DNA of 64,000 nt from an uncultured Gemmatimonadales bacterium (GTDB lineage: Bacteria > Gemmatimonadota > Gemmatimonadetes > Gemmatimonadales > Gemmatimonadaceae): positions 1 through 64,000 of the forward strand of contig CAWKNZ010000010.1 in NCBI GenBank assembly GCA_963851265.1, written 5' to 3'. Shown here in pieces: positions 1 through 64,000 of this stretch. How positions within the stretch are numbered: position 1 is the first letter of the stretch; every line of letters begins with the position of its first letter. The notes under the pieces were generated by a model. The model ran no database searches and was not told where the DNA came from. It saw only the letters and a list, made by a program, of their open reading frames with translations. The translations under genes and the position numbers were made by a program.

Positions 1-857
1 CGCGGCTGGCGGGCGAGCGCGGAACGCCCGTGCGCTTCGGGGCCGTGGACGCCGGCTACTTCGAGGTCGTGCGAACGCCGATCGTGGAGGGCCGCGGGTT
101 CGCGGCCGGGGACGACGAGCGCGCGCCGCGGGTCGCGGTCGTGAATCAGGAGTTCGCCCGCCGCTTCTGGCCCACCGGCGCGGTCGGGCGCACGTTCCGC
201 CGGGGCGGCGAGGCGGTCACGGTCGTCGGTGTCGCGCGCGACGCGAAGTATTCGAGGCTCGGTGAGGCGCTCCAGCCGTTCGTCTATTTCGCGATCGGGC
301 AGTCCGCGACGCCAGCCGGCCACGCCGAACTGCTCGTGCGCACCAGCGGCGATCCGACGCGCCTCGCGCCGGCGGTGCGCGCCGCCGTGCGCGACTTCGA
401 CCCGCTGATTCCCGCGCCGACCGTGACCACGCTGAGCGCCACGACGGCCGGCGTCCTCCTCCCGCAGCGGGTGGCCGCGCTCGTCACCGGGGTGCTGGGC
501 GTCCTCGGCCTGCTGCTGGCCGCCGTCGGGCTGTACGGCATCGTGGCGTATCTGGTCGGCCAGCGCACCCGCGAGATCGGCGTGCGGCTCGCGTTGGGCG
601 CGGGCCGCGGCGACGTGGTGCGGCTGGCGGTCGGCGCGGGGATGCGGCCGGTGGCGGTCGGGCTGGCGGTCGGGCTCGTGCTCGCGTGCGGCGTCACGCG
701 GCTGTTGACGTCGTTCCTGCTCGGCGTGAGCGCGCTCGACGCCGTCACCTTCGTCGCCGGTGCCGCGGTGCTGGGCGCCGTAGCGCTGACGGCGAGCTAC
801 GTGCCGGCGCGCCGCGCCGCGGTGACCGACCCGGTTCGCGCGCTGCGCGCCGAGTGA
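1..857 (+). CDS. ABC transporter permease (MacB/FtsX, ADOP-type), 5' truncated by window edge
   Basis: C-terminal FtsX signature 'GLYGIVAYLVGQRTREIGVRLALGA' and end 'PARRAAVTDPVRALRAE'; frame open to window start. Confidence 0.9.
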   Translation, partial: RLAGERGTPVRFGAVDAGYFEVVRTPIVEGRGFAAGDDERAPRVAVVNQEFARRFWPTGAVGRTFRRGGEAVTVVGVARDAKYSRLGEALQPFVYFAIGQSATPAGHAELLVRTSGDPTRLAPAVRAAVRDFDPLIPAPTVTTLSATTAGVLLPQRVAALVTGVLGVLGLLLAAVGLYGIVAYLVGQRTREIGVRLALGAGRGDVVRLAVGAGMRPVAVGLAVGLVLACGVTRLLTSFLLGVSALDAVTFVAGAAVLGAVALTASYVPARRAAVTDPVRALRAE

Positions 858-932
858 AGGCGCGGGACCGTTGCGTTCCTCCTGACCGTCCGCGTCGTCC
901 GTCCGCGTCGTCCGTCCTCGTCCCGACCTCCG

Positions 933-1685
933 ATGCCCCTGTTCGCCGCCAAGCCGGCGCCCGACGCCGTGTTCGCGCCCGCCCCCGGAGAGCCACTCTT
1001 CGCCCTGCGCGACGTCGAGAAGACGGTCGATGCGGGCGGCGCTCGGCACTACCTGCTCCGCCGCGTGTCGCTCGAGGTGCGCGCCGGGGAGTTCGTGACC
1101 GTGATGGGTCCGAGCGGGGCGGGGAAGAGCACGTTGCTCGCGATCCTCGGGTTGCTGGACCACGCGTGGACCGGCGCGTTCGCTTTCGCTGGCCGGGCGG
1201 TGCACGCGATGGCGCCCGCCCAGCGCACCGCGTTAGGCCGCGCGCACGTCGGCTTCGTCTTTCAGCAGTACCACCTGCTCGACGACCTGACCGTCGCCGA
1301 GAACCTCGACGTGCCGCTCGACTACCGCGGCGTGCCCAGGCGCGAGCGGCAGGCGCTCGTCGCCGACGCGCTCGACCGGTTCGGCATCGTCGGCAAGAAG
1401 GACCTCTTCCCGTCGCAGCTGTCGGGCGGGCAGCAGCAGCTGGTGGGGGTGGCGCGCGCGGTGATCGCGAGACCCGCGCTGCTCCTCGCTGACGAGCCGA
1501 CCGGGAACCTGCATTCGGGGCAGGCGCGGGAGGTGATGGAGCTGTTCGCACGGCTGAACGACCGGGGGACGACGATCGTACAGGTCACGCACAGCGAGGA
1601 GAACGCGCGGTACGGCTCGCGCGTCGTGCAGCTCCGGGACGGGTGGGTGGTCGCGGACGGCCCGTCGGCCCGCTCGACGCCTTGA
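933..1685 (+). CDS. ABC transporter ATP-binding protein (LolD/MacB-like)
   Basis: Walker A GPSGAGKS, signature LSGGQQQ, Walker B LLLADEPTGNL, H-loop QVTH. Confidence 0.93.
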   Translation: MPLFAAKPAPDAVFAPAPGEPLFALRDVEKTVDAGGARHYLLRRVSLEVRAGEFVTVMGPSGAGKSTLLAILGLLDHAWTGAFAFAGRAVHAMAPAQRTALGRAHVGFVFQQYHLLDDLTVAENLDVPLDYRGVPRRERQALVADALDRFGIVGKKDLFPSQLSGGQQQLVGVARAVIARPALLLADEPTGNLHSGQAREVMELFARLNDRGTTIVQVTHSEENARYGSRVVQLRDGWVVADGPSARSTP

Positions 1686-1884
1686 CGGGTGCCGCAGCAT
1701 GGCTTACCTGACACCGGGCCAACCCGCGCCGGAGCGATCGTGACCCGTGTGACGCTCCAGGAGCCTGTCGCGCTTCTGGTGCCGACACGGACTTCGAGCG
1801 GTACGGTGTGACGCGGCTCCCGCCGTAGCGCCCACCGCGACGCGCGGCGCCACGCCCCGTCCGCCCCTCCCCCGCCGCCCGCCC

Positions 1885-3300
1885 GTGTCCGACGTCCCGC
1901 TCCCACTCCGCGTGCTCGTCGCCGACGACCAGCCCGCGATCCTCGACGCCCTCGCCCTGCTGTTAGGCGACGAGGGCTTCGCGGTCGAGTGCGCGCGCAC
2001 CCCGCAGCACGCGGTCGCCGCGGTCGGACGCGCCGCCGCCCGCGGAGCGGACGTGGACGCGGCCCTCATCGATCTCAACTACGCGCGCGACACGACGAGC
2101 GGGCGCGAGGGGCTCGACCTCATCCCCGCGCTGCTCTCGTTCGACCCGACGCTCCCGATCGTCGTGATGACGGCGTGGGGGAGCGTCGAGGGCGCCGTCG
2201 AGGCCATGCGACGGGGCGCGCGCGACTACGTCGAGAAGCCGTGGGACGACGCGCGCCTGGCCGCGACGCTCCGCACGCACGCGGAGTTGGGCCGCGCGCT
2301 GCGCCGCGCGCGCTCTCTCGAGGCCGAGAACCGCGTGCTGCGCCAGGACGCGACCGGCGGGGCGGGCGCCGCGGCCGCGCCGATGCTCGCCGAGAGCGCC
2401 GCGATGCGGCCCGTGCTGCAGCTGCTCGCGCGCGTGGGGCCGAGCGACGCGAACGTGCTCGTGACCGGCGAGCACGGGACGGGGAAGGAGCTGGTGGCGC
2501 GGCGGCTGCACGCGATGAGCGCGCGCGCGGGCCGGCCGCTCGTGGTCGTCAACATGGGCGGGCTGTCGGAGGGCGTGTTCGAGAGCGAGCTGTTCGGCCA
2601 CGTGCGCGGCGCGTTCACCGACGCGAAGGTCGACCGCGTGGGCCGTTTCGAGATGGCCGACGCGGGGACGCTCTTCTTGGACGAAGTCGGCAACATGTCG
2701 CCCGGCCAGCAGGCGAAGCTGCTCCGCACGCTGCAGGAGGGCGAGGTCGAGCGGGTGGGCTCGTCGCGCACCCGGCGTGTGGACGTGCGCGTCGTGAGCG
2801 CGACCAACGCCGACCTGCGCGTGGACGTCGCGGCCGGCCGCTTCCGCGAGGACCTGCTGTACCGCCTCAACACGGTCGAGATCCGGCTCCCGCCGTTGCG
2901 CGAGCGGCGCGAGGACGTGCCGCTGCTCGCGGCCCACTTCCTCGCTCGGCACGCGGCCCGCTACGCGCGCCCCGCGCGGACGTTCGCGCCCGACGCGCTC
3001 GCGGCCCTGCTCGCACACCCGTGGCCGGGGAACGTGCGCGAACTCGGGCACGCCGTGGAGCGCGCCGTGCTCATGGCGGCGGGCCCGGAGGTGCGCGCGG
3101 CCGACCTCGCGCTCGCACTCCCGGCGGGCGACGCGGCGACCGGCGCGGCCGCGCTCGAATCGATGCCGCTCGAGGAGGTGGAGCGCGTGCTGATCGGCAA
3201 GGCGCTGCAGCGCCACGCCGGCAACGTGAGCCACGCGGCGCTCGCGCTCGGGCTGTCGCGGAGCGCGCTCTACCGCCGCATGGCGCACTTCGGGCTGTAG
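1885..3300 (+). CDS. sigma-54-dependent response regulator (NtrC/AtoC family)
   Basis: Receiver (VADD..., IDLNY, YVEKP), AAA+ GEHGTGKE, GAFTDA loop, WPGNVREL, C-terminal Fis HTH; GTG start. Confidence 0.95.
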   Translation: MSDVPLPLRVLVADDQPAILDALALLLGDEGFAVECARTPQHAVAAVGRAAARGADVDAALIDLNYARDTTSGREGLDLIPALLSFDPTLPIVVMTAWGSVEGAVEAMRRGARDYVEKPWDDARLAATLRTHAELGRALRRARSLEAENRVLRQDATGGAGAAAAPMLAESAAMRPVLQLLARVGPSDANVLVTGEHGTGKELVARRLHAMSARAGRPLVVVNMGGLSEGVFESELFGHVRGAFTDAKVDRVGRFEMADAGTLFLDEVGNMSPGQQAKLLRTLQEGEVERVGSSRTRRVDVRVVSATNADLRVDVAAGRFREDLLYRLNTVEIRLPPLRERREDVPLLAAHFLARHAARYARPARTFAPDALAALLAHPWPGNVRELGHAVERAVLMAAGPEVRAADLALALPAGDAATGAAALESMPLEEVERVLIGKALQRHAGNVSHAALALGLSRSALYRRMAHFGL

Positions 3301-3321
3301 CGCCGCGCCCGGAGTCCGCCG

Positions 3322-4770
3322 GTGCCACGCGCCTCGCACGCGACCCGCGTCGTCTTCGGTGTGCTCGCCGCCGGCGCGCCCGGCGTGGCGGCCGCGTGGT
3401 GGCTCGCGTGGCGTACGGGCGCGGACCGAGCCGCGCCGACGGCCTTCCTCCTCGCGGCCGCGGCGACGGCCGCGTTGCTGGTGGGCGCGCTCGCCGTGCG
3501 CGCGCGCGTGGACCGCCCGCTGCAGACGCTCGCCAACCTGCTCGCCGCGCTCCGGGCCGGCGACTTCTCGATGCGCGCGCGCGCGCCCGACGCGCCGCGC
3601 GACGCGCCCGTGGCGGCCGCGGCGCGCGCCGCCGACGCGCTCGGGCTCGCGTTCGACGAGGCCAACCGGCTCGCCGACACGCTGCGCGCCGAGCGGCTCG
3701 GCGCGCGCGAGAGCGCCGCGCTACTGCGGCGCGTGCTTGCCACCGTCGACGTCGCCCTGTTCGCGTTCGACGAGCACGACCGGCTGCAGCTCGTCAACCC
3801 GGCCGGCGCGCGGCTGCTCGCGCGCGCGGCCGGCGCGGTGCTCGGCGCGTCGGCCGCGGCGTTAGGCCTGGACGGGCTGCTCGACGGCGGGCAACGCGGA
3901 GCCGAGGGCGAGGCCGGGCCGGGCGCGCGAGTGGTGAGCGCGACCTTCCCCGGCGGCAGCGGGCGCTGGGACGTGCGCGCGGGCGACTTCCGCCAGGACG
4001 GGCGTCCGCACCGCCTGCTCGTCGTCACCGACCTGAGCGAGGCGCTGCGCGCCGAGGAGCGCCTCGCGTGGCAGCGCCTCGTGCGCGTGCTCTCGCACGA
4101 GATCAACAACTCGCTCGCGCCCATCAAGACCATCGCCGGGAGCCTCGCGCGGCGGGCGCGGCGCGCGGCGGCGGACGGTGACGCGGCCGCGCTCGACCCG
4201 CACGCGACTGCGCGCGGCCTCGAAATCGTGGCCGACCGCGCCGACGCGCTGGCGCGCTTCCTCGGCGCCTACGCGCGCCTCACGCGCCTGCCGCCGCCGT
4301 CGCGGCGCCCGGTGGACGTGGGCGCGTGGGTCGTGCGCGCGGCCGCGCTCGAGCACCGCGTGCCGGTCGCGGTGCGCGCGCCGCCCGGCGGCGAGCCGGT
4401 GCGCGTCGACGCGGACCCCGACCAGCTCGACCAGCTGCTCATCAACTTGCTGCGGAACGCCGCCGACGCCGCGCTCGACACGGGCGGAGGGGTGCGGGTG
4501 TGGTGGGCGGCGGACGACGGCGCGGGCGCCGACGCGGCGCCTAACGCCGCCGCGGTGCGCGTGACGGTCGAGGACGACGGGCCCGGGCTCGCCGCGACGG
4601 CCAACCTGTTCGTGCCGTTCTACAGCACCAAGCCCGACGGCAGCGGGATCGGCCTCGCCCTCGCGCGCCAGATCGCGGAGGCGCACGGCGGGACCGTCAC
4701 CCTCGCCAACCGCGACGACGGGCGGCGCGGGTGTCGCGCGGTGGTCACGCTGCCGGCGCGCGCGGCGTGA
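3322..4770 (+). CDS. membrane sensor histidine kinase (NtrY-like; HAMP-like, PAS-like, HisKA, HATPase)
   Basis: Two N-terminal TM segments, H-box LSHEINNSL, N-box NLLRNA, DDGPG, FYSTK, GSGIGL. Confidence 0.93.
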   Translation: MPRASHATRVVFGVLAAGAPGVAAAWWLAWRTGADRAAPTAFLLAAAATAALLVGALAVRARVDRPLQTLANLLAALRAGDFSMRARAPDAPRDAPVAAAARAADALGLAFDEANRLADTLRAERLGARESAALLRRVLATVDVALFAFDEHDRLQLVNPAGARLLARAAGAVLGASAAALGLDGLLDGGQRGAEGEAGPGARVVSATFPGGSGRWDVRAGDFRQDGRPHRLLVVTDLSEALRAEERLAWQRLVRVLSHEINNSLAPIKTIAGSLARRARRAAADGDAAALDPHATARGLEIVADRADALARFLGAYARLTRLPPPSRRPVDVGAWVVRAAALEHRVPVAVRAPPGGEPVRVDADPDQLDQLLINLLRNAADAALDTGGGVRVWWAADDGAGADAAPNAAAVRVTVEDDGPGLAATANLFVPFYSTKPDGSGIGLALARQIAEAHGGTVTLANRDDGRRGCRAVVTLPARAA

Positions 4771-4785
4771 CCCGCGTCTGGCGGT

Positions 4786-4925
4786 GTCCGATTCCGGACG
4801 GCGACGTCCCACGCCGCGACGGCGCACACCGGAACGCGACGGCGTGCCGGTGACCTAACGTCCTACCGCGTAACGCGTTACGCGGCGGCCCGCGGGCCGA
4901 TCCAATCGGTACGCGTCTTCCTTCA
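4786..4925 (+). promoter_or_regulatory. putative sigma-54-type regulatory region for the downstream permease
   Basis: Palindrome GTCCG-attc-CGGAC (4786-4799); perfect 20-bp palindrome CCGCGTAACGCGTTACGCGG (4866-4885); degenerate -24/-12 CGGTACG-cgtc-TTCC (about 4907-4921); adjacent to a sigma-54 activator gene. Confidence 0.4.
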
Positions 4926-4935
4926 CGCACCGGGC

Positions 4936-7374
4936 ATGTCACCCGACCTCCGCTCCGCCGTCGCGCAACTGCGCCGCGCCCCCGCGCACGCCGCGGCCGT
5001 CGTCATCACGATCGCGCTCGGCGTCGGTGCGACGACGGCGATGTTCAGCGTGGTCGATGCGGTACTCCTGCGCCCGCTCCCGCTCCGAGACCCCGAGGCC
5101 GTCGTCGTGGTGACGCCGGAGATCGCGGGCGTGCCGCGCGGCGGGTCGCCCGGGCTCCTGGCCGGATGGGGCGCGCGCAGCCGCCAGCTCCGCGCGATCG
5201 CGGGCCTGGAGACGCGCGACGTCACGCTCGTCCAGGGTGAGCTCGCCGAGCGGGTGTCGGCGCTCGCCGTCGACGGCGCGTTCTTCTCGGTGCTCGGCAT
5301 GGCCGCGGAGCGCGGCCGCACGTTGACGCCGAGCGACGACCGCCCCGGGGCACCCGCGGTGGCGGTGCTCGGCGACGGGCTGTGGCGGCGCGCGTTCGCG
5401 GCCGACCCGAACGTCGTGGGGCGAACGGTGCGGCTGGACGGCGTGGCCCGTAGCGTGGTGGGCGTGCTGCCGCCGGCGTTCGACGGGGTGTCGGGCGCGC
5501 GGGACGTGGTCGTCCCGCTCGCCCTCGCGCCGGCGCAGCGCGAGAACTTCACGCCGTACCTCACGCTCGTCGCGCGTCTCGCGCCCGGCGCGACGCCCGC
5601 GACGGCCGCGCGTGAGCTGGACCGCATCACGGCGGAGCTCCCGCCGCGCGCGGCGGTGGACGGCGTGCGACCGCTCGCGCACGTCGTCCCGCTCGGCCGC
5701 GAACAGACCGCCGCAGTCCGCCGGCCGCTCCTGCTGATGCTCGGCGCCCTCGCCGCCGTGCTCCTCCTCGCCTGCGCGAACGCGGCCACGCTGGTCCTCG
5801 TGCGCGGGGTCGGGCGCGCGCGAGAGATGGCCGTGCGCGCAGCGTTAGGCGCCAGCCGCGGGCGTCTCGTCCGCCAGCTGGTCGCCGAGCAGGTGGTGCT
5901 CGGCGCGCTGGGCACGGCGGGCGCGGCGGGCGTCGCGGCGGGGGCTACGCGCGCGCTCGTGGCGGCCGTGCCCGCCGACGTGCCGCGCGTCGCCGCCGCG
6001 TCGCTCGACGCGCGGGCGCTCGCGTTCACCGCGGCCTTGGGGCTGCTGGCGACCGGGCTGTGCGGCCTCGCACCGGCCCTCGCGCAACGCCGCCTCGACG
6101 TGCGCGGCGCGCTCCAGGGCGGCGCGCGCGGCGCGACCGACCGCCGCGGCGACCGCGCGCGCCGCGCGCTCGTCGGGGTCGAGGTCGCGCTCGCGGTCGT
6201 GCTGCTCGCGGGCGCGGGGCTGCTCCTGCGGAGTTCGGCGGCCCTCGGCCGAGTGCGGCCTGGCTTCGACCTCGCCCACGTGCTCACCGCGCGGCTCGCA
6301 CTCCCGACGCGCGACTATCCGAACGTGCCGGATGCGGTGCGGCAGTTCGGCGCGGTGCTCGACGCGGCCCGCGCGCAGCCGGGCGTCGCGAGTGCCGCGC
6401 TCGTCTCGCGCGTCCCGCTCGGTGGGAGCCTCACGAGCGTCGACGTCGCACCGGTCGGGGCGCCGTTCACGCGCGGCACCAAGCTCACCGCCGGCCTCCG
6501 GATTACGAGCGCGGACTACTTCCGCAGCATCGGGATTCCGCTCCTGGCGGGGCGCGACCTCCGCGCGACCGACGGCGCGACGTCGGCCGCCGTCGTCGTC
6601 GTCAATGCGACGTTCGCGCGCCGCATCGGTGCCGCGACGCCGGCCGGGGCGGTGGGACGGCGCGTGCAGAGCGACAACGCCGCGTTCGCGGACGGCGCCG
6701 GGCGTCCGGGGGCGCTCGAGATCGTCGGCGTGGTCGGCGACGTGCGGGACGGCGGGCCGCGCGCGGAGGCCGCGCCGGAGTTCTACGCGCCGTTAGGCCA
6801 GGTCGGTGACGAGCCGTGGGATTACTGGGTGGGTCGGGAGATGGTACTCGTCGCGCGTACGCGCGGGCCGGCCGCGGCGGCCGCGCCGGCGCTGCGCCGT
6901 GCCGTCGCGTCGGTCGACGCGCGCGTGCCGCTGTACGACGTGCGCACGACGGAGGCGCGAGTCGGTGCGGCGCTCGCGGTCGAACACTTCAGCACGCGCC
7001 TCCTCGTCACGCTCGGCGCGCTCGGGCTGGTGCTCGCCGCGGTCGGCATTCACGGCGTGGTCGCGTACACCGCGTCGCAGCGCGCGCGCGAGGTCGGCAT
7101 CCGACTCGCGCTCGGTAGCACTCCAGGGCGCGCGGTGTCGCTCGTCGTGCGGCAGTGCGCGGGTCCCGTGCTGGCGGGCACGGTCGTCGGCGGCCTCGTG
7201 GCCCTCGTCGCCGGACGGGCCGCGGCGGGACTGCTGTTCGAGGTCTCGCCGCTCGACCCGGTGAGCGTGGGCGGCGCGGTGGCACTCCTCGGAGTGGCCG
7301 GCGTCGCGGCGGCGTGCGGTCCGGCGTGGCGCACCGCGCGCGTCGATCCGGCCGGCGCGATGCGGCCGGAGTGA
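4936..7374 (+). CDS. ADOP-family duplicated ABC permease (2x MacB_PCD + FtsX)
   Basis: 812 aa; 'IALGVGATTAMFSVVDAVLLRPLP', 'LLACANAATL..R.REMAVRAALGASRGRLVRQL', second 'QRAREVGIRLALGS'. Confidence 0.92.
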   Translation: MSPDLRSAVAQLRRAPAHAAAVVITIALGVGATTAMFSVVDAVLLRPLPLRDPEAVVVVTPEIAGVPRGGSPGLLAGWGARSRQLRAIAGLETRDVTLVQGELAERVSALAVDGAFFSVLGMAAERGRTLTPSDDRPGAPAVAVLGDGLWRRAFAADPNVVGRTVRLDGVARSVVGVLPPAFDGVSGARDVVVPLALAPAQRENFTPYLTLVARLAPGATPATAARELDRITAELPPRAAVDGVRPLAHVVPLGREQTAAVRRPLLLMLGALAAVLLLACANAATLVLVRGVGRAREMAVRAALGASRGRLVRQLVAEQVVLGALGTAGAAGVAAGATRALVAAVPADVPRVAAASLDARALAFTAALGLLATGLCGLAPALAQRRLDVRGALQGGARGATDRRGDRARRALVGVEVALAVVLLAGAGLLLRSSAALGRVRPGFDLAHVLTARLALPTRDYPNVPDAVRQFGAVLDAARAQPGVASAALVSRVPLGGSLTSVDVAPVGAPFTRGTKLTAGLRITSADYFRSIGIPLLAGRDLRATDGATSAAVVVVNATFARRIGAATPAGAVGRRVQSDNAAFADGAGRPGALEIVGVVGDVRDGGPRAEAAPEFYAPLGQVGDEPWDYWVGREMVLVARTRGPAAAAAPALRRAVASVDARVPLYDVRTTEARVGAALAVEHFSTRLLVTLGALGLVLAAVGIHGVVAYTASQRAREVGIRLALGSTPGRAVSLVVRQCAGPVLAGTVVGGLVALVAGRAAAGLLFEVSPLDPVSVGGAVALLGVAGVAAACGPAWRTARVDPAGAMRPE

Positions 7375-7588
7375 TCGCCGACCGGGCCGTCCTCACCCGG
7401 GCCGGGTCCGCAGGCAGTGCCGCGCGATCCTGGTCGCGGTCCCTCGACGCGTCGCTCCAGCGCGGTATCCGGAGCGACCACCGGGTCGCGTAACGACTCA
7501 TCTGTTCCCTCTGGCGCGGTTGCCCTGCGTGCTGCACATTGGCGCTCCCTTTCGGTGTTTGTTCGTACCTCAACCCAGGATGCGCACC

Positions 7589-8431
7589 ATGAGCGACACC
7601 CGTACACCCGCCACCGCCCCGCTCACGTTCACGCCGCCGGCGTCCGACCGGGCGATCCGCGGCCGGCTGCTCTGGACCGACCTCATGGTCCCCGACGTCG
7701 GGGCGGCGACGCAGTTCTACGCCGACGTGATCGGTTGGGCGCTCACGACGTGGTCGATGGGCGAGGGGATTCCGCCGTACACCATGTGGACCGCCGCCGC
7801 GGGCCCGGTCGGCGGCGTGATGGGGATGAGCGAGGCCGAAGTGGCGTCTGGCGCGCCCGCGCGCTGGCTCGCCTACATCGGCACGCCGGACGTCGACGCG
7901 ACGCACCGCGACGCGCTCGCGCTCGGCGCGCGCGAAATCGTGCCCCCGCGCGACATCCCGACCGTCGGGCGCTTCGCGGTGCTTGCCGACCCGCAGGGCG
8001 CCGGCTTCGCGATCTTCCAGCCGACCAACGCGCCCGAGCCGAGTCAGGGCGCGGCCAGCGACGGCCAGTTCGCCTGGATCGAGCTCGGCACGGCCGACCC
8101 GGCCGCGGCGATCGCGTTCTACACGCAGCTGTTCGGGTGGGCGCTCACCGAGCGCATGGAAATGGGCCCGGGTCAGGCGTATCAGATGTTCGGGGTCGAC
8201 GGCTCCACCTTCGGCGCGATCTACCCCGCCGCGTCCGCGGCGGCCGCGCAATGGCTGCTCTACGTCCGCGTCCCCGACATCACGCGGTCGGTCGACGCGG
8301 TGCGTCGCGGCGGCGGGCGGGTGCTGATGGAGCCGAACGAGATCCCGGGCGGCGACTACATTGCGCGCTGCGCCGACCCGCAGGGTGCGGAGTTCGCCGT
8401 GCTCGCTCCCGCGCCGCAGACCGCCCGCTGA
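7589..8431 (+). CDS. VOC family (two-domain glyoxalase/bleomycin-resistance-like) protein
   Basis: Two repeats 'WTDLMVPD...FYADVIGW' and 'WIELGTAD...FYTQLFGW', each ending DPQGA.F; AGGA before ATG 7589. Confidence 0.88.
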   Translation: MSDTRTPATAPLTFTPPASDRAIRGRLLWTDLMVPDVGAATQFYADVIGWALTTWSMGEGIPPYTMWTAAAGPVGGVMGMSEAEVASGAPARWLAYIGTPDVDATHRDALALGAREIVPPRDIPTVGRFAVLADPQGAGFAIFQPTNAPEPSQGAASDGQFAWIELGTADPAAAIAFYTQLFGWALTERMEMGPGQAYQMFGVDGSTFGAIYPAASAAAAQWLLYVRVPDITRSVDAVRRGGGRVLMEPNEIPGGDYIARCADPQGAEFAVLAPAPQTAR

Positions 8432-8452
8432 CCGGCGCGCGGCGCGCGTGTC

Positions 8453-9301
8453 TCAGGCCACCGCGTCGCGTGCCAGCACGCCGAGGTCGTCCGCGCCGCA
8501 CCCGTCCGCGATCAGCGCGTCCATGCGGGCCGCGATCGCGGGCAGGGCGGCCAGCGGGCGGTCCGCCGCGGTCTCGGTCATCAGTCGTACGTCCTTGCGC
8601 GCCATGGCGAGCTCGAAGTTCGGGGCGAAGTTGCCGGCGGCCATGTTGCGCCCGCGACCGTTGACCATCGCGCCGAGGTCGAGGAAGTCGAGCACCCGGA
8701 GCGCGTCGGGGGCCGCGACTTCGGCGCCGGCGGCGACGGTGAACACGTCGGCCATCACGCCGCTGAGCCCGACGATGATCGCGTTGCCGCACAGCTTGTA
8801 GATCGCGGCCAGGTCCGCGCGCTCGCCGAGGTAGGCGACGCGCGCGGCCATCCGGGCGAGCGCGGGCTCGACGGCATCGAACAGCGCGCGAGGGCCCGAC
8901 GCGAGCACCGTTCCCTGGCCGGCCCGCGCGAGCGGCGGCCCGATGAACACCGGGCAGTGCAGGTAGCGCACGCCCTCGGCGTTCAGACGCGACGCGCGTT
9001 CGGCGGTGCTCGCCGGCTGCGTCGTGGTGTGGTCGACGATGATCGCGTCGCGCGCGAGCCCCGGGCGTAAGGCGGCGACGACCTCCTCGACGACGGCGTC
9101 GTCCTTGAGCACGAGGTGCACGCGCTCGGCGCCGCGCACGGCGTCGGCCGGGGTGGGCGCGGCGGTCGCGCCGAACGACTCGAGCGCACGCGCCTTGTCG
9201 GCCGTGCGGTTCCAGACGGTGACGTGGTCGCCGCGACCGAGCGCGGCTTCGACGAAGGCGCCGCCGAGCAGGCCGGTCCCGAGAAAGGCGATGGAAGGCA
9301 T
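8453..9301 (-). CDS. NAD(P)-dependent oxidoreductase, 3-hydroxyisobutyrate/6PGD family
   Basis: 'IAFLGTGLLG', 'VWNRT', 'KLCGN', 'FELAMARKD'; start trimmed from the longer ORF. Confidence 0.88.
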   Translation of the reverse strand: MPSIAFLGTGLLGGAFVEAALGRGDHVTVWNRTADKARALESFGATAAPTPADAVRGAERVHLVLKDDAVVEEVVAALRPGLARDAIIVDHTTTQPASTAERASRLNAEGVRYLHCPVFIGPPLARAGQGTVLASGPRALFDAVEPALARMAARVAYLGERADLAAIYKLCGNAIIVGLSGVMADVFTVAAGAEVAAPDALRVLDFLDLGAMVNGRGRNMAAGNFAPNFELAMARKDVRLMTETAADRPLAALPAIAARMDALIADGCGADDLGVLARDAVA

Positions 9302-9388
9302 GTCGTAGATTAACCGCGGCGGGGCGCGTGTCGCGCGCCCGGCGCCCCGTCCCCGCCGCCACGACTTCGGCACCCCGACCTCGGTACG

Positions 9389-10183
9389 ATGGATCTCGAA
9401 CTTCACGGCAGGCGCGCGCTCGTCACCGGTTCGACCGGCGGCATCGGTCTCGCGACGGCACGCGAGCTCGCGGCGGAAGGCGCCGCCGTCGTCGTCAACG
9501 GGCGCACGGCGGAGCGGGTCGACGCGGCCGTGCGGCAGGTCCGCGACGCGTCGCCCGGCGCCGACGTCCGCGGCGTGGCGGCCGACCTCGCCACCGCCGA
9601 CGGCTGCGCGCGCCTCACGGACGCGGTCCCCGACGTGGACGTGCTCGTCAACAACCTCGGCATTTTCGAGCCGAAGCCGTTCGACGAGATCCCCGACGCC
9701 GACTGGATGCGCTTCTTCGAGGTGAACGTGCTGAGCGGCGTGCGTCTGGCGCGCCACTACCTGCCGGGGATGCGCGCGCGCGACTGGGGCCGCATCGTGT
9801 TCGTGTCGAGCGAGAGTGCCGTGCAGATCCCGGCCGAGATGATCCACTACGGGACGACCAAGACGGCGCAGCTCGCCGTCGCGCGCGGGCTCGCCGAGAC
9901 GACGGCCGGCACGGGCGTGACCGTGAACAGCGTGCTGCCCGGGCCGACCGCGTCCGAAGGCGTGTCGACGTTCGTCGGGCAGATGGCCGACGCGCGCGGT
10001 GTTGATTTTGCGACGATGGAGCACGAATTCTTCGCGAGCGCGCGGCCCTCGTCGCTGCTGCGGCGCTTCGCGACTTCCGAGGAGGTTGCCGCCATGATCA
10101 CGTACGTGTGCAGCGCGCGGGCGTCCGCGACCAACGGCGCGGCGCTCCGCGTCGACGGCGGCGTCGTGCGGTCCATCCTGTGA
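9389..10183 (+). CDS. short-chain dehydrogenase/reductase
   Basis: TGSTGGIG, VNNLG, YGTTK, terminal RVDGG. Confidence 0.93.
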   Translation: MDLELHGRRALVTGSTGGIGLATARELAAEGAAVVVNGRTAERVDAAVRQVRDASPGADVRGVAADLATADGCARLTDAVPDVDVLVNNLGIFEPKPFDEIPDADWMRFFEVNVLSGVRLARHYLPGMRARDWGRIVFVSSESAVQIPAEMIHYGTTKTAQLAVARGLAETTAGTGVTVNSVLPGPTASEGVSTFVGQMADARGVDFATMEHEFFASARPSSLLRRFATSEEVAAMITYVCSARASATNGAALRVDGGVVRSIL

Positions 10184-11181
10184 GCCCCCTCCGCCTGGCG
10201 GCGCTCGGCGCCGCGACCGTGGCCGCGTTGGGCGGCGTGTTCGGCGCGGCCGGTGCGACCGGCAGCGCCTCGCGCGCCGTCACGCCGCCGCGCGAGGGGT
10301 ACGTGCCCGCGACCGACGGCGTGCGGCTGTACTACCGCGTCGTCGGCGCCGGCCCCGACACGCTCATCGCGATCCACGGCGGGCCGGGCGTGGACCTCGA
10401 AAGCATCGCGGCCGACTTCGCCCCGCTCGCCGCGCGGCACACGGTGATCTTCTACGACCAGCGCGGGGCGGGGCGCTCGACGCTGCCGCGCGACACGACC
10501 ACGCTCACCGCCGCCCGCCAGGTCGACGACCTCGACGCGGTGCGGCGCCACTTCGGCCTCGCACGCGCCACGCTCGTCGCGCACTCGTACGGCCCGCTGC
10601 TCGCCGCGTCGTACGCGATCGCGCACCCGGCCGCGGTGCGGCGCATGGTGTTCTTCGGGGCCGTGCCCCCGGTGCGCGGCGCGCTCTGGCAGCGCATGGG
10701 CGCGACGATGGCGTCGCGCCTCGATTCGGCCCAGCGCGCGGGCCTCGATGCCGCCCAACGCCGCCTCGACGCGCCCGGCGCGACGGGCGCCGAGATCCGC
10801 GCGGCGTGCCAGGCGTACTGGGCGGTCGCGCTCCGCCCGCGCCTCGCCGACCCCGATCGCTCGCTCCGGCTCGTGCGCTCCGACCTCTGCGCGTCCGACC
10901 CGGCCGGCATCCGCTACGGCCTCGCCACCACCAACCGGCTGGTGATGAGTTCCTACGGCGCGTGGGACCTCACGGCGCAGCTCGGCGCCGTCCAGGCACC
11001 CACGCTCGTCGTGCACGGCGAGGAGGACGCGATCCCGATCGACCTCGTCGCGCGCTGGGTCACCGCGCTGCCGCACGCGACGCTCCTCCGTGTGCCCAAC
11101 GCGGGGCACTTCCCGTACGTCGAGCAGCCGGACGTCGTCTGGCCCGCCGTCGAGCGCTTCCTCGCGGCGCCCGCCTCGTAA
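10180..11181 (+). CDS. secreted alpha/beta hydrolase (proline-iminopeptidase-like)
   Basis: Signal-like N-terminus, HGGPG, YDQRGAGRS, nucleophile AHSYG, HGEED, AGHFP; GTGA overlap with upstream SDR. Confidence 0.85.
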   Translation: MSPLRLAALGAATVAALGGVFGAAGATGSASRAVTPPREGYVPATDGVRLYYRVVGAGPDTLIAIHGGPGVDLESIAADFAPLAARHTVIFYDQRGAGRSTLPRDTTTLTAARQVDDLDAVRRHFGLARATLVAHSYGPLLAASYAIAHPAAVRRMVFFGAVPPVRGALWQRMGATMASRLDSAQRAGLDAAQRRLDAPGATGAEIRAACQAYWAVALRPRLADPDRSLRLVRSDLCASDPAGIRYGLATTNRLVMSSYGAWDLTAQLGAVQAPTLVVHGEEDAIPIDLVARWVTALPHATLLRVPNAGHFPYVEQPDVVWPAVERFLAAPAS

Positions 11182-11201
11182 CCGCTGGCGACGCCGCCGT
11201 C

Positions 11202-11241
11202 CGCACGTCCGCACCCCGCACGTCCGCGCTTCGCACGTCCG
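11202..11241. repeat. short tandem repeat, 3x CGCACGTCCG at 15-bp period
   Basis: Copies at 11202, 11217 and 11232, immediately before the MFS start. Confidence 0.6.
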
Positions 11242-11243
11242 AC

Positions 11244-12512
11244 ATGACGACCCGCCTCCGACCCGAGTCGCCCGCGTTCATCCTCCTGCTCGGATCGCTC
11301 GTCACGTTGGCGTCGTTCGCGACCGACATGGGTCTTCCCGTGCTCGCGCAGACGGGTGCGTCGCTCGGAGTCACCGCGGCGCGTGCGGCGCTCACGCTCA
11401 GCGTGTTCATGGCCGGCTTCGCGATCGGCCCGCTCGTCTGCGGGCCGATCTCGGACCGCGTCGGTCGACGCCCGGTCCTGCTCTCGGGGTGCGCCGCGTT
11501 CGCCCTCTTCGGCGCGCTCGGCGCCTCCGCGCACTCGCTCGCGGCCCTGCTCGCGTGGCGCGTCCTGATGGGCGTCGGCGCGGGGACGTCGCAGGTGATC
11601 GTGCTCGCGATGGTGCGCGACCTGTTCGCCGGGCGGGAGGCGCGCACCAAGCAGTCGTACGTCAACATGGCGAGCGGCGTCGCGCCGATCATCGCCCCCA
11701 CGCTCGGCGTCGCGCTCGCCGCGCACGGCGGCTGGCGGACGATCTACGAGGTGCTCGCGATCGGCGGCTTCGTGCTCGCTGCGATCGCGGCCGTCGCGCT
11801 CGGCGAGTCGGCGCCGTCGCGCGCGGGGTCTGCGCTCACGCTGCGCGGCGTGGCGTCGAGCTACGCGCGGGTCCTGCGCCACCCGGTGAGCGTGGGGTAC
11901 GCGCTCGTCGTCGCGCTCAGCTTCGGGTCGCTGTTCGCCTACGTGTCGGGGTCGTCGCTCGTGCTGATCGGCCTCATGGGCGTCTCGCCGCGCGTCTACG
12001 GCCTCTGCTTCGCGTCGACCGCGCTCGGGTTCACGATCGGGTCGTTCGTCAACACGCGCCTGCTGCGGCGCGGCGTGCCGTACTCGCGCATCGTCGGCGC
12101 GGGGCTCGGGGCGGCGACGGCGGTCGCGCTACTGCTCGTCGCGCTGACCCTCGCCGGCGCGCTGCGCCCCTGGCTGTTGGTCCCGATCGTCGTGGCGGGC
12201 AACGTCGGCCTCGGTGCCGCCCGCCCCAACGCGGCGCAGGGGGCGTTGGAGCCGATGCCGGACATCGCCGGGGTGGCGAGCGCGGTGCTCAGTGCCCTGC
12301 AGATGCTCACCGGGGCCGTCGCGAGCGCGGCCACGGCGGCGCTGTTCGACGGGCGTTCGGCGGTCGCGATCACGGGCACGATGGCCGCGTTCGCCGTGGC
12401 GGCGTTCGCCGTCTACGCGCGCGTGGTGCGGCCAGCCGAGCGCGAACTCGCGTCCCCGGTGCACGCGGAACTCGAGGGCGAGGCCGACGGCGTGGTTCTG
12501 GCGGCGGGCTGA
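11244..12512 (+). CDS. Bcr/CflA family multidrug efflux MFS transporter
   Basis: 'FATDMGLPVL', motif A 'GPISDRVGRRPVL', 'MVRDLF', 'IIAPTLG...GWR'; about 12 TM segments. Confidence 0.9.
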   Translation: MTTRLRPESPAFILLLGSLVTLASFATDMGLPVLAQTGASLGVTAARAALTLSVFMAGFAIGPLVCGPISDRVGRRPVLLSGCAAFALFGALGASAHSLAALLAWRVLMGVGAGTSQVIVLAMVRDLFAGREARTKQSYVNMASGVAPIIAPTLGVALAAHGGWRTIYEVLAIGGFVLAAIAAVALGESAPSRAGSALTLRGVASSYARVLRHPVSVGYALVVALSFGSLFAYVSGSSLVLIGLMGVSPRVYGLCFASTALGFTIGSFVNTRLLRRGVPYSRIVGAGLGAATAVALLLVALTLAGALRPWLLVPIVVAGNVGLGAARPNAAQGALEPMPDIAGVASAVLSALQMLTGAVASAATAALFDGRSAVAITGTMAAFAVAAFAVYARVVRPAERELASPVHAELEGEADGVVLAAG

Positions 12513-12599
12513 GCGCCTCCGCCCACGTTTGGACGGGGCCGCGCGTAGGATTGAGCGCGCGAGTCATCGCGCGCTCCCTCCCCCTGGCCTCCCCGCGTC

Positions 12600-15500
12600 A
12601 TGCCCCTCGTTCCCCGCACCCGCCCGGTCGTGCGGGCCGGCGCCGCGTTCGGCGTCGCCGCCGCCTGTGTCGCCGCCGTCCGCGGCAGCCCACTCCTCGC
12701 GCAGTCCGCGGGACCGCGGCCGGCGGACGCCGCGGCCGCGCGCCGCGCGTTCACCCACGCGGACCTCGTCGCGTGGAAGAACGTGCGCAACGCGCAGCTC
12801 TCCAACGACGGCCGCTGGTTCGCGTACCAGTTCGCGCCTAACGAAGGGGACGCGGAGGTCGTGCTGCGCTCGGTGGCCGACGGGCGCGAGGTGCGCGTGG
12901 CGATCGGCGAACCGCCGGCGGGCGCGGGCGGGCCGCCCAACGCGGCCGCGGCCGCGACGGTGGCCTTCAGCGGCGACGGCGAGTGGCTCGCGGTGACGAC
13001 GTACCCCGCGCAGGCCGAGGCGCGGCGGCTTCGGCGGGAACACAAGCCGGCGCAGAACGGGGTCGCCGTGATGCACACGCGCGACGGGCAGGTGCGCCGC
13101 TTCGAGCGGGTGCGGAAGTTCGCGTTCGCGGGGCCGCGTCCGGCGTACGTCGTGCTGCAAGCGTACCCGACGGACGCGCCCGCCTCCGCCATCGCCGCGG
13201 CCAGCGCGCCGCCCCCCTCCACGGGGCTCCCGGGGGGCACGCCCACGCCGCCCGCGCCGCTCCGGGTCGACCCGGCCGACCTGCTCCTCCACCGGTTAGG
13301 CACCGAGAGCGTGCTGACCGTGGGTTCGGTGGGCGAGTTCGCGCCCGACTCGTCGGGCGCGTGGCTCGCGTACACCATCGAGGGACGCGACCCGCAGGGG
13401 AACGGCGTCCAGCTGCATGACCTCCACACCGGTCTCGTGCGCGTGCTCGACAGCCGGCGCGCGGTGTACCGGCGGCTGGCGTGGAACGACTCGCTGCCGC
13501 AGCTGGCCGTGCTCCGCGGGACGGTCGACACCGTCGCGCACGACACCGCGTACGCGGTGCTCGGCTTCCAGGGCTTCGGCGCGCGTGCCGACGGGCCGCG
13601 CGTGACGAGCCTCGCACTCGGCGGGCGCCCCGACGCGCCCGCCGGCATGCGCGTCTCCCCCGACCGCACGCCGCGCTGGACCGAGGCGGGTGACGGCCTG
13701 CTGTTCGGGCTGCGCGAGCGCCGGCCCGCGGCGCCGCGGGACAGCGGGCCCGACGAGGACCGCGCGCACCTCATCGTCTGGCACTGGAAGGAGCCGCGCC
13801 TGCAGTCGCAGCAGATCGTGCAGGAGCAGGGCGACCGCGCGTTCAGCTACCTGACCGCCTACTGGACCGGGCCCGACCGCGTCGTCGCGCTCGCCGACAC
13901 GGCCGTCCGGCAGGTGACGATGACGCCGCACGACCGTTGGGCCCTGGGCGTCGACACGCGCGCCGACGAGCGGCGCGGGAACCTCGAGGGGCTGCCGCGC
14001 GTCGACGTCGCGGTGATCGACCCGCGCACGGGCGAACGGCGCACCGCGCTCAAGGCGCTCCGCCAGGGCCCGACGGTGCCCTCGCCCGACGGCCGGCGGT
14101 TGCTGTTCTTCTCGGAAGGCAACTTTCACGCGCTCGACCTCGCGACGCTCGCCCAGCGCAACCTCACGGCCGGCGCGCCCGTGCCGTTCTGGGACGCGGA
14201 GGACGACCACAACGTCGAGAAGCCCGCGACGACGCCCATCGGCTGGACGAGTGACGCCAGCGCGGTGCTGCTCTCCGACAACTGGGACGTGTGGCGCGTG
14301 CCGGCCGCGGGCGGCGCGCCGGTCAACCTCACGCGCGGCGCGGGCGGGTCGGGGCGGCAGCAGAAGGTGCGCTACCAGCGGCGGATCGTCGTCGACCCGC
14401 GCGCGGCGGGCGTCGACCCGCGACAGCCCCTGTACGTGACGATGTACGGCGAGCGCACCAAGAAGGGCGGCTTCGCCCGCGTCGACGTCGAGCACGGCGG
14501 GGCGACGCCGGTGATCTTCGACGACGCCGCGTTCGCGCCGCGGCGCGCGCGCGACGCCGACGTGTGGGTGACCACGCGCGGCACGTTCACCGAAGTGCCC
14601 GACTGGTGGCGGATCGAGGCCGGCCCGTCCGGCGGCCGCCTCACGACGCGCCTGACCAACGCGGGCGCGCAGCTCGCCGCGTTCAAGTGGTCGAGCGGCA
14701 CCCGCGTCGTCGACTACGTGTGCGCCAACGGCGACTCGCTGCAGGCGACGATCTTCCTGCCGGCCGACTACGCGCCGGGCGCGCGCGTCCCGACGGTCGT
14801 CACGTTCTACGAGAAGATGTCGCAGAACCGGCACGTGTTCACGCCGCCGAGCGAGGTGAACGGGGTGATGATCCACCCCGGGATGTTCGCGAGCCGTGGC
14901 TACGCGATCGTGATGCCCGACATCACCTACCGCGTGAACGACCCGGGGGTCAACGCCGTGGGCTGCATGGTGCCGGCCGTGCGCGCGGCCGTCGCGAGCG
15001 GCGTGGTCGACTCGGCGCGCGTGGGCATCCAGGGGCACAGCTGGAGCGGGTACCAGACGGCGTTCATCGTCACGCAGACGCCGATCTTCCGCGCCGCGGT
15101 CGCGGGCGCGCCGCTCACCGACATGGTGAGCATGTACAGCTCGGTCTACTGGAACACCGGCTCCGCCAACCAGGCCATCTTCCAGTCGAGCCAGGGGCGG
15201 TTCAAGGGCAACTTCCTGTCGAATTGGGACGCGTACGTCCGTAATTCGCCCAACCGCTTCGCCGACCGCGTCACGACGCCGCTCCTCATGCTGCACAACG
15301 ACCGCGACGGCGCGGTGGACTTCAACCAGGGCATCACGTTCTACAACACGCTGAAGCAGTTGGGCAAGCCGGTGATCCTGCTCGAGTACCCGGGCGAGAA
15401 CCACGGCCTCGCGCAGCGCGGCAACCAGAAGGACTACCAGCAGCGGCTGGCCGAGTGGTTCGACGTGCAGCTGCGCGACGCCCCGGCGCCGGACTGGATC

Positions 15501-15653
15501 GCCCGCGGGATCCCGCACCTGGAGATGGAGGACCACCTGCGGCAGCGCCGCACCGTGGTGGCCCGCCCGGCGCCGACCGTGCCCCCCGCGGCGCCCGGCG
15601 CCCCGGCCCGATCGGGAGCGACGTCGGGGGCGTCGTCCGGCACCGAGCACTGA
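12600..15653 (+). CDS. secreted S9 prolyl oligopeptidase/acylaminoacyl peptidase family protein
   Basis: Signal peptide, propeller repeats (SNDGRW, SPDGRR), catalytic GHSWSG, D in 'DGAVDF', H in 'ENHGL'. Confidence 0.9.
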   Translation: MPLVPRTRPVVRAGAAFGVAAACVAAVRGSPLLAQSAGPRPADAAAARRAFTHADLVAWKNVRNAQLSNDGRWFAYQFAPNEGDAEVVLRSVADGREVRVAIGEPPAGAGGPPNAAAAATVAFSGDGEWLAVTTYPAQAEARRLRREHKPAQNGVAVMHTRDGQVRRFERVRKFAFAGPRPAYVVLQAYPTDAPASAIAAASAPPPSTGLPGGTPTPPAPLRVDPADLLLHRLGTESVLTVGSVGEFAPDSSGAWLAYTIEGRDPQGNGVQLHDLHTGLVRVLDSRRAVYRRLAWNDSLPQLAVLRGTVDTVAHDTAYAVLGFQGFGARADGPRVTSLALGGRPDAPAGMRVSPDRTPRWTEAGDGLLFGLRERRPAAPRDSGPDEDRAHLIVWHWKEPRLQSQQIVQEQGDRAFSYLTAYWTGPDRVVALADTAVRQVTMTPHDRWALGVDTRADERRGNLEGLPRVDVAVIDPRTGERRTALKALRQGPTVPSPDGRRLLFFSEGNFHALDLATLAQRNLTAGAPVPFWDAEDDHNVEKPATTPIGWTSDASAVLLSDNWDVWRVPAAGGAPVNLTRGAGGSGRQQKVRYQRRIVVDPRAAGVDPRQPLYVTMYGERTKKGGFARVDVEHGGATPVIFDDAAFAPRRARDADVWVTTRGTFTEVPDWWRIEAGPSGGRLTTRLTNAGAQLAAFKWSSGTRVVDYVCANGDSLQATIFLPADYAPGARVPTVVTFYEKMSQNRHVFTPPSEVNGVMIHPGMFASRGYAIVMPDITYRVNDPGVNAVGCMVPAVRAAVASGVVDSARVGIQGHSWSGYQTAFIVTQTPIFRAAVAGAPLTDMVSMYSSVYWNTGSANQAIFQSSQGRFKGNFLSNWDAYVRNSPNRFADRVTTPLLMLHNDRDGAVDFNQGITFYNTLKQLGKPVILLEYPGENHGLAQRGNQKDYQQRLAEWFDVQLRDAPAPDWIARGIPHLEMEDHLRQRRTVVARPAPTVPPAAPGAPARSGATSGASSGTEH

Positions 15654-15671
15654 CGCCAGCGGTGTCCCTTG

Positions 15672-15727
15672 CATACGACCGTATCGCGATATATCGTACT
15701 TCCAGATATATCGAATACGTCGGTATG
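15672..15727. promoter_or_regulatory. imperfect inverted repeat with two GATATATC palindromes; putative PadR autoregulatory operator
   Basis: CGATATATCG at 15687-15696 and GATATATC at 15705-15712 inside a ~56-bp imperfect dyad; AT-rich island directly upstream of padR. Confidence 0.65.
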
Positions 15728-15754
15728 TCATTCACTCGATCCAAGGGACACTTC

Positions 15755-16411
15755 GTGTTTCATCACTCACATCACCCAGACCACGGCGAGCGCTCCCCGT
15801 TCGCCCGCGGGCCGCACGGCCCCGACCACCCCCACGCGCACCGGCACGGCCACTTCTTCGGCCGCCACCGCCATCGCCCCGACCACGACGCGTTCGGCCC
15901 CGCCGGCCGCGGGCCGTTCGGTCGCGGGCGCCCCGGCGGGCCGGGCGGGCTCGGCCGCTTCTTCGCCCACGGCGACCTGCGGCTCGTGATCCTGCACCTC
16001 ATCGCCGAGAAGCCTCGGCACGGCTACGAGGTCATCAAGGCCGTGGAGGAGCGCGTCGGGGGCGCGTACACGCCGAGCCCCGGCGTGATCTACCCGACGC
16101 TGACCTGGCTCGACGAGCTCGGCTACGTCACCGTCCGCCCCGAGGAGGGCGGAAAGAAGTCGTACGAGATCACCGACGCGGGCCGCTCCTTTCTCGACGC
16201 GAACCGGCCCACGGTCGACACGCTCCTCGAACGGATGGCGGAGGCCGGGCGAACGCACGGCGGCGGCCCCGCGCCACAGATTCTTCGCGCGATGGAGAAT
16301 CTCCGCACGGCGCTCCGCCTGCGCATGACCCGCGGCCCGCTCGGCGACGAGCAGATTCACGCCGTGGCCGCGGCGCTCGACGCGGCCGCAGCCGCCGTCG
16401 AGCGCACGTGA
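15755..16411 (+). CDS. PadR family transcriptional regulator with His-rich N-terminus (YqjI/NfeR-like)
   Basis: 'GDLRLVILHLIAEKPRHGYEVIK...YTPSPGVIYPTL...KKSYEITDAG'; AAGGGA RBS before GTG 15755 (alternative ATG 15725). Confidence 0.9.
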   Translation: MFHHSHHPDHGERSPFARGPHGPDHPHAHRHGHFFGRHRHRPDHDAFGPAGRGPFGRGRPGGPGGLGRFFAHGDLRLVILHLIAEKPRHGYEVIKAVEERVGGAYTPSPGVIYPTLTWLDELGYVTVRPEEGGKKSYEITDAGRSFLDANRPTVDTLLERMAEAGRTHGGGPAPQILRAMENLRTALRLRMTRGPLGDEQIHAVAAALDAAAAAVERT

Positions 16412-16433
16412 CCGCCTTCGGCGGGCGACGGAG

Positions 16434-17174
16434 CTACAGTCGGTCCAGCCGCCCGCCGTCGACGACGAGCGTCGTCCCCTGGACGAACCGCGCTTCGTCG
16501 GAGGCGAGGAACGCGATCGCTGCCGCGAGGTCGGCGGGCTTCCCGACCATGCTCGGGTCGATCTTCTCCACGCCGCTCTTCACGTTGGGGTTGTCCCAGA
16601 GCATCGGGGTGTCGACCGCGCCGGGGAGCACGGCGTTCACGCGGATCCCGCGCGGCTTTCCTTCGATGGCCGCCGATCGCGTGAGCGACACGACGGCGGC
16701 TTTCGCCGCGGCGTAGGGCGCGGCCAGCGCTTCGGTCTCGACCGCGTGGATGCTCGACACGTTGACGACGCTCCCGCCGGGCTTCATGTGCAGGAACGCC
16801 TGCTTGATGAAGTAGAACGAGCCGAGCAGGTCGACGCCGAGTACGCGGCGCCAGTCGTCGCCCGTGAGGTCGGTGAGCGGCGTGAAGGTCATCAGGCCGG
16901 CGTTGTTCACCACGACGTCGAGCGACCCGAAGCGCTTGAGGGTCTCCTCGACACACGCGGTCACGGCGCCCTCGTCCGAGACGTCGCAGGCCGCACCCCA
17001 CGCGTCGGGCGCGCCCGCCGCCTTGACCGAGTCCGCCGCGGTGGCGGCGTGCGTGGCGTCGCGGTCGGCGATCACGACGCGCGCGCCCTCGCTGCCGAAG
17101 CGGGTGGCCGTGGCGAGCCCGATGCCGCTCGCGGCGCCGGTGACGATGACGGTCTTGGACGCGAAGCGACTCAC
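16434..17174 (-). CDS. short-chain dehydrogenase/reductase
   Basis: TGAASGIG, VNNAG, YAAAK, VDGG; GTG start overlapping the GH1 stop. Confidence 0.92.
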   Translation of the reverse strand: MSRFASKTVIVTGAASGIGLATATRFGSEGARVVIADRDATHAATAADSVKAAGAPDAWGAACDVSDEGAVTACVEETLKRFGSLDVVVNNAGLMTFTPLTDLTGDDWRRVLGVDLLGSFYFIKQAFLHMKPGGSVVNVSSIHAVETEALAAPYAAAKAAVVSLTRSAAIEGKPRGIRVNAVLPGAVDTPMLWDNPNVKSGVEKIDPSMVGKPADLAAAIAFLASDEARFVQGTTLVVDGGRLDRL

Positions 17175-18520
17175 TGGTGGTGCTCCGAAGTGGACGTGGG
17201 CGAGTTGGCCGCGCCAGCGCGCGCGACGTTGCGCTCGCCGGCGTACGTGCGGATCTGGCGGACGAGCGGGTCGTTCTGCCGGCTCGGCGGGAACGCGGGG
17301 AGCGTGAGCACCATGCTCTGCGTGGGCAGCACCTCGCGCCACTCGCGGATCAGCTCCTGGTAGGCGGTGCCCACAGCGCGCGGCCTGCGGTCCAGGTCGT
17401 ACAGGCCTAACGCGTTGACCGTGCCGTTGTCCTCGCGCAACGCCGTGTCCCAGTCCACCTGGTCGGTGAGCGAGTACCACGTGAAGCCGAGGATCGGGAC
17501 GCCGTCGTTGCGCACGCGGATCACGTTGGCCCACTCCTTCCGCAGCCAGCGGACGGCCTCCTCGCCGTCGGGGCCCTCGACGAGGTTGGTCTCGGTGTGC
17601 ATCACCGGCAGCCCGTAGCGGGCGTAGTACTGCGACGTGATCACGTGGTAGCCGAACACCTCGCCCGCCGCGCAGGTGCCGCCGTCGGCGTCGACCATGT
17701 GCTCGTTGGTCACGTAGTAGTCGTTCCCCATCACGCAGTGCTGCTTGAGCTGCTGGCCGAGGAAGAAGTGGTACTCGTCGCGCGTCATCCCGTTGTCGAG
17801 CAGGAACTCGTACATCGACGACCCGACGCGGCGCCCGTAGTTGAGGTCGAGCGAGAGGAAGCGGATCTCGTTCATCTGCTCCGCGGGGCCGATGGCCGCC
17901 GGGCTCCGCGCGTGGAAGTACTCGCTCGACTCGCTCTGGACGAAGATCGCGTCGGGGCGCACGTCGAGCAGGGCGCGCATCGCGAGCACGTTCGCCTGCA
18001 CCACGTGCTTGATCGCGGTCACGAACGCGCGGTCGGTCGAGAGCTGCTCGTTCCACCACCCGTAGCGCGCCGAGAAGGTCGCGCACACGTACATCTCGTT
18101 CACCGGCGTGTAGAACTGCACCCACGGGAAGCGCTCGCCGAACGCGCGCGCGTAAACGGCGAAGCGCGTCGGGAAGTCGGGGTTCTGGAAGTCGCCGATC
18201 CAGTCGGGGACCCCGAAGTGGCACAGGTCGACGATCGGCGTGATGTCGCGGCGGCGGAGGTCGCCGAACGTGGCGTCGGCAAATGACCAGTCGTAGCGCC
18301 CGTCGCCGAGCCACGTCGTGTGAATCGGCGGCCCGTACCGGAGGAAGCTCGTCCCGAGCTGCTCGACGAGGTCGAAATCAGTCTGCCACTGTTTGTAGTG
18401 CCCACACTTCTCCATCTCGTCGACGCGCACGCGGGCGCCCGTCTTCGACCGGACGGTCGGGTAGCTATTCTCGATTCCGGTGGCGAACATGAAGTGCGAC
18501 CCGCTGGGCGAGCGATGCAT
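17171..18520 (-). CDS. glycoside hydrolase family 1-like protein
   Basis: 'FMFATGIENSYP', 'DLCHFG', acid/base TPVNE, nucleophile HTETN, 'WYSLTDQVDW'; alternative start 18490. Confidence 0.85.
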   Translation of the reverse strand: MHRSPSGSHFMFATGIENSYPTVRSKTGARVRVDEMEKCGHYKQWQTDFDLVEQLGTSFLRYGPPIHTTWLGDGRYDWSFADATFGDLRRRDITPIVDLCHFGVPDWIGDFQNPDFPTRFAVYARAFGERFPWVQFYTPVNEMYVCATFSARYGWWNEQLSTDRAFVTAIKHVVQANVLAMRALLDVRPDAIFVQSESSEYFHARSPAAIGPAEQMNEIRFLSLDLNYGRRVGSSMYEFLLDNGMTRDEYHFFLGQQLKQHCVMGNDYYVTNEHMVDADGGTCAAGEVFGYHVITSQYYARYGLPVMHTETNLVEGPDGEEAVRWLRKEWANVIRVRNDGVPILGFTWYSLTDQVDWDTALREDNGTVNALGLYDLDRRPRAVGTAYQELIREWREVLPTQSMVLTLPAFPPSRQNDPLVRQIRTYAGERNVARAGAANSPTSTSEHHQ

Positions 18521-18686
18521 GCAGGGCGGGGTACGGGTGGGAAGCGAACCGCTCGCGTCCGAACGCAATGGGCGGGCCCGGGTCTGCCCGCCCCGAACGG
18601 CCGTGCGCCGCGTTCGCGGTTCTTAGTGCGGCGCTCAGTGCGGGGCGCGGGCCGTGCCCGCGCGTGCCGACTCTTACGGAGCACAC

Positions 18687-20330
<1,644 letters not shown>

Positions 20331-20501
20331 CGCGGTCGCCGCGCGATCGGCGAGTCGCGCGACCGCCGCGGCGGCGCGCGGCGAGCGTCACGACGATGAT
20401 AGTGAGGAAACTCGGCAGAGTGCGTGGGGTAGTATGCTGCAGATCGGATGTGGTCGTACCGATTGGTCGCACCGCAGTCCCCACCCCGGCGAGATCTGCC
20501 C

Positions 20502-21050
20502 GTGGTTACACGCGTCACCCCGCGCCGCGCGCTCGCGGCGGGGCTCGTTCCGTTCGCGTCCGCCTGCCTCGCGGGCGCCCCGCACCATCCCGCGGTCGAG
20601 CCCTCGCCCGAGCTCCGGCCCGAGCGGTTCTTTGCTGGCCACACGCGCGGCGACGGCGCGCTCGAAACGCGCGGGCGCGCGACGCGGCCACTGCGCGTCG
20701 ACGGGCGCGGGTGGACGGAGGACGACGGAACGTTCCGTCTGGACCAGACCGTCACGATGGGGGACGACGCCCCAACGACGCGCACGTGGCGCCTCCGACG
20801 CGTCGACGAACGCACGTACACCGCGGCGCTGAGCGACGCGCACGGCCCGGTGCGCGCGGAGGTAGACGGCAACCGCTTCCACCTGCGCTACACGGTGCGG
20901 GAGCCCGACGTCGTGATGGAGCAGTGGCTCTTCCTGCAGCCGGACGGCCGCACGGTCCGCAACATCGCCACGGTGACCGTGCTCGGCGTGCCGTGGGCGC
21001 GCCTGTCGGAGTCGATCACGCGCGACACGCCCCTGTCGAGCGCGCGCTGA
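20502..21050 (+). CDS. DUF3833-like putative lipoprotein
   Basis: Lipobox-like 'FASAC'; 'RPERFFAGHTRG', 'RTWRLRR', 'EQWLFLQPDG..V.N...V..LGVP.ARLSE.I' resemble DUF3833; start uncertain. Confidence 0.65.
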   Translation: MVTRVTPRRALAAGLVPFASACLAGAPHHPAVEPSPELRPERFFAGHTRGDGALETRGRATRPLRVDGRGWTEDDGTFRLDQTVTMGDDAPTTRTWRLRRVDERTYTAALSDAHGPVRAEVDGNRFHLRYTVREPDVVMEQWLFLQPDGRTVRNIATVTVLGVPWARLSESITRDTPLSSAR

Positions 21051-21200
21051 GCGGCCGGCGCCATCGATCGACGTGAACCGCCCCGTCGCGTGCGCGCGCC
21101 AGTCTTCGCGCCGGGGCGGGGCCGCCGTCACCCAACTTGCACCGCGAGTGGCCCGTGACGCGCCGACGCCGGCGCGCCCGAATCCTACTACGGAGGCAAC

Positions 21201-21863
21201 ATGCGAATCGGTATAATCGGCGCCGGCAACATCGGCGGCGCCCTGACACGGCGACTGCGCGAGGTCGGCCACGACGTCGCGGTCGCGAACTCGCGCGGCC
21301 CGGAGTCGCTCGCGGGATTGGCCGCGGAGACCGGGGCGACCGCCGTCACCGTCGCCGAAGCGGCGCGCGGTCGCGACGTCGTCATCGTGACGATCCCCCA
21401 GAAGCACATCCCCGATCTGCCCCGCGACCTGTTCGCCCAGGCGCCGCCCGACATGCCGATCGTCGACACCGGCAACTACTACCCGCGTCAGCGGGACGGG
21501 CGCATCGACGCGATCGAGGCGGGCATGGTGGAGAGCCGCTGGGTGGCCGAGCAGCTCGGGCGGCCGGTGATCAAGGTGTTCAACAACATCTACGCGAAGC
21601 ACCTGCTCGAACGCGGCCTTGCGCCGGGCGCGCCGGGGCGGATCGCGCTCCCCGTCGCGGGGGACGATCCGGCCGCGAAGGACGTCGTCATGCGCCTCGT
21701 CGACGCGATCGGTTTCGACCCGGTCGACGCGGGTGGGCTGGACGAGTCGTGGCGCCAGCAGCCGGCCACGCCGGTCTACGGCAGCGACCGCGACGCGGAG
21801 GGGGTACGCCACGCGCTCAGCGAGGCTCGCCGCGAGCGGCCGGCGGAGTTCACGGCCGCCTAA
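21201..21863 (+). CDS. NADPH-dependent F420 reductase family (F420_oxidored) oxidoreductase
   Basis: GGAGG RBS; IGIIGAGNIG, ANSRGP, DTGNYYP, KVFNN, DAGGL. Confidence 0.9.
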   Translation: MRIGIIGAGNIGGALTRRLREVGHDVAVANSRGPESLAGLAAETGATAVTVAEAARGRDVVIVTIPQKHIPDLPRDLFAQAPPDMPIVDTGNYYPRQRDGRIDAIEAGMVESRWVAEQLGRPVIKVFNNIYAKHLLERGLAPGAPGRIALPVAGDDPAAKDVVMRLVDAIGFDPVDAGGLDESWRQQPATPVYGSDRDAEGVRHALSEARRERPAEFTAA

Positions 21864-21905
21864 CGGAAGCGGGGGTGGCGGCGCCGGGCGTGTGGCCGCG
21901 CCGCC

Positions 21906-24900
21906 TCACGCCACCGCGCGCAGTGCCGCGGGTGGCGCCGCGGGTGGCGCGGCGCGGGTGGGCGCGGGCGCGTCATCGCGATCCGCCGCCCCGTCACGCC
22001 GGGCGACTCCCGCCAAGTACGCCGCGCGTGTCGCTGCCGAGTGCGCGCCGGCGGCGCGCGGCTCCACGCGGAGAAAGCGCCCGCGCACCGCCGCCCAGTC
22101 GTCGAGCAGCGCCCGCGCCCGCGCGCTCCCGGTCGCCGCCGCGTGCTCGCCGAGGAGCGCGTGCACCACCGCCTCGTCCTCCGCGCCGAGCGCGCCCACG
22201 TCGACCATCTCGCGGTTCACGCGCCGCGCGAACACCCCGTCCTCGTCCAGCACGTACGCGAGCCCGTTCGACATCCCGGCGCCGAAGTTGCGCCCCGTGC
22301 GCCCGAGCACGACGACGATGCCGCCGGTCATGTACTCGCAGCAGTGGTTGCCCGCGCCCTCCACCACCGCGATCGCCCCCGAGTTGCGGACCGCGAACCG
22401 ATCGCCCGCCTGGCCGGCCGCGAACAGGCGCCCGCGCGTGGCGCCGTAGAGGGCCGTGTTGCCGAGGATCATCTGGTTGTGCGCGTCGGCCGCGTAGCGC
22501 GCGCGCGCGAACGGCCGCACCGCGATCGTCGCGCCGTTGAGCCCCTTGCCGACGTAGTCGTTCGCCTCGCCCGCGAGCGACAGGTGCATTCCCGAGATCG
22601 CGAACGCGGCGAAGCTCTGGCCGGCCGTGCCGTCGAAGGCGAGGCGGACGTGCCCCGAGGGAAGTCCCGCGTCGCCGTGCCGCTCCGCGATCCACCCGGC
22701 CACGCGCGAGCCGACCGCGAGGTGGTGGTTGCGGATCTCGTACGCGTGCGAGAACGGGCAGCTCGCCTCGAGGGCCGGCGCGGCGTCGCGCAGGATGACC
22801 TCGTCGAGCGTCTCGCCGTGCGTTCGCGCCGCGCGCGCGGCGGCGGCCGACGTCGTGCGCCGCGGCGACTCGCCCGCGCGCTCCGCCCGCGTCAGCAGCA
22901 TCGAGAGGTCGAGCATCGCGGAGCGCGGCACCTCCGGGTGGTCCACGCGCTCCAGCAGGTCGGCGCGGCCGACGATCTCGTCCACCGAGCGCGCGCCGAG
23001 CGCGGCGAGCAGCCGCCGCACCTCGTCGGCCACGTTGGTGAAGAACGCGATCGCGTGCTCGGGGCGTCCCGTGTACTTGGCGCGCAGGTCCTCGCGCTGC
23101 GTGGCGATGCCGGTCGGGCAGGTGTTGTTGTGGCACTGTCGGGCCATCGCGCAGCCGATCGCGACGAGCGCGGCGGTGCCGAACCCGAACGCTTCGGCGC
23201 CTAACAGCGCGCCGATCACCACGTCGCGCCCGGTCTTCAGCCCGCCGTCGACGCGCAACTCCACGCGGTGGCGCAGCCCGCTCCGCACCAACACGTGCTG
23301 CGCCTCGGCCAGCCCCGGCTCCCACGGCGAGCCCGCGTTCTTGATGGACGACAGTGGCGACGCGCCGGTGCCGCCGTCGTGGCCGGCGATGAGCACGTAG
23401 TCGGCGTACGCCTTCGCCACGCCGGCGGCGACCGTGCCGACGCCGCTCTCCGACACGAGCTTCACCCCGATGCGCGCGCGCGGGTTGACGGCGCGCAGGT
23501 CGTGCACGAGCTGGGCGAGGTCCTCGATCGAGTAGATGTCGTGGTGCGGCGGCGGCGAGATGAGCGACACCCCGGGCACCGCGTGCCGCAGGCGCGCGAT
23601 GAGTTCGGTCACCTTGTGCGCGGGCAGCTGGCCGCCCTCGCCCGGCTTCGCGCCCTGCACGATCTTGATCTCGAGTTCGTCGGCGCGTGCCAGGTACTCG
23701 GTAGTCACTCCGAAGCGCGCCGATGCGACCTGCTTGATCCTGTTGTCGCGCCGCTCGCCGCCCGCCCCGGGCGTCCACAGCACCGGGTCCTCGCCCCCCT
23801 CGCCCGAGTTCGACCGTGCGCCGATCGCGTTCATGGCCTCGCCCAACGTCGCGTGCGCCTCGGGCGAGAGCGAGCCGAGCGACATGGCCGAGATGATGAA
23901 GCGCTTCCGGATCTCCTCGACCGACTCGACCTGGTCGAGCCCGACCGGGAGCATGCCCGTGCGCGTGCCGCTCCGCAGTCCCACGAGGTCGCGGGGTGCC
24001 GCCGGCCGGCGGTGATCCTGCCCGTCGCGGAAGCCGGCCCACGCCGCCGCGCGCTTCGCGGCCGCAGCCTCGGGTGCCTCCGCCACGGCCGTACGGGCGG
24101 CGCGCCCGGCACCGACCGCCTCTTGCAGGGCGACGGCTGCCGTCGGCGCCCACGCGTGCGCCTCGCTCTCCCTGCGATAGCGCACGCGCCCGTGGTCGGG
24201 CAGGGCGTGCGCGAGCGCCCCGCCCGCGGCGGGGAACGCCCCGGCGTGCCAGCCGAGCGCGTCCTCGGCGAGCTCGCGGAAGCCGATGCCGCCTAACGGC
24301 GAGACGGTCCCGGCGAAGCAGCCGTCCATCACCTCCGCCCCGAGCCCGACCGCCTCGAAGATCTGCGCGCCGCAGTACGAGACGAGCGTCGAGATGCCCA
24401 TCTTCGCCATGATCTTGAGCAGGCCCTTCTCGAGCGCCCCGCGCACGCGCGCCTGCGCCGCCGCCGGGCTCGGCCGCTCCGCGTCGGCCTCGCCGCGGCG
24501 TCCGTGCGCGGGCGGTTCGTCGTAGATCGCCGCGACGGAGTCCATCGCGAGCCACGGGTGCACCGCCTCCGCACCGTAGCCGAACAGCGTCGCGACCTGG
24601 TGCGCGTCGACCGCGTCGCCCGCCTCGGCGACGAGGCCCACGCGCGCGCGGAGCCCGGTGCGCACGAGGTGCTGCCGCACCGCGCCCACCGCGAGCAGCA
24701 CGGGGATCGGCGCGCGCTCGGCCGAGACGGCGCGGTCGCTGATGATGAGGATGCGCGCGCCGCGGCGCGTCGCGCGTTCGGCGGCGCGGCAGCACGCGCC
24801 GAGGGCGCGCTCCAGCCCCTCGGGGCCCTCGACTGCCGGCCACGTCGCGTCGACCACCGTCGCCGGGAAGCCGCGCGCCGCGCGCAGCGCGGCCATCTCG

Positions 24901-26624
24901 CCGGGGAGCAACACCGGGTGCTCGACGCGCAGCATGCGCGCGTCCTGCGGCTTCTCCTGGAGCGGCGAGCCGTTGCGGCCGAGGTGCATGCGGAGCGACA
25001 TGACGAGCTGCTCGCGCAGCGGGTCGATGGGCGGGTTGGTCACCTGCGCGAAGCGCTGGCGCAGGTAGGCCGACACCGGCCGCGGCACGCGCGCGAGGGG
25101 CGCGATGGGCGTGTCGTCGCCCATGCTCCACACCATGTCCGCGCCGGTCGCGCCCATCGGCTCCAGCACGAGGCGCAGCTCCTCGAAGCCGAGCCCGAAC
25201 GCGTGCTGGCGCGCGCGCAACTCGGCCGGCGCGGTCACGTTAGGCGACTCGCCGGTGGTGTCGGGGAGCGTCACCATGTTGCGCGCCACCCACTCCGCGT
25301 ACGGCCGCCGCCCGGCGATCTCGCGCTTCGCGGCGAGGTTGCGAACGACACGCCGCCCCACCGTGTCGACGACGAGCACGCCGCCCGGCCCGAGCTTGCC
25401 CGTCTCGACCACGTCGCGCGGGTCGAGGTCGGCGATGCCCACCTCCGAGCCGGCCACGACGAGGCCGTCCGCGCGGATCTTGTAGCGACAGGGGCGCAGG
25501 CCGTTGCGGTCGAGCGAGACGGCGACCATGCGGCCGTCGGAGTAGGCGAGCGCCGCGGGCCCGTCCCACGGCTCGATGAGGCACTGGTGGTACTCGTAGA
25601 ACGCGCGGATCGCGCGGTCGGCGTCGGGGAACTGCTCCCACGCCTGCGGCACGAGCATCATCACCGCGTGCGCCGGCGACCGTCCGGCGCGCACCAGCAG
25701 CTCGAGCGCGTTGTCGAGACTCGCCGAGTCGCTGCCCCCCGGCGTGATCACGTCGCGCAGCCGCTCGATCCGCTCGCCGAACACCGACGGCTGCAGCGTC
25801 GTGCGGCGCATCGCGAACGCGCTCCGGTTGCCCCAGATCGTGTTGATCTCGCCGTTGTGCGCCAGCAGGCGGAACGGCTGCACGAGGTCCCAGCGTGGCG
25901 CCGTGTTCGTCGCGTAGCGCTCGTGGAAGACGGTGATCGCGGTCGCGTACGCGGGATCGCGCAGGTCGGGGTAGAATAGCGGCAGCTGTACGCCGCTCAG
26001 CAGCGCCTTGTAGACCACCGTGCGGCACGAGAACGACGCGCAGTAGAACGGCGCGATCGCCTCGGCCGCGGCGCGCAACTCCATCTCGCGGCGCGCGAGG
26101 TACAGGGCGCGCTCCCACACCTCGTCGTCGTCGACGCCGGCGGGGCGTCCGACGACGACCTGTCGCACGGCCGGGCGCGAGACGCGCGCCGACGGCGCGA
26201 GCGCGCCCACGTCGACCGGCACGTCGCGCCACGCGAGGCACGGAATCCCGTCGCGCGCGAGCACGCGCTCGACGAGGGCGCGCGCGCGTTCGCGCGCCGC
26301 CGGTGCGTCGGGGACGAAGAACATGCCCACGGCGAACGGCACCGCCTCGTCGGCGATGGCCGGCACCTCGCGACGCAGCAGGTCGACGGGCAGCTGCGTG
26401 AGCACGCCCGCGCCGTCGCCCGCGTGGTCTGCGCCCGCGGCCCCGCGGTGCGCCATCCGGATGAGCGCTTCGAGTCCGACCGCGAGCACGTCGTGCGTGC
26501 GCACGCCGTCGCTCCGCGCGACGAACCCGGTGCCGCACGCGTCGCGTGGGGCGTACGGGCTGAGCGGGCCGTCGTCGTCGAAGTCGGCGCGGCGCGCGTG
26601 GCGCGGCTGCGTCCCAATCGGCAT
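21906..26624 (-). CDS. gltB: glutamate synthase large subunit
   Basis: Ntn 'DACGTGF', AHNGEINT, EPWDGPA, FAQVTNPPIDPLRE, SNSGEGGED, QGAKPGEGGQLP, [3Fe-4S] C-x5-C-x4-C, C-terminal GXGXG repeats. Confidence 0.96.
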   Translation of the reverse strand: MPIGTQPRHARRADFDDDGPLSPYAPRDACGTGFVARSDGVRTHDVLAVGLEALIRMAHRGAAGADHAGDGAGVLTQLPVDLLRREVPAIADEAVPFAVGMFFVPDAPAARERARALVERVLARDGIPCLAWRDVPVDVGALAPSARVSRPAVRQVVVGRPAGVDDDEVWERALYLARREMELRAAAEAIAPFYCASFSCRTVVYKALLSGVQLPLFYPDLRDPAYATAITVFHERYATNTAPRWDLVQPFRLLAHNGEINTIWGNRSAFAMRRTTLQPSVFGERIERLRDVITPGGSDSASLDNALELLVRAGRSPAHAVMMLVPQAWEQFPDADRAIRAFYEYHQCLIEPWDGPAALAYSDGRMVAVSLDRNGLRPCRYKIRADGLVVAGSEVGIADLDPRDVVETGKLGPGGVLVVDTVGRRVVRNLAAKREIAGRRPYAEWVARNMVTLPDTTGESPNVTAPAELRARQHAFGLGFEELRLVLEPMGATGADMVWSMGDDTPIAPLARVPRPVSAYLRQRFAQVTNPPIDPLREQLVMSLRMHLGRNGSPLQEKPQDARMLRVEHPVLLPGEMAALRAARGFPATVVDATWPAVEGPEGLERALGACCRAAERATRRGARILIISDRAVSAERAPIPVLLAVGAVRQHLVRTGLRARVGLVAEAGDAVDAHQVATLFGYGAEAVHPWLAMDSVAAIYDEPPAHGRRGEADAERPSPAAAQARVRGALEKGLLKIMAKMGISTLVSYCGAQIFEAVGLGAEVMDGCFAGTVSPLGGIGFRELAEDALGWHAGAFPAAGGALAHALPDHGRVRYRRESEAHAWAPTAAVALQEAVGAGRAARTAVAEAPEAAAAKRAAAWAGFRDGQDHRRPAAPRDLVGLRSGTRTGMLPVGLDQVESVEEIRKRFIISAMSLGSLSPEAHATLGEAMNAIGARSNSGEGGEDPVLWTPGAGGERRDNRIKQVASARFGVTTEYLARADELEIKIVQGAKPGEGGQLPAHKVTELIARLRHAVPGVSLISPPPHHDIYSIEDLAQLVHDLRAVNPRARIGVKLVSESGVGTVAAGVAKAYADYVLIAGHDGGTGASPLSSIKNAGSPWEPGLAEAQHVLVRSGLRHRVELRVDGGLKTGRDVVIGALLGAEAFGFGTAALVAIGCAMARQCHNNTCPTGIATQREDLRAKYTGRPEHAIAFFTNVADEVRRLLAALGARSVDEIVGRADLLERVDHPEVPRSAMLDLSMLLTRAERAGESPRRTTSAAAARAARTHGETLDEVILRDAAPALEASCPFSHAYEIRNHHLAVGSRVAGWIAERHGDAGLPSGHVRLAFDGTAGQSFAAFAISGMHLSLAGEANDYVGKGLNGATIAVRPFARARYAADAHNQMILGNTALYGATRGRLFAAGQAGDRFAVRNSGAIAVVEGAGNHCCEYMTGGIVVVLGRTGRNFGAGMSNGLAYVLDEDGVFARRVNREMVDVGALGAEDEAVVHALLGEHAAATGSARARALLDDWAAVRGRFLRVEPRAAGAHSAATRAAYLAGVARRDGAADRDDAPAPTRAAPPAAPPAALRAVA

Positions 26625-26682
26625 CGGTCGTCTCCGGCGTACGGCATCCCGAGCATCCGCGCCACGCTGGCCGGACTGCATC

Positions 26683-26711
26683 ATTATGCACAAACCCGGC
26701 GCCGGATACAA
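26683..26711 (-). promoter_or_regulatory. putative sigma-70 promoter of gltB
   Basis: Minus strand TTGTAT-N17-CATAAT, about 60 bp upstream of the gltB ATG; overlapped by imperfect palindrome TGCATcATtATGCA (26677-26690). Confidence 0.6.
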
Positions 26712-26752
26712 ATGCGGACACCGGACCGGCTCGTCCGGCGGGCCGCAGCGGG

Positions 26753-27964
26753 TCAGCGTCGCAGGATGCCGCCCGAGCTGAGCTCCTCCATCGTACGGAA
26801 CCGCTGGGCCTCGTTCGCCTCGACGTAGACGGTGGTCGTCCGCACGTCCTCGTGGTCGAGCAGTCCCTGGACGTCCGTGAGACTGTGCCCGTCGGCGAGC
26901 GCGTGGTAGGCCACGGCGTGCCGGAGCTTGTGTGGCGACAGCTGCCGAACGACGGCGGGCGACAGCCCCGCCGCCTCGCCCGCCAGCAGGAGCCGCTCCC
27001 AGGCGCGCTTGCGCGACAGCACCCGCCCGGTCCAGGGATGGAGGAATAAATACGCGTCCGGATCGCCCGTCGGACGCGACAGCGGACTCGTCGCGTCGGG
27101 CTTGCGGCGGCGCAGGTGCGCGCGGGGGGTGAGCGTGAGGCGCACGGCGAGCCAGCGCTCGACGTCGGTCTTGACGACGCCCGCGATCACCTTGCGCCGC
27201 GGTTTGTTGCCCTTGACGTACGCGGTGATGAGCCACCGCTCGGGGTCGGCGAGATCGAGGGCGCGCAACTGCAATGCCTGCGCGGAGCCGATGCGCAGGC
27301 CGAGGTGGTAGCAGAGCCGGAAGAGCGCGACGTCGAGCACGTGCAGGTTGCGCTCGCGCAGCGCCGCCGTGGTCCCGATGGCCTCGCACGCCGCGATGCG
27401 CGCCTCCCACCAGTCGAACAGCTGCCGGAGCGCTTCGCGGGCGAGCCGCACGGGGTCGGGGCGTGCGAAGGCCGGCGCGCGCAGGCTCACAACCGGGCTG
27501 AAAGCGACGACCGGCAGAGCGTCACCGGCGGAGCCCTCGGGCACGGGGTCACCGTACGACGCGTCGCGCGGTGTGTCGCGGGCCCAGGAGTAGAAGGCCT
27601 TCAGGACGGCAAGCTTCCGCGCGGCCGTACGCGGTGCCCACAGGCCCTTCGATCCGGGCACGGCCGGGTCGCGCGTGTTGTCGCGGAGCCAGCGGCGGAC
27701 GTCCTCCGCGCGGACATCGCGCAGCGACTGCGGGCCGAGTGCCGTCGCGAAGAGGAACAGGTCGGTCCGGTACGCGGCGCGGGTGCTCGCCGCGAGGTCG
27801 CGCGCGTGCAGGAAGCGTGCGACGAGCGCCTGGTTGTCGTCCGACGGCTGTGGTGCGGGCTCGGCGACCTCGGGTGCGTCGAACGGCCGCAGTGCGGCGG
27901 TGCGGTTGGCGGGCGCCGCACGCGGCGGCTGCTTCGTCTTGCGAGCGATCGTGCGACGGGGCAT
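26753..27964 (-). CDS. tyrosine recombinase/integrase (XerC/D-like)
   Basis: N-terminal SAM-like 'STRAAYRTDL'; catalytic R (LGLR), K (VKG), HKLRH, H (LDHED), Y (TTVY); GGAGG RBS. Confidence 0.92.
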   Translation of the reverse strand: MPRRTIARKTKQPPRAAPANRTAALRPFDAPEVAEPAPQPSDDNQALVARFLHARDLAASTRAAYRTDLFLFATALGPQSLRDVRAEDVRRWLRDNTRDPAVPGSKGLWAPRTAARKLAVLKAFYSWARDTPRDASYGDPVPEGSAGDALPVVAFSPVVSLRAPAFARPDPVRLAREALRQLFDWWEARIAACEAIGTTAALRERNLHVLDVALFRLCYHLGLRIGSAQALQLRALDLADPERWLITAYVKGNKPRRKVIAGVVKTDVERWLAVRLTLTPRAHLRRRKPDATSPLSRPTGDPDAYLFLHPWTGRVLSRKRAWERLLLAGEAAGLSPAVVRQLSPHKLRHAVAYHALADGHSLTDVQGLLDHEDVRTTTVYVEANEAQRFRTMEELSSGGILRR

Positions 27965-28183
27965 GGCAGGCGAGCCTCCGTTGTCGTGGGTTCGTCTTGG
28001 TCTGTGGATGCTAGACTGTCGGAACTGGGAACGGTAGTTCTGGGTTTCCAGAGTCGTGCACGGCGCCACCTGGTCGCATCAGTCCGAAGCAGTTACCGCG
28101 GGGTCGGTTCGTCGCTTCCCCGTTACGAGAGTGCCAGCCGCACCAGAGAGGCGGATTTCATGACAGCGCATTAATGTGGCAGA

Positions 28184-29326
28184 ATGCTCGGTATCAAGCG
28201 TCTCGTGCTCACCGCGTCCCGACGAGCCGGCGTCAACACCCTCGTCGCCTCGACGGCGTGGCGCGACGCCCGGCTCGTGATTCTCTGCTACCACGGCGTG
28301 TCGCTCGACGACGAGCACGTCGCCTGGCCCGACCTGTATCTCCCGCCGGATCTCTTCCGCCGGCGCCTCGAGCACCTGCGCGCCCGCCGCTGCAACATCC
28401 TGCCGCTCGGCGACGCGCTCGAGCGTCTCCGCGCCGGCTCGCTCCCGCCGCGGAGCGTCGCGATCACGTTCGACGACGGCACCCAAGACTTCGCCCGCCG
28501 CGCCGTCCCGCTACTGCAGGAATTCGACGTGCCCGCGACCGTGTACGTCGCCACGTATTACTCAGGGCGCGGTCAGCCGATCTTCGACACCGCCCTCCGG
28601 TACGTACTCTGGCGCGGCCGCGAGACTCGCGCGGAGTTGGGCGCCCTCGCCGGCACTCCCGAGCCGCTCACCCTCGGCTCCCGCGAGGAGCGCCTTCGCG
28701 CCGGCGACGCGCTCATGCTCCGGGCGCGCGCCGAGAGTATGGGCGCGGACGAGAAGGACGCGCTACTGCGCCGCGTGGCGGAGGCGGTCGGCCTGGACTA
28801 CGACGCGTTCGTCGCGACGGGGATGTTTCAGATCATGACGCCCGCCCAAATCCGCACCCTGCCGCACGACCTGATCGGACTGGGGCTGCACACGCACCGC
28901 CACCGCCTCCCGGCCGAAGCCGGCGCGTTCGCGCGCGAGCTCGCGGACAACCGCACCGCCCTGCACTCGTTAGGCGCCACCGCGCTGACCCACTTCTGCT
29001 ATCCCAACGGCGAATACCGCGCCGACGTCCGCGGCTGGCTCCGCTCGCTCGGCGTCGCGTCGGCCACGACGTGCGTTCCCGGCGTGGCCGGTCGCGACGG
29101 CGACCCGTTCCTGCTCCCGCGCGTGGTCGACACGTGCGGCGTGAGCGACGTCGCGTTCGACGCGTGGGTGACTGGCGTTGCCGACCTGCTCCCGCGCCGA
29201 CGCGAGTACCGCCTCGACCCGGCAATCGCCGACGCGGAGCCGGGTCAGGGCGGTGCCGGCGCACCATACCTGACGCGACGCGTCCGTGTGCGCACGGCGG
29301 TCCACGAGCGCGCGACCTCGGCCTGA
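28184..29326 (+). CDS. polysaccharide deacetylase (CE4/NodB-like)
   Basis: ILCYHGV, AITFDDG, HTHRH, FCYPNG, LLPR. Confidence 0.9.
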   Translation: MLGIKRLVLTASRRAGVNTLVASTAWRDARLVILCYHGVSLDDEHVAWPDLYLPPDLFRRRLEHLRARRCNILPLGDALERLRAGSLPPRSVAITFDDGTQDFARRAVPLLQEFDVPATVYVATYYSGRGQPIFDTALRYVLWRGRETRAELGALAGTPEPLTLGSREERLRAGDALMLRARAESMGADEKDALLRRVAEAVGLDYDAFVATGMFQIMTPAQIRTLPHDLIGLGLHTHRHRLPAEAGAFARELADNRTALHSLGATALTHFCYPNGEYRADVRGWLRSLGVASATTCVPGVAGRDGDPFLLPRVVDTCGVSDVAFDAWVTGVADLLPRRREYRLDPAIADAEPGQGGAGAPYLTRRVRVRTAVHERATSA

Positions 29327-29410
29327 GAAACTGTGTCGAAACGCTAAGTCGCTGCCGTGGAATGAGTTACGCGTGCCCATCGGAACGTCTTCGCACCGTC
29401 GGAGGCCCGC

Positions 29411-29482
29411 GTGCGCCCGCCGTACCCGTCCGACGCCGAGTGGGCGCTCCTCGCCCCGCTCCCTCCCCGCCCACGCCGACCG
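29411..29482 (+). pseudogene. IS5-family transposase N-terminal remnant
   Basis: 'RPPYPSDAEWALLAPLPP' resembles the YPSDLTDAEW..L.PLLP start of IS5 transposases; the remainder is missing. Confidence 0.7.
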
Positions 29483-29689
29483 GCCGTCCCGGGCGCGCCG
29501 TCGCGCCCGCGGGTCGGCGGCGGCCTACTAAGGCGCCGCAAAGAGGATCGGGGTGACCGCCGTTACGGGCTAGCGGGGGTGGGGGGCGGGCCTATCGTAG
29601 CGGCGGTAGTCCCGCCCTCCGGCCTGCAGGACCTGACGAGTGTCAGGCTGGACGCCGCGCGTCCCCGCAGGCTGCCTCCCGCCCCGCCC

Positions 29690-30316
29690 ATGCCCCACCG
29701 CACGTCCCCCTCGCGCGCGCTGGCCGCGCTGGCCGCCCTGGCCGCCGCGCTGGTGACCGCCCCGCTTGCCGCCCGCCCCGCCGTCGCGCAGACCACGATT
29801 GCGAGCATGACGAACGGGCCCTTCCCCTCAAGCGGAAACTACTATTGGGGCACGCCGGTCGCGGTGACGGCCGCCGGGAGCTACAACCAGCTCACGTTCA
29901 GCTTCTTGCTCGGGTACCCCTTGACGACACCCAACGCGGAGGGCACGGCGTTCCTGCTCACGCAGGCGTACATCGGCACGCCGGACGAACTGAGTACCGC
30001 CACGCCCGGGTTCCTCGCGGCCTCGACCAACATCGTCGGCGGCCGGTACGTCTTCGCCCCCGGCGTGGCCGTCATCGGCGGGCAGACGTATTACGTCTAC
30101 GAGAACAGGGCTTTAGAGGTCTACGGCGGCGGGACCGGCGGTTCTTCCGCGGTCAGCTATGGCGGGTCCGACGCGTTCCGCGGCGGCGGGCCCGAGATCA
30201 ACTACCAGATGCAAGGCGTCGCGGTGACCGCGGCCCCCGAACCCGCCACCTGGGCCCTGCTCGGCGCGGGGCTGCTGGCGATGGGCGGCGTGGCCCGGCG
30301 GCGCCGGCGCGCGTAG
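29690..30316 (+). CDS. PEP-CTERM sorting domain protein
   Basis: Signal peptide ending AVA-Q; C-terminal 'APEPATWALLGAGLLAMGGVARRRRRA'. Confidence 0.92.
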   Translation: MPHRTSPSRALAALAALAAALVTAPLAARPAVAQTTIASMTNGPFPSSGNYYWGTPVAVTAAGSYNQLTFSFLLGYPLTTPNAEGTAFLLTQAYIGTPDELSTATPGFLAASTNIVGGRYVFAPGVAVIGGQTYYVYENRALEVYGGGTGGSSAVSYGGSDAFRGGGPEINYQMQGVAVTAAPEPATWALLGAGLLAMGGVARRRRRA

Positions 30317-30525
30317 GCGTTAGTCCGCGCACGCACCACAGCCCGGCCGCTCCGGCGGTCGGGGCCGACGGGAGGTCCCCACGCGGGGGCCTCCCATTCG
30401 TGCATCCGGGCTACACCCGGCGCACCTGCGTTCTCAAACAGTCTCTGAGGTGCGTCTGCAAAGGCCGGCGTAGGTTGCCACCGCGATCCACAGCCGCATT
30501 GCCGCTTCCCCACACCCGTCTCGCC

Positions 30526-30918
30526 ATGTTCCCGGTGGATGTCGCGGTCGTCCTGAGGCGTTTCGAGCAGCCCGATGAGGTGCGCGAGTTGGTGAAGGGG
30601 CGCTTCGAGGTGGTGCGCCTCGGGGGCATGACCATCGGCCGGGCGACCTACGAGCCCGGCTGGCGCTGGAGCGAGCACGTCGGGCCCGGGGTCGGCCAGA
30701 CCCGGTGCGCCGTGGAGCATGTGGGCCTCGTCGTGTCCGGCGCGGCGACGGCGGCACTCGACGGGGGCGAGGTCATCGTGATGCGGGCCGGGGACCTGTT
30801 CTACGTGCCGCCGATCCCGCACGACAGCTGGGTGGTGGGCGACGAGCCGTACGTATCGCTGCACTTCCTGGGCGCCGATCACTACGCGTCGGCGGACGCG
30901 CCGCCTGAAGCGGCGTAG
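30526..30918 (+). CDS. cupin domain protein
   Basis: 'ATYEPGWRWSEHV...C.VEHVGLVVSG...AGDLFYVPPIPHDSWVVGDEPYVSLHF'. Confidence 0.85.
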   Translation: MFPVDVAVVLRRFEQPDEVRELVKGRFEVVRLGGMTIGRATYEPGWRWSEHVGPGVGQTRCAVEHVGLVVSGAATAALDGGEVIVMRAGDLFYVPPIPHDSWVVGDEPYVSLHFLGADHYASADAPPEAA

Positions 30919-30954
30919 CGGGGGCGACGATCCGCTCGCGGGTCCGAGAGCGGG

Positions 30955-31437
30955 CGTGGTCGAGAGGAGTTGACCGACGCGAAGCGAGCCGAGATCGGCC
31001 CGCTGCTGCCATCCCGACGGCCGGGGACGGGGCGCCCGCCCCGGACCACCGCACGGTGCTGCGCGCGATCCTGTAGATCCTGCGGACCGGCGCGCCGGGG
31101 CGCGATCTACCCGAACGCTTCGGCCCGTGGAGTACCGCGTGGAGTCGCTGGCCAAGGGCCAACCCCGGCGCCGGACCGCGTCCGGGGTCTGGGTCCGGGT
31201 ACTGGCAGTGCTGCAACACACGGCCGACGCGGCGGGCGAGATCAACTGGACGATGCACTTCGTCGACGGCGGCGGCGTACGCGCACACGCCAGGGGTGTA
31301 ACGCAGCACGCCGCGGTCGGGGTCTGGCACACGACGCGCTCGGCCGAAGCCGGGGCGGATTCTCGACCAAGATCCACGTAGGGGCGGAGGGCGGCGGCAA
31401 GCCGATGACCGTCGTGGCGTCAGGCGGCGAGCGCTAC
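30955..31437 (+). pseudogene. degraded IS5-family transposase
   Basis: Fragments in several frames: 'ELTDA...IGPLLP..GRPP', 'RTVLRAIL*ILRTGAP.RDLPERFGPWST' (TAG at 31074), 'VDG..VRAH', 'LGRSRGGFSTKIH'. Confidence 0.85.
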
Positions 31438-32159
31438 CCGCGTACCTCGCCGCCGGCCGCCTGGTCCGCCGTCGCCAGTGCCGCCGCGAATGCCGCGAGC
31501 TTCGCCGGGTCGAGCCGCCCGCCCGTGCGCACCCCGCTGCACACGTCGAGGCCGAACGGCGCGACCGCGGCGACGGCGGCGCCGACGTTCTCCGCGCGGA
31601 GTCCGCCCGCGAGGAACACCGGCACGCCGGCCGCGTGGGCGGTGTCGCGGACCCGGCGGCTCAGCGCCCAGTCGTGGACGCGGCCCGTCCCGCCGAGCTC
31701 CTTCACCGCGAGCCGTGGATTGCCGGAATCGAGGAGCAGCGCGTCGACGTGCGGCAGCGCCGCGGCCGCCTCCTCGACGCTCGCCTCGTCGAGCACGTGG
31801 ATGACCTGCACGAGCCGCACGCCGGGAAGTGCCGAGCGGACGTCGGCGAGTGCGTCTGGCGCGACCGCGTCGACGAGCTGCAGCGTCGCCGCGCCCGCCG
31901 CTTGGGCCTGGGCGATCAGCCCCGGCGCGTCGGTGCGCGAGGTGAGCAGGAACGTGGCGATCGGGACGGGCACGCGCGCGGCGACCGCGGCGACGGTCGC
32001 GTCGTCGATCACGCCCGGCCCACTCGGCATCGCCGAGACGAGCCCCACGGCGTCGGCGCCGTGGGCGACGGCCAGTCGTGCCTCGTCGACCGACGCGATG
32101 CAGCAGACCTTCAGGCGGGTTCTCCCCGGGACCAGGGGTGTGCCGTCGGACGTTTTCAC
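31434..32159 (-). CDS. trpF: phosphoribosylanthranilate isomerase
   Basis: KVCCI, GADAVG, LLLDSG, LGGTGRVHDW, FLAGGL, DVCSGV. Confidence 0.88.
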   Translation of the reverse strand: MKTSDGTPLVPGRTRLKVCCIASVDEARLAVAHGADAVGLVSAMPSGPGVIDDATVAAVAARVPVPIATFLLTSRTDAPGLIAQAQAAGAATLQLVDAVAPDALADVRSALPGVRLVQVIHVLDEASVEEAAAALPHVDALLLDSGNPRLAVKELGGTGRVHDWALSRRVRDTAHAAGVPVFLAGGLRAENVGAAVAAVAPFGLDVCSGVRTGGRLDPAKLAAFAAALATADQAAGGEVRG

Positions 32160-32523
32160 GGATGGGCCGGGGAGCGGTCACCCGGCGCCTCGATCCGGCG
32201 CGGCACGCGGGCGAGTATCAGGTCGTTGCGCATCCAGGAAGGGTGGCCGGTTCGCGCCGGCGAAGGAACCGGTGGGGCGCCCGACGGTCGCCCGCAACAC
32301 GTCACGCCACGCAGGTTGCTGTACCCGCAGCCACACATGCCGCTTAGCGCACGCGCCGAAGCACTACTCCGACACTTCGATGTGCGGCGCAGGCCGTTTT
32401 GAGTCGCGACGGCCCCGACCGTCACGCGCCGGCCCGATGTGCCGGCCTGCGTGCGATGGGCGCGACCCGCTCGTCGGGACCGAGGGCCCGCCACCTCCGG
32501 TGCGCCCGGGGGCGTCGCCCCGA

Positions 32524-33621
32524 CTACGGTCGTGCCACGACCCGTGGAGCGCGCCACACCTGCCCGCCCCGCAAACGGAGCACCAGGGCCGTCGCCGGGG
32601 CGTCGCCCGACCGCTCGAACTCCGCCGTCGTGCCGGACGACAGTGTCGCGGTCGAGAACTGCAGGCCCCCGAGCGAGCGCAGCTCGAAGCGCGGCCACAG
32701 CGGCGGGACCATTGCCGCGTAGAGGAGTGCGCCTTCGCCGGTGACGCGCATCGTCACGCCGGGGAGCCCGCCCTCGCCGAACCGGTACTCCCCGACGAGC
32801 GCCTCGAGCACGTCGGGCGGCACCGGCGGGTGCGCCTCGACGCGGCGGAGCGTGAGGTCGAAGCGGTACGCCGACGTCGGCACGGCCGGTATTGCCGCCA
32901 GCACCTGGGCCACAAGTTGGGCCACCGGTCGGACGCTCGGCGCGTCGGCGGCCGGATTGGCAGCCGGCTGCGGCTCGTGCACCGCGAAGCACCGGGCGCG
33001 CTCCGCCTCCGGCAGCGCGCGCACCAGTAAGTCGGTCGCGTTGAGCGCCTCGCCGGGGAAGAACATCTGCGTGACGAGCTCGTGGTAGCCGCGGCGTGCC
33101 AGCCGGAAGTGGATGTGCGGCGTGCGCCACGCCGTGCCCTCGGCTGGCTTCCCCGCCGCGAACTGCGTCGGGTACGGCCCCGGCTTCACGGTCGTGAACG
33201 CGTACTGCCCGTCCGCGTCGGTGACCAGTTCCGCGCGCCCCTGGAAGTGCGGGTCGACAGGCGTCGGGTTCTGGTCGCGCTCGTGCGAGTAGCGCCCCTT
33301 CGCGTTCGCCTGCCACACCTCCACCACGGCGCCCGCGATGGGGCGGCAGTCTTCGTCGAGCACGCGCCCGTGCACGCGCATGACCTCGCCACTGGCGCGC
33401 TCCGTGTGCCCCCGGATGAGGGTCAGGTCGGCGTCCTTGTCCGCCTGGTCTGTGTCCGGGTAGAACGGCCCCGTCTCCTGAGCGGGCGTCTCGCTCGCGC
33501 ACGTGGCCGCGGTCGCCCCAGGGGGGGCCGCTCGCGCCCCGAGCCCGCCGAGGACGCTCCCGGCCGTCGCGCCGAATCCGAGTTGGAGCAGTGCCCGCCG
33601 GTCCATTCGGTCGCCCGCCAT
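32524..33621 (-). CDS. Tat-signal intradiol ring-cleavage dioxygenase (protocatechuate 3,4-dioxygenase-like) with extra C-terminal domain
   Basis: DRRALL twin-Arg; GPFYP, EVWQANAKGRY, KPGPY, WRTPHIH, LVTQMFF; ~100-aa C-terminal extension; GGAGG RBS. Confidence 0.85.
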   Translation of the reverse strand: MAGDRMDRRALLQLGFGATAGSVLGGLGARAAPPGATAATCASETPAQETGPFYPDTDQADKDADLTLIRGHTERASGEVMRVHGRVLDEDCRPIAGAVVEVWQANAKGRYSHERDQNPTPVDPHFQGRAELVTDADGQYAFTTVKPGPYPTQFAAGKPAEGTAWRTPHIHFRLARRGYHELVTQMFFPGEALNATDLLVRALPEAERARCFAVHEPQPAANPAADAPSVRPVAQLVAQVLAAIPAVPTSAYRFDLTLRRVEAHPPVPPDVLEALVGEYRFGEGGLPGVTMRVTGEGALLYAAMVPPLWPRFELRSLGGLQFSTATLSSGTTAEFERSGDAPATALVLRLRGGQVWRAPRVVARP

Positions 33622-33771
33622 GTCGCCTCCCGCGCGCGGTGAGAGCACGTCGGCGCGCCACGCCGTACCCGGCGCGCAGGGTGCGCCAACATAGGGCGGG
33701 CCGGAGTGCGGGGCCAGAGGCCGCGGCTCGTGACAACCGGGGCCGAGCGCATGAGATGGGGCGAAGTAGTG

Positions 33772-34476
33772 CTATGCGGGCGCGATCAACTCGAACACAC
33801 CGATCGGGCGCGCGCTCGACTGACGCGCGGCGTCGGCAACGCTCCACTTGGTCACGCGGACGTCCCAGCCGTCGGCCTCCATCGCCTCGAGCATGCGGTA
33901 GCTCAACGGGCGGAACGGGTCCGAGGCGAGCACACGTCCGCCCGGCGCGAGGTTCTGCGCGAAGATGCGGCGCAGGTCGGACTGCGTACCTTCGGCGTAC
34001 AACACGTCCGCGCCGAGGATGTAGTCGTAATGCGTCGCGTCGTCCCACGCCGTCCAGTCCGCGAGACGGTACGTGATGCCACCAACGCCGTTCCGCGCGC
34101 CGTTCTGCTCGCACAGCGTCATCGCGTCGGTGTTGCGATCCGTCTGCACGACGCGCGCACCGAAGGACGCGGCGACGATCCCCGGCAGTCCCGTACCGGC
34201 CCCGAGTTCGAGCACCTGCGCGCCGCGCAACGCCTCGCCGCGCGCAGCGAGGTCGTGGGCCAGCGCGATCGCGGCCGGCCACAGCACCGCACCGTACGGC
34301 GCACGGCCGGCTCCTTCGCTCAGGAACCGTTGTTCGTCCTCGAACGTCAACACCTCGCCGGTGTGCACGACCGTCCACTCGCGCCCGCCGAGTCGAAGGC
34401 GATATTCGTACAGCGGGTAGTCGGCCCCGGCCCCCGGCGCACTCGCCAGGGGCCGACCGTGGTCGGGCGAAGTCAT
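33772..34476 (-). CDS. class I SAM-dependent methyltransferase (Methyltransf_16, protein-lysine-MTase-like)
   Basis: PYGAVLWPAA, VLELGAGTGLPG, QTD, ILGADVLY. Confidence 0.87.
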   Translation of the reverse strand: MTSPDHGRPLASAPGAGADYPLYEYRLRLGGREWTVVHTGEVLTFEDEQRFLSEGAGRAPYGAVLWPAAIALAHDLAARGEALRGAQVLELGAGTGLPGIVAASFGARVVQTDRNTDAMTLCEQNGARNGVGGITYRLADWTAWDDATHYDYILGADVLYAEGTQSDLRRIFAQNLAPGGRVLASDPFRPLSYRMLEAMEADGWDVRVTKWSVADAARQSSARPIGVFELIAPA

Positions 34477-34564
34477 GCCGTTCGCGTCGCTAGTGTTCGT
34501 TGGCCTGCTTCAGCTTGCGACGCCCGTCGGCGCCGTCGACCACCGTACCCCCTTCATCTCCTCC

Positions 34565-35209
34565 GTGCAACCGCAAACGCTTGCCGTGCTCGGCGCGACG
34601 GGTCGCACCGGCCGCCGCGTCGTCGAGTACGCCCTGTCCGCCGGCGACGCCGTACGCGCCCTCGCACGCGACCCCGCCGCTCTCGACGACCTGCGCGACC
34701 CGCGGCTCACCGTCGTCGGCGGTGAGGCCGAAAACCCGGACGCCGTCGTGAGACTCGTCGACGGAGCCGACGCGGTGATCTCCGCCCTCGGCGGTGGCAC
34801 GACCGCGGCACCCGGGCGGACGCGGTCGGTCGGGGTCGCGAACGTGGCGAAGGCCCTCGCCGCCGGCGGCCGGCCGGACGCGCGTGTGCTGATTGTCGCC
34901 GGCGGCGGCATCCTCGACGCGCCCGGCGGCGGGCTGCGCCAGGAGCAGCCGGGCTTCCCGGCCGTCTTCCGCGCGGTGTCGGAGGAGCACCGCCGCGCGT
35001 GGGAGGCCGTGCGCGACACGGCGCTCGCGTGGACGGCCGTGTGCACCGGCGACATCCTGCCCGGCGAGCGCACCGGCGTCTACCGCGTCGCGGCCGACGT
35101 GATGCCCGACGGCGGCCGGCGGATCTCGGTCGAGAACCTCGCCGACTTCCTGCTTCGGGAGTGGCGGGACGCCCGATTCGTCATGCGCCGCGTCGGGCTC
35201 GCCGACTGA
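34565..35209 (+). CDS. NAD(P)H-binding oxidoreductase (biliverdin reductase B/flavin reductase-like)
   Basis: VLGATGRTG, ALARDP, DAVISALG, ISVENLADF; start uncertain. Confidence 0.85.
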   Translation: MQPQTLAVLGATGRTGRRVVEYALSAGDAVRALARDPAALDDLRDPRLTVVGGEAENPDAVVRLVDGADAVISALGGGTTAAPGRTRSVGVANVAKALAAGGRPDARVLIVAGGGILDAPGGGLRQEQPGFPAVFRAVSEEHRRAWEAVRDTALAWTAVCTGDILPGERTGVYRVAADVMPDGGRRISVENLADFLLREWRDARFVMRRVGLAD

Positions 35210-35219
35210 CCGCACGACG

Positions 35220-35244
35220 GGCGCGCCGCGGGCCGCGGCGCGCC
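35220..35244. terminator. GC hairpin between convergent genes
   Basis: GGCGCGCCGCGG-g-CCGCGGCGCGCC; no U-tract. Confidence 0.4.
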
Positions 35245-35270
35245 TAACGGCGAGGCGCGAGACGCGCCGG

Positions 35271-36686
35271 TCAGTCGCCGAGCGTCGCCGCGAGCGGCGC
35301 GATCCGCTCCGCCGCGAGCCGGCGCACGACGGGGTCGACGTCGTCACGAAGCGACCGGCTGAGCGCATGTCCGGCGGGCGCCCCCGAGTGCCAGAGGGAC
35401 GCGAGCGCCGCCGCGCGCAGCTCGTAGTCGTGCGCCCACCGAGTGCGCCCGGTGACGACCGCGTGCAGGTGGCGAACCGCGTCCGGCGACCCGATCCCGC
35501 CGAGGGCGTCGACGAGGTCGTGCGCCACCTCCGCGTCGGCTTCGGCCTCCAGTCGCGCGACGCACGTCGCGGCGGGCACGGCGACGCCGCGCCGGGCGCC
35601 CCGCGCGACCGCCCGCGCCGCGATTCGACGGACGTCGACGGAGCGGTCGAGTAGGGCCGGAACGAGCGCGCCCGCAGCAGCCGCGGAGTCGATCTGGTCG
35701 AGCGCGCGCGCGGCGGCATCACGCACGCGAGGCTCGGCGGCCATCAGGCAGCGCGCGAGTGGACGCACGGCCTCGTCCAGCCGAAGCTCGCCGAGCACGA
35801 GGGCCACGTTGCGGACCACGTACCACCGCGAGTCCCCGAGCGCCTGCAGCAATGTGTCGACGCCACCACCGACCTCGGCGAGCGCGTCGCAGCAGCGCTG
35901 GCGCTCTCCGATCGATTCCGCGGTCGCGAGCCGTTCGATGAGCAGCGGCACGGCGGCCGACGCGACACACTGCAGCACCGTGGTCGCCTCCGGCGCCGTG
36001 CCGTCGGCGACCGCGTCGACGACCGGGCGCAGGTCGGACCCGACGAGCAGGGCGATGAGTCCGTCGAAACGTCCCGCTGCATCGGGCGCGTCGTGTGCCA
36101 TCACGACCCCGACCGCGCGAGTGAGCACGCGCGCGATGTGCGTTCCCGCGCCCGGCGACGCCGACGCGCGCGTCGCATCGATCCAGGTGGTGAGCGTCTG
36201 GTACGCGCGCGCGACGTCGGCCTCGCCGTCCGACGACTCGAGCCGCGCCAGCGCCGAGTGCACGTCCGCGGTCACCGCGTCACCCGCATCGCCCGCGTCC
36301 GCCGCGTTTGCGACGAGTTGGACGTGCCACGATCGGAGCGCCTCGACTTCGGCCCGCACGTCACGCGCGTCCGGGCCGTCGTACAGCAGCCCGGCGCCGT
36401 GCGCGAGTTCGCGCGCAGGCGCCAGCTGGCGGATGATCAACCGCGCGATGCCGTGGGTGGCGAGCACGCGCGCGACCGCGTCCACCTCGGGCAGCCCCTC
36501 GACCGGCGCGCCGTCGACGGTGAGCCGGGTGCCGTCGACGTGCGCGACGACGCCGGTCCCGCGCGCAACCCGCGCCGCGTCGCGCAGCGCCGACCGCCGC
36601 TCCTCCTGCGACGCGTCGGGTGCGTGGAGCGCCGCGACCAGCCGCGAAAATGCCGCGAGCAGCCGAAGGCCGGCCGGAGGCGTCAC
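35271..36686 (-). CDS. HEAT-repeat protein
   Basis: 'LGDSRWYVVRNVALVLGEL', 'EPRVRDAAARAL', 'DRSVDVRRIAARA', 'DDVDPVVRRLAA'; GTGA overlap with the GAF gene. Confidence 0.8.
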   Translation of the reverse strand: MTPPAGLRLLAAFSRLVAALHAPDASQEERRSALRDAARVARGTGVVAHVDGTRLTVDGAPVEGLPEVDAVARVLATHGIARLIIRQLAPARELAHGAGLLYDGPDARDVRAEVEALRSWHVQLVANAADAGDAGDAVTADVHSALARLESSDGEADVARAYQTLTTWIDATRASASPGAGTHIARVLTRAVGVVMAHDAPDAAGRFDGLIALLVGSDLRPVVDAVADGTAPEATTVLQCVASAAVPLLIERLATAESIGERQRCCDALAEVGGGVDTLLQALGDSRWYVVRNVALVLGELRLDEAVRPLARCLMAAEPRVRDAAARALDQIDSAAAAGALVPALLDRSVDVRRIAARAVARGARRGVAVPAATCVARLEAEADAEVAHDLVDALGGIGSPDAVRHLHAVVTGRTRWAHDYELRAAALASLWHSGAPAGHALSRSLRDDVDPVVRRLAAERIAPLAATLGD

Positions 36687-37255
36687 GCGCGCCCGGCGGC
36701 CGCGTCGTCCACCGCCGCGTCCGCTCCGGCACGCGCTTCGAGGTGCCGCGCCAGGGCGTCGGCGAACGCGCGGAGCGCGGCGAGGTCGTCGTCGGTGAAC
36801 GTGCGCGGGTCGGGACCGATCACGCAGAGCGCGCCCACGCTCTGGCCGCGCGACGTGACGAGCGGCGCGCCGGCGTACGACCCGAGGCCGTCCCGGGCTA
36901 CGAGCGGGTTCGCGCACAGCGCCGGTTCGCGCGCGAGGTCGCCCACGGCGAACACTCCGGCGTGCGCCACCGGGTACCGGCAGAAGCTCCACTCGACGGG
37001 AACGCCGCCGGCGTCACGCATCCAACCCTCGAGCCCGTGCGAGCTGAGCACGCCGACCGCGTCGTCGTACACGACGTTCACGAGCGCCGTCGGCGCGTCG
37101 AGTCGTTGGGCCGCGGCGCGCACGGCCGCGCGGAGGATCTCGTCGTCGCTTGCCGTCGCGAGACCGAGGCGGGCCACTTCCGCGAGGCGTTCGGCGGCGT
37201 GGATCGCCGCGTCCTCGGGGGTCGGATCGACGGATGGCAGGGCGGCGGAGGTCAC
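36683..37255 (-). CDS. stand-alone GAF domain protein
   Basis: 'ERLAEV..LGL', 'APTALVNVV', 'WSFC', 'NPLV...GLGSYAGAPL....GQSVGALCVI...PRTF'. Confidence 0.88.
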   Translation of the reverse strand: MTSAALPSVDPTPEDAAIHAAERLAEVARLGLATASDDEILRAAVRAAAQRLDAPTALVNVVYDDAVGVLSSHGLEGWMRDAGGVPVEWSFCRYPVAHAGVFAVGDLAREPALCANPLVARDGLGSYAGAPLVTSRGQSVGALCVIGPDPRTFTDDDLAALRAFADALARHLEARAGADAAVDDAAAGRA

Positions 37256-37608
37256 GCGGGGGGGGCTGTGGCGTCGGTGGCGTCAGCGGGCGCGCCGGAG
37301 GCGCGAAGCGCGAGGCAGGTGTACGCCCGGAGCCGGATGAGCATCGACCGGCCGACGATCCCGGTCATCCCCGTCCGCTGGATGAGGTGTTCCGCGATCC
37401 GTTCCAGGTCGGCGAGGGTGTGCGCGTGGGCGTACGCGCCGACGGCGCACGCGCGTAGGGCGGCGTCCCACGCCGCCTCGGCCGCGCTCGCGCCCAGTTG
37501 GCGTCGAAGCGCTACGTGGAAGTCGGTCTCTGACGGGGGCGCGAGCCCGTACACCGGGACGGCGGCAGGGGCGGACACGGGCGCACTCGCGGTCGGTGCG
37601 GCAGGCAT
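37252..37608 (-). CDS. small helical hypothetical protein coupled to the GAF gene
   Basis: 118 aa, amphipathic ('YGLAPPSETDF...LERIAEHL...GRSMLIRLRAY'); stop overlaps the GAF start (GTGA). Confidence 0.65.
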   Translation of the reverse strand: MPAAPTASAPVSAPAAVPVYGLAPPSETDFHVALRRQLGASAAEAAWDAALRACAVGAYAHAHTLADLERIAEHLIQRTGMTGIVGRSMLIRLRAYTCLALRASGAPADATDATAPPA

Positions 37609-37715
37609 GCAGGACGGCGGCGGGGCGTTCGCGAGTTGCGGGGCTTCGACGCGGCGGGGGACGCGAGGCAGACGACCGCGCACCGAGCCCGCAACCCGAC
37701 GTCCGGCGGAGCGCG

Positions 37716-38450
37716 TCAGGCTAGCGGCAGCGCGAGGCGGTACCCGTCGCGCCGCACCGTGACGATGAGCTCCGGCGTGGACGGCACCCGCTCGACCTTC
37801 CGGCGCAGGTTCGTGACGTGGACGCGCACGCTCTTCACCGCGTCGCCGAACGGCTGACCCCAGACCGCGTCGAAGATCTCCTGGTGCGTCAGTGTCCGCC
37901 CCGCATGGACGGTGAGCGTGCGGAGAATCTCCCACTCGGTGCGCGTGAGACGCAGGTCGCGTCCGTCGCGCATCGCCACGCGGCCGTCCACGTCCAGCTC
38001 GAGGTCGCCGATCCGTAGTCGCGCACGAGGCGGTACCTCGGGCCGTGCGGAGCGCACGCGGGCGGCGCGGAGGCGAGCGCGCACGCGCGCGGCGAACTCG
38101 CCGGCGCCGAACGGCTTCGTGACGTAGTCGTCCGCGCCCGCATCGAGCAGGCGCACCTTGTCCGCCTCGCTCCCGCGCCCGGAGAGCACGAGAACGGGGA
38201 CGTCGGTCCACGCCCGGAGTGCGCCACAGACCGCAGCGCCGTCCATGTCGGGGAGTTCGACGGCGAGCACGACGAGGTCGGGACCGCGCGCTGCCGCGAT
38301 CGCGGGCGCGACGCGCAGCGCCTCGCGCCCGGTGGTCGCTACGTACACCGTCGCTCCGAGCGCCTCGAGGACGTGGCGCACGGAGAGGCGGAGTGCGGCG
38401 TCGTCGTCGACGACGAGGATGGTTGGCGGCGAGGGCGCGTGAGAGAGCAT
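37716..38450 (-). CDS. OmpR/KdpE-like response regulator with atypical receiver
   Basis: ILVVDDD, PDLVVLAVELPDMDG (Asp site is Ala), GADDYVTKPF, wHTH 'LTRTEWEIL', 'VRVHVTNLRRK'; alternative start 38519. Confidence 0.9.
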   Translation of the reverse strand: MLSHAPSPPTILVVDDDAALRLSVRHVLEALGATVYVATTGREALRVAPAIAAARGPDLVVLAVELPDMDGAAVCGALRAWTDVPVLVLSGRGSEADKVRLLDAGADDYVTKPFGAGEFAARVRARLRAARVRSARPEVPPRARLRIGDLELDVDGRVAMRDGRDLRLTRTEWEILRTLTVHAGRTLTHQEIFDAVWGQPFGDAVKSVRVHVTNLRRKVERVPSTPELIVTVRRDGYRLALPLA

Positions 38451-38630
38451 CGCGGGCTCGGCCGCCCGGGGCTCGCCAGCGCCGGGCACGGCGCGCGGCG
38501 TGATCGCATCCGACGGCATCGGGGTCCTTATACAGTAGAAAGTGTCGCCATTCCGGTGGCGTGTCTCGCACTGAAGACGCCCAACGTGGCGCACGCCCGG
38601 ACGCGCGGGTTGCCGCGCGTGTGACGCACG

Positions 38631-38665
38631 CCGACTTCCGACCGATTTCACGCCGACCTTCCGAC
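38631..38665. promoter_or_regulatory. 11-bp-period direct repeats; candidate OmpR/PhoB-type binding site
   Basis: CCGActtccga / CCGAtttcacg / CCGAccttccg at 38631, 38642, 38653 in the divergent regulator-eutB gap. Confidence 0.4.
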
Positions 38666-38832
38666 GCGTCGACGGTCGGACTTCGATCGCGCGATGCCGG
38701 GTTGACGCGGCCGCGACGGCGCGCGTACCTGTTCGTCGCTCGCGTCGTCGAGTCGGCGACGTAGCCCCGCGCGGGCGCGGGTTCGCAGCGAGAACCCGGA
38801 GAGGGGCCACGATCTCGCCCACGTACTCGCCC

Positions 38833-40221
38833 ATGTACTCGCACGTCGTCGGACACGAGCGGTACCGCTTCGCGGACCTGCGCACGCTCCTCGCCCGCGC
38901 GTCACCGCCGCGGAGCGGCGACCGGCTGGCCGGCCTCGCGGCAACGAGCGAGGCGGAGCGCATGGCGGCGCGCCTCGCGCTCGCCGATCTCCCGCTCGCG
39001 ACATTCCTCACAGAGGTCGTCATCCCGTACGAGGATGACGAGGTCACCCGCCTCATCGTCGACGACCACCACCGCCCGGCATTCGCCCCGGTGGCGCACC
39101 TCACGGTCGGCGGCTTCCGCGACTGGCTGCTCTCGCCGGCCGCCGACGACGTGGCGCTTGCGGCACTCGCCCGCGGCCTCACCCCCGAGATGGTCGCCGC
39201 GGTCACGAAGCTCATGCGACTGCAGGATCTGGTGCTCGTCGCCCGAAAGTGTCGCGTGATCACGCGCTTCCGTACGACGATCGGCCTCGCGGGCCGGCTC
39301 GCGACGCGGCTACAACCCAACCACCCGAGCGACGACGCGCGCGGCATCGCGGCGAGCGTGATCGACGGGCTGCTGTACGGCGCGGGCGACGCGGTGATCG
39401 GCATCAATCCCGCGACCGATGCGCCCGACGCGGTCGCGGGACTCCTCGAGATGCTCGACGCGCTGCGTCAGCGGCTGGATGCGCCCGTGCAGTCGTGCGT
39501 CCTGTCGCACGCGACGACGACGCTCGACCTCGCGCGGCGCGGTGCTCCGGTCGACCTGCTCTTCCAGTCGGTGGCCGGGACGGAGGGCGCCAACCGCGCC
39601 TTCGGCGTCACGCTCGCCCTCCTCGACGAGGCGCACGACGCGGTCCGCTCGCTTGGCCGCGCGCCGCCCGACGGCCAGGTGACGTATTTCGAGACGGGCC
39701 AGGGAAGCGCGCTGAGCGCCGAGGCGCACCGCGGCGTCGACCAGCAGACGTGCGAAGCGCGGGCGTACGCCGTGGCGCGACGCTACGCGCCGCTGCTGGT
39801 CAACACCGTGGTCGGGTTCATCGGCCCCGAGTACCTGTACGACGGCAAGCAGATCCTCCGCGCCGGGCTCGAAGACCACTGCTGCGGCAAGCTGTTGGGC
39901 CTGCCGATGGGCTGCGACGTCTGTCACACCAGCCACGCCGAGGCGGACGAGGACGACATGGACGCGTTGCTCACGATGGTGGCGGCCGCGGGCTGCTCGT
40001 ACGTCATGGGCGTGCCCGGCGGTGACGACGTCATGCTTCACTACCGGAGCACGAGCTTCCACGACGCACTATACCTGCGCGAGGCGCTCGGCCTGCGACC
40101 CGCACCGGAGTTCGAGTCGTGGCTCGACGCGGTCGGGATCTTCGACGGCCACAACCGCCTCGTCGACCCGCGCCGCGGCGCGGGCGCGCTCGCGCGCGAA
40201 CGCGCCCGCCTGCTCCCGTGA
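38833..40221 (+). CDS. eutB: ethanolamine ammonia-lyase large subunit
   Basis: RSGDRLAG, RLQPNHP, GDAVIGINP, YFETGQGS, NTVVGFIGPEYLYD, MGCD. Confidence 0.96.
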   Translation: MYSHVVGHERYRFADLRTLLARASPPRSGDRLAGLAATSEAERMAARLALADLPLATFLTEVVIPYEDDEVTRLIVDDHHRPAFAPVAHLTVGGFRDWLLSPAADDVALAALARGLTPEMVAAVTKLMRLQDLVLVARKCRVITRFRTTIGLAGRLATRLQPNHPSDDARGIAASVIDGLLYGAGDAVIGINPATDAPDAVAGLLEMLDALRQRLDAPVQSCVLSHATTTLDLARRGAPVDLLFQSVAGTEGANRAFGVTLALLDEAHDAVRSLGRAPPDGQVTYFETGQGSALSAEAHRGVDQQTCEARAYAVARRYAPLLVNTVVGFIGPEYLYDGKQILRAGLEDHCCGKLLGLPMGCDVCHTSHAEADEDDMDALLTMVAAAGCSYVMGVPGGDDVMLHYRSTSFHDALYLREALGLRPAPEFESWLDAVGIFDGHNRLVDPRRGAGALARERARLLP

Positions 40222-41006
40222 ACACACCGGAGGACGCGAGGCGCGACGACGGACGTGACGACGCGCGCGACCCGTGGCACGTGTTGGCCGCGCTCACGCC
40301 GGCGCGCGTCGCGCTCGGCCGGACGGGGAGCAGCGTGCCCACCGCGCGACACCTCGACCTGCAACTCGCCCACGCCCGCGCGCGCGACGCCGTGTGGCAT
40401 CCGCTCGACGCAGCCGGACTCGCGGCCGCGTTCGCCGCTGACGGGCACCGCGTCGTCCGCGTCCGCTCGGCGGCGCGCGACCGGCGCGAGTTCCTGCAGC
40501 GGCCCGATCTCGGCCGTCGACTCTCGGAGGACGCGCCGGGACCACTGGCCCGCGTGGCCGGCGACTGGGACCTCGCGTTCGTCGTCGCCGACGGTCTCGC
40601 GGCACTCGCCGCGGAGCGGCACGCGCCGGCGCTCGTCCGCGCGGTGTGCGACCGCCTGGCCGGCGGCGCGTGGCGGATCGGGCCGGTCGTCGTCGCGGAG
40701 CAGGCGCGCGTCGCGCTCGGCGACGCCGTCGGCGAGGCGCTCGGGGCGCGACTGGTCGTCGTGCTGTTAGGCGAGCGCCCGGGGATGAGCGCGCCGGACA
40801 GCCTCGGCGCGTATCTCACGTGGGCGCCGCGTCCGGGGCGGACGGACGCGGAGCGGAACTGCGTGTCGAACGTTAGGCCGGAGGGGCTGGCCGTCGGACC
40901 GGCGGCCGACACGATCGCGTGGCTCGCGCGGGCGGCGCGGCAGGGGCGGCTGAGTGGAGTCGGGTTGCGCGGGGTTGCCGGGTTGGCGCAGCGCGCGGGC
41001 CCGTGA
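40218..41006 (+). CDS. eutC: ethanolamine ammonia-lyase small subunit
   Basis: TPARVALGR, AHARARDAV, RPDLGRRL, VADGL, GERPG, TDAERNCVSNV; GTGA overlap with eutB. Confidence 0.95.
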   Translation: MNTPEDARRDDGRDDARDPWHVLAALTPARVALGRTGSSVPTARHLDLQLAHARARDAVWHPLDAAGLAAAFAADGHRVVRVRSAARDRREFLQRPDLGRRLSEDAPGPLARVAGDWDLAFVVADGLAALAAERHAPALVRAVCDRLAGGAWRIGPVVVAEQARVALGDAVGEALGARLVVVLLGERPGMSAPDSLGAYLTWAPRPGRTDAERNCVSNVRPEGLAVGPAADTIAWLARAARQGRLSGVGLRGVAGLAQRAGP

Positions 41007-41029
41007 CCGGGCCTCTTCGCCTCCCCGCG

Positions 41030-43357
41030 TCACCCACCCGGGTGATACACCCGCTCCGTATGCCCCACCAGCTGCGACGGGTAGAAATACACCTCGCGCA
41101 GATTCCCCGTCGTGTACCGCAGCGCCTGGTCTCCGAAGTGCGGCGACCGCGGATCCCCGCTCTCCCCGCCCGCGGTCACCGCGCGCGCCCGCACGCTGTC
41201 GCCGAACTCGACGACCGCGACAAAGCTGTTCCCGCTGGTGCCGTAGTACTTGCGCGTCCCCGGATACGCCCGCGCCCCGAACGACGCGAGCGACCCCCAC
41301 TGCGACGACGTGAACCCGACCGGGATGCTCGGGGCCGAGTCGCTGAACGGCTGCACGATGTCACCCGTTAGGCGCTGGTAACGGTTGATCTCGCCCCAGG
41401 GCGTCTGCCAGCGCCCGAAGCTCCGCTGCAGGCGGTCCGACGCGGCCGCAAGCGCTTCGAGCTTCACGCGCGGCGGCGTGCGCGAGGCCATGTAGTCGTA
41501 GACCGACATCCCGGCCGCGCGCGCGTCGGCCGCCGACCGCGCCCACAGCTCCTCGCCCCAGAAGACGGCGAGCGACGTCGGGACGCTCGCGACGCCCCAG
41601 CGGTAATCCCAGTGGCGGAGGGCCGCGACCTGCGGACCCACGCGGCGGCGCAGCGTGTCGGCGGCCGGCGTGCGGTCGTAGGCGGCGAGCAGCGTCGGGA
41701 CGAGTTGCGCGAAGGCAGTGAGGTACGGGTCGTACGCGGCCGCGATGAGCGACGCGGGCGTGAAGTCGTGGCGGTTGTCCAGGACGCGCCGCGCGTGCAG
41801 GCCGCGCGGGTTCTCGCCCACCTGGTCCATGTAGCGCGGGAAGTCGGCCCGCTTCGGGCTGTACGGGCCCGCCGCGGAGTACGGCCAGTTGTTCGTGTTC
41901 GCGATCCAGCCGTTGGCCGGGTCGAGCAGGTGCGGCACCTCGTCCACGCCGTGCACCCCGTGCCAGTCGGTCGCGGGATCGCTCCCGTCGACCGGGCGCG
42001 TGAAGTCGAACCGGTCGTCGCGCTTCGGGATGAACTGCGGGTGGTCGTACGCGATGTCGCCGTCGGCGTCGGCGAAGATCGTGTTGTTGGAGGAGTTCGC
42101 GTGCAACTCCATCACCTGCCGGAACGCGCGATAGTCGCGAGCCTTCGTGCGCAGGTACGACTGACTGAGCGCCTCGACGGGCCGCTGCATGAGCGCGACG
42201 CTTACCCAGCGGCCGCCCGCAGCGCGGACCACGGGGCCGTGGTGGGTGCGATAGACCGTGAACGTCCGCGACGCCAGCGCGCCGGTCGAGGTCCGGTAAG
42301 GGACGGCGATGGTCGACGTCACGATCGGCCGCTCCTCGCCGCCGTAGCGGTAATAGCGACGCCCCCCACGTTCGACCACCGTCTCCAGATACTCGTCCAC
42401 CGCGTCCACGCCGCTCGACGTGTGCATCCACCCCGCGCGCTCGTTGAACCCCTGGTAGACGAAGAACTGCCCCCAGGTGACCGCGCCGTACGCGTTCAGC
42501 CCCTCGCCGCTCGTCACCTGCACTTCGGCGCGGAAGAAGAAGGACGTGTGCGGGTTGATGAGGAGCAGCGCGCGGCCGCGCGCCGTGTTCGCCGGCGCGA
42601 TCGCGAACCCGTTCGACCCGGTCGGCTCGACGAACCGGAAGTCCGACGCGCGCGCTGCCCCGGCGCCGACTTCCGCATCGCCCGCGCGCGCCGGGCTGAC
42701 GCGCGCCGGAGTCGCCCCGGCCGGGGTGTCGCCGGTGCTCGCGGCCGGGCCGTAGAACGCGGCGAGATCGCCTAACGAGATCCGCTCCACGTCGCCGCCG
42801 ATGCTCCCCTCGCTGAACGCGAGTGGCATCCACGGCTCGAAGCGCGTGATGACGCGCGGCGTCACGCGCGGATGGGTGTGCAGGTAGTAGTTGAGTCCGT
42901 CGGCCCACGCGTCCATCAACCGCCGCAGCCACGCCGGACTCGCGGCGTACCGCGCACGGAGCGTGTCCGGGTCGGCGAACAGCTTCGCGCGCAGGTCGCG
43001 GTAGACGGCGCCCTCGCCCTCCGCCTCGGCCGTGCGCCCGAGGGCCGTCAGGTAGTTCGTCTCGACGCGGTTGAAATCGTCCTCGGCCTGCGCGTAGACG
43101 AGGCCGAACACCGCGTCCGCGTCGGTCGTGCCGCGCACGTGGGGGATGCCCCAGTCGTCCCGCGTGATCGTCACCGCCTCTGCCTCGCGCGACCACCGCG
43201 CGACGTCGGCGGCGCGCGCCGCGCCGGTCGTATCGGGGCGCCCCGGCGCGGCCGCGGCCGCGCGCGTCGCCCCGGACGACGCGCACGCCGCGGCGCTCCA
43301 GACGACGCCGCACCCGGCGATCGCTCGCCGGACGCGGATCGGTCGAATGCGGCGCAC
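41030..43357 (-). CDS. penicillin acylase family Ntn-hydrolase
   Basis: 'ITRDDWGIPHV', 'YAQAED', nucleophile 'GSNGFAIAP', INPH, 'SNNTIFAD', 'SPHFGDQA..Y'; start uncertain. Confidence 0.9.
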   Translation of the reverse strand: MRRIRPIRVRRAIAGCGVVWSAAACASSGATRAAAAAPGRPDTTGAARAADVARWSREAEAVTITRDDWGIPHVRGTTDADAVFGLVYAQAEDDFNRVETNYLTALGRTAEAEGEGAVYRDLRAKLFADPDTLRARYAASPAWLRRLMDAWADGLNYYLHTHPRVTPRVITRFEPWMPLAFSEGSIGGDVERISLGDLAAFYGPAASTGDTPAGATPARVSPARAGDAEVGAGAARASDFRFVEPTGSNGFAIAPANTARGRALLLINPHTSFFFRAEVQVTSGEGLNAYGAVTWGQFFVYQGFNERAGWMHTSSGVDAVDEYLETVVERGGRRYYRYGGEERPIVTSTIAVPYRTSTGALASRTFTVYRTHHGPVVRAAGGRWVSVALMQRPVEALSQSYLRTKARDYRAFRQVMELHANSSNNTIFADADGDIAYDHPQFIPKRDDRFDFTRPVDGSDPATDWHGVHGVDEVPHLLDPANGWIANTNNWPYSAAGPYSPKRADFPRYMDQVGENPRGLHARRVLDNRHDFTPASLIAAAYDPYLTAFAQLVPTLLAAYDRTPAADTLRRRVGPQVAALRHWDYRWGVASVPTSLAVFWGEELWARSAADARAAGMSVYDYMASRTPPRVKLEALAAASDRLQRSFGRWQTPWGEINRYQRLTGDIVQPFSDSAPSIPVGFTSSQWGSLASFGARAYPGTRKYYGTSGNSFVAVVEFGDSVRARAVTAGGESGDPRSPHFGDQALRYTTGNLREVYFYPSQLVGHTERVYHPGG

Positions 43358-43401
43358 GCGGCGTGCGACCTCGCGTCCGGCTGCGATGCGCGTGCGTGCG
43401 C

Positions 43402-43848
43402 TTACGCGCGCGACACGTGCATGCCCTTGATGCGCTCGTACGCCTGGCGCACCTCGGTGGCCTGCCGCTGTACCACGCTCGCCGCGTGAGCGGAGAGCGG
43501 CGCGGACATCGCGTCGGCGTAGGCCTTCACGGCGTTCTCGTCGCCGCGCTCGCACTCGGCGAGGATGGCCGCGTCGTCGCGCCCGGTGACCACGCTCTTG
43601 AGGTTGATCCAGCCACGGTGCACCGCAGCGCTCACGGAGCCACCCTTGTGCGCGTCGCCGCCCTCGGACGTCACCAGGCCGCGAAGCTCGGTCGCGAACT
43701 GCCCGCGCTGGGCCGCGTACTGCGTGAACACCTGCTTCATCTGCGAATCCTTGACGTCCTCGCTCGCGGCGCGGTAGCCGTCGGCGCCGTCCTGGGCGGT
43801 CTCGATCAGGTAGTTGAGCGCGTCGGGCGCGGACATGGAGTCTGCCAT
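43402..43848 (-). CDS. PA2169/DUF2383 four-helix-bundle (ferritin-like) protein
   Basis: 'LNYLIETAQDGADGY', 'GSVSAAVHRGWINLKS', 'AILAECERGD'. Confidence 0.88.
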   Translation of the reverse strand: MADSMSAPDALNYLIETAQDGADGYRAASEDVKDSQMKQVFTQYAAQRGQFATELRGLVTSEGGDAHKGGSVSAAVHRGWINLKSVVTGRDDAAILAECERGDENAVKAYADAMSAPLSAHAASVVQRQATEVRQAYERIKGMHVSRA

Positions 43849-44119
43849 GGGAGTTCTCCGTTCGAAGGGTTGAGCTGCGCCGGGCGCGGGTGGCGCCGTG
43901 GGCAGGCGGCCGAGGCCGTCGCAGGTTCGGGACCGCGGGCGTGAGAATGGGCCACGTGTACCTGCGCCGACCGCCGAAACCCCGCGCGGACGGCCGCAAC
44001 GCCCGCCCGTGCCGCGCTCCGAGCGCACGACTTGCGACGCCTCCGCGAATGTAGCAGTGTCGCTCGCCCGCACGGTTTCGCCCGCGGGCACCCCGCCTCC
44101 CTCGACCCGAAGCCGTCCG

Positions 44120-45844
44120 ATGTCCTCGACGCCCCCGCCCCGCCTCGTCGCCCTGCCGGGGACTGAGCGCGACCCCGTCCCCGGCGCGCGCGCGATCGGG
44201 CCCACGCCACCCGACGAGTCGCTCCGCGTGAGCATCCACCTGCGCCCCCGCGCCGAGCTGCCCGACCCTGCACTGCTGGGCGCGGTCCCGGTCGACGCAC
44301 GTCCGGCACCGCTGACGCGGGAGCAGTTCGCCGAGCGCTACGGTGCGAGCGACGAGGACATCGCGGCCGTCCGCCAGTTTGCCGCGGCCGCAGGCCTCCA
44401 CGTCGTGGAGGAGCACGTGGCACGGCGTACCGTCGTCGTCGAGGGGACGGCGGCCGCCGTCGAGCGCGCCTTCGAGGTCCGCCTGAGCCGCTTCGCACAC
44501 CCCGACGGGAGCGAGTACCGCGGCCGGGTCGGCCCCGTGCACGTGCCGGAGTCGCTCGCGCATGCCGTCGACGGCGTGTTCGGGCTCGACACGCGGCGCA
44601 CGGCGCGGTCCAACGCGATCATTCGCCCGCTCCCGGTCGGAACGTCGCACGCGGCGGGCACCGCGCGGCCCTGGTTCACTCCGCCCGAGCTGGGCACCCT
44701 CTACGCGTTTCCGCCGGGCGACGGCGCCGGCCAGTGCATCGGGCTGCTCGAGTTCGGCGGCGGCTTCGACACCGGCGACCTGGCCACCTACTGGAGCGCG
44801 ATCCAGGTCGCCCCGGCGCCCTCCGTCGTCGCGGTCCCGGTGGGGACCTCGACCAACCAGCCGGGCAAGGACCCCGGCTCGGACGGGGAGGTCATGCTCG
44901 ACATCGAGGTCGCCGGCGCGCTCGCGCCCCGGGCCACGATCGCGGTGTACTTCTCGACGTTCACCCAGCAGGGTTGGGTCGACGCGCTGACCACCGCGGT
45001 GCACGACACCACGCACCGTCCGAGCGTGCTGTCCATCAGCTGGGGGTACGCCGAGGGGCACCTCACGTGGACCGCCGCGGCGACGAAGGCCGTCGACGAT
45101 ACGCTCAAGGCCGCGGCGCTGCTCGGCGTGACGGTGTGCGTCGCGTCGGGCGACGACGGGTCGAGCGACGACGTCGAGGACGGGCACGCCCACGTCGATT
45201 TCCCGGCGTCGAGCCCGTACGCGCTCGGGGTCGGCGGGACGGCGCTCGTGGCAGACGCGACGCGCACGCACATCACCGCGGAAACCGTGTGGAACGGCGG
45301 CCCGCGTGCGACGGCCAACGGGGCCGGCGGCGGCGGCGTGAGCAGCGTGTTTCCGCTCCCCGCGTTTCAGGCGCACGCCAACGTGCCCCGGTCGGTGAAC
45401 CCCGGGCACAAGGCCGGGCGCGGCGTCCCCGACGTGGCCGCGGTCGCCGACCCGCGTACGGGCTACTACGTGCGCTCGTCGGGGCAGGACGGGGTCGCCG
45501 GCGGGACGAGTGCATCGGCGCCGCTCTGGGCCGCGCTGCTCGCGCGCATCAACGCGGGCGGCACGCGCCCCGTGGGGTACATCACGCCGCTGCTCTACGC
45601 GTCGGCGGGCGCGGCGGGCTGCCGCGACATCACGCAGGGCAACAACGACACGACGGGGAAGATCGGCGGCTACCCCGCGGGCCGGGGGTGGGACGCGTGC
45701 ACGGGGTGGGGCAGCCCGAACGGGGCCACGCTCGGCGCCGCCCTCCGCGGTGGCGCGGGCGCCGCGCCGGCGGTGGCCGAGCGCGACGGCGCGCGGGCCG
45801 ACACGGGCGTCGTCGCCGGCGTCGGCGCCGGCGCGATCGCCTAA
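44120..45844 (+). CDS. S53 sedolisin/kumamolisin-like serine peptidase with prodomain
   Basis: Pro-kumamolisin domain; E-x3-D 'EVMLDIE', SISWG, ASGDDG, 'GRGVPDVA', GGTSAS, GWDACTGWGSP. Confidence 0.93.
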   Translation: MSSTPPPRLVALPGTERDPVPGARAIGPTPPDESLRVSIHLRPRAELPDPALLGAVPVDARPAPLTREQFAERYGASDEDIAAVRQFAAAAGLHVVEEHVARRTVVVEGTAAAVERAFEVRLSRFAHPDGSEYRGRVGPVHVPESLAHAVDGVFGLDTRRTARSNAIIRPLPVGTSHAAGTARPWFTPPELGTLYAFPPGDGAGQCIGLLEFGGGFDTGDLATYWSAIQVAPAPSVVAVPVGTSTNQPGKDPGSDGEVMLDIEVAGALAPRATIAVYFSTFTQQGWVDALTTAVHDTTHRPSVLSISWGYAEGHLTWTAAATKAVDDTLKAAALLGVTVCVASGDDGSSDDVEDGHAHVDFPASSPYALGVGGTALVADATRTHITAETVWNGGPRATANGAGGGGVSSVFPLPAFQAHANVPRSVNPGHKAGRGVPDVAAVADPRTGYYVRSSGQDGVAGGTSASAPLWAALLARINAGGTRPVGYITPLLYASAGAAGCRDITQGNNDTTGKIGGYPAGRGWDACTGWGSPNGATLGAALRGGAGAAPAVAERDGARADTGVVAGVGAGAIA

Positions 45845-45855
45845 CGTCGCCAACG

Positions 45856-45889
45856 GTGGCGGCGGCGCGCCGCTTCGCGCCGCCGCCAC
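45856..45889 (+). terminator. 14-bp-stem hairpin after the sedolisin gene
   Basis: GTGGCGGCGGCGCG-ccgctt-CGCGCCGCCGCCAC; no U-tract. Confidence 0.5.
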
Positions 45890-46008
45890 GGCGCAGTCCG
45901 CCGACCAGTCGCGCGGCCCGCGGCGGCGCGGCACGCGCGGTGCCCCCGGCGGTCACGTCCTGCTACTCCGCCGCCTAACCGCGGCCTGCGACCCCGAACT
46001 TTCACGAG

Positions 46009-47931
46009 ATGGCCTGGAGCCTGACGCTCGGCGCCCGCCCGACGGCGGACGGCGTGTTGTTCCGCGTGTGGGCGCCCGAAGCCGCGCGCGTCGACGTCGT
46101 GTCGTCCGACACGCGGGCGCACGCGGGTGAGGACGCGCACGCCCTCACGCCCGACGGCGGGGGGTACTTCGCCGGACTCGTCCGCGGCATGCGGGCGGGC
46201 GCCCGGTACCGCTACCGCGTGGACGGCGGCGAGTCGTACCCGGACCCGGCGTCGCGCGCGCAGCCGGACGGCGTGCACGGCGCGTCGATGGTCGTCGACT
46301 CCGACGGGTTCGCGTGGACGGACGCGTCGTGGGCGGGCATCGAGCCCGACGACCTGATCGTGTACGAGGTGCACATCGGCACGTTCACGCCCGAAGGCAC
46401 CTTCGACGCCGCGATCGCGCGCCTCGACCACGTCGCCGCGCTCGGCGCGACCGCGGTCGAGGTCATGCCGATCGCCGCGTTCGCCGGCGCACGCAACTGG
46501 GGCTACGACGGCGTCGACCTCTACGCGCCGGCCGCGCCCTACGGCGGCCCCGACGGGTTCAAGCGCTTCGTCGACGCCGCGCACGCGCGCGGCCTCGCCG
46601 TACTCCTCGACGCGGTCTACAACCACTTCGGCCCTGACGGGAACTACCTCCACGCGCTCACCCGCGGCCGATTCTTCACCGACCGGCACCGTACGCCGTG
46701 GGGCGACGCGGTCGCCTACGACGGGCCCGACGGGGCCGCGGTGCGCGACTTCGTCGTCCAGAACGCGCTCTACTGGGCGCACGAGTACCACGTCGACGGG
46801 CTGCGCCTCGACGCGACCCACGCCATCCTCGACGACTCGCCCGTCCACGTCCTGACCGAGATCGCGGCGAAGCTTCACGACCTCGATCGTCCACGGATCG
46901 TGGTCGCCGAGGACGAGCGGAACGAGCGGCGTCTCGTGTTGCCGCCGCGCGAGGGCGGATTCGGGCTCGACGCCGTGTGGGCCGACGACCTTCACCACCA
47001 GGTGCGACGCCTGGCCGCTGGCGATTCGGAGGGGTACTTCGCGGCGTTCGGCGGCACGGTGGCCGACGTCGTCGCGACGCTCGAGCGCGGGTGGTTCTAC
47101 GAGGGGCAGGCGGTCGCCGGCGCGGGGCCCGACGCGCCCGCGACGCGCGGGACGCCGGCGGTCGGCCTGCCACCGCGGGCCTTCGTCCACTGCCTGCAGA
47201 ACCACGACCAGGTCGGCAACCGCCCCTTCGGCGACCGCCTGCACGACGCGATCCCGCTCTCGCTCTACCGCGCGCTCTCCGCGATGCTACTCGTGTCACC
47301 GTACACGCCGCTGTTGTGGATGGGGCAGGAGTGGGCCGCGTCGACGCCGTTTCAGTTCTTCACCGACCACACGCCCGAGTTGGGCGCACTCGTCACGGCC
47401 GGACGCCGCGCCGAATTCGCGGCGTTTTCCGCATTCCACGACCCTGCAGTGCGCGAGCGCATCCCCGATCCGCAGGACGAGGCGACGTTCCTGCGGTCCA
47501 AGTTGCAGTGGGACGAGCTCGCCGAAGCGCCGCACGCCGGCGTGCTCGCGCTCTACCGCGAGCTGCTGGCGTTGCGCCGCACCTCGCCCGCGCTCCGCGC
47601 GCGGGGGCGCGACGGGTTCGCCGTGGTGGCGTTAGGCGACTGCGCGCTCGCGCTCCGGCGCGAAGCGGCCGACGGCGACGCGCTGCTCGCCGTCGTGCAC
47701 TTCGGCGGGTCGCTACACCTCGACGTCGCCGGCACGTCGGTGACGCGCGCGCCGGCGGGCCGCCGGTGGGCGCGCGTCCTCTCGACCGAGGAGCGCCGAT
47801 TCGGCGGCTCGGGCGAGGGGGACGGGAACGACGGGGCGGCGCGGGAGCGCACGCCGGTCGACGTGCTGGATCTCGCCGCGCCGCAGGCCGTCGTGCTGTA
47901 CGCGCGTGCCGAGACGGCCCGGGCGTCGTGA
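46009..47931 (+). CDS. treZ: malto-oligosyltrehalose trehalohydrolase (GH13)
   Basis: FRVWAP, DPASRAQPDGVHG, RNWGYDGV, VYNHFGPDGNYL, DGLRLDATHA, QNHDQVGNR, MGQEW. Confidence 0.94.
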   Translation: MAWSLTLGARPTADGVLFRVWAPEAARVDVVSSDTRAHAGEDAHALTPDGGGYFAGLVRGMRAGARYRYRVDGGESYPDPASRAQPDGVHGASMVVDSDGFAWTDASWAGIEPDDLIVYEVHIGTFTPEGTFDAAIARLDHVAALGATAVEVMPIAAFAGARNWGYDGVDLYAPAAPYGGPDGFKRFVDAAHARGLAVLLDAVYNHFGPDGNYLHALTRGRFFTDRHRTPWGDAVAYDGPDGAAVRDFVVQNALYWAHEYHVDGLRLDATHAILDDSPVHVLTEIAAKLHDLDRPRIVVAEDERNERRLVLPPREGGFGLDAVWADDLHHQVRRLAAGDSEGYFAAFGGTVADVVATLERGWFYEGQAVAGAGPDAPATRGTPAVGLPPRAFVHCLQNHDQVGNRPFGDRLHDAIPLSLYRALSAMLLVSPYTPLLWMGQEWAASTPFQFFTDHTPELGALVTAGRRAEFAAFSAFHDPAVRERIPDPQDEATFLRSKLQWDELAEAPHAGVLALYRELLALRRTSPALRARGRDGFAVVALGDCALALRREAADGDALLAVVHFGGSLHLDVAGTSVTRAPAGRRWARVLSTEERRFGGSGEGDGNDGAARERTPVDVLDLAAPQAVVLYARAETARAS

Positions 47932-47973
47932 CCGGCCGCGCCCCGGTCACCGCGCGCGAACGTCCGGTCCGCT

Positions 47974-49356
47974 CTACCGGAGCGCGCCTCTCGTCCAGAT
48001 GAGGACGACCGCGCACACGTTGCGCGTGTGCATGCGGCCGTATTCCGGAGGCGCCCAACCGGCGTCGGGGTAGACCTCGATCGCACCGACCTCGGTGGGG
48101 CTCAGCAGCTCGTCGATCTCGGTCGCACCGTTCGGGATGTACGTGCCGTCGAGGTAGACCTCGGCGGCGCACTCACCGCGGCCGAGGATCTGGGGGCGTC
48201 CGGTCGCGGTCGAACTCGAGACGTGCACGCCCGGCGTCATCACGAGCGCGTCCGCGATCGTCAGCGGAACGCGCCGCGCGATGTCATCGGCCGTGACGAC
48301 GCGAACGAACCCGGACGCGCGCCGCGTGCGCTCCAGGAAGTCCCGCGCCCCCCGTGGACGCGACGCGTAGACGTTCACCGATTGCAGGGCGGTCACGCGT
48401 GTTCCGACCGCCAAATCGAGTGACGCCGGTCGGTCGGCACGCAGGTCGGCCGCGGCACGCGCGGGTGTGAAGCCGATCGCGATCGCCTCGACGGGGTACG
48501 TGCCGCCGGGCAGTTGATCGAGCCGGTACGCGCCGTCGGCGTCGGAGACGGCCACGCTGTCGGCCACGCCCGCGCCGCGCACGACCACGCGCGCGCCGGC
48601 GAGCGGGGTGCCGTCCGGTCGGCGCACGTGACCCGCGAGGCGAGCGGTCCTGCGCTCCCCCGCCGCGGCGACCAGCAGGTCGCGGTGAACGAGTGGCGTT
48701 GCGACCTCGACGTGCATCTCGATCGCGCCGCTCGCCGCGGTAGCGGCACCCGACGCGGTCGCCGTCGCCTGCACCAGCACCGCCACGCCAAGTGGGATGC
48801 CGCACACCGCGTAGCGCCCGTCGGCGCCGGCCGCCCCGCGCACGCTCGGCGTCACGCGGCGGACACCGCCCGCGTCGACGCGGAGTTCGCCCCAGCGCAC
48901 CGCGACGTCGCCCGCGGCCACGGGGTCGCCGTTGGCGTCGAGCACGCGGCCGACGAGCACGCCAGTCGAGTCGCGCCGCGCGCCACACACCGCGGCGGCG
49001 ATCGTGCGTGCACTCGGAACGGCGAGGTCTGCGCGCACGGCCGTCGCGCCGGGGACGACGTCGACCGCGCGCACCGGCGGTTGGATGCCGAGCGAGTCGA
49101 GTCGCTCGTGCACGAACCCGAGCAGGTATCGCCCGGCCGCGACGCCGACGAAGCGGAACACGCCGGCCGAGTCGGCATCCACGCCGCGCGGCGTGCCGCC
49201 CGTCGTGCCCTGCGGTACGAGCTGCACCGTCGCTCCGGCCAACGGGCGGCCGGTGATGCTGTCGACCACGACGCCGGACACCGCCGCCTGCGCGGCGAGC
49301 GTCGCGGGCGCCGCGGCGAACGCGCCGAACAGCAGCGCGGGAACGACGACGCGCAC
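47974..49356 (-). CDS. secreted protein with carboxypeptidase-regulatory-like Ig domains and a C-terminal TonB plug-like domain
   Basis: Signal peptide; repeated 'SGVVVDS.TGRPLAGATV' / 'AGHVRRPDGTPLAGARV'; C-terminal 'VYLDG...AIEVY...VVLIWTR'; no beta-barrel. Confidence 0.75.
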   Translation of the reverse strand: MRVVVPALLFGAFAAAPATLAAQAAVSGVVVDSITGRPLAGATVQLVPQGTTGGTPRGVDADSAGVFRFVGVAAGRYLLGFVHERLDSLGIQPPVRAVDVVPGATAVRADLAVPSARTIAAAVCGARRDSTGVLVGRVLDANGDPVAAGDVAVRWGELRVDAGGVRRVTPSVRGAAGADGRYAVCGIPLGVAVLVQATATASGAATAASGAIEMHVEVATPLVHRDLLVAAAGERRTARLAGHVRRPDGTPLAGARVVVRGAGVADSVAVSDADGAYRLDQLPGGTYPVEAIAIGFTPARAAADLRADRPASLDLAVGTRVTALQSVNVYASRPRGARDFLERTRRASGFVRVVTADDIARRVPLTIADALVMTPGVHVSSSTATGRPQILGRGECAAEVYLDGTYIPNGATEIDELLSPTEVGAIEVYPDAGWAPPEYGRMHTRNVCAVVLIWTRGALR

Positions 49357-49457
49357 GCCAGCGGTGACGGAATCGTTTCGCCGGGTGAACGGGAACGTGC
49401 GCGAGCGTGAGATGCGGCGCTGGCCTGCCCCCGGGCGCGTCTTGGACGGCAGCACGA

Positions 49458-50462
49458 TCACGGAGTACCGGGCGCCGCGGGTGCGAGGAACCGGTGCCGG
49501 CGGAGCCACGTCGCGCACAGCGTGGCCCAGGTCGCGAGCGCGGGGTTGCCCGGTGCCAGGCCGAACCCGTGACCGCCCGTCTCGTACACGTGCAGCTCCG
49601 CGGGCACGCCGGCCGCGTGCAGCGCACGGTAGAACAGCAGCGAGTTCTCCACGGGCACGACATCGTCGTCGCTGGCCGCGACGAGGAACGTCGGGGGCGT
49701 CGCGGCCGTGACCTGGGTTTCGAGCGAGAGCGCGCGTACGAGCGTCGCGTCGGGGTGGGCGCCGAGCAGGTTCGTGCGCGAGCCCGCGTGGGCGGAATCG
49801 CCCATCGTGACGACCGGGTAGATGAGCACCGACACGTCCGGTCGCGCGCTCAGCCGGTCGGTCGAGTCGCCGGCTGCCGCGCCGGCCGGGTCGGCGTAGC
49901 GGGTCGTCACCGTTCCGGCCATGTGCCCGCCCGCCGAGAACCCGATCACACCCACACGGTGCACGTCCACGCGCCACTCGCGGGCTCGCGCGCGCACGAG
50001 GCGCACGGCGCGCAGCGCGTCCTGCTCCATCGCGGGGTGGTGGTACCGCGGCCCGAGTCGGTAGCGCACGACGAACGCGGCCACGCCGAGCGAGTTGAGC
50101 CAGCGCGCGACGTCGGTGCCTTCCTTGTCGAATGCCAGGTGCGTGTACCCGCCGCCCGGGTAGACGACCATCGCTGCGCCGGTCGCGCGCCCGGGAGCTG
50201 GGAGGAACGGCGTCAGGTCCGGCCGATCCTCGGGCGCGTCGCCGACGGCGCCGGGCGCGCGCGCGCGCCAGAGCGGGACGGGTGCCGGCAGGGACGCCCC
50301 CGGCTGCGCGCCTAACGTGCGCGCCGCGGCGCTGGACGCCACGCCGGCGCCCAGAGCGGTCCCGAGCGCCACGATGCGTCGGATGCGCCGGAGCTGCCTG
50401 TGGACGGACGCGGTCACGCGCGCGCGGTGTCTCCCTTGAGGATCGGGAACGCGCGACGACAT
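49458..50462 (-). CDS. alpha/beta hydrolase, putative carbohydrate esterase
   Basis: PGGGY, EGTD, GFSAGGH, LIYPV, DDDVV, GGHGFG; start uncertain (alternative 50489). Confidence 0.87.
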   Translation of the reverse strand: MSSRVPDPQGRHRARVTASVHRQLRRIRRIVALGTALGAGVASSAAARTLGAQPGASLPAPVPLWRARAPGAVGDAPEDRPDLTPFLPAPGRATGAAMVVYPGGGYTHLAFDKEGTDVARWLNSLGVAAFVVRYRLGPRYHHPAMEQDALRAVRLVRARAREWRVDVHRVGVIGFSAGGHMAGTVTTRYADPAGAAAGDSTDRLSARPDVSVLIYPVVTMGDSAHAGSRTNLLGAHPDATLVRALSLETQVTAATPPTFLVAASDDDVVPVENSLLFYRALHAAGVPAELHVYETGGHGFGLAPGNPALATWATLCATWLRRHRFLAPAAPGTP

Positions 50463-50532
50463 GGCTGCGCGCGGGTCACGGTGGGTCACGGTGCGTCACG
50501 GTCGAGAATCGGAGAGGAGTGCGCCACGGGGC

Positions 50533-51885
50533 TCACCCGTCCGCGAGCCGCACGATTTCCATCCGCGGCGCGAGCAGGTGCATGATGCCGAGCGCGGTCA
50601 CGTACGCGAGGCCGCAGACGACGAACACGGGCCGGTAGTCGCTGCCGTTGCTCTGCAGCAGCGCGCCGGTCAGACGCTGGAACACGACGCCCCCCACCGC
50701 GCCGGCGAACCCGCCGAGGCCGACGACCGAGCCGACCGCGCGCCGGGGGAACATGTCGCTCGATAGCGTGAACAGGTTCGCGCTCCACCACTGGTGGGCC
50801 GCCGCCGCGACGCTCACGAGCGCCACGGCGGCCCACAGGCTGCTCACCGTCGGCGTGAGTGCGGTCGGGACGATGAGCAGCGCGGCGGCGAGCAGGGTCG
50901 TCTTGCGCGCGCGCGCCACACCCCAGCCGCGGGTGATGAGCGCGCCCGACAGCCAGCCGCCGTAGATCGACCCGACGTCGGCGACGACGTAGACCACGAT
51001 CAGCGGCAGCGCGAGCTTGCCGAGCTTGATGCCGTACCGCGCGTCGAGGAATTTCGGCAGCCAGAACAGGTAGAACCACCAAACGCCGTCGGTCATCACC
51101 TTGCCGACGACGAACGTCCACGTCTGTCGGTGGCGGAGCAGTTCGGCCCACCGCACGCGCGCGAGCGGGCCGGCGGTCTCCTCCTCACGGCCGGCTTCGA
51201 TGTGTCGGCGTTCGGCCGCGCGCAGTCGCGGATGGTCGGCAGGTGCGCGGTACACCGGCAGCCAGAACGCGAGCCAGACGAGGCCGATCGCGCCGGTCGC
51301 GACGAACGCCGCGCGCCAGCCGTGCGTGAGCGTGATCCACGGCACGAGCACCGCGGTCACGATCGCGCCGACGTTCGACCCGGCGTTGAAGATCCCGGTC
51401 GCGAACGCGCGCTCGTGCTTCGGGAACCACTCCGCCGTGGCCTTGATCGCCGCCGGAAAGTTGCCGCTCTCGCCGAGTCCTAACGCGAAGCGCGCGAGCG
51501 CGAAGCCGACCAGCGAATGCGCGAGGCCGTGCGCGGCCGCCGCCACGCTCCACAGCACCACCGCCGCCGCGAACCCGACGCGCACGCCCACCCGGTCGAT
51601 GAACCGTCCGACGAACACGTAGCCGATGGCGTAGGCCGCGGTCCAGTACGAGGTGATGTCGGCGTACTGCTGCTCGCTCCAGCCGAACTCGTGCTGCAGC
51701 GTCGGCGCGAGGATCCCCGTCGTCTGCCGGTCGATGTAGTTGATGGTGGTCGCGACGAAGAGCAGCGCGCAAATCGTCCACCGGTATCGCCCCACGCGCG
51801 CAGCGGCGCGCGCCGCTGCCGCCGCCGGAGCGCTCACCGTCGGGGTCGCAGGCGCGAGCTCCGCCGGACCCGTCGCCGGAGTCAC
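50533..51885 (-). CDS. exuT: hexuronate MFS transporter
   Basis: 'YRWTICALLFVATTINYIDRQ', 'GESGNFPAAIKATAEWFP..ERAFATGIFNAGSN', 'AAHQWWSANLFT'; operon context. Confidence 0.88.
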   Translation of the reverse strand: MTPATGPAELAPATPTVSAPAAAAARAAARVGRYRWTICALLFVATTINYIDRQTTGILAPTLQHEFGWSEQQYADITSYWTAAYAIGYVFVGRFIDRVGVRVGFAAAVVLWSVAAAAHGLAHSLVGFALARFALGLGESGNFPAAIKATAEWFPKHERAFATGIFNAGSNVGAIVTAVLVPWITLTHGWRAAFVATGAIGLVWLAFWLPVYRAPADHPRLRAAERRHIEAGREEETAGPLARVRWAELLRHRQTWTFVVGKVMTDGVWWFYLFWLPKFLDARYGIKLGKLALPLIVVYVVADVGSIYGGWLSGALITRGWGVARARKTTLLAAALLIVPTALTPTVSSLWAAVALVSVAAAAHQWWSANLFTLSSDMFPRRAVGSVVGLGGFAGAVGGVVFQRLTGALLQSNGSDYRPVFVVCGLAYVTALGIMHLLAPRMEIVRLADG

Positions 51886-52904
51886 GCGGCCCCGCCCGCG
51901 ATCCGGTCGACTTCCTCGGCCGTCACGCGGTTGAAGTCGCCGGGGATCGTCAGCTTCAACGCGCTCGCCGCGGTCGCGAAGCGCACCGCGGCGGCGGGCG
52001 ACCGCCCTTCGAATCGCGCGTGCAGCAGCGCGGCCACGAAGCTGTCGCCGCCGCCCACCCGGTCCACCACGCGCACGTCGTACCGCGGGGCGGAGTGCAT
52101 CGCGCCGGTCGCAGCCTCGTAGAGGTGCGCCGTCCACGCGTGCTCGTGCGCCGAGCGCACGTGGCGCTGCGTGAGCGCCACCTCGGCGCAGCCGAACCGC
52201 GCGCAGAGCCGGCCCGCCGTGTCCCGGAGCGCGTCGGGAGGCTCGGGGGCGGTGCCCGCGGTGGGTTCGCCGAGCATGACCTCGACCGCGCCCGGGTTGG
52301 CGACGAGCAGGTGCGCGAACGCGGCGAGCGGCTCGGTCAGCGGTCGCGGATCGCGCCCCTGCCAGAGGGCGGGACGCCAGTTGAGGTCCACGCTCACCGG
52401 CACCGCGTGCGCGCGGGCGGCCGCGAGCGCCGCGTGGAGCGTCCGCCGCGGGCCGTCGCCCAACGCCGGCACGATGCCCGACACGTGGAACCACGCGGCC
52501 CCGTCGAGCGCCGCGTCCCAGTCGACGTCGGCCGGCTCCAGCTCGGCGAAGCCCGAGCCCGCCCGGTCGTACACCGTGCGGAGCGGACGCAGGTCCGCGC
52601 CGCCCTCGACGAAGTAGGCGCCCAGCCGCGCGCCGCCGCGCGCCACGTACCGCACGCCCACGCCCTCCGCGCGCAACGCCGCCACCGCGGCGTCGCCGAC
52701 CGCGTGCGAGGGCACGCGCGTGACGTGCTCCACGGCGGTGCCGAGCTGCGCGAGTCCGGCCGCCACGTTGGCCTCGCTCCCGCCGAAGTACGTCCGGAGG
52801 GCCGGCGACTGGAACAGCCGCTCGTGCGGGTGCGGCGGCGAGAGCCGCAGCAGCACCTCCCCGAACGTCACGACGTGCCCGCCCGCCCGCGGCCCCGCGC
52901 TCAC
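51882..52904 (-). CDS. kdgK: 2-keto-3-deoxygluconate kinase (PfkB family)
   Basis: VTFGEVLLRL, GGSEANVA, YDR, DLNWRPALW, DRVGGGDSF, TIPGD. Confidence 0.9.
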   Translation of the reverse strand: MSAGPRAGGHVVTFGEVLLRLSPPHPHERLFQSPALRTYFGGSEANVAAGLAQLGTAVEHVTRVPSHAVGDAAVAALRAEGVGVRYVARGGARLGAYFVEGGADLRPLRTVYDRAGSGFAELEPADVDWDAALDGAAWFHVSGIVPALGDGPRRTLHAALAAARAHAVPVSVDLNWRPALWQGRDPRPLTEPLAAFAHLLVANPGAVEVMLGEPTAGTAPEPPDALRDTAGRLCARFGCAEVALTQRHVRSAHEHAWTAHLYEAATGAMHSAPRYDVRVVDRVGGGDSFVAALLHARFEGRSPAAAVRFATAASALKLTIPGDFNRVTAEEVDRIAGGAA

Positions 52905-53575
52905 CCGCGCGCCTCGACAACGGCGTCGCGGACGCGACGCGCGCGCGCCGCGAGCGCGGCCATGTCGCCCGCGGCCACGAGCGCGGGGTCGACGAGCGAC
53001 GACCCGAGCCCCACCGCCAACGCGCCCGCGCGCAGCCACTCGCCGACGTTGTCGGGCGTGACGCCGCCCGTCGGCATGAGGCGGAGGAACGGCATCGGCG
53101 CGAGCACGCCGCGGACGTGCGCCGCGCCTAACGTGTCGGCGGGGAACACCTTGACCAGGTCCGCGCCGGCGGTGTGCGCCGCGTAGATTTCGGTGGGCGT
53201 GAACGCGCCCGCGAGCACCGGCACCCCGAGCCGGTGCCCCTCGTCGATCAGCCCGGGCACGAACACGGGGCTCACGACGAACGCCGCGCCGGCCCCGACG
53301 GCGCGGCGCGCCGCCTCCGCGTCGAGCACGGTCCCCGCGCCGAGGAGCAGGTCGGCGTCGCGCCACCCGGCTAGGTCCTCGAGCAGGTCGAGCGCGCCCG
53401 GCGTGGTCATCGTCAGCTCGATCGCGGTCACGCCGCCGTCCGCGATCGCCCGTATCGCGTCGAGCGCGCGGCGCGTGTCGGACAGGCGCACGACCGCCAC
53501 GGCAACCCGCGACAGCAGCTCGGCGACGACCCGCTCGCGAGGCACGGCGGGGCGGAGGGGGGCGGTCGGGGGCAC
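52901..53575 (-). CDS. eda: KDPG/KHG aldolase
   Basis: VAVVR, IELT, GAGTVL, FVVSP, TPTE, VKVFPA, PTGGV. Confidence 0.92.
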   Translation of the reverse strand: MPPTAPLRPAVPRERVVAELLSRVAVAVVRLSDTRRALDAIRAIADGGVTAIELTMTTPGALDLLEDLAGWRDADLLLGAGTVLDAEAARRAVGAGAAFVVSPVFVPGLIDEGHRLGVPVLAGAFTPTEIYAAHTAGADLVKVFPADTLGAAHVRGVLAPMPFLRLMPTGGVTPDNVGEWLRAGALAVGLGSSLVDPALVAAGDMAALAARARRVRDAVVEARG

Positions 53576-53608
53576 GGGCGGGAGGCGGGTGGGGGTTCGT
53601 CGGGAACG

Positions 53609-55180
53609 TTAGGCGCCCGGGGTCGGCTCGAGGGCGTCGAGCGCGGCGGCGGCCCCGCCGTCGCGTAACCGGACGAGGTGCGCGGTCACGGAGTCGGTGA
53701 GCCCGGGCACCGCGTCGAGGTCGTCGCCCCAGAGCGCGACGTCGCCGCAAACCGCGCGCGCGAACGCGCCGAGTGCGTCACCGTCGACACGACCCCCGAG
53801 CGCGTCCCATCGGTCGCGCACCGCCGCGCCCCGGTCGTCCGGAGGGACGGCGAGCCCCGCGGCACGACGCGCATCCTGCAGCGCACCGCGGCAAAACCAG
53901 AGGTGCGCGGCGAAGCCTAGCACGAGCGCCTCGGGCGCGCGCCCCCGGGCGGCCGCGTACCGCGCGATCGTCGGGACGACGCGCACGCGGACCTTCGTCG
54001 TGCCCTGAAGCGTGATGTCCCAGAGCGCGTGGCGGAGGTCGGCGTTGTCGAACCGGTCGAGCACGGCGCGCGCGTACGCGTCCAGCCCGGGCAGCGTTCC
54101 GCCCAACGCGTCGAGCGTCGGCGCGATCTCGGCGAACAGCACGCGCCGCACGAACGCCCCGAGCCGCGGGTCGTGCAGCGCGTCGCGTACCGTCGCGCAG
54201 CCGGCGAGCAGGGCGAGCGGCACCATCGCCGTGTGCGTCCCGTTCAGCAGCCGCAGCTTGCGCTCGCGGTACGGCGCGACGGCCGGGGTCACGAACACCG
54301 AGTCGCCGTGCGCCGCGACGAACCCGAGCCGCGCGCGGAGCGCGTCGTCCCCTTCGATCGCGAACAGGTGATATGGCTCGCACGTCGTCAGCAGCGCGTC
54401 GCGGTAGCCCGTCGCCGCCGCGAGCGCCGCAGCCGCGTCTCCGACCGGCGCGCCCGGGACGATGCGGTCGACGAGCGTGTTGCAGAAAACGACGTCGTGC
54501 TCCACCCAGCGCACGAAGGCCGCGCCCACGTCCCACCGCTCCGCGAGGGCGAGGACCAGCGTGCGCAGTACGTCGCCGTTGCCCTCGACGAGCTCGCACG
54601 GCAGCACGATCACGCCCTTCGACGGCGCGAAGTCGAACGCGCGCCCGCGCTCCAGAAGAAAGCGCGCGAGCTTGGCGGGGAATGAGCGCGGCGGTCGTGC
54701 GTCCACGCGATCGGCATCCGCGTCGGGGTCGTGCGCGAGCCCGACCTCGGTGGTGTTCGAGAACACGAGCGCCAGCAACGGATTCCGCGCGCAGGACAGC
54801 ACCGCGTCCCAGTCGTCCACGGCCGACAGCGCGCGGCTCACCGCGGCCACCACGCGGAGCGCGCGCGCGGGCGCGCCGCCGACGGTCCCACGCACGGCGA
54901 GCGTGTACAGCCCGTCCTGGTCGGCGAAGGCGCGGTCGCGCCCGCTGCCCGTCGATCCGATCACGACCACGCGCCCGCGGAACTCGCCGCGCCGGTTCGC
55001 CTGGTCCAGCGCGTCGTCGACGAGCCCGCGCAGCAGCGCGCCCGTCCCGAACTGCACCGCGCGCTCCGGCAGGTCGGCGAAGCCTTCGGGCGGCGGTGTG
55101 ACGTCGGCGCGCGCGCGAAAGGCAGCGGATTCAGCCAGCGCGCGCGTGAGGCGCGGTGCCCGCGCCTCCGCGCCCGTCAA
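53609..55180 (-). CDS. uxaB: tagaturonate (altronate) oxidoreductase
   Basis: LPERAVQFGTG, QDGLYT, SNTTEVG, SFPAKL, LPCEL, NTLVDRIVPG, YRERKLRLLNGTHT; TTG start overlapping uxaA stop. Confidence 0.88.
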   Translation of the reverse strand: MTGAEARAPRLTRALAESAAFRARADVTPPPEGFADLPERAVQFGTGALLRGLVDDALDQANRRGEFRGRVVVIGSTGSGRDRAFADQDGLYTLAVRGTVGGAPARALRVVAAVSRALSAVDDWDAVLSCARNPLLALVFSNTTEVGLAHDPDADADRVDARPPRSFPAKLARFLLERGRAFDFAPSKGVIVLPCELVEGNGDVLRTLVLALAERWDVGAAFVRWVEHDVVFCNTLVDRIVPGAPVGDAAAALAAATGYRDALLTTCEPYHLFAIEGDDALRARLGFVAAHGDSVFVTPAVAPYRERKLRLLNGTHTAMVPLALLAGCATVRDALHDPRLGAFVRRVLFAEIAPTLDALGGTLPGLDAYARAVLDRFDNADLRHALWDITLQGTTKVRVRVVPTIARYAAARGRAPEALVLGFAAHLWFCRGALQDARRAAGLAVPPDDRGAAVRDRWDALGGRVDGDALGAFARAVCGDVALWGDDLDAVPGLTDSVTAHLVRLRDGGAAAALDALEPTPGA

Positions 55181-56832
55181 AGCGTCACCCCGGCCTTCCA
55201 GATCGCGATTTCGCGGTCGCCGTTGCGCTCGTTGTTGGTGCGCACGCGCCCCGACGCCACATCGAGCACCAGGGCGAGGAGGTCGGCGGCGAGCGCGTCC
55301 AGCGTGATCCCGGCATCCGGGCCGCCGCCGCACAGCAGGCGTCCGGCGTCGAAGTCGATCCAGTGGGGCTTTCTCGCGGCGATGTCGCTGTTCGAGCTGA
55401 TCTTGAGCGTGGGTACCGGGAAACCGAGCGGCGTGCCGCGGCCGGTCGTGAAAAGGAGCAGCGTCGCGCCGCTCGCCGTAAGCGCGGTACACGACACGGC
55501 GTCGTTCCCCGGCGCTTCCACGAGCGACAGCCCGCCATACGCCGGGCCCACCGGCGCGCCGTAGCGGAGGACGGCGCGCACCGGCGCCCGCCCCCCTTTC
55601 TGGACCGCGCCCAACGACTTCTCCTCCAGCGTGGTCAGGCCGCCGGCCTTGTTCCCCGGCGACGGGTTCTCGTGCACCGGCTGTCCGTGCCGCACGAAAT
55701 ACTCCCTGAAATCGGTCACCATCGCGACGAGCGCGTCGAACGTGCGCTCGTCGGCGCACCGGTCCATCAGCACCTGCTCCGCCCCGAACATCTCGGGCAC
55801 CTCGGTCAGCAGCACGCGCCCGCCGAATCCGCTCACGCGGTCGGCGAGGCGGCCGAGCAGCGGGTTGGCCGTGACCCCGCTGAACCCGTCGGAGCCGCCG
55901 CACTTGTGGCCTAACACGAGGTCGGATGCCGGGCAGGCGTTGCGCGCGTCACCCGCCATGCCGGCGACGAGTTCGCCGACCGCGGCGACGCCCTCCTCCA
56001 GCTCGTCCAGCACGTCCTGCGTGTTGAAGAAGCGGAGCCGCGAACGGTCGACGCCCGGACCGGCCGCCGCGAGCAGCTGGTCCATCTGGTTGTTCTCGCA
56101 CCCGAGCCCGAGCACGAGCACGCCGCCGGCGTTCGGGTGACGCATGAGCCCCGCGAGCGCGCGCTGCGTGCTCCGCAGGTCATCCCCGAGCTGCGAACAG
56201 CCGTACGGGTGCGCGAATGCGTACACGCCGTCGACATAAGGCGCGTCGGCATGGCGCGCACCGGCGGCGCGCGCGATGCGCTCGGCGGCCGTGTTCACGC
56301 AGCCCACGGTGTTGATGATCCACACCTCGTTGCGCGTGCCCACCCGCCCGTCGCGGCGACGGTACCCTTCGAACGTCGGCGTCGCCGCGGGGAGCGATGC
56401 CGGCGTGGCGTGTGCGCCCGGGCGCCGGTACTCGAGCGTTCCGCCGAGTCGTGTGGCGAGGTTGTGCGAGTGGACCCACGCTCCCGGCGCGATCGGCACC
56501 GTCGCCGCACCGATCGGGAATCCGTACTTCGTCACCGCTTCCCCGACGTCGACCGACTGCAGGGCGAACTTGTGCCCGGCCGGCACGTCGTCGCGGAGCG
56601 TCACGCAGGCGCCGTCGACCGCAACGGTAGTGCCCGCCGCGAGGGCGCGTACGGCGACGGCGACGTTGTCCTCCGGCGTCACGCGCAACGCCGACGGCGC
56701 GTCCGAGGACGGCGCGCCGGGTGCGCCACGCCGGAGTTCGGCACCCCGGAGTCCGGTATCCCGCGACTCGATATCCCCGTCCCCGCTGCGGGCCGTCGCG
56801 TCCGCGCGCTCGAACCGCAGCACCCTGCTCAT
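55177..56832 (-). CDS. uxaA: altronate dehydratase
   Basis: SAF domain (DNVAVA, GHKFAL, KYG, HSHN), GTRNE, HPYGCSQLG, KCGGSD, NPSPGNKAGG, FTTGRG. Confidence 0.93.
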   Translation of the reverse strand: MSRVLRFERADATARSGDGDIESRDTGLRGAELRRGAPGAPSSDAPSALRVTPEDNVAVAVRALAAGTTVAVDGACVTLRDDVPAGHKFALQSVDVGEAVTKYGFPIGAATVPIAPGAWVHSHNLATRLGGTLEYRRPGAHATPASLPAATPTFEGYRRRDGRVGTRNEVWIINTVGCVNTAAERIARAAGARHADAPYVDGVYAFAHPYGCSQLGDDLRSTQRALAGLMRHPNAGGVLVLGLGCENNQMDQLLAAAGPGVDRSRLRFFNTQDVLDELEEGVAAVGELVAGMAGDARNACPASDLVLGHKCGGSDGFSGVTANPLLGRLADRVSGFGGRVLLTEVPEMFGAEQVLMDRCADERTFDALVAMVTDFREYFVRHGQPVHENPSPGNKAGGLTTLEEKSLGAVQKGGRAPVRAVLRYGAPVGPAYGGLSLVEAPGNDAVSCTALTASGATLLLFTTGRGTPLGFPVPTLKISSNSDIAARKPHWIDFDAGRLLCGGGPDAGITLDALAADLLALVLDVASGRVRTNNERNGDREIAIWKAGVTL

Positions 56833-58373
56833 CCGCTTGCCTCCGGGTCGCCGTCGCGCGAGGTGGCGCCGTGCGCGCCGTCCCCAGCATTCGCGGTCGC
56901 GTCGAGCTTGTACGTGCGGCGCACGAGATCGTACGCGAGGGCGCGCGCGATCTGCCGCGCGTCGTCGACGTCCAGCACGTGCCGCGCCACGAGACCCGCG
57001 AGCCAGTTCGCGTCGACGCGGCGGGACAGGTCGTGCCGGGCCGGGATCGAGCAGAACGCGCGCGTATCGTCGTTGAACCCGGCCGTGTTGTAGATCCCCG
57101 CCGTCTCCGTCACGCGTTCGCGGAAGCGGATCATCCCCTGGATCGAGTCGTGGAACCACCACGGCGGCCCGAGTCGCAGCGCGGGGTAGTGCCCGGCGAG
57201 CGGCGCGAGTTCCCGGGCATACGTGCTCTCGTCGAGCGTGAAGAGCACGAGCGTCAGGCGCGGGTCGTTGCCGTACGCGTTGAGCAGCGCCTGCAGGTTG
57301 CGCGTGTACTCGGTCGCGACGGGTATGTCCGACCCCCGGTCGGGGCCGAAGCGCTCGGCGACGCGCGCGTTGTGGTCGCGGAGCGAGCCGGGATGGAGCT
57401 GCATCACCATCCCGTCCTCGGTGCTCAGGCGCGCCATCTCCATCAGCATGTGTGCTTCGAAGCGGCGCTGGTCGACCGTCGAGGCGCGCCCACGCAGCCC
57501 GCGCGCGAACAGCGTTGCGGCCTCCTCATCGGTCAGGCGCTCGGTGTACGGCTCGACGACGGCGTGGTCGGTCGCGGTCGCGCCGAGTGAGCGGAAGAAC
57601 GCCCGCCGGTCGATGAGCGCGCGGACGAACGCCTCCTGATCGCGGATCGCGGCCCCGTGCACGCGTTCCAGCGTCGCGAGCGCGTCGGCCCACCCGGGCG
57701 CGGCGATGCGGAACATCGCGTCCGGTCGAAACGTCGGGATCACCCGTGCACCGTGCGCCCAGCCCGACGCGCGAAGGCGGCGATGCGCGTCGAGCGGATC
57801 GGTCGCCGCGTCGGTGGTCGCGAGGGTCTCGATCTGGAACCGCTCGAACAGGGCGCGCGGCCGGAACTCGGGGCTCGCCAACCGTTCGGCGATCTCGTCG
57901 TAGATGCGCTGGCCCGTCGCTGCGGACAGCTTCGTCCGGACCCCGAACACGTCGTACAGCTCGTGCGTGAGCCACGCGCCGGTCGGAGTCGCGCGGAACA
58001 GGTGCCAGTGCTCCGCGAATCGCTGCCAGGCGCGCCGCGGGTCGCGCTCGACCGGGGTGCCGTCGCGAGTCGCAATGCCGAGTTCCTCCATCGGCACGCC
58101 CTGCGAGTACAGCATCCGGAGGATGTAGTGGTCGGGCACGAGGAGCAGCGCCGTCGGCTCCGGGAACGGGGCGTCGTCCGCCAGCAGCGCGGGATCCACG
58201 TGCCCGTGCGGGCAGACGAGCGGGAGCGAACGGACCTCGTCGTAGAGCGAGCGGGCGACGCGCCGCACAGCCGGATCCGGATCGAAGTACCGGTCCTCGT
58301 GCAGGACGAGCGGCTCGCCGCGACCTGCGCCGTGGACGGCGGGGGCGTGCCGAGTGGCGGGGCTCGAGGTCAC
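56829..58373 (-). CDS. uxaC: uronate isomerase
   Basis: PHGH, PDHY..RMLYSQG, TTD, PTFRPD, ATDH, MQLHPG, WWFHD, GFNDDTR, ARHD. Confidence 0.94.
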   Translation of the reverse strand: MTSSPATRHAPAVHGAGRGEPLVLHEDRYFDPDPAVRRVARSLYDEVRSLPLVCPHGHVDPALLADDAPFPEPTALLLVPDHYILRMLYSQGVPMEELGIATRDGTPVERDPRRAWQRFAEHWHLFRATPTGAWLTHELYDVFGVRTKLSAATGQRIYDEIAERLASPEFRPRALFERFQIETLATTDAATDPLDAHRRLRASGWAHGARVIPTFRPDAMFRIAAPGWADALATLERVHGAAIRDQEAFVRALIDRRAFFRSLGATATDHAVVEPYTERLTDEEAATLFARGLRGRASTVDQRRFEAHMLMEMARLSTEDGMVMQLHPGSLRDHNARVAERFGPDRGSDIPVATEYTRNLQALLNAYGNDPRLTLVLFTLDESTYARELAPLAGHYPALRLGPPWWFHDSIQGMIRFRERVTETAGIYNTAGFNDDTRAFCSIPARHDLSRRVDANWLAGLVARHVLDVDDARQIARALAYDLVRRTYKLDATANAGDGAHGATSRDGDPEASG

Positions 58374-58432
58374 GTCGCGCGCGAGGCGGTATGGGCGGGG
58401 AAGCCGGTGCTCACGAGTCTGACCCGCAGGAC

Positions 58433-58453
58433 TTTGTTCGTTCGGCTAACAAA
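58433..58453. promoter_or_regulatory. putative ROK operator TTTGTT-N9-AACAAA
   Basis: AT-rich dyad between divergent uxaC and the ROK gene; resembles XylR/ROK-type operators. Confidence 0.65.
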
Positions 58454-58588
58454 CAAGCGCGCGAGTGTACGGCGGGGTACAACGGAAGGCAACCCGCGCG
58501 CGGCCGGGCGCGGGCCGTCACCGCCACACGTTCACGGCGGTCTCGTGGATTGCGTACGTTCCGTCCCGCCCCCTCGAGCCCTGCCGCC

Positions 58589-59824
58589 GTGCGGAAAATC
58601 AACACCCACCGCTTCGTGCGCGCGACCCGCGCGACCCCGCGCGCGATCAACCGCCAGATCGCGCTCAACCTCGTGCGTGAGCATCAGCCGATCTCGCGCG
58701 CCGACCTCGCGCGCCGCATGGAGATCGGCCGCGGCATGGTCACCGCGCTGGTGGACGAACTCCTCCTCGAAGGCAGCGTCTACGAAGGCGCCGTGGTCGA
58801 CGCCCCCCGCGGCCGCCGACCGAAGATGCTGCACGTGCGCACGCGCGACCGCCTCGTCGTCGCGATCGACGTGCGGTTCAGCCTCACCTACGTGATGCTC
58901 TGCGACTTCGGCGGTGCGGCGCTCGCGCTCGAGACGTTCGAGACGATCACCGACTCGGCGGCCCTCGTCGACGAGCTTGCCGCGCGCGTCCGGCGCCTGC
59001 TCGGCGCGCACGGCGGCGCGGGCGGCCCTCGCGGCCGGTGCGAGGGCGTCGGTGTCGTGGTGCCCGGGATGGTCGACCAGCGTACCGGACGCGTGCTCTA
59101 CGCTCCACAGCTCGGCTGGCGCGACGTCGACCTGCGCTCGGCGCTCGGGACCGCCCTCGCGCTCCCGGTTCACGTCGAGAACGCCCCCATCGCCTGCGCG
59201 CTCGCGCAGATGTGGCTCGGGACGCCGGGCCGCGACACGCCCGCCGACTTCGCGTACATGACCGTGTCGGATGGGGTCGGGGTCGGCCTCGTGGTCAACG
59301 GCGAGGTCGTGCGCGGACACGGCAACACGGCGGGCGAATTCGGCCACGTGCCGCTCAACGCGCTCTCGGGCCCGCGTTGTCTCTGCGGCGCGACCGGATG
59401 TCTCGAGGCGTACACCTCCAACCTCGCCACGCTCTCGCGTTACCTCGGCCAGGAACTCGCGCCCGAGCAGACGCGCCGCCTGCTGCACGACACCGGGCTG
59501 ACGATTGCCGACGTGATCGCGCGGGCGCGCGACGGCGACGTCCGCGCCCGCGCCTCGCTCGACGAGACCGCGCGGTGGCTCGGCATCGGTCTGGCCGTCG
59601 TGATCAACGGCTTCAACCCGGCCGAAATCGTCGTGGGCGGCGAAATCACGGCCGCGTGGGACCAGATCGCCCCGATCATCCGGAGTGCGATCGCCGAACG
59701 CGCGCTCACGACCGCCGCCGCGAACACGCCCATCACGCCCGAGCCTGCGAGCGAGTACCCGCGGCTGCGCGGCGCCACGGCCCTCGTCGCCGCCCCCGTG
59801 TACGCCGCACCGGCGGTCGCATGA
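58589..59824 (+). CDS. ROK family transcriptional regulator
   Basis: HTH 'ISRADLAR', GRRP, 'GVGVGLV', 'AGEFGH...C.CG..GCLE'. Confidence 0.92.
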   Translation: MRKINTHRFVRATRATPRAINRQIALNLVREHQPISRADLARRMEIGRGMVTALVDELLLEGSVYEGAVVDAPRGRRPKMLHVRTRDRLVVAIDVRFSLTYVMLCDFGGAALALETFETITDSAALVDELAARVRRLLGAHGGAGGPRGRCEGVGVVVPGMVDQRTGRVLYAPQLGWRDVDLRSALGTALALPVHVENAPIACALAQMWLGTPGRDTPADFAYMTVSDGVGVGLVVNGEVVRGHGNTAGEFGHVPLNALSGPRCLCGATGCLEAYTSNLATLSRYLGQELAPEQTRRLLHDTGLTIADVIARARDGDVRARASLDETARWLGIGLAVVINGFNPAEIVVGGEITAAWDQIAPIIRSAIAERALTTAAANTPITPEPASEYPRLRGATALVAAPVYAAPAVA

Positions 59825-59892
59825 GGCGTCGCGGCGTTCTCAACTAGATCACGCGCGGCGCGTCAGATGAATCCTTGGGGAACCAACGACAA

Positions 59893-59908
59893 TGGCACGC
59901 GGGCTGCT
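59893..59908 (+). promoter_or_regulatory. putative sigma-54 -24/-12 promoter
   Basis: TGGCACGCGGGCTGCT (GG-N10-GC), about 75 bp upstream of ATG 59983. Confidence 0.6.
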
Positions 59909-59982
59909 GTCACGGTCGCGCTACCAGCGTGCGCGTCCGACGCACGAGGGTCCAGACGCCGCCATGCGGCAGGAGACTTTGT

Positions 59983-60411
59983 ATGACGCTTCGCAAGATG
60001 ACTTCGACGCTCGCCGCACTGACCGTCGCTGCCGCGTTCGGCGTCGCTTCGGCGGCCCACGCGCAGCAGCCGACGACGGGCGGGTCGACGGGCAGCGGCT
60101 CGACCGGCGGCACCACGGCAGGCAGCGCGTCGCAGGGCGGCACGGCCGGGTCCAGCAGCGGGAGCTCGTCCACAGGTGCCTCGACCAAGTCGCGCCGGCA
60201 CCGCAGCCGCTCGCACCGGTCCTCGGCGGGCCGCTCGTCGAGTTCTGGAATGTCGGGCAGCGGGAGCATGAGTGGCTCGGGCGGAATGGGCTCAGGTAGC
60301 GCGGGCAGCACCGGCGGTGCCGGCAGCGGCGCCGGTACGGGCACTGGGTCCGGGACGGGCACTGGCTCCGGGTCGGGCACCGGCAGCTCGAGCGGACGTC
60401 CTCCGCGCTGA
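59983..60411 (+). CDS. secreted Gly/Ser/Thr-rich low-complexity protein
   Basis: AGGAGA RBS; signal peptide ending AHA-Q; G/S/T tracts with a basic KSRRHRSRSHR insert. Confidence 0.75.
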   Translation: MTLRKMTSTLAALTVAAAFGVASAAHAQQPTTGGSTGSGSTGGTTAGSASQGGTAGSSSGSSSTGASTKSRRHRSRSHRSSAGRSSSSGMSGSGSMSGSGGMGSGSAGSTGGAGSGAGTGTGSGTGTGSGSGTGSSSGRPPR

Positions 60412-60462
60412 GCTGCGGCACTCCGCCCGACGCGGTCGGCAGCAGACCGCACGCACGACCGG

Positions 60463-60565
60463 CACGACGCCCGGAGCGGAATCCTCCGCTCCGGGCGTCG
60501 TGGCGTACACACCCGAACTGGCGACGGCGGACCGCGCCACGCGCGCCCGGCCGTCGCCAGTTCGG
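60463..60565 (+). terminator. two long perfect hairpins
   Basis: 18-bp stem 60463-60502 (loop ATCC) and 16-bp arms 60513-60528/60550-60565. Confidence 0.55.
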
Positions 60566-60584
60566 AACGCTCGGAGGACGCACG

Positions 60585-61367
60585 GTGGAGCTGACAGGCA
60601 GGGTCGCACTCGTCACGGGCGCCGGCTCGGGGATCGGCGCGGCGACGGCGCGGCGGTTCGCCCGCGCCGGCGCCCGCGTCGCCCTGGTCGGGCGCACCGC
60701 GGACGAACTCGACGAGGTCGCGCGCACGATCCGTTCGACCGGGCAGGAGGTCCGCGTCGCCCTGGCCGACGTCGCCGACGACGAGGCGGTCCGGCACGCC
60801 GTCGACACGACGGCCGCGGAGTGGGGTCGGCTGGACGTGGTGGTCGCCAACGCCGGCGTGAACGGCGTGTGGGCGCCAATCGAGGAGTTGGACGTCGAGG
60901 AGTTCGCGTCGACGCTGCGGACGAACCTCGTCGGCACGTTCGCGACCATCAAGCGCGCGGTCCCGCATCTCCGGGCGCGTGGCGGGTCGGTGATCGTCAC
61001 CGCGTCGGTGAACGGCACGCGCATCTTCAGCAACACCGGCGCGACCGCGTACTCGGCGTCCAAGGCTGGCCAGGTGGCGCTCACCAAGATGCTCGCCGTC
61101 GAACTCGCCAAACACGGCATTCGTGTGAACGTGGTGTGTCCGGGCGCGATCGACACGGCGATCAACGACAACACCGAGAAACGTGACCTCGAGTCGGCCA
61201 GGATCCCGGTCGAGTACCCGGAAGGTCAGATCCCGCTCACGCATGGCCGCCCCGGCACATCCGACGAGGTCGCCGAACTGATGCTGTTCCTCGCGTCCGA
61301 CGCCTCGCGACACGTTACGGGCACCGAAGTGTGGATTGACGGCGCGGAGTCTCTCCTCATGGGGTGA
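60585..61367 (+). CDS. short-chain dehydrogenase/reductase
   Basis: TGAGSGIG, VANAG, YSASK, WIDG; GGAGG RBS. Confidence 0.93.
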   Translation: MELTGRVALVTGAGSGIGAATARRFARAGARVALVGRTADELDEVARTIRSTGQEVRVALADVADDEAVRHAVDTTAAEWGRLDVVVANAGVNGVWAPIEELDVEEFASTLRTNLVGTFATIKRAVPHLRARGGSVIVTASVNGTRIFSNTGATAYSASKAGQVALTKMLAVELAKHGIRVNVVCPGAIDTAINDNTEKRDLESARIPVEYPEGQIPLTHGRPGTSDEVAELMLFLASDASRHVTGTEVWIDGAESLLMG

Positions 61368-61478
61368 TGCGCGGTACTTTACGCGCGGCCCTTTCGGCGG
61401 CGTGCGCGCGTTCGTGCACGCGTCCTGCATGTGCCAACGGTGCTCCCCCTCCCTCCCTCTCATTTCGAAGCGTTTACG

Positions 61479-61853
61479 ATGCGGACGACCGGCACAGTCA
61501 AGTGGTTCAACAACGACAAGGGCTTCGGGTTCATCGCGCCCGAAGACGGCGGAAAGGACCTGTTCGTCCACCACTCCGCGATTCAGGGGTCCGGCTTCAA
61601 GTCGCTCGACGAGGGAGAACGCGTCGAATTCGACATCGTCGAGGGCCAGAAGGGTCCCGCTGCTGAGAACGTGACGCGCCTCGGCGGCGGCAACCCGAGC
61701 AGTGGCGGCGGCGGCGGTGGTAGCCGCGGCGGCTACGGCGGCGGGGGCGGCGGCGGTAGCCGCGGCGGCTACGGCGGCGGGGGAGGTGGTGGCGGTGGCG
61801 GCGGACGTGGCGGGTACGGCGGCGAGGGTGGTGGTCGCCGGCGCGACTACTAA
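61479..61853 (+). CDS. cold-shock domain protein with Gly-rich RGG tail
   Basis: [32 protein letters not shown], then [10 protein letters not shown] repeats. Confidence 0.95.
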
Positions 61854-61929
61854 GTACCCGTAGTCCAGTCCAGCTCCACAGCAGGCGAGCGTGCGCGGAT
61901 GTCCTCCGCGCACGCTTGGCGCGCCCGCG

Positions 61930-63110
61930 TCACCGGATGAACGTCGCCCGAGCGCAGCTTTAGGTCTTGTGCTTGAACAGGTCGTAGCCGCGCACCGCGT
62001 CCTCGAGCGGCAAGGGATGAGTTACGAGGTACGACGGGTCGAGTTCGCCGCGCGATGTGATCGAGCAGCGGCGGCACGTCCGTCTGCCCGTGCTCCTGGG
62101 CGGAGCGCATCGTGAGCCCCTTGTTCACGATCAACCCGACCGTGAACGCGGCCATCAAGCCGTAGACGCCGAGCACCGACACGGTGCCGCCCCTTGGGGC
62201 AGGCGAGGATCGCCTGGCGGAGCGCCGCGCCGCGGTTCGTCTCCCGCGTAGCGCCTGCCTGACGCGGTCGTACGCGTACTCGGCGGGCGTATCGCGCGCC
62301 TCCATCCCGACCGCGTCGATACACGCGTCGGGCCCGCGGCCCCCGGGCATGTCGCGCAGCGCGTCGACCACGTCCACCGCGGTGTAGTCGAGCGTCGCGG
62401 CGCGCGCGGTCGCGTGCGAGACGGAGCCGCTCCGGGAAGCCGTCGATCGCCACGACGCGTTCGGCGCCTAACAGATACGCGCTCTGCATCGCCATCAGGC
62501 CCACGCCGCCCGCACCCCACACCGCGACCATGTCGTCCGGGCGGAGCTGGCAGAAGTCTGCGCCCGCGAACCCCGTCGGCGCCGCGTCCGAGACGAACAG
62601 CACATGGTCGTCGCGCACCCCGTCGGGCACGGGGCAGCGGTCGACCTCGGTGTGCGGCACCCGCACGTACTGGGCTTGCGCGCCCGCGTCCCCGCCGGAC
62701 GCGTGCGTGGATCCGTAGATCCGCGCTGTCGCGTCGCCGAGTAGCGGCTCCTGCTTCGCCGCGTTGGGGTTGGTGTTGTCGCAGCAGGACCAGAGGTCGT
62801 GCTGGCATTACCAGCAGTTACCGCGGCGAATGAAGGACGCGACCACCACGCGGCCGGCGGGGACGCGGGCGCGGACGCCCAGAACGTGCGGACGTCCAGC
62901 CCGCCCTCCTCGACCACGCCCGTGATCTCGTCGCCGATGTTGTCGCCCGCGCGCATCGTCGGGAGATCGCCGCCGATGAAATGCAGGTCCGATCCGCACG
63001 TCGTCGACGCCGTGAAGCCGATGATGATGTCCCGAGGGTCGATGATCTCCGGGTCGGGGACCAGGTCGGCCCACAGATCGTTCACTCCGTGCCAGCACCG
63101 TGCGCGCGCG
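61930..63110 (-). pseudogene. degraded Zn-dependent alcohol/formaldehyde dehydrogenase
   Basis: Fragments in several frames: 'CWHGVNDL..VPDP', 'CGSDLH', 'SDAAPTGF', 'VWGAGGVG', 'GRGPDACIDAVGME', 'GYDLFKHKT*'; frameshifts and stops. Confidence 0.88.
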
Positions 63111-63332
63111 ACGCAGTCACCTCTGAATGGGCGCTGGACGGACAGCCGCCGCTCGATTGCTCGGGGCGCAACGAGCGCGCCACGTCGGTGCACCACCGCG
63201 TGTCGGTGAACGGAGATCGCTCGCCCGCTCGGGTCGAGCACACCGGCGGCACGGACGGCGGGCGGCACCGCCGGGGTGACCGGCCCGGATACCGTCGAGC
63301 AATCGGACGCATCCGCATCTGCTGCATATGAT

Positions 63333-63479
63333 ATGCAGCTGGTTCACCTGCGTCGTTACCTGACCGCGGCGGGCGACGCGTTGGGCTACCGGGGAGGGGC
63401 GTCCATCATCCGCGCAAGTCTGTGCGGCGTTTTTCACGCGTCAGTTTCATCGTCGTGGCGGTCCGTGACGCCGCTGTAA
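63333..63479 (+). pseudogene. possible LysR N-terminal HTH remnant
   Basis: 'MQLVHLRRYLTAAGDALGYRGGA' loosely resembles LysR starts (MELRHLRYF.AVAE.L.F..AA); divergent from the dehydrogenase pseudogene. Confidence 0.3.
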
Positions 63480-64000
63480 CCGAAAACGGCTACAATCTGG
63501 ATTGCGTGACTCCTCCGTCATGCATAGCATGTGCTTCGAGTTACCTGCCGTCTGATCAGTTCGCTTGCCCCGTGAGCGACTGATGTTTATAGCGACCGTG
63601 GCCTCTTCCCCGTCCACGGTCGCGGCTAGTGCCCTCACGTACCATCGTCGACCGGACGGCCCCCACCGTCCGGCCAGTTAGGCGCGGCCGCATGCGGCGG
63701 CCGCGCCCTGGTACGCCGTCATTCCTCGAGGGGCATGGTATGCCGTCCAGCTGGTGCCGCACCGCAACACGCATCGTCCGCGCGAGCGCCCGGACGGCAC
63801 GCCGATGACGGCTCTGCAAAGCCCGGAGCCCGAGCGCGCCCCGGCGCTGGCGCCCGTGGGCGCCGACGCGTGGTCCGGCGACACGCAGTTCGACCGGCGG
63901 CACGCGCGCGACGACGCGCAGCGCCGTAACCGCGCCCGCGGCGCGGTCGCGGGCCGACGCGCCGGTGACGGCGCGGGTGCGGCGCAGTGGGTGGCCCCCT

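Follow-up and report, generated by a model that had tools for sequence, protein, structure and literature searches.

What keeps a single non-palindromic heptamer, GTTAGGC, so abundant in the DNA of a soil bacterium of 73% G+C? The question is raised by a stretch of 64,000 nucleotides (hereafter, the window) in which the word is found exactly 28 times, 14 on each strand. All 28 positions given in the initial annotation were matched on recount, and its zero-order expectation of about 5 was of the right order of magnitude: 100 dinucleotide-preserving shuffles of the window yielded a mean of 2.20 copies (standard deviation 1.48, largest value 6), none reaching 28. As had been claimed, 20 copies are preceded by C and 5 by T; of the others, 2 follow G and 1 follows A. 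The window is typical of the genome (G000), whose 12 contigs all have between 0.33 and 0.55 copies of the word per kb.

Distribution of the word in the window and the genome

Gene-based counts throughout this work depend on our own simple gene caller. With these calls, 16 copies in the window are read in sense as TTA-GGC. On the + strand, they lie in genes for an ABC-transporter ATPase (gene 933-1685(+), copy 1232..1238, read xxG-TTA-GGC), a sigma-54 activator (1885-3300(+), 1962..1968), a histidine kinase (3322-4770(+), 3861..3867), a MacB/FtsX permease (4936-7374(+), 5844..5850 and 6792..6798), an S9 peptidase (12600-15653(+), 13295..13301), a polysaccharide deacetylase-like protein (28184-29326(+), 28969..28975), eutC (40218-41006(+), 40766..40772) and an alpha-amylase-family protein (46009-47931(+), 47631..47637). 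On the - strand, they lie in genes for a glycosyl hydrolase (17171-18520(-), 17405..17411), glutamate synthase (gltB, 21906-26624(-), 23199..23205 and 24291..24297), a penicillin amidase (41030-43357(-), 42770..42776), a hydrolase (49458-50417(-), 50310..50316), KDPG aldolase (52901-53575(-), 53126..53132) and altronate dehydratase (55177-56823(-), 55909..55915). The initial annotation had 17 such copies; the extra one is probably that at 62466..62472 (-), which falls in a 1.9-kb stretch (61.9-63.7 kb) with several overlapping ORFs and no called gene.

The other frames it described were all recovered. Three antisense copies are read CCT-AAC by the gene, in the histidine kinase (4539..4545, -), S9 peptidase (12836..12842, -) and gltB (25239..25245, +) genes; one antisense copy is read CTA-AC, in the penicillin amidase gene (41367..41373, +); and one sense copy is read GTT-AGG-C, in eutC (40872..40878, +). 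Among the 46 called genes, the word supplies three of the six TAA stops (GCC-TAA-C), the same count as before: those of genes 21201-21863(+) (21858..21864, -), 44120-45844(+) (45839..45845, -) and 53609-55180(-) (53608..53614, +). Four copies are in spacers or uncalled DNA; besides that at 62466, they lie between the convergent genes 34475-35209(+) and 35271-36686(-) (35242..35248, -), between genes 44120-45844(+) and 46009-47931(+) (45973..45979, -), and 5' of gene 63754-65409(+) (63677..63683, +). Sixteen of the 23 TTA codons in called genes of the window are within G-TTA-GGC.

In the whole genome, GTTAGGC is the top 7-mer (z 170), with 1762 copies against 96-160 expected under Markov models of order 1 to 3, and among 8-mers CGTTAGGC ranks first (1396 observed, 50 expected); enrichment is about 14-28 fold. 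The base at -1 is C in 79% and T in 14% of copies, and that at +7 is G in 54%, A in 22%, C in 19% and T in 5%. Codon use does not absorb the excess. Synonymous codon shuffles within genes gave 43.4 ± 6.4 sense copies against 1015 observed (about 23-fold) and 28.5 ± 5.3 antisense copies against 276 observed (about 10-fold), ratios far from the value near 1 that the initial annotation had named as fatal to its proposal. Nor are TTA codons indifferent to context, the other outcome it had named, since 1000 of 1283 (78%) stand in G_GGC.

Orientation, location and spacing

Genome-wide, the word occupies both orientations and four reading frames. The sense frame xxG-TTA-GGC holds 991 of the 1762 copies, which might suggest a translational or mRNA-level effect of the TTA-GGC dicodon. 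We regard this explanation as almost certainly wrong, as it is contradicted by antisense, spacer and stop-codon copies. When the word is counted per peptide site that can be filled synonymously, antisense frames are as full: it is carried by 13.7% of antisense CCT-AAC sites against 9.2% of sense TTA-GGC sites (3.9% for antisense CTA-AC, 0.7% for sense GTT-AGG). The sense excess arises because X-Leu-Gly peptides are abundant (10761 against 1435 potential sites). Moreover, 471 copies, in one orientation or the other, fall beyond called genes or on their borders, and GCC-TAA-C makes up 119 of the genome's 417 TAA stops. Density is higher in convergent-gene spacers (1.19 copies per kb) than in coding DNA (0.32 per kb), and the two orientations are equally represented in tandem spacers (82 versus 72). 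The replichore check proposed earlier, with gene strand controlled, revealed no significant polarity (7.7% versus 5.4%, p 0.087; 7.9% versus 9.1%), on a single inferred terminus and with a weak trend (odds ratio 1.45). Altogether, the presence of the word in both orientations, in spacers and at stops, and the lack of detected polarity, support a strand-symmetric signal, in line with the earlier view that YGTTAGGC acts at the DNA level rather than as a coding or translational effect; the roles then put forward were an uptake sequence, a HIP1-like mark, a modification or repair site and a nucleoid-protein site.

Other highly iterated short words within genes include HIP1 of cyanobacteria, KOPS and further architecture-imparting octamers. 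Unlike HIP1, YGTTAGGC is not a palindrome, and unlike KOPS-type words, which point toward the terminus, it has no significant polarity.

Copies are spaced 2.6 kb apart on average. Gaps shorter than 200 bp number 46, against 130 predicted by exponential spacing; such scarcity of close pairs is consistent with a further copy in the vicinity adding little. Density climbs with the native codon usage of genes, from 0.17 to 0.41 per kb, as expected of a slowly accumulating host tag. These features would also fit a self mark of the Chi type, an over-represented word of 5 to 8 nt that regulates an AddAB-type helicase-nuclease, every copy shielding the adjoining DNA once a break has occurred and favouring the loading of RecA. 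The genome does carry an AddAB-like pair (C3:244.5-249 kb), two adjacent genes with PD-(D/E)XK nuclease domains, and one copy per 2.6 kb is within the range of known Chi sites. However, known Chi sites are strongly strand-skewed and built from common codons, while the present word shows no significant leading-strand bias, is equally oriented in spacers and is made of the rarest codons. Its 14-28 fold enrichment, against codon bias and with amino-acid changes, is far above that of Chi, and RecC was not found in the genome, which is 94% complete. A Chi-like role thus appears unlikely.

Scarce close pairs, together with the conservation of sites described below, could likewise mean that the word is bound by a nucleoid protein, or one that organises the chromosome, and that this protein requires regularly spaced sites. 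In G000, the longest run of DNA free of the word, 45 kb in length (C1:182,876-227,962), contains mnmG, parA, parB and mnmE, and the dnaA region lies within a further gap of 15 kb, an arrangement that would suit such a protein. However, the parAB gap is absent from three relatives (G235, G012 and G114), the word being inside mnmG in the first two, and is partial in G004 and G001. A weak benefit per site would hardly override codon and amino-acid choice some 1300 times, the putative protein has no named candidate, and the on/off pattern of the word in close genera would call for its repeated gain and loss. We consider this explanation improbable.

Conservation and gain among relatives

The conservation of motif positions in orthologs, one of the checks suggested at the outset, was examined in genus relatives (G001, G003 and G004), whose DNA is about 80-87% identical. 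In 18 of 35 aligned comparisons the window site is unchanged, whereas A- or T-ending codons that do not belong to the word are identical in 12.6% of cases; the word is therefore conserved far above other rare codons. The copy at 17405 is kept in all three relatives, those at 1962, 3861 and 53126 in G004 and G001, that at 47631 in G003 and G001, those at 42770 and 45973 in G003 and the stop-codon copy at 53608 in G004. In gltB, the copies at 23199 and 24291 are kept in G003 and G004; G001 has CTG-GGG at the former and TTG-GGC at the latter, where three outgroups have the Ile codon ATC. Other alleles are GTTGGGC at 12836 (G003 and G001), 13295 (G003, with GCTGGGC in G001) and 55909 (G003), and GCTCGGC at 40766 (G004) and 42770 (G001). 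The gltB copy at 25239 is found in G000 only, among the four genus members compared.

Conversely, the relatives carry 33 further copies that are missing from the window. The 12 word sites of gltB are spread over four species, with just two common to three species, and several arose by amino-acid changes (for example, I>L, G>N, H>N and E>G). Each lineage is thus gaining copies of its own, in an ongoing process and in part through amino-acid replacement.

The word could also be the product of a local mutation or repair bias: for example, methylated GCC(m5C)AAC might be deaminated to GCCTAAC, or the word might be favoured by very-short-patch-type repair or, after recombination, by gene conversion. 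In line with this, the other allele met most often at orthologous sites (4 of 33) is GTTGGGC, which differs by a single transition, and CGTTGGGC (726 copies, observed/expected 2.3-2.5) is the sole clearly enriched single-mismatch neighbour within the core. Yet 22 of the 33 other alleles differ at two to four positions, transversions included, and sites arose from ATC, GTG, CCG-GGG and GCG-GGC, which a single hotspot step cannot achieve. No single-mismatch neighbour is depleted as a repair substrate would be, and the close precursors all contain TTR or TAA, rare at 73% G+C. We therefore judge a bias of this kind very unlikely. With the present data, its last form, biased conversion after exchange, is indistinguishable from biased uptake.

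Phylogenetic range was also raised in the initial annotation. On an RpoB tree the enriched genomes form five or more separate lineages, all within one order, with no enrichment outside that order in the phylum genomes sampled. Some genomes of the order are enriched, always for the one spelling, and others are not; no alternative hyper-abundant word was found in 400 kb of a non-enriched relative. The sister of the genus, G088, is non-enriched.

The integron core site and a putative uptake tag

The initial annotation could match the word to no described motif. This does not stand: the integron core site GTTRRRY, which allows 16 spellings, includes GTTAGGC, and the word forms the R box of attC sites in this genome and order. 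The outer arms of attC-like hairpins in G000 (C10:188.9-203.8 kb; C6:1.6 kb) are GCCTAAC and GTTAGGC. At loci picked solely by an adjoining intI, GTTAGGC is used in 8 of 8 attC-like sites, and in 47 of 49 over all loci. The likeness to the R box (GTTRRRY/RYYYAAC of attC and attI) includes the flanks, since attC arms (n = 96) have C (56%), T (34%) or A (0%) at -1 and G (56%), A (25%), C (15%) or T (4%) at +7, in agreement with the Y and R flanks of the genome-wide word. One may thus envisage that IntI, or another integron-associated factor, reads the word as the local attC R box, the dispersed copies being secondary recombination or binding sites or an integrase-dependent product. Specificity anchored in this way would explain the same word in separate lineages.

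Several observations make this reading doubtful. Pairs of GCCTAAC followed by GTTAGGC within 200 bp number about 11 in the genome, so that about 20 of the 1762 copies can belong to attC sites, and the integron match leaves the genome-wide copies unexplained. About 99% are solitary, with no partner arm, L box or cassette context, and copies lie in frame within housekeeping genes, where strong integrase sites should be harmful. Insertion and later excision of a cassette would leave codons unrewritten in place. The presence of integrase does not follow enrichment: of 31 relatives, 18 have a match that passes the family cut-off, and most of these are non-enriched; the non-enriched G088 has a full-length copy, while none was detected at E<=1e-30 in the enriched G124 (99% complete). 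G000, G001, G012, G213, G166 and G167, all enriched, carry a broken gene, which in G000 is split by an insert of about 2 kb. Finally, the genomic insertion sites measured for IntI1 are reported to require GWT alone and to be unlike attC and attI sites (10.1101/2022.09.11.507474).

The best reading, and quite possibly the correct one, is that YGTTAGGC is a tag similar to the DUS of Neisseriaceae and the USS of Pasteurellaceae, spread by biased DNA exchange and recognized by a putative reader protein. YGTTAGGC(R) would be read on double-stranded DNA regardless of strand or frame and maintained in the chromosome by a force on the DNA itself, most likely biased exchange between kin. We infer that uptake or exchange is the biased step and that a specific receptor for the word exists. 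A predicted protein of this route would favour word-bearing fragments; if these replaced word-less alleles more often than the reverse, the word would accumulate where its cost is lowest, namely in Leu-Gly and Pro-Asn dipeptides, where a gene ends in Ala-stop, and in the spacers that follow genes.

Like DUS and USS, the word is short, non-palindromic and hugely over-represented on both strands, with no significant replication polarity; it lies within genes in several frames, altering protein sequence, is commoner downstream of genes and rarer in foreign-looking DNA, and at times occurs in inverted pairs, a few hairpins (C2:11210, C2:116117) holding it in both arms as DUS pairs do. The genome encodes ComEC, DprA, a type IVa pilus (pilA-pilMNOPQ with PilS/R) and a secreted ComEA-like protein. 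Nevertheless, competence genes are near-universal in the order (PilQ in 29 of 30 genomes), so their presence does not distinguish genomes rich in the word from the others. A search found no ComP_DUS-type receptor in G000, G004, G088 or G006, and a sub-threshold match (20.7 bits) in G235. A literature search returned no paper combining Gemmatimon* with 'uptake sequence', and competence in the phylum has not been reported.

Dialects of the known DUS and USS are found across the whole of their families, whereas here one spelling is present or absent across the lineages described above, with no substitute word found in the non-enriched relative. The core is also shorter (7-8 bp against 9-12 bp) and the enrichment lower. 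Single-mismatch variants are weakly enriched and inverted pairs few, the polarity test has the weak trend noted above, and an uptake tag, in its plain form, does not predict identity with the integron R box. All these points weigh against an uptake tag.

Like uptake "self tags", the word is written into genes, stops and spacers at some 20 times chance and held against the genome's own codon habits. The proteome bears its imprint in proportion to word density: the observed/expected ratio of the dipeptide L-G is 0.97 in the non-enriched G006, 1.03 in G000 and 1.19 in G235, which has 1.4 copies per kb, and that of P-N rises from 1.11 to 1.17 and 1.62 in the same three genomes.

Abundance and coding context of the word

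A search of the window recovered all 28 copies of GTTAGGC (complement GCCTAAC) counted in the initial annotation, 14 on each strand and each at its listed position, and a recount of the preceding base gave the same figures of 20 C and 5 T. Shuffled windows preserving dinucleotides contain 2.2 copies on average and 6 at most. The window covers positions 1-64000 of contig C10 in the source genome, G000 (4.60 Mb in 12 contigs, 73% G+C). This genome carries 1762 copies, 885 on one strand and 877 on the other, and every contig has the word at 0.33-0.55 per kb. The proposed genome-wide comparison with Markov models bears out the excess, since orders 1 to 3 predict between 96 and 160 copies. No other 7-mer of the genome is as strongly over-represented as this word (z 170), and the top 8-mer is CGTTAGGC, found 1396 times against 50 expected. 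The word contains 1762 of the 1794 TTAGGC hexamers and 1762 of the 6001 TTA trinucleotides. Models of orders 4 and 5 (the maximal order) lower the observed/expected ratio to 1.7 and 1.0; they were discounted as they merely absorb the word itself, G preceding 98% of all TTAGGC.

Flanking positions are biased as well. The base at -1 is C in 79% and T in 14% of the G000 copies, and the base at +7 is G in 54%, A in 22%, C in 19% and T in 5%, so that the full consensus reads Y-GTTAGGC followed mostly by a purine. The rarity of T at +7, together with the intragenic location of most copies, led us to reject a promoter -10 element. Single-mismatch neighbors occur near expectation apart from TGTTAGGC, whose 243 copies are consistent with Y at -1, and CGTTGGGC, which occurs 726 times (observed/expected 2.3-2.5). 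A less likely rival explanation makes the word a product of repair or mutation bias; repair of the very-short-patch type and a single deamination hotspot were both dismissed as the main cause of the word. Pfam matches in the window include ABC transporters, two-component systems, glutamate synthase, ethanolamine lyase and sugar-acid catabolism, that is, ordinary housekeeping and metabolic genes, and the word therefore belongs to no repeat family or mobile element. Rfam gave no match in the window or in the attC-bearing loci described below.

Gene-based counts were obtained with a simple gene caller of our own (3634 genes, together 88% of the genome). By this measure 1291 of the 1762 copies are intragenic, the other 471 lying outside genes or at a gene edge. 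Sense copies are read as xxG-TTA-GGC (991) or GTT-AGG-C (24), antisense copies as CCT-AAC (203) or CTA-AC (73). In addition, GCC-TAA-C provides 119 of the 417 TAA stops. GGC follows 1000 of the 1283 TTA codons genome-wide, in line with the context preference that the initial annotation had anticipated. The excess likewise survives codon correction: the 1015 sense and 276 antisense copies observed compare to 43.4 +/- 6.4 and 28.5 +/- 5.3 in within-gene synonymous shuffles, which leave each TTA codon in its own gene. Neither of the two outcomes named as refuting in the initial annotation is therefore seen. The preponderance of sense copies reflects no strand preference, because X-Leu-Gly peptides are far commoner than X-Pro-Asn; when synonymously usable peptide sites are considered, 13.7% are filled in the antisense frame CCT-AAC and 9.2% in the sense frame TTA-GGC. 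A purely translational explanation of the word is excluded. Because the word skews codon usage (78% of TTA codons), the choice of stop codon and dipeptide frequencies, gene finders and codon-based inference should allow for it in these genomes.

Distribution along the chromosome

Copy density in G000 is highest in spacers between convergent genes (1.19 per kb), compared to 0.49 in tandem spacers, 0.36 in divergent spacers and 0.32 in coding DNA. Along the contigs, word orientation tracks gene strand. Gene strand and GC skew both switch on contig C2 near 1.37 Mb, which probably marks the replication terminus. Relative to this one inferred terminus, the suggested test of replichore polarity disclosed nothing resembling the polarity of Chi or KOPS. 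The word occupies 7.7% of Leu-Gly sites in leading-strand genes and 5.4% in lagging-strand genes (p 0.087); the corresponding values for Pro-Asn sites, 7.9% and 9.1%, do not differ significantly. Unlike Chi, therefore, the word shows no significant leading-strand skew, and its two orientations are balanced in tandem spacers (82 versus 72); unlike KOPS and other polar octamers, its orientation is not directed to the terminus. A Chi-like signal lacking polarity is a less likely rival explanation: G000 has an AddAB-like gene pair, and a RecC was not found in this genome. The word also differs from HIP1, a palindromic octamer, in not being its own reverse complement.

Close copies are scarce, with 46 gaps below 200 bp against 130 expected and an excess of gaps of 0.5-2 kb, and copy number per gene follows a Poisson distribution by gene length. 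A binding site for a nucleoid protein is a further, less likely rival. Density is 0.17 copies per kb in genes whose codon usage is least native and about 0.4 in typical genes. The tenth of genes with the most native codon usage has 0.35 per kb, the classes just below 0.38-0.41; highly expressed genes may be under selection to avoid TTA, which would account for this lower density.

The longest word-free stretch spans 45 kb (C1:182,876-227,962; the next longest is 22 kb, the mean gap 2.6 kb). It has a normal G+C content and contains mnmG, parA, parB and mnmE, and dnaA lies within a further gap of 15 kb (C1:2,107-17,073). Around mnmG, word density falls to about half the genome mean in two members of the genus, G004 and G001, and two other genomes, G235 and G012, have the word within mnmG itself. 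Three long gaps are clustered at C2:1.08-1.17 Mb. At C2:11,210-11,230 and C2:116,117-116,147, the word forms both arms of perfect terminator-like hairpins, as is seen with paired DUS, the uptake sequences of Neisseriaceae.

Range and turnover among relatives

The word is enriched in each of the five genomes of the genus (977-3304 copies, against 187-365 for a reversed control word), and another genus of the family reaches 7758 copies. In most relatives it is depleted (in one case, 11 copies against 279 of the control). A survey with CGTTAGGC as query covered 251 genomes of the phylum and counted as enriched those with at least 1.5 times the control. Nine genomes, G000 included, reached this level and three others were near parity; these counts are descriptive, because related genomes are not independent. 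Six of the nine belong to one family of the order (f1: G000, G114, G124, G159, G188, G235) and three to a single genus of another (f2: G167, G206, G213). Outside the order, none of 81 genomes was enriched. Four unpublished genomes (G011, G078, G117, G198) contribute non-enriched rows only. In an RpoB tree (28 genomes, FastTree, a single gene with ORFs chosen by BLASTP), the enriched genomes form at least five separate groups.

A 400-kb sample of a non-enriched genome, G006, contained no hyper-abundant word of any kind, and GTTAGGC itself numbered 3 copies for an expected 7.3. In G235, the most enriched genome (1.4 copies per kb), 277 kb of sampled sequence contained 392 copies against 11.5 expected. 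G235 favors the longer form TCCGTTAGGC, and TCCGTTAG occurs 76 times against 2.3 expected (L072-L091). This flank preference is absent from G000, and the extension thus constitutes a flank 'dialect' of G235.

Conservation in orthologs, another test put forward with the initial observation, was assessed in the 20-30 kb or so of the window alignable to each of three members of the genus. The word was retained in 18 of 35 comparisons (6 of 12 with G003, 7 of 11 with G004, 5 of 12 with G001). In the same window-relative alignments, conservation is 12.6% for third-position A and likewise 12.6% for the identity of codons that end in A or T; TTG, CTT and CTA are identical in 6-16%. The aligned DNA of the three relatives also has 33 copies that are absent from the window. 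These figures indicate that the word is retained about 10 times better than comparable rare codons and that new copies are still arising. The glutamate synthase gene gltB (window 21906-26624, minus strand) illustrates this turnover: among four members of the genus, whose proteins are 81-89% identical, it has 12 word sites in total, two of them common to three species and each of the others seen in one species only, and its counterparts in three outgroups have none. Several of these sites arose by amino acid replacement (Ile to Leu; Val, Pro or Ala to Leu; Gly to Asn; His to Asn; Glu to Gly). The imprint on the proteome scales with word density: from G006 through G000 to G235, observed/expected ratios rise from 0.97 to 1.03 and 1.19 for Leu-Gly, and from 1.11 to 1.17 and 1.62 for Pro-Asn.

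Gene order is not conserved in the genus, orthologs of neighboring window genes being scattered over different contigs or widely separated in G001 and G004 (80-87% DNA identity). In public reads from one soil run, 21% of the sampled words were present, as short contigs of low depth; among the differences listed, none fell on a word copy, making this run uninformative on polymorphism.

Proposed kin-DNA exchange and the integron core

As far as can be judged from abstracts, the set of features of the word matches that of the uptake sequences of Neisseriaceae (DUS) and Pasteurellaceae (USS) and of no other described class of genomic words. The likeness includes an abundance far above composition and codon use, symmetry between strands with no replication polarity (given one inferred terminus), the filling of all usable frames, copies at gene ends and in downstream spacers, and the scarcity of close pairs; strong maintenance, rapid lineage-specific gain, amino acid changes and rarity in foreign-looking genes extend it. 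Competence genes are also present: G000 encodes ComEC, DprA, two secreted ComEA-like proteins, a Tad pilus cluster and, with its pilA cluster at C5:26.2-29.4 kb, a type IVa pilus (genes PilS/R, pilA and pilMNOPQ, with three ORFs left unassigned). However, PilQ is found in 29 of 30 genomes of the order, so that the machinery does not discriminate enriched genomes and has little weight as evidence.

To our knowledge, a drive by biased exchange of kin DNA is the sole mechanism that lets many weak sites prevail over codon and protein constraints, and for this reason we place it first. Such exchange would drive the word into the chromosome. By analogy with DUS and USS, the word might be a tag of this kind, a reading that we favor tentatively. 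A plain uptake model meets difficulties. The word is patchy, either present or absent, with one invariant core spelling, unlike the family-wide dialects of DUS, and its identity with an integron site is unaccounted for. Moreover, the ComP_DUS domain (PF16732) was not found in G000, G004, G006 and G088, a non-enriched sister of the genus, and G235 scores 20.7 bits, below the cut-off; a receptor of another fold may exist. Sequence tags of self DNA are not known to be firmly established beyond two families of Proteobacteria, both host-associated. If free-living, largely uncultured soil bacteria of another phylum had a comparable tag, biased kin-DNA exchange would be more widespread than thought, and the word would provide a computable marker of it. 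Its presence or absence among close genera offers a natural experiment in which the reader protein could be sought by phyletic profiling. Literature searches for Gemmatimon* with 'uptake sequence' found no paper, the portions of the literature on Gemmatimon* competence available to us held nothing relevant, and the plain heptamer retrieved only primers and similar items.

The word fits the integron core sequence GTTRRRY. In G000, a few pairs of GCCTAAC followed 90-114 nt on by GTTAGGC fold as attC, with paired outer arms, an unpaired spacer, a bulged inner stem and a variable loop. Transfer RNA acceptor stems were rejected as the origin of the 83-114-nt pairs, given this fold and a cassette array with no tRNA. 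That array, at C10:188.9-203.8 kb, has at least six attC-like sites. A decayed chromosomal integron lies at C6:1-6,230, with attC-bearing cassettes near an interrupted intI: an insertion of some 2 kb, coding for a large serine recombinase, separates residues 2-265 from residues 260-313. One cassette ORF there (C6:1273-1557) resembles a BrnT-type toxin, as judged by eye. In other genomes, scanned for attC with a relaxed energy threshold, loci chosen solely by adjacency to intI have GTTAGGC in 8 of 8 attC-like sites; across all loci, most of them selected via the word itself, the figure is 47 of 49. In 96 attC arms, the word is preceded by C (56%) or T (34%) and never by A, and followed by G (56%), A (25%), C (15%) or T (4%). 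Solitary genome-wide copies have the same preferences, a match that would be unlikely to arise by chance.

These similarities lend themselves to a rival explanation in which the word is read by an integron-linked factor. Against it, and unlike attC or attI sites, most copies are unpaired, intragenic and independent of integrase presence: pairs in the order GCCTAAC then GTTAGGC and at most 200 bp apart number about 11 among the 1762 copies, and attC-like pairs account for some 20 copies at most. An integrase above the family cut-off was detected in 18 of 31 relatives, mostly non-enriched. Integrase status was reviewed in 15 enriched genomes. The gene is full-length in G003, G004, G114, G188, G206 and G235, cut by a contig end in G159, and broken in G000, G001, G012, G166, G167 and G213; none was found in G002, G018 and G124 (the last 99% complete). 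Integrase presence does not explain the pattern of enrichment, with which it shows no association. Six of the 12 enriched genomes having an integrase have a broken one, as do few of the non-enriched genomes examined; an active integrase could be costly in a genome full of its own core site, the numbers here being small and the genomes related.

Genomic insertion sites of IntI1 are described as requiring GWT alone, unlike att sites (10.1101/2022.09.11.507474), and single strands incoming by transformation as supplying cassettes to the integron of Vibrio cholerae (PMC12614218). Given the latter, a tie between uptake specificity and cassettes is conceivable by analogy. In one form of it, which we consider improbable, bacteria of the order would have an exchange receptor specific for YGTTAGGCR, the sequence that makes up both outer arms in every attC site, and would import cassettes preferentially; lineages that exchange DNA often would acquire the word chromosome-wide. 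If true, the specificity of natural transformation would be bound up with the integron gene pool, and the identical word in separate lineages would be explained. More generally, that the word matches the integron core suggests a link, open to testing, between DNA uptake and the capture of cassettes. The papers on Gemmatimonad* integrons or attC, as far as their text was accessible, included none concerning this word.

The window itself encodes a tyrosine recombinase of the XerC/D type (403 aa; 26753-27964, minus strand) adjoining gltB. It was rejected as an integron integrase, with 46 bits against a cut-off of 265, and falls below all curated cut-offs. The 12 kb beyond it (29-40.7 kb) contain a single copy of the word, in a spacer.
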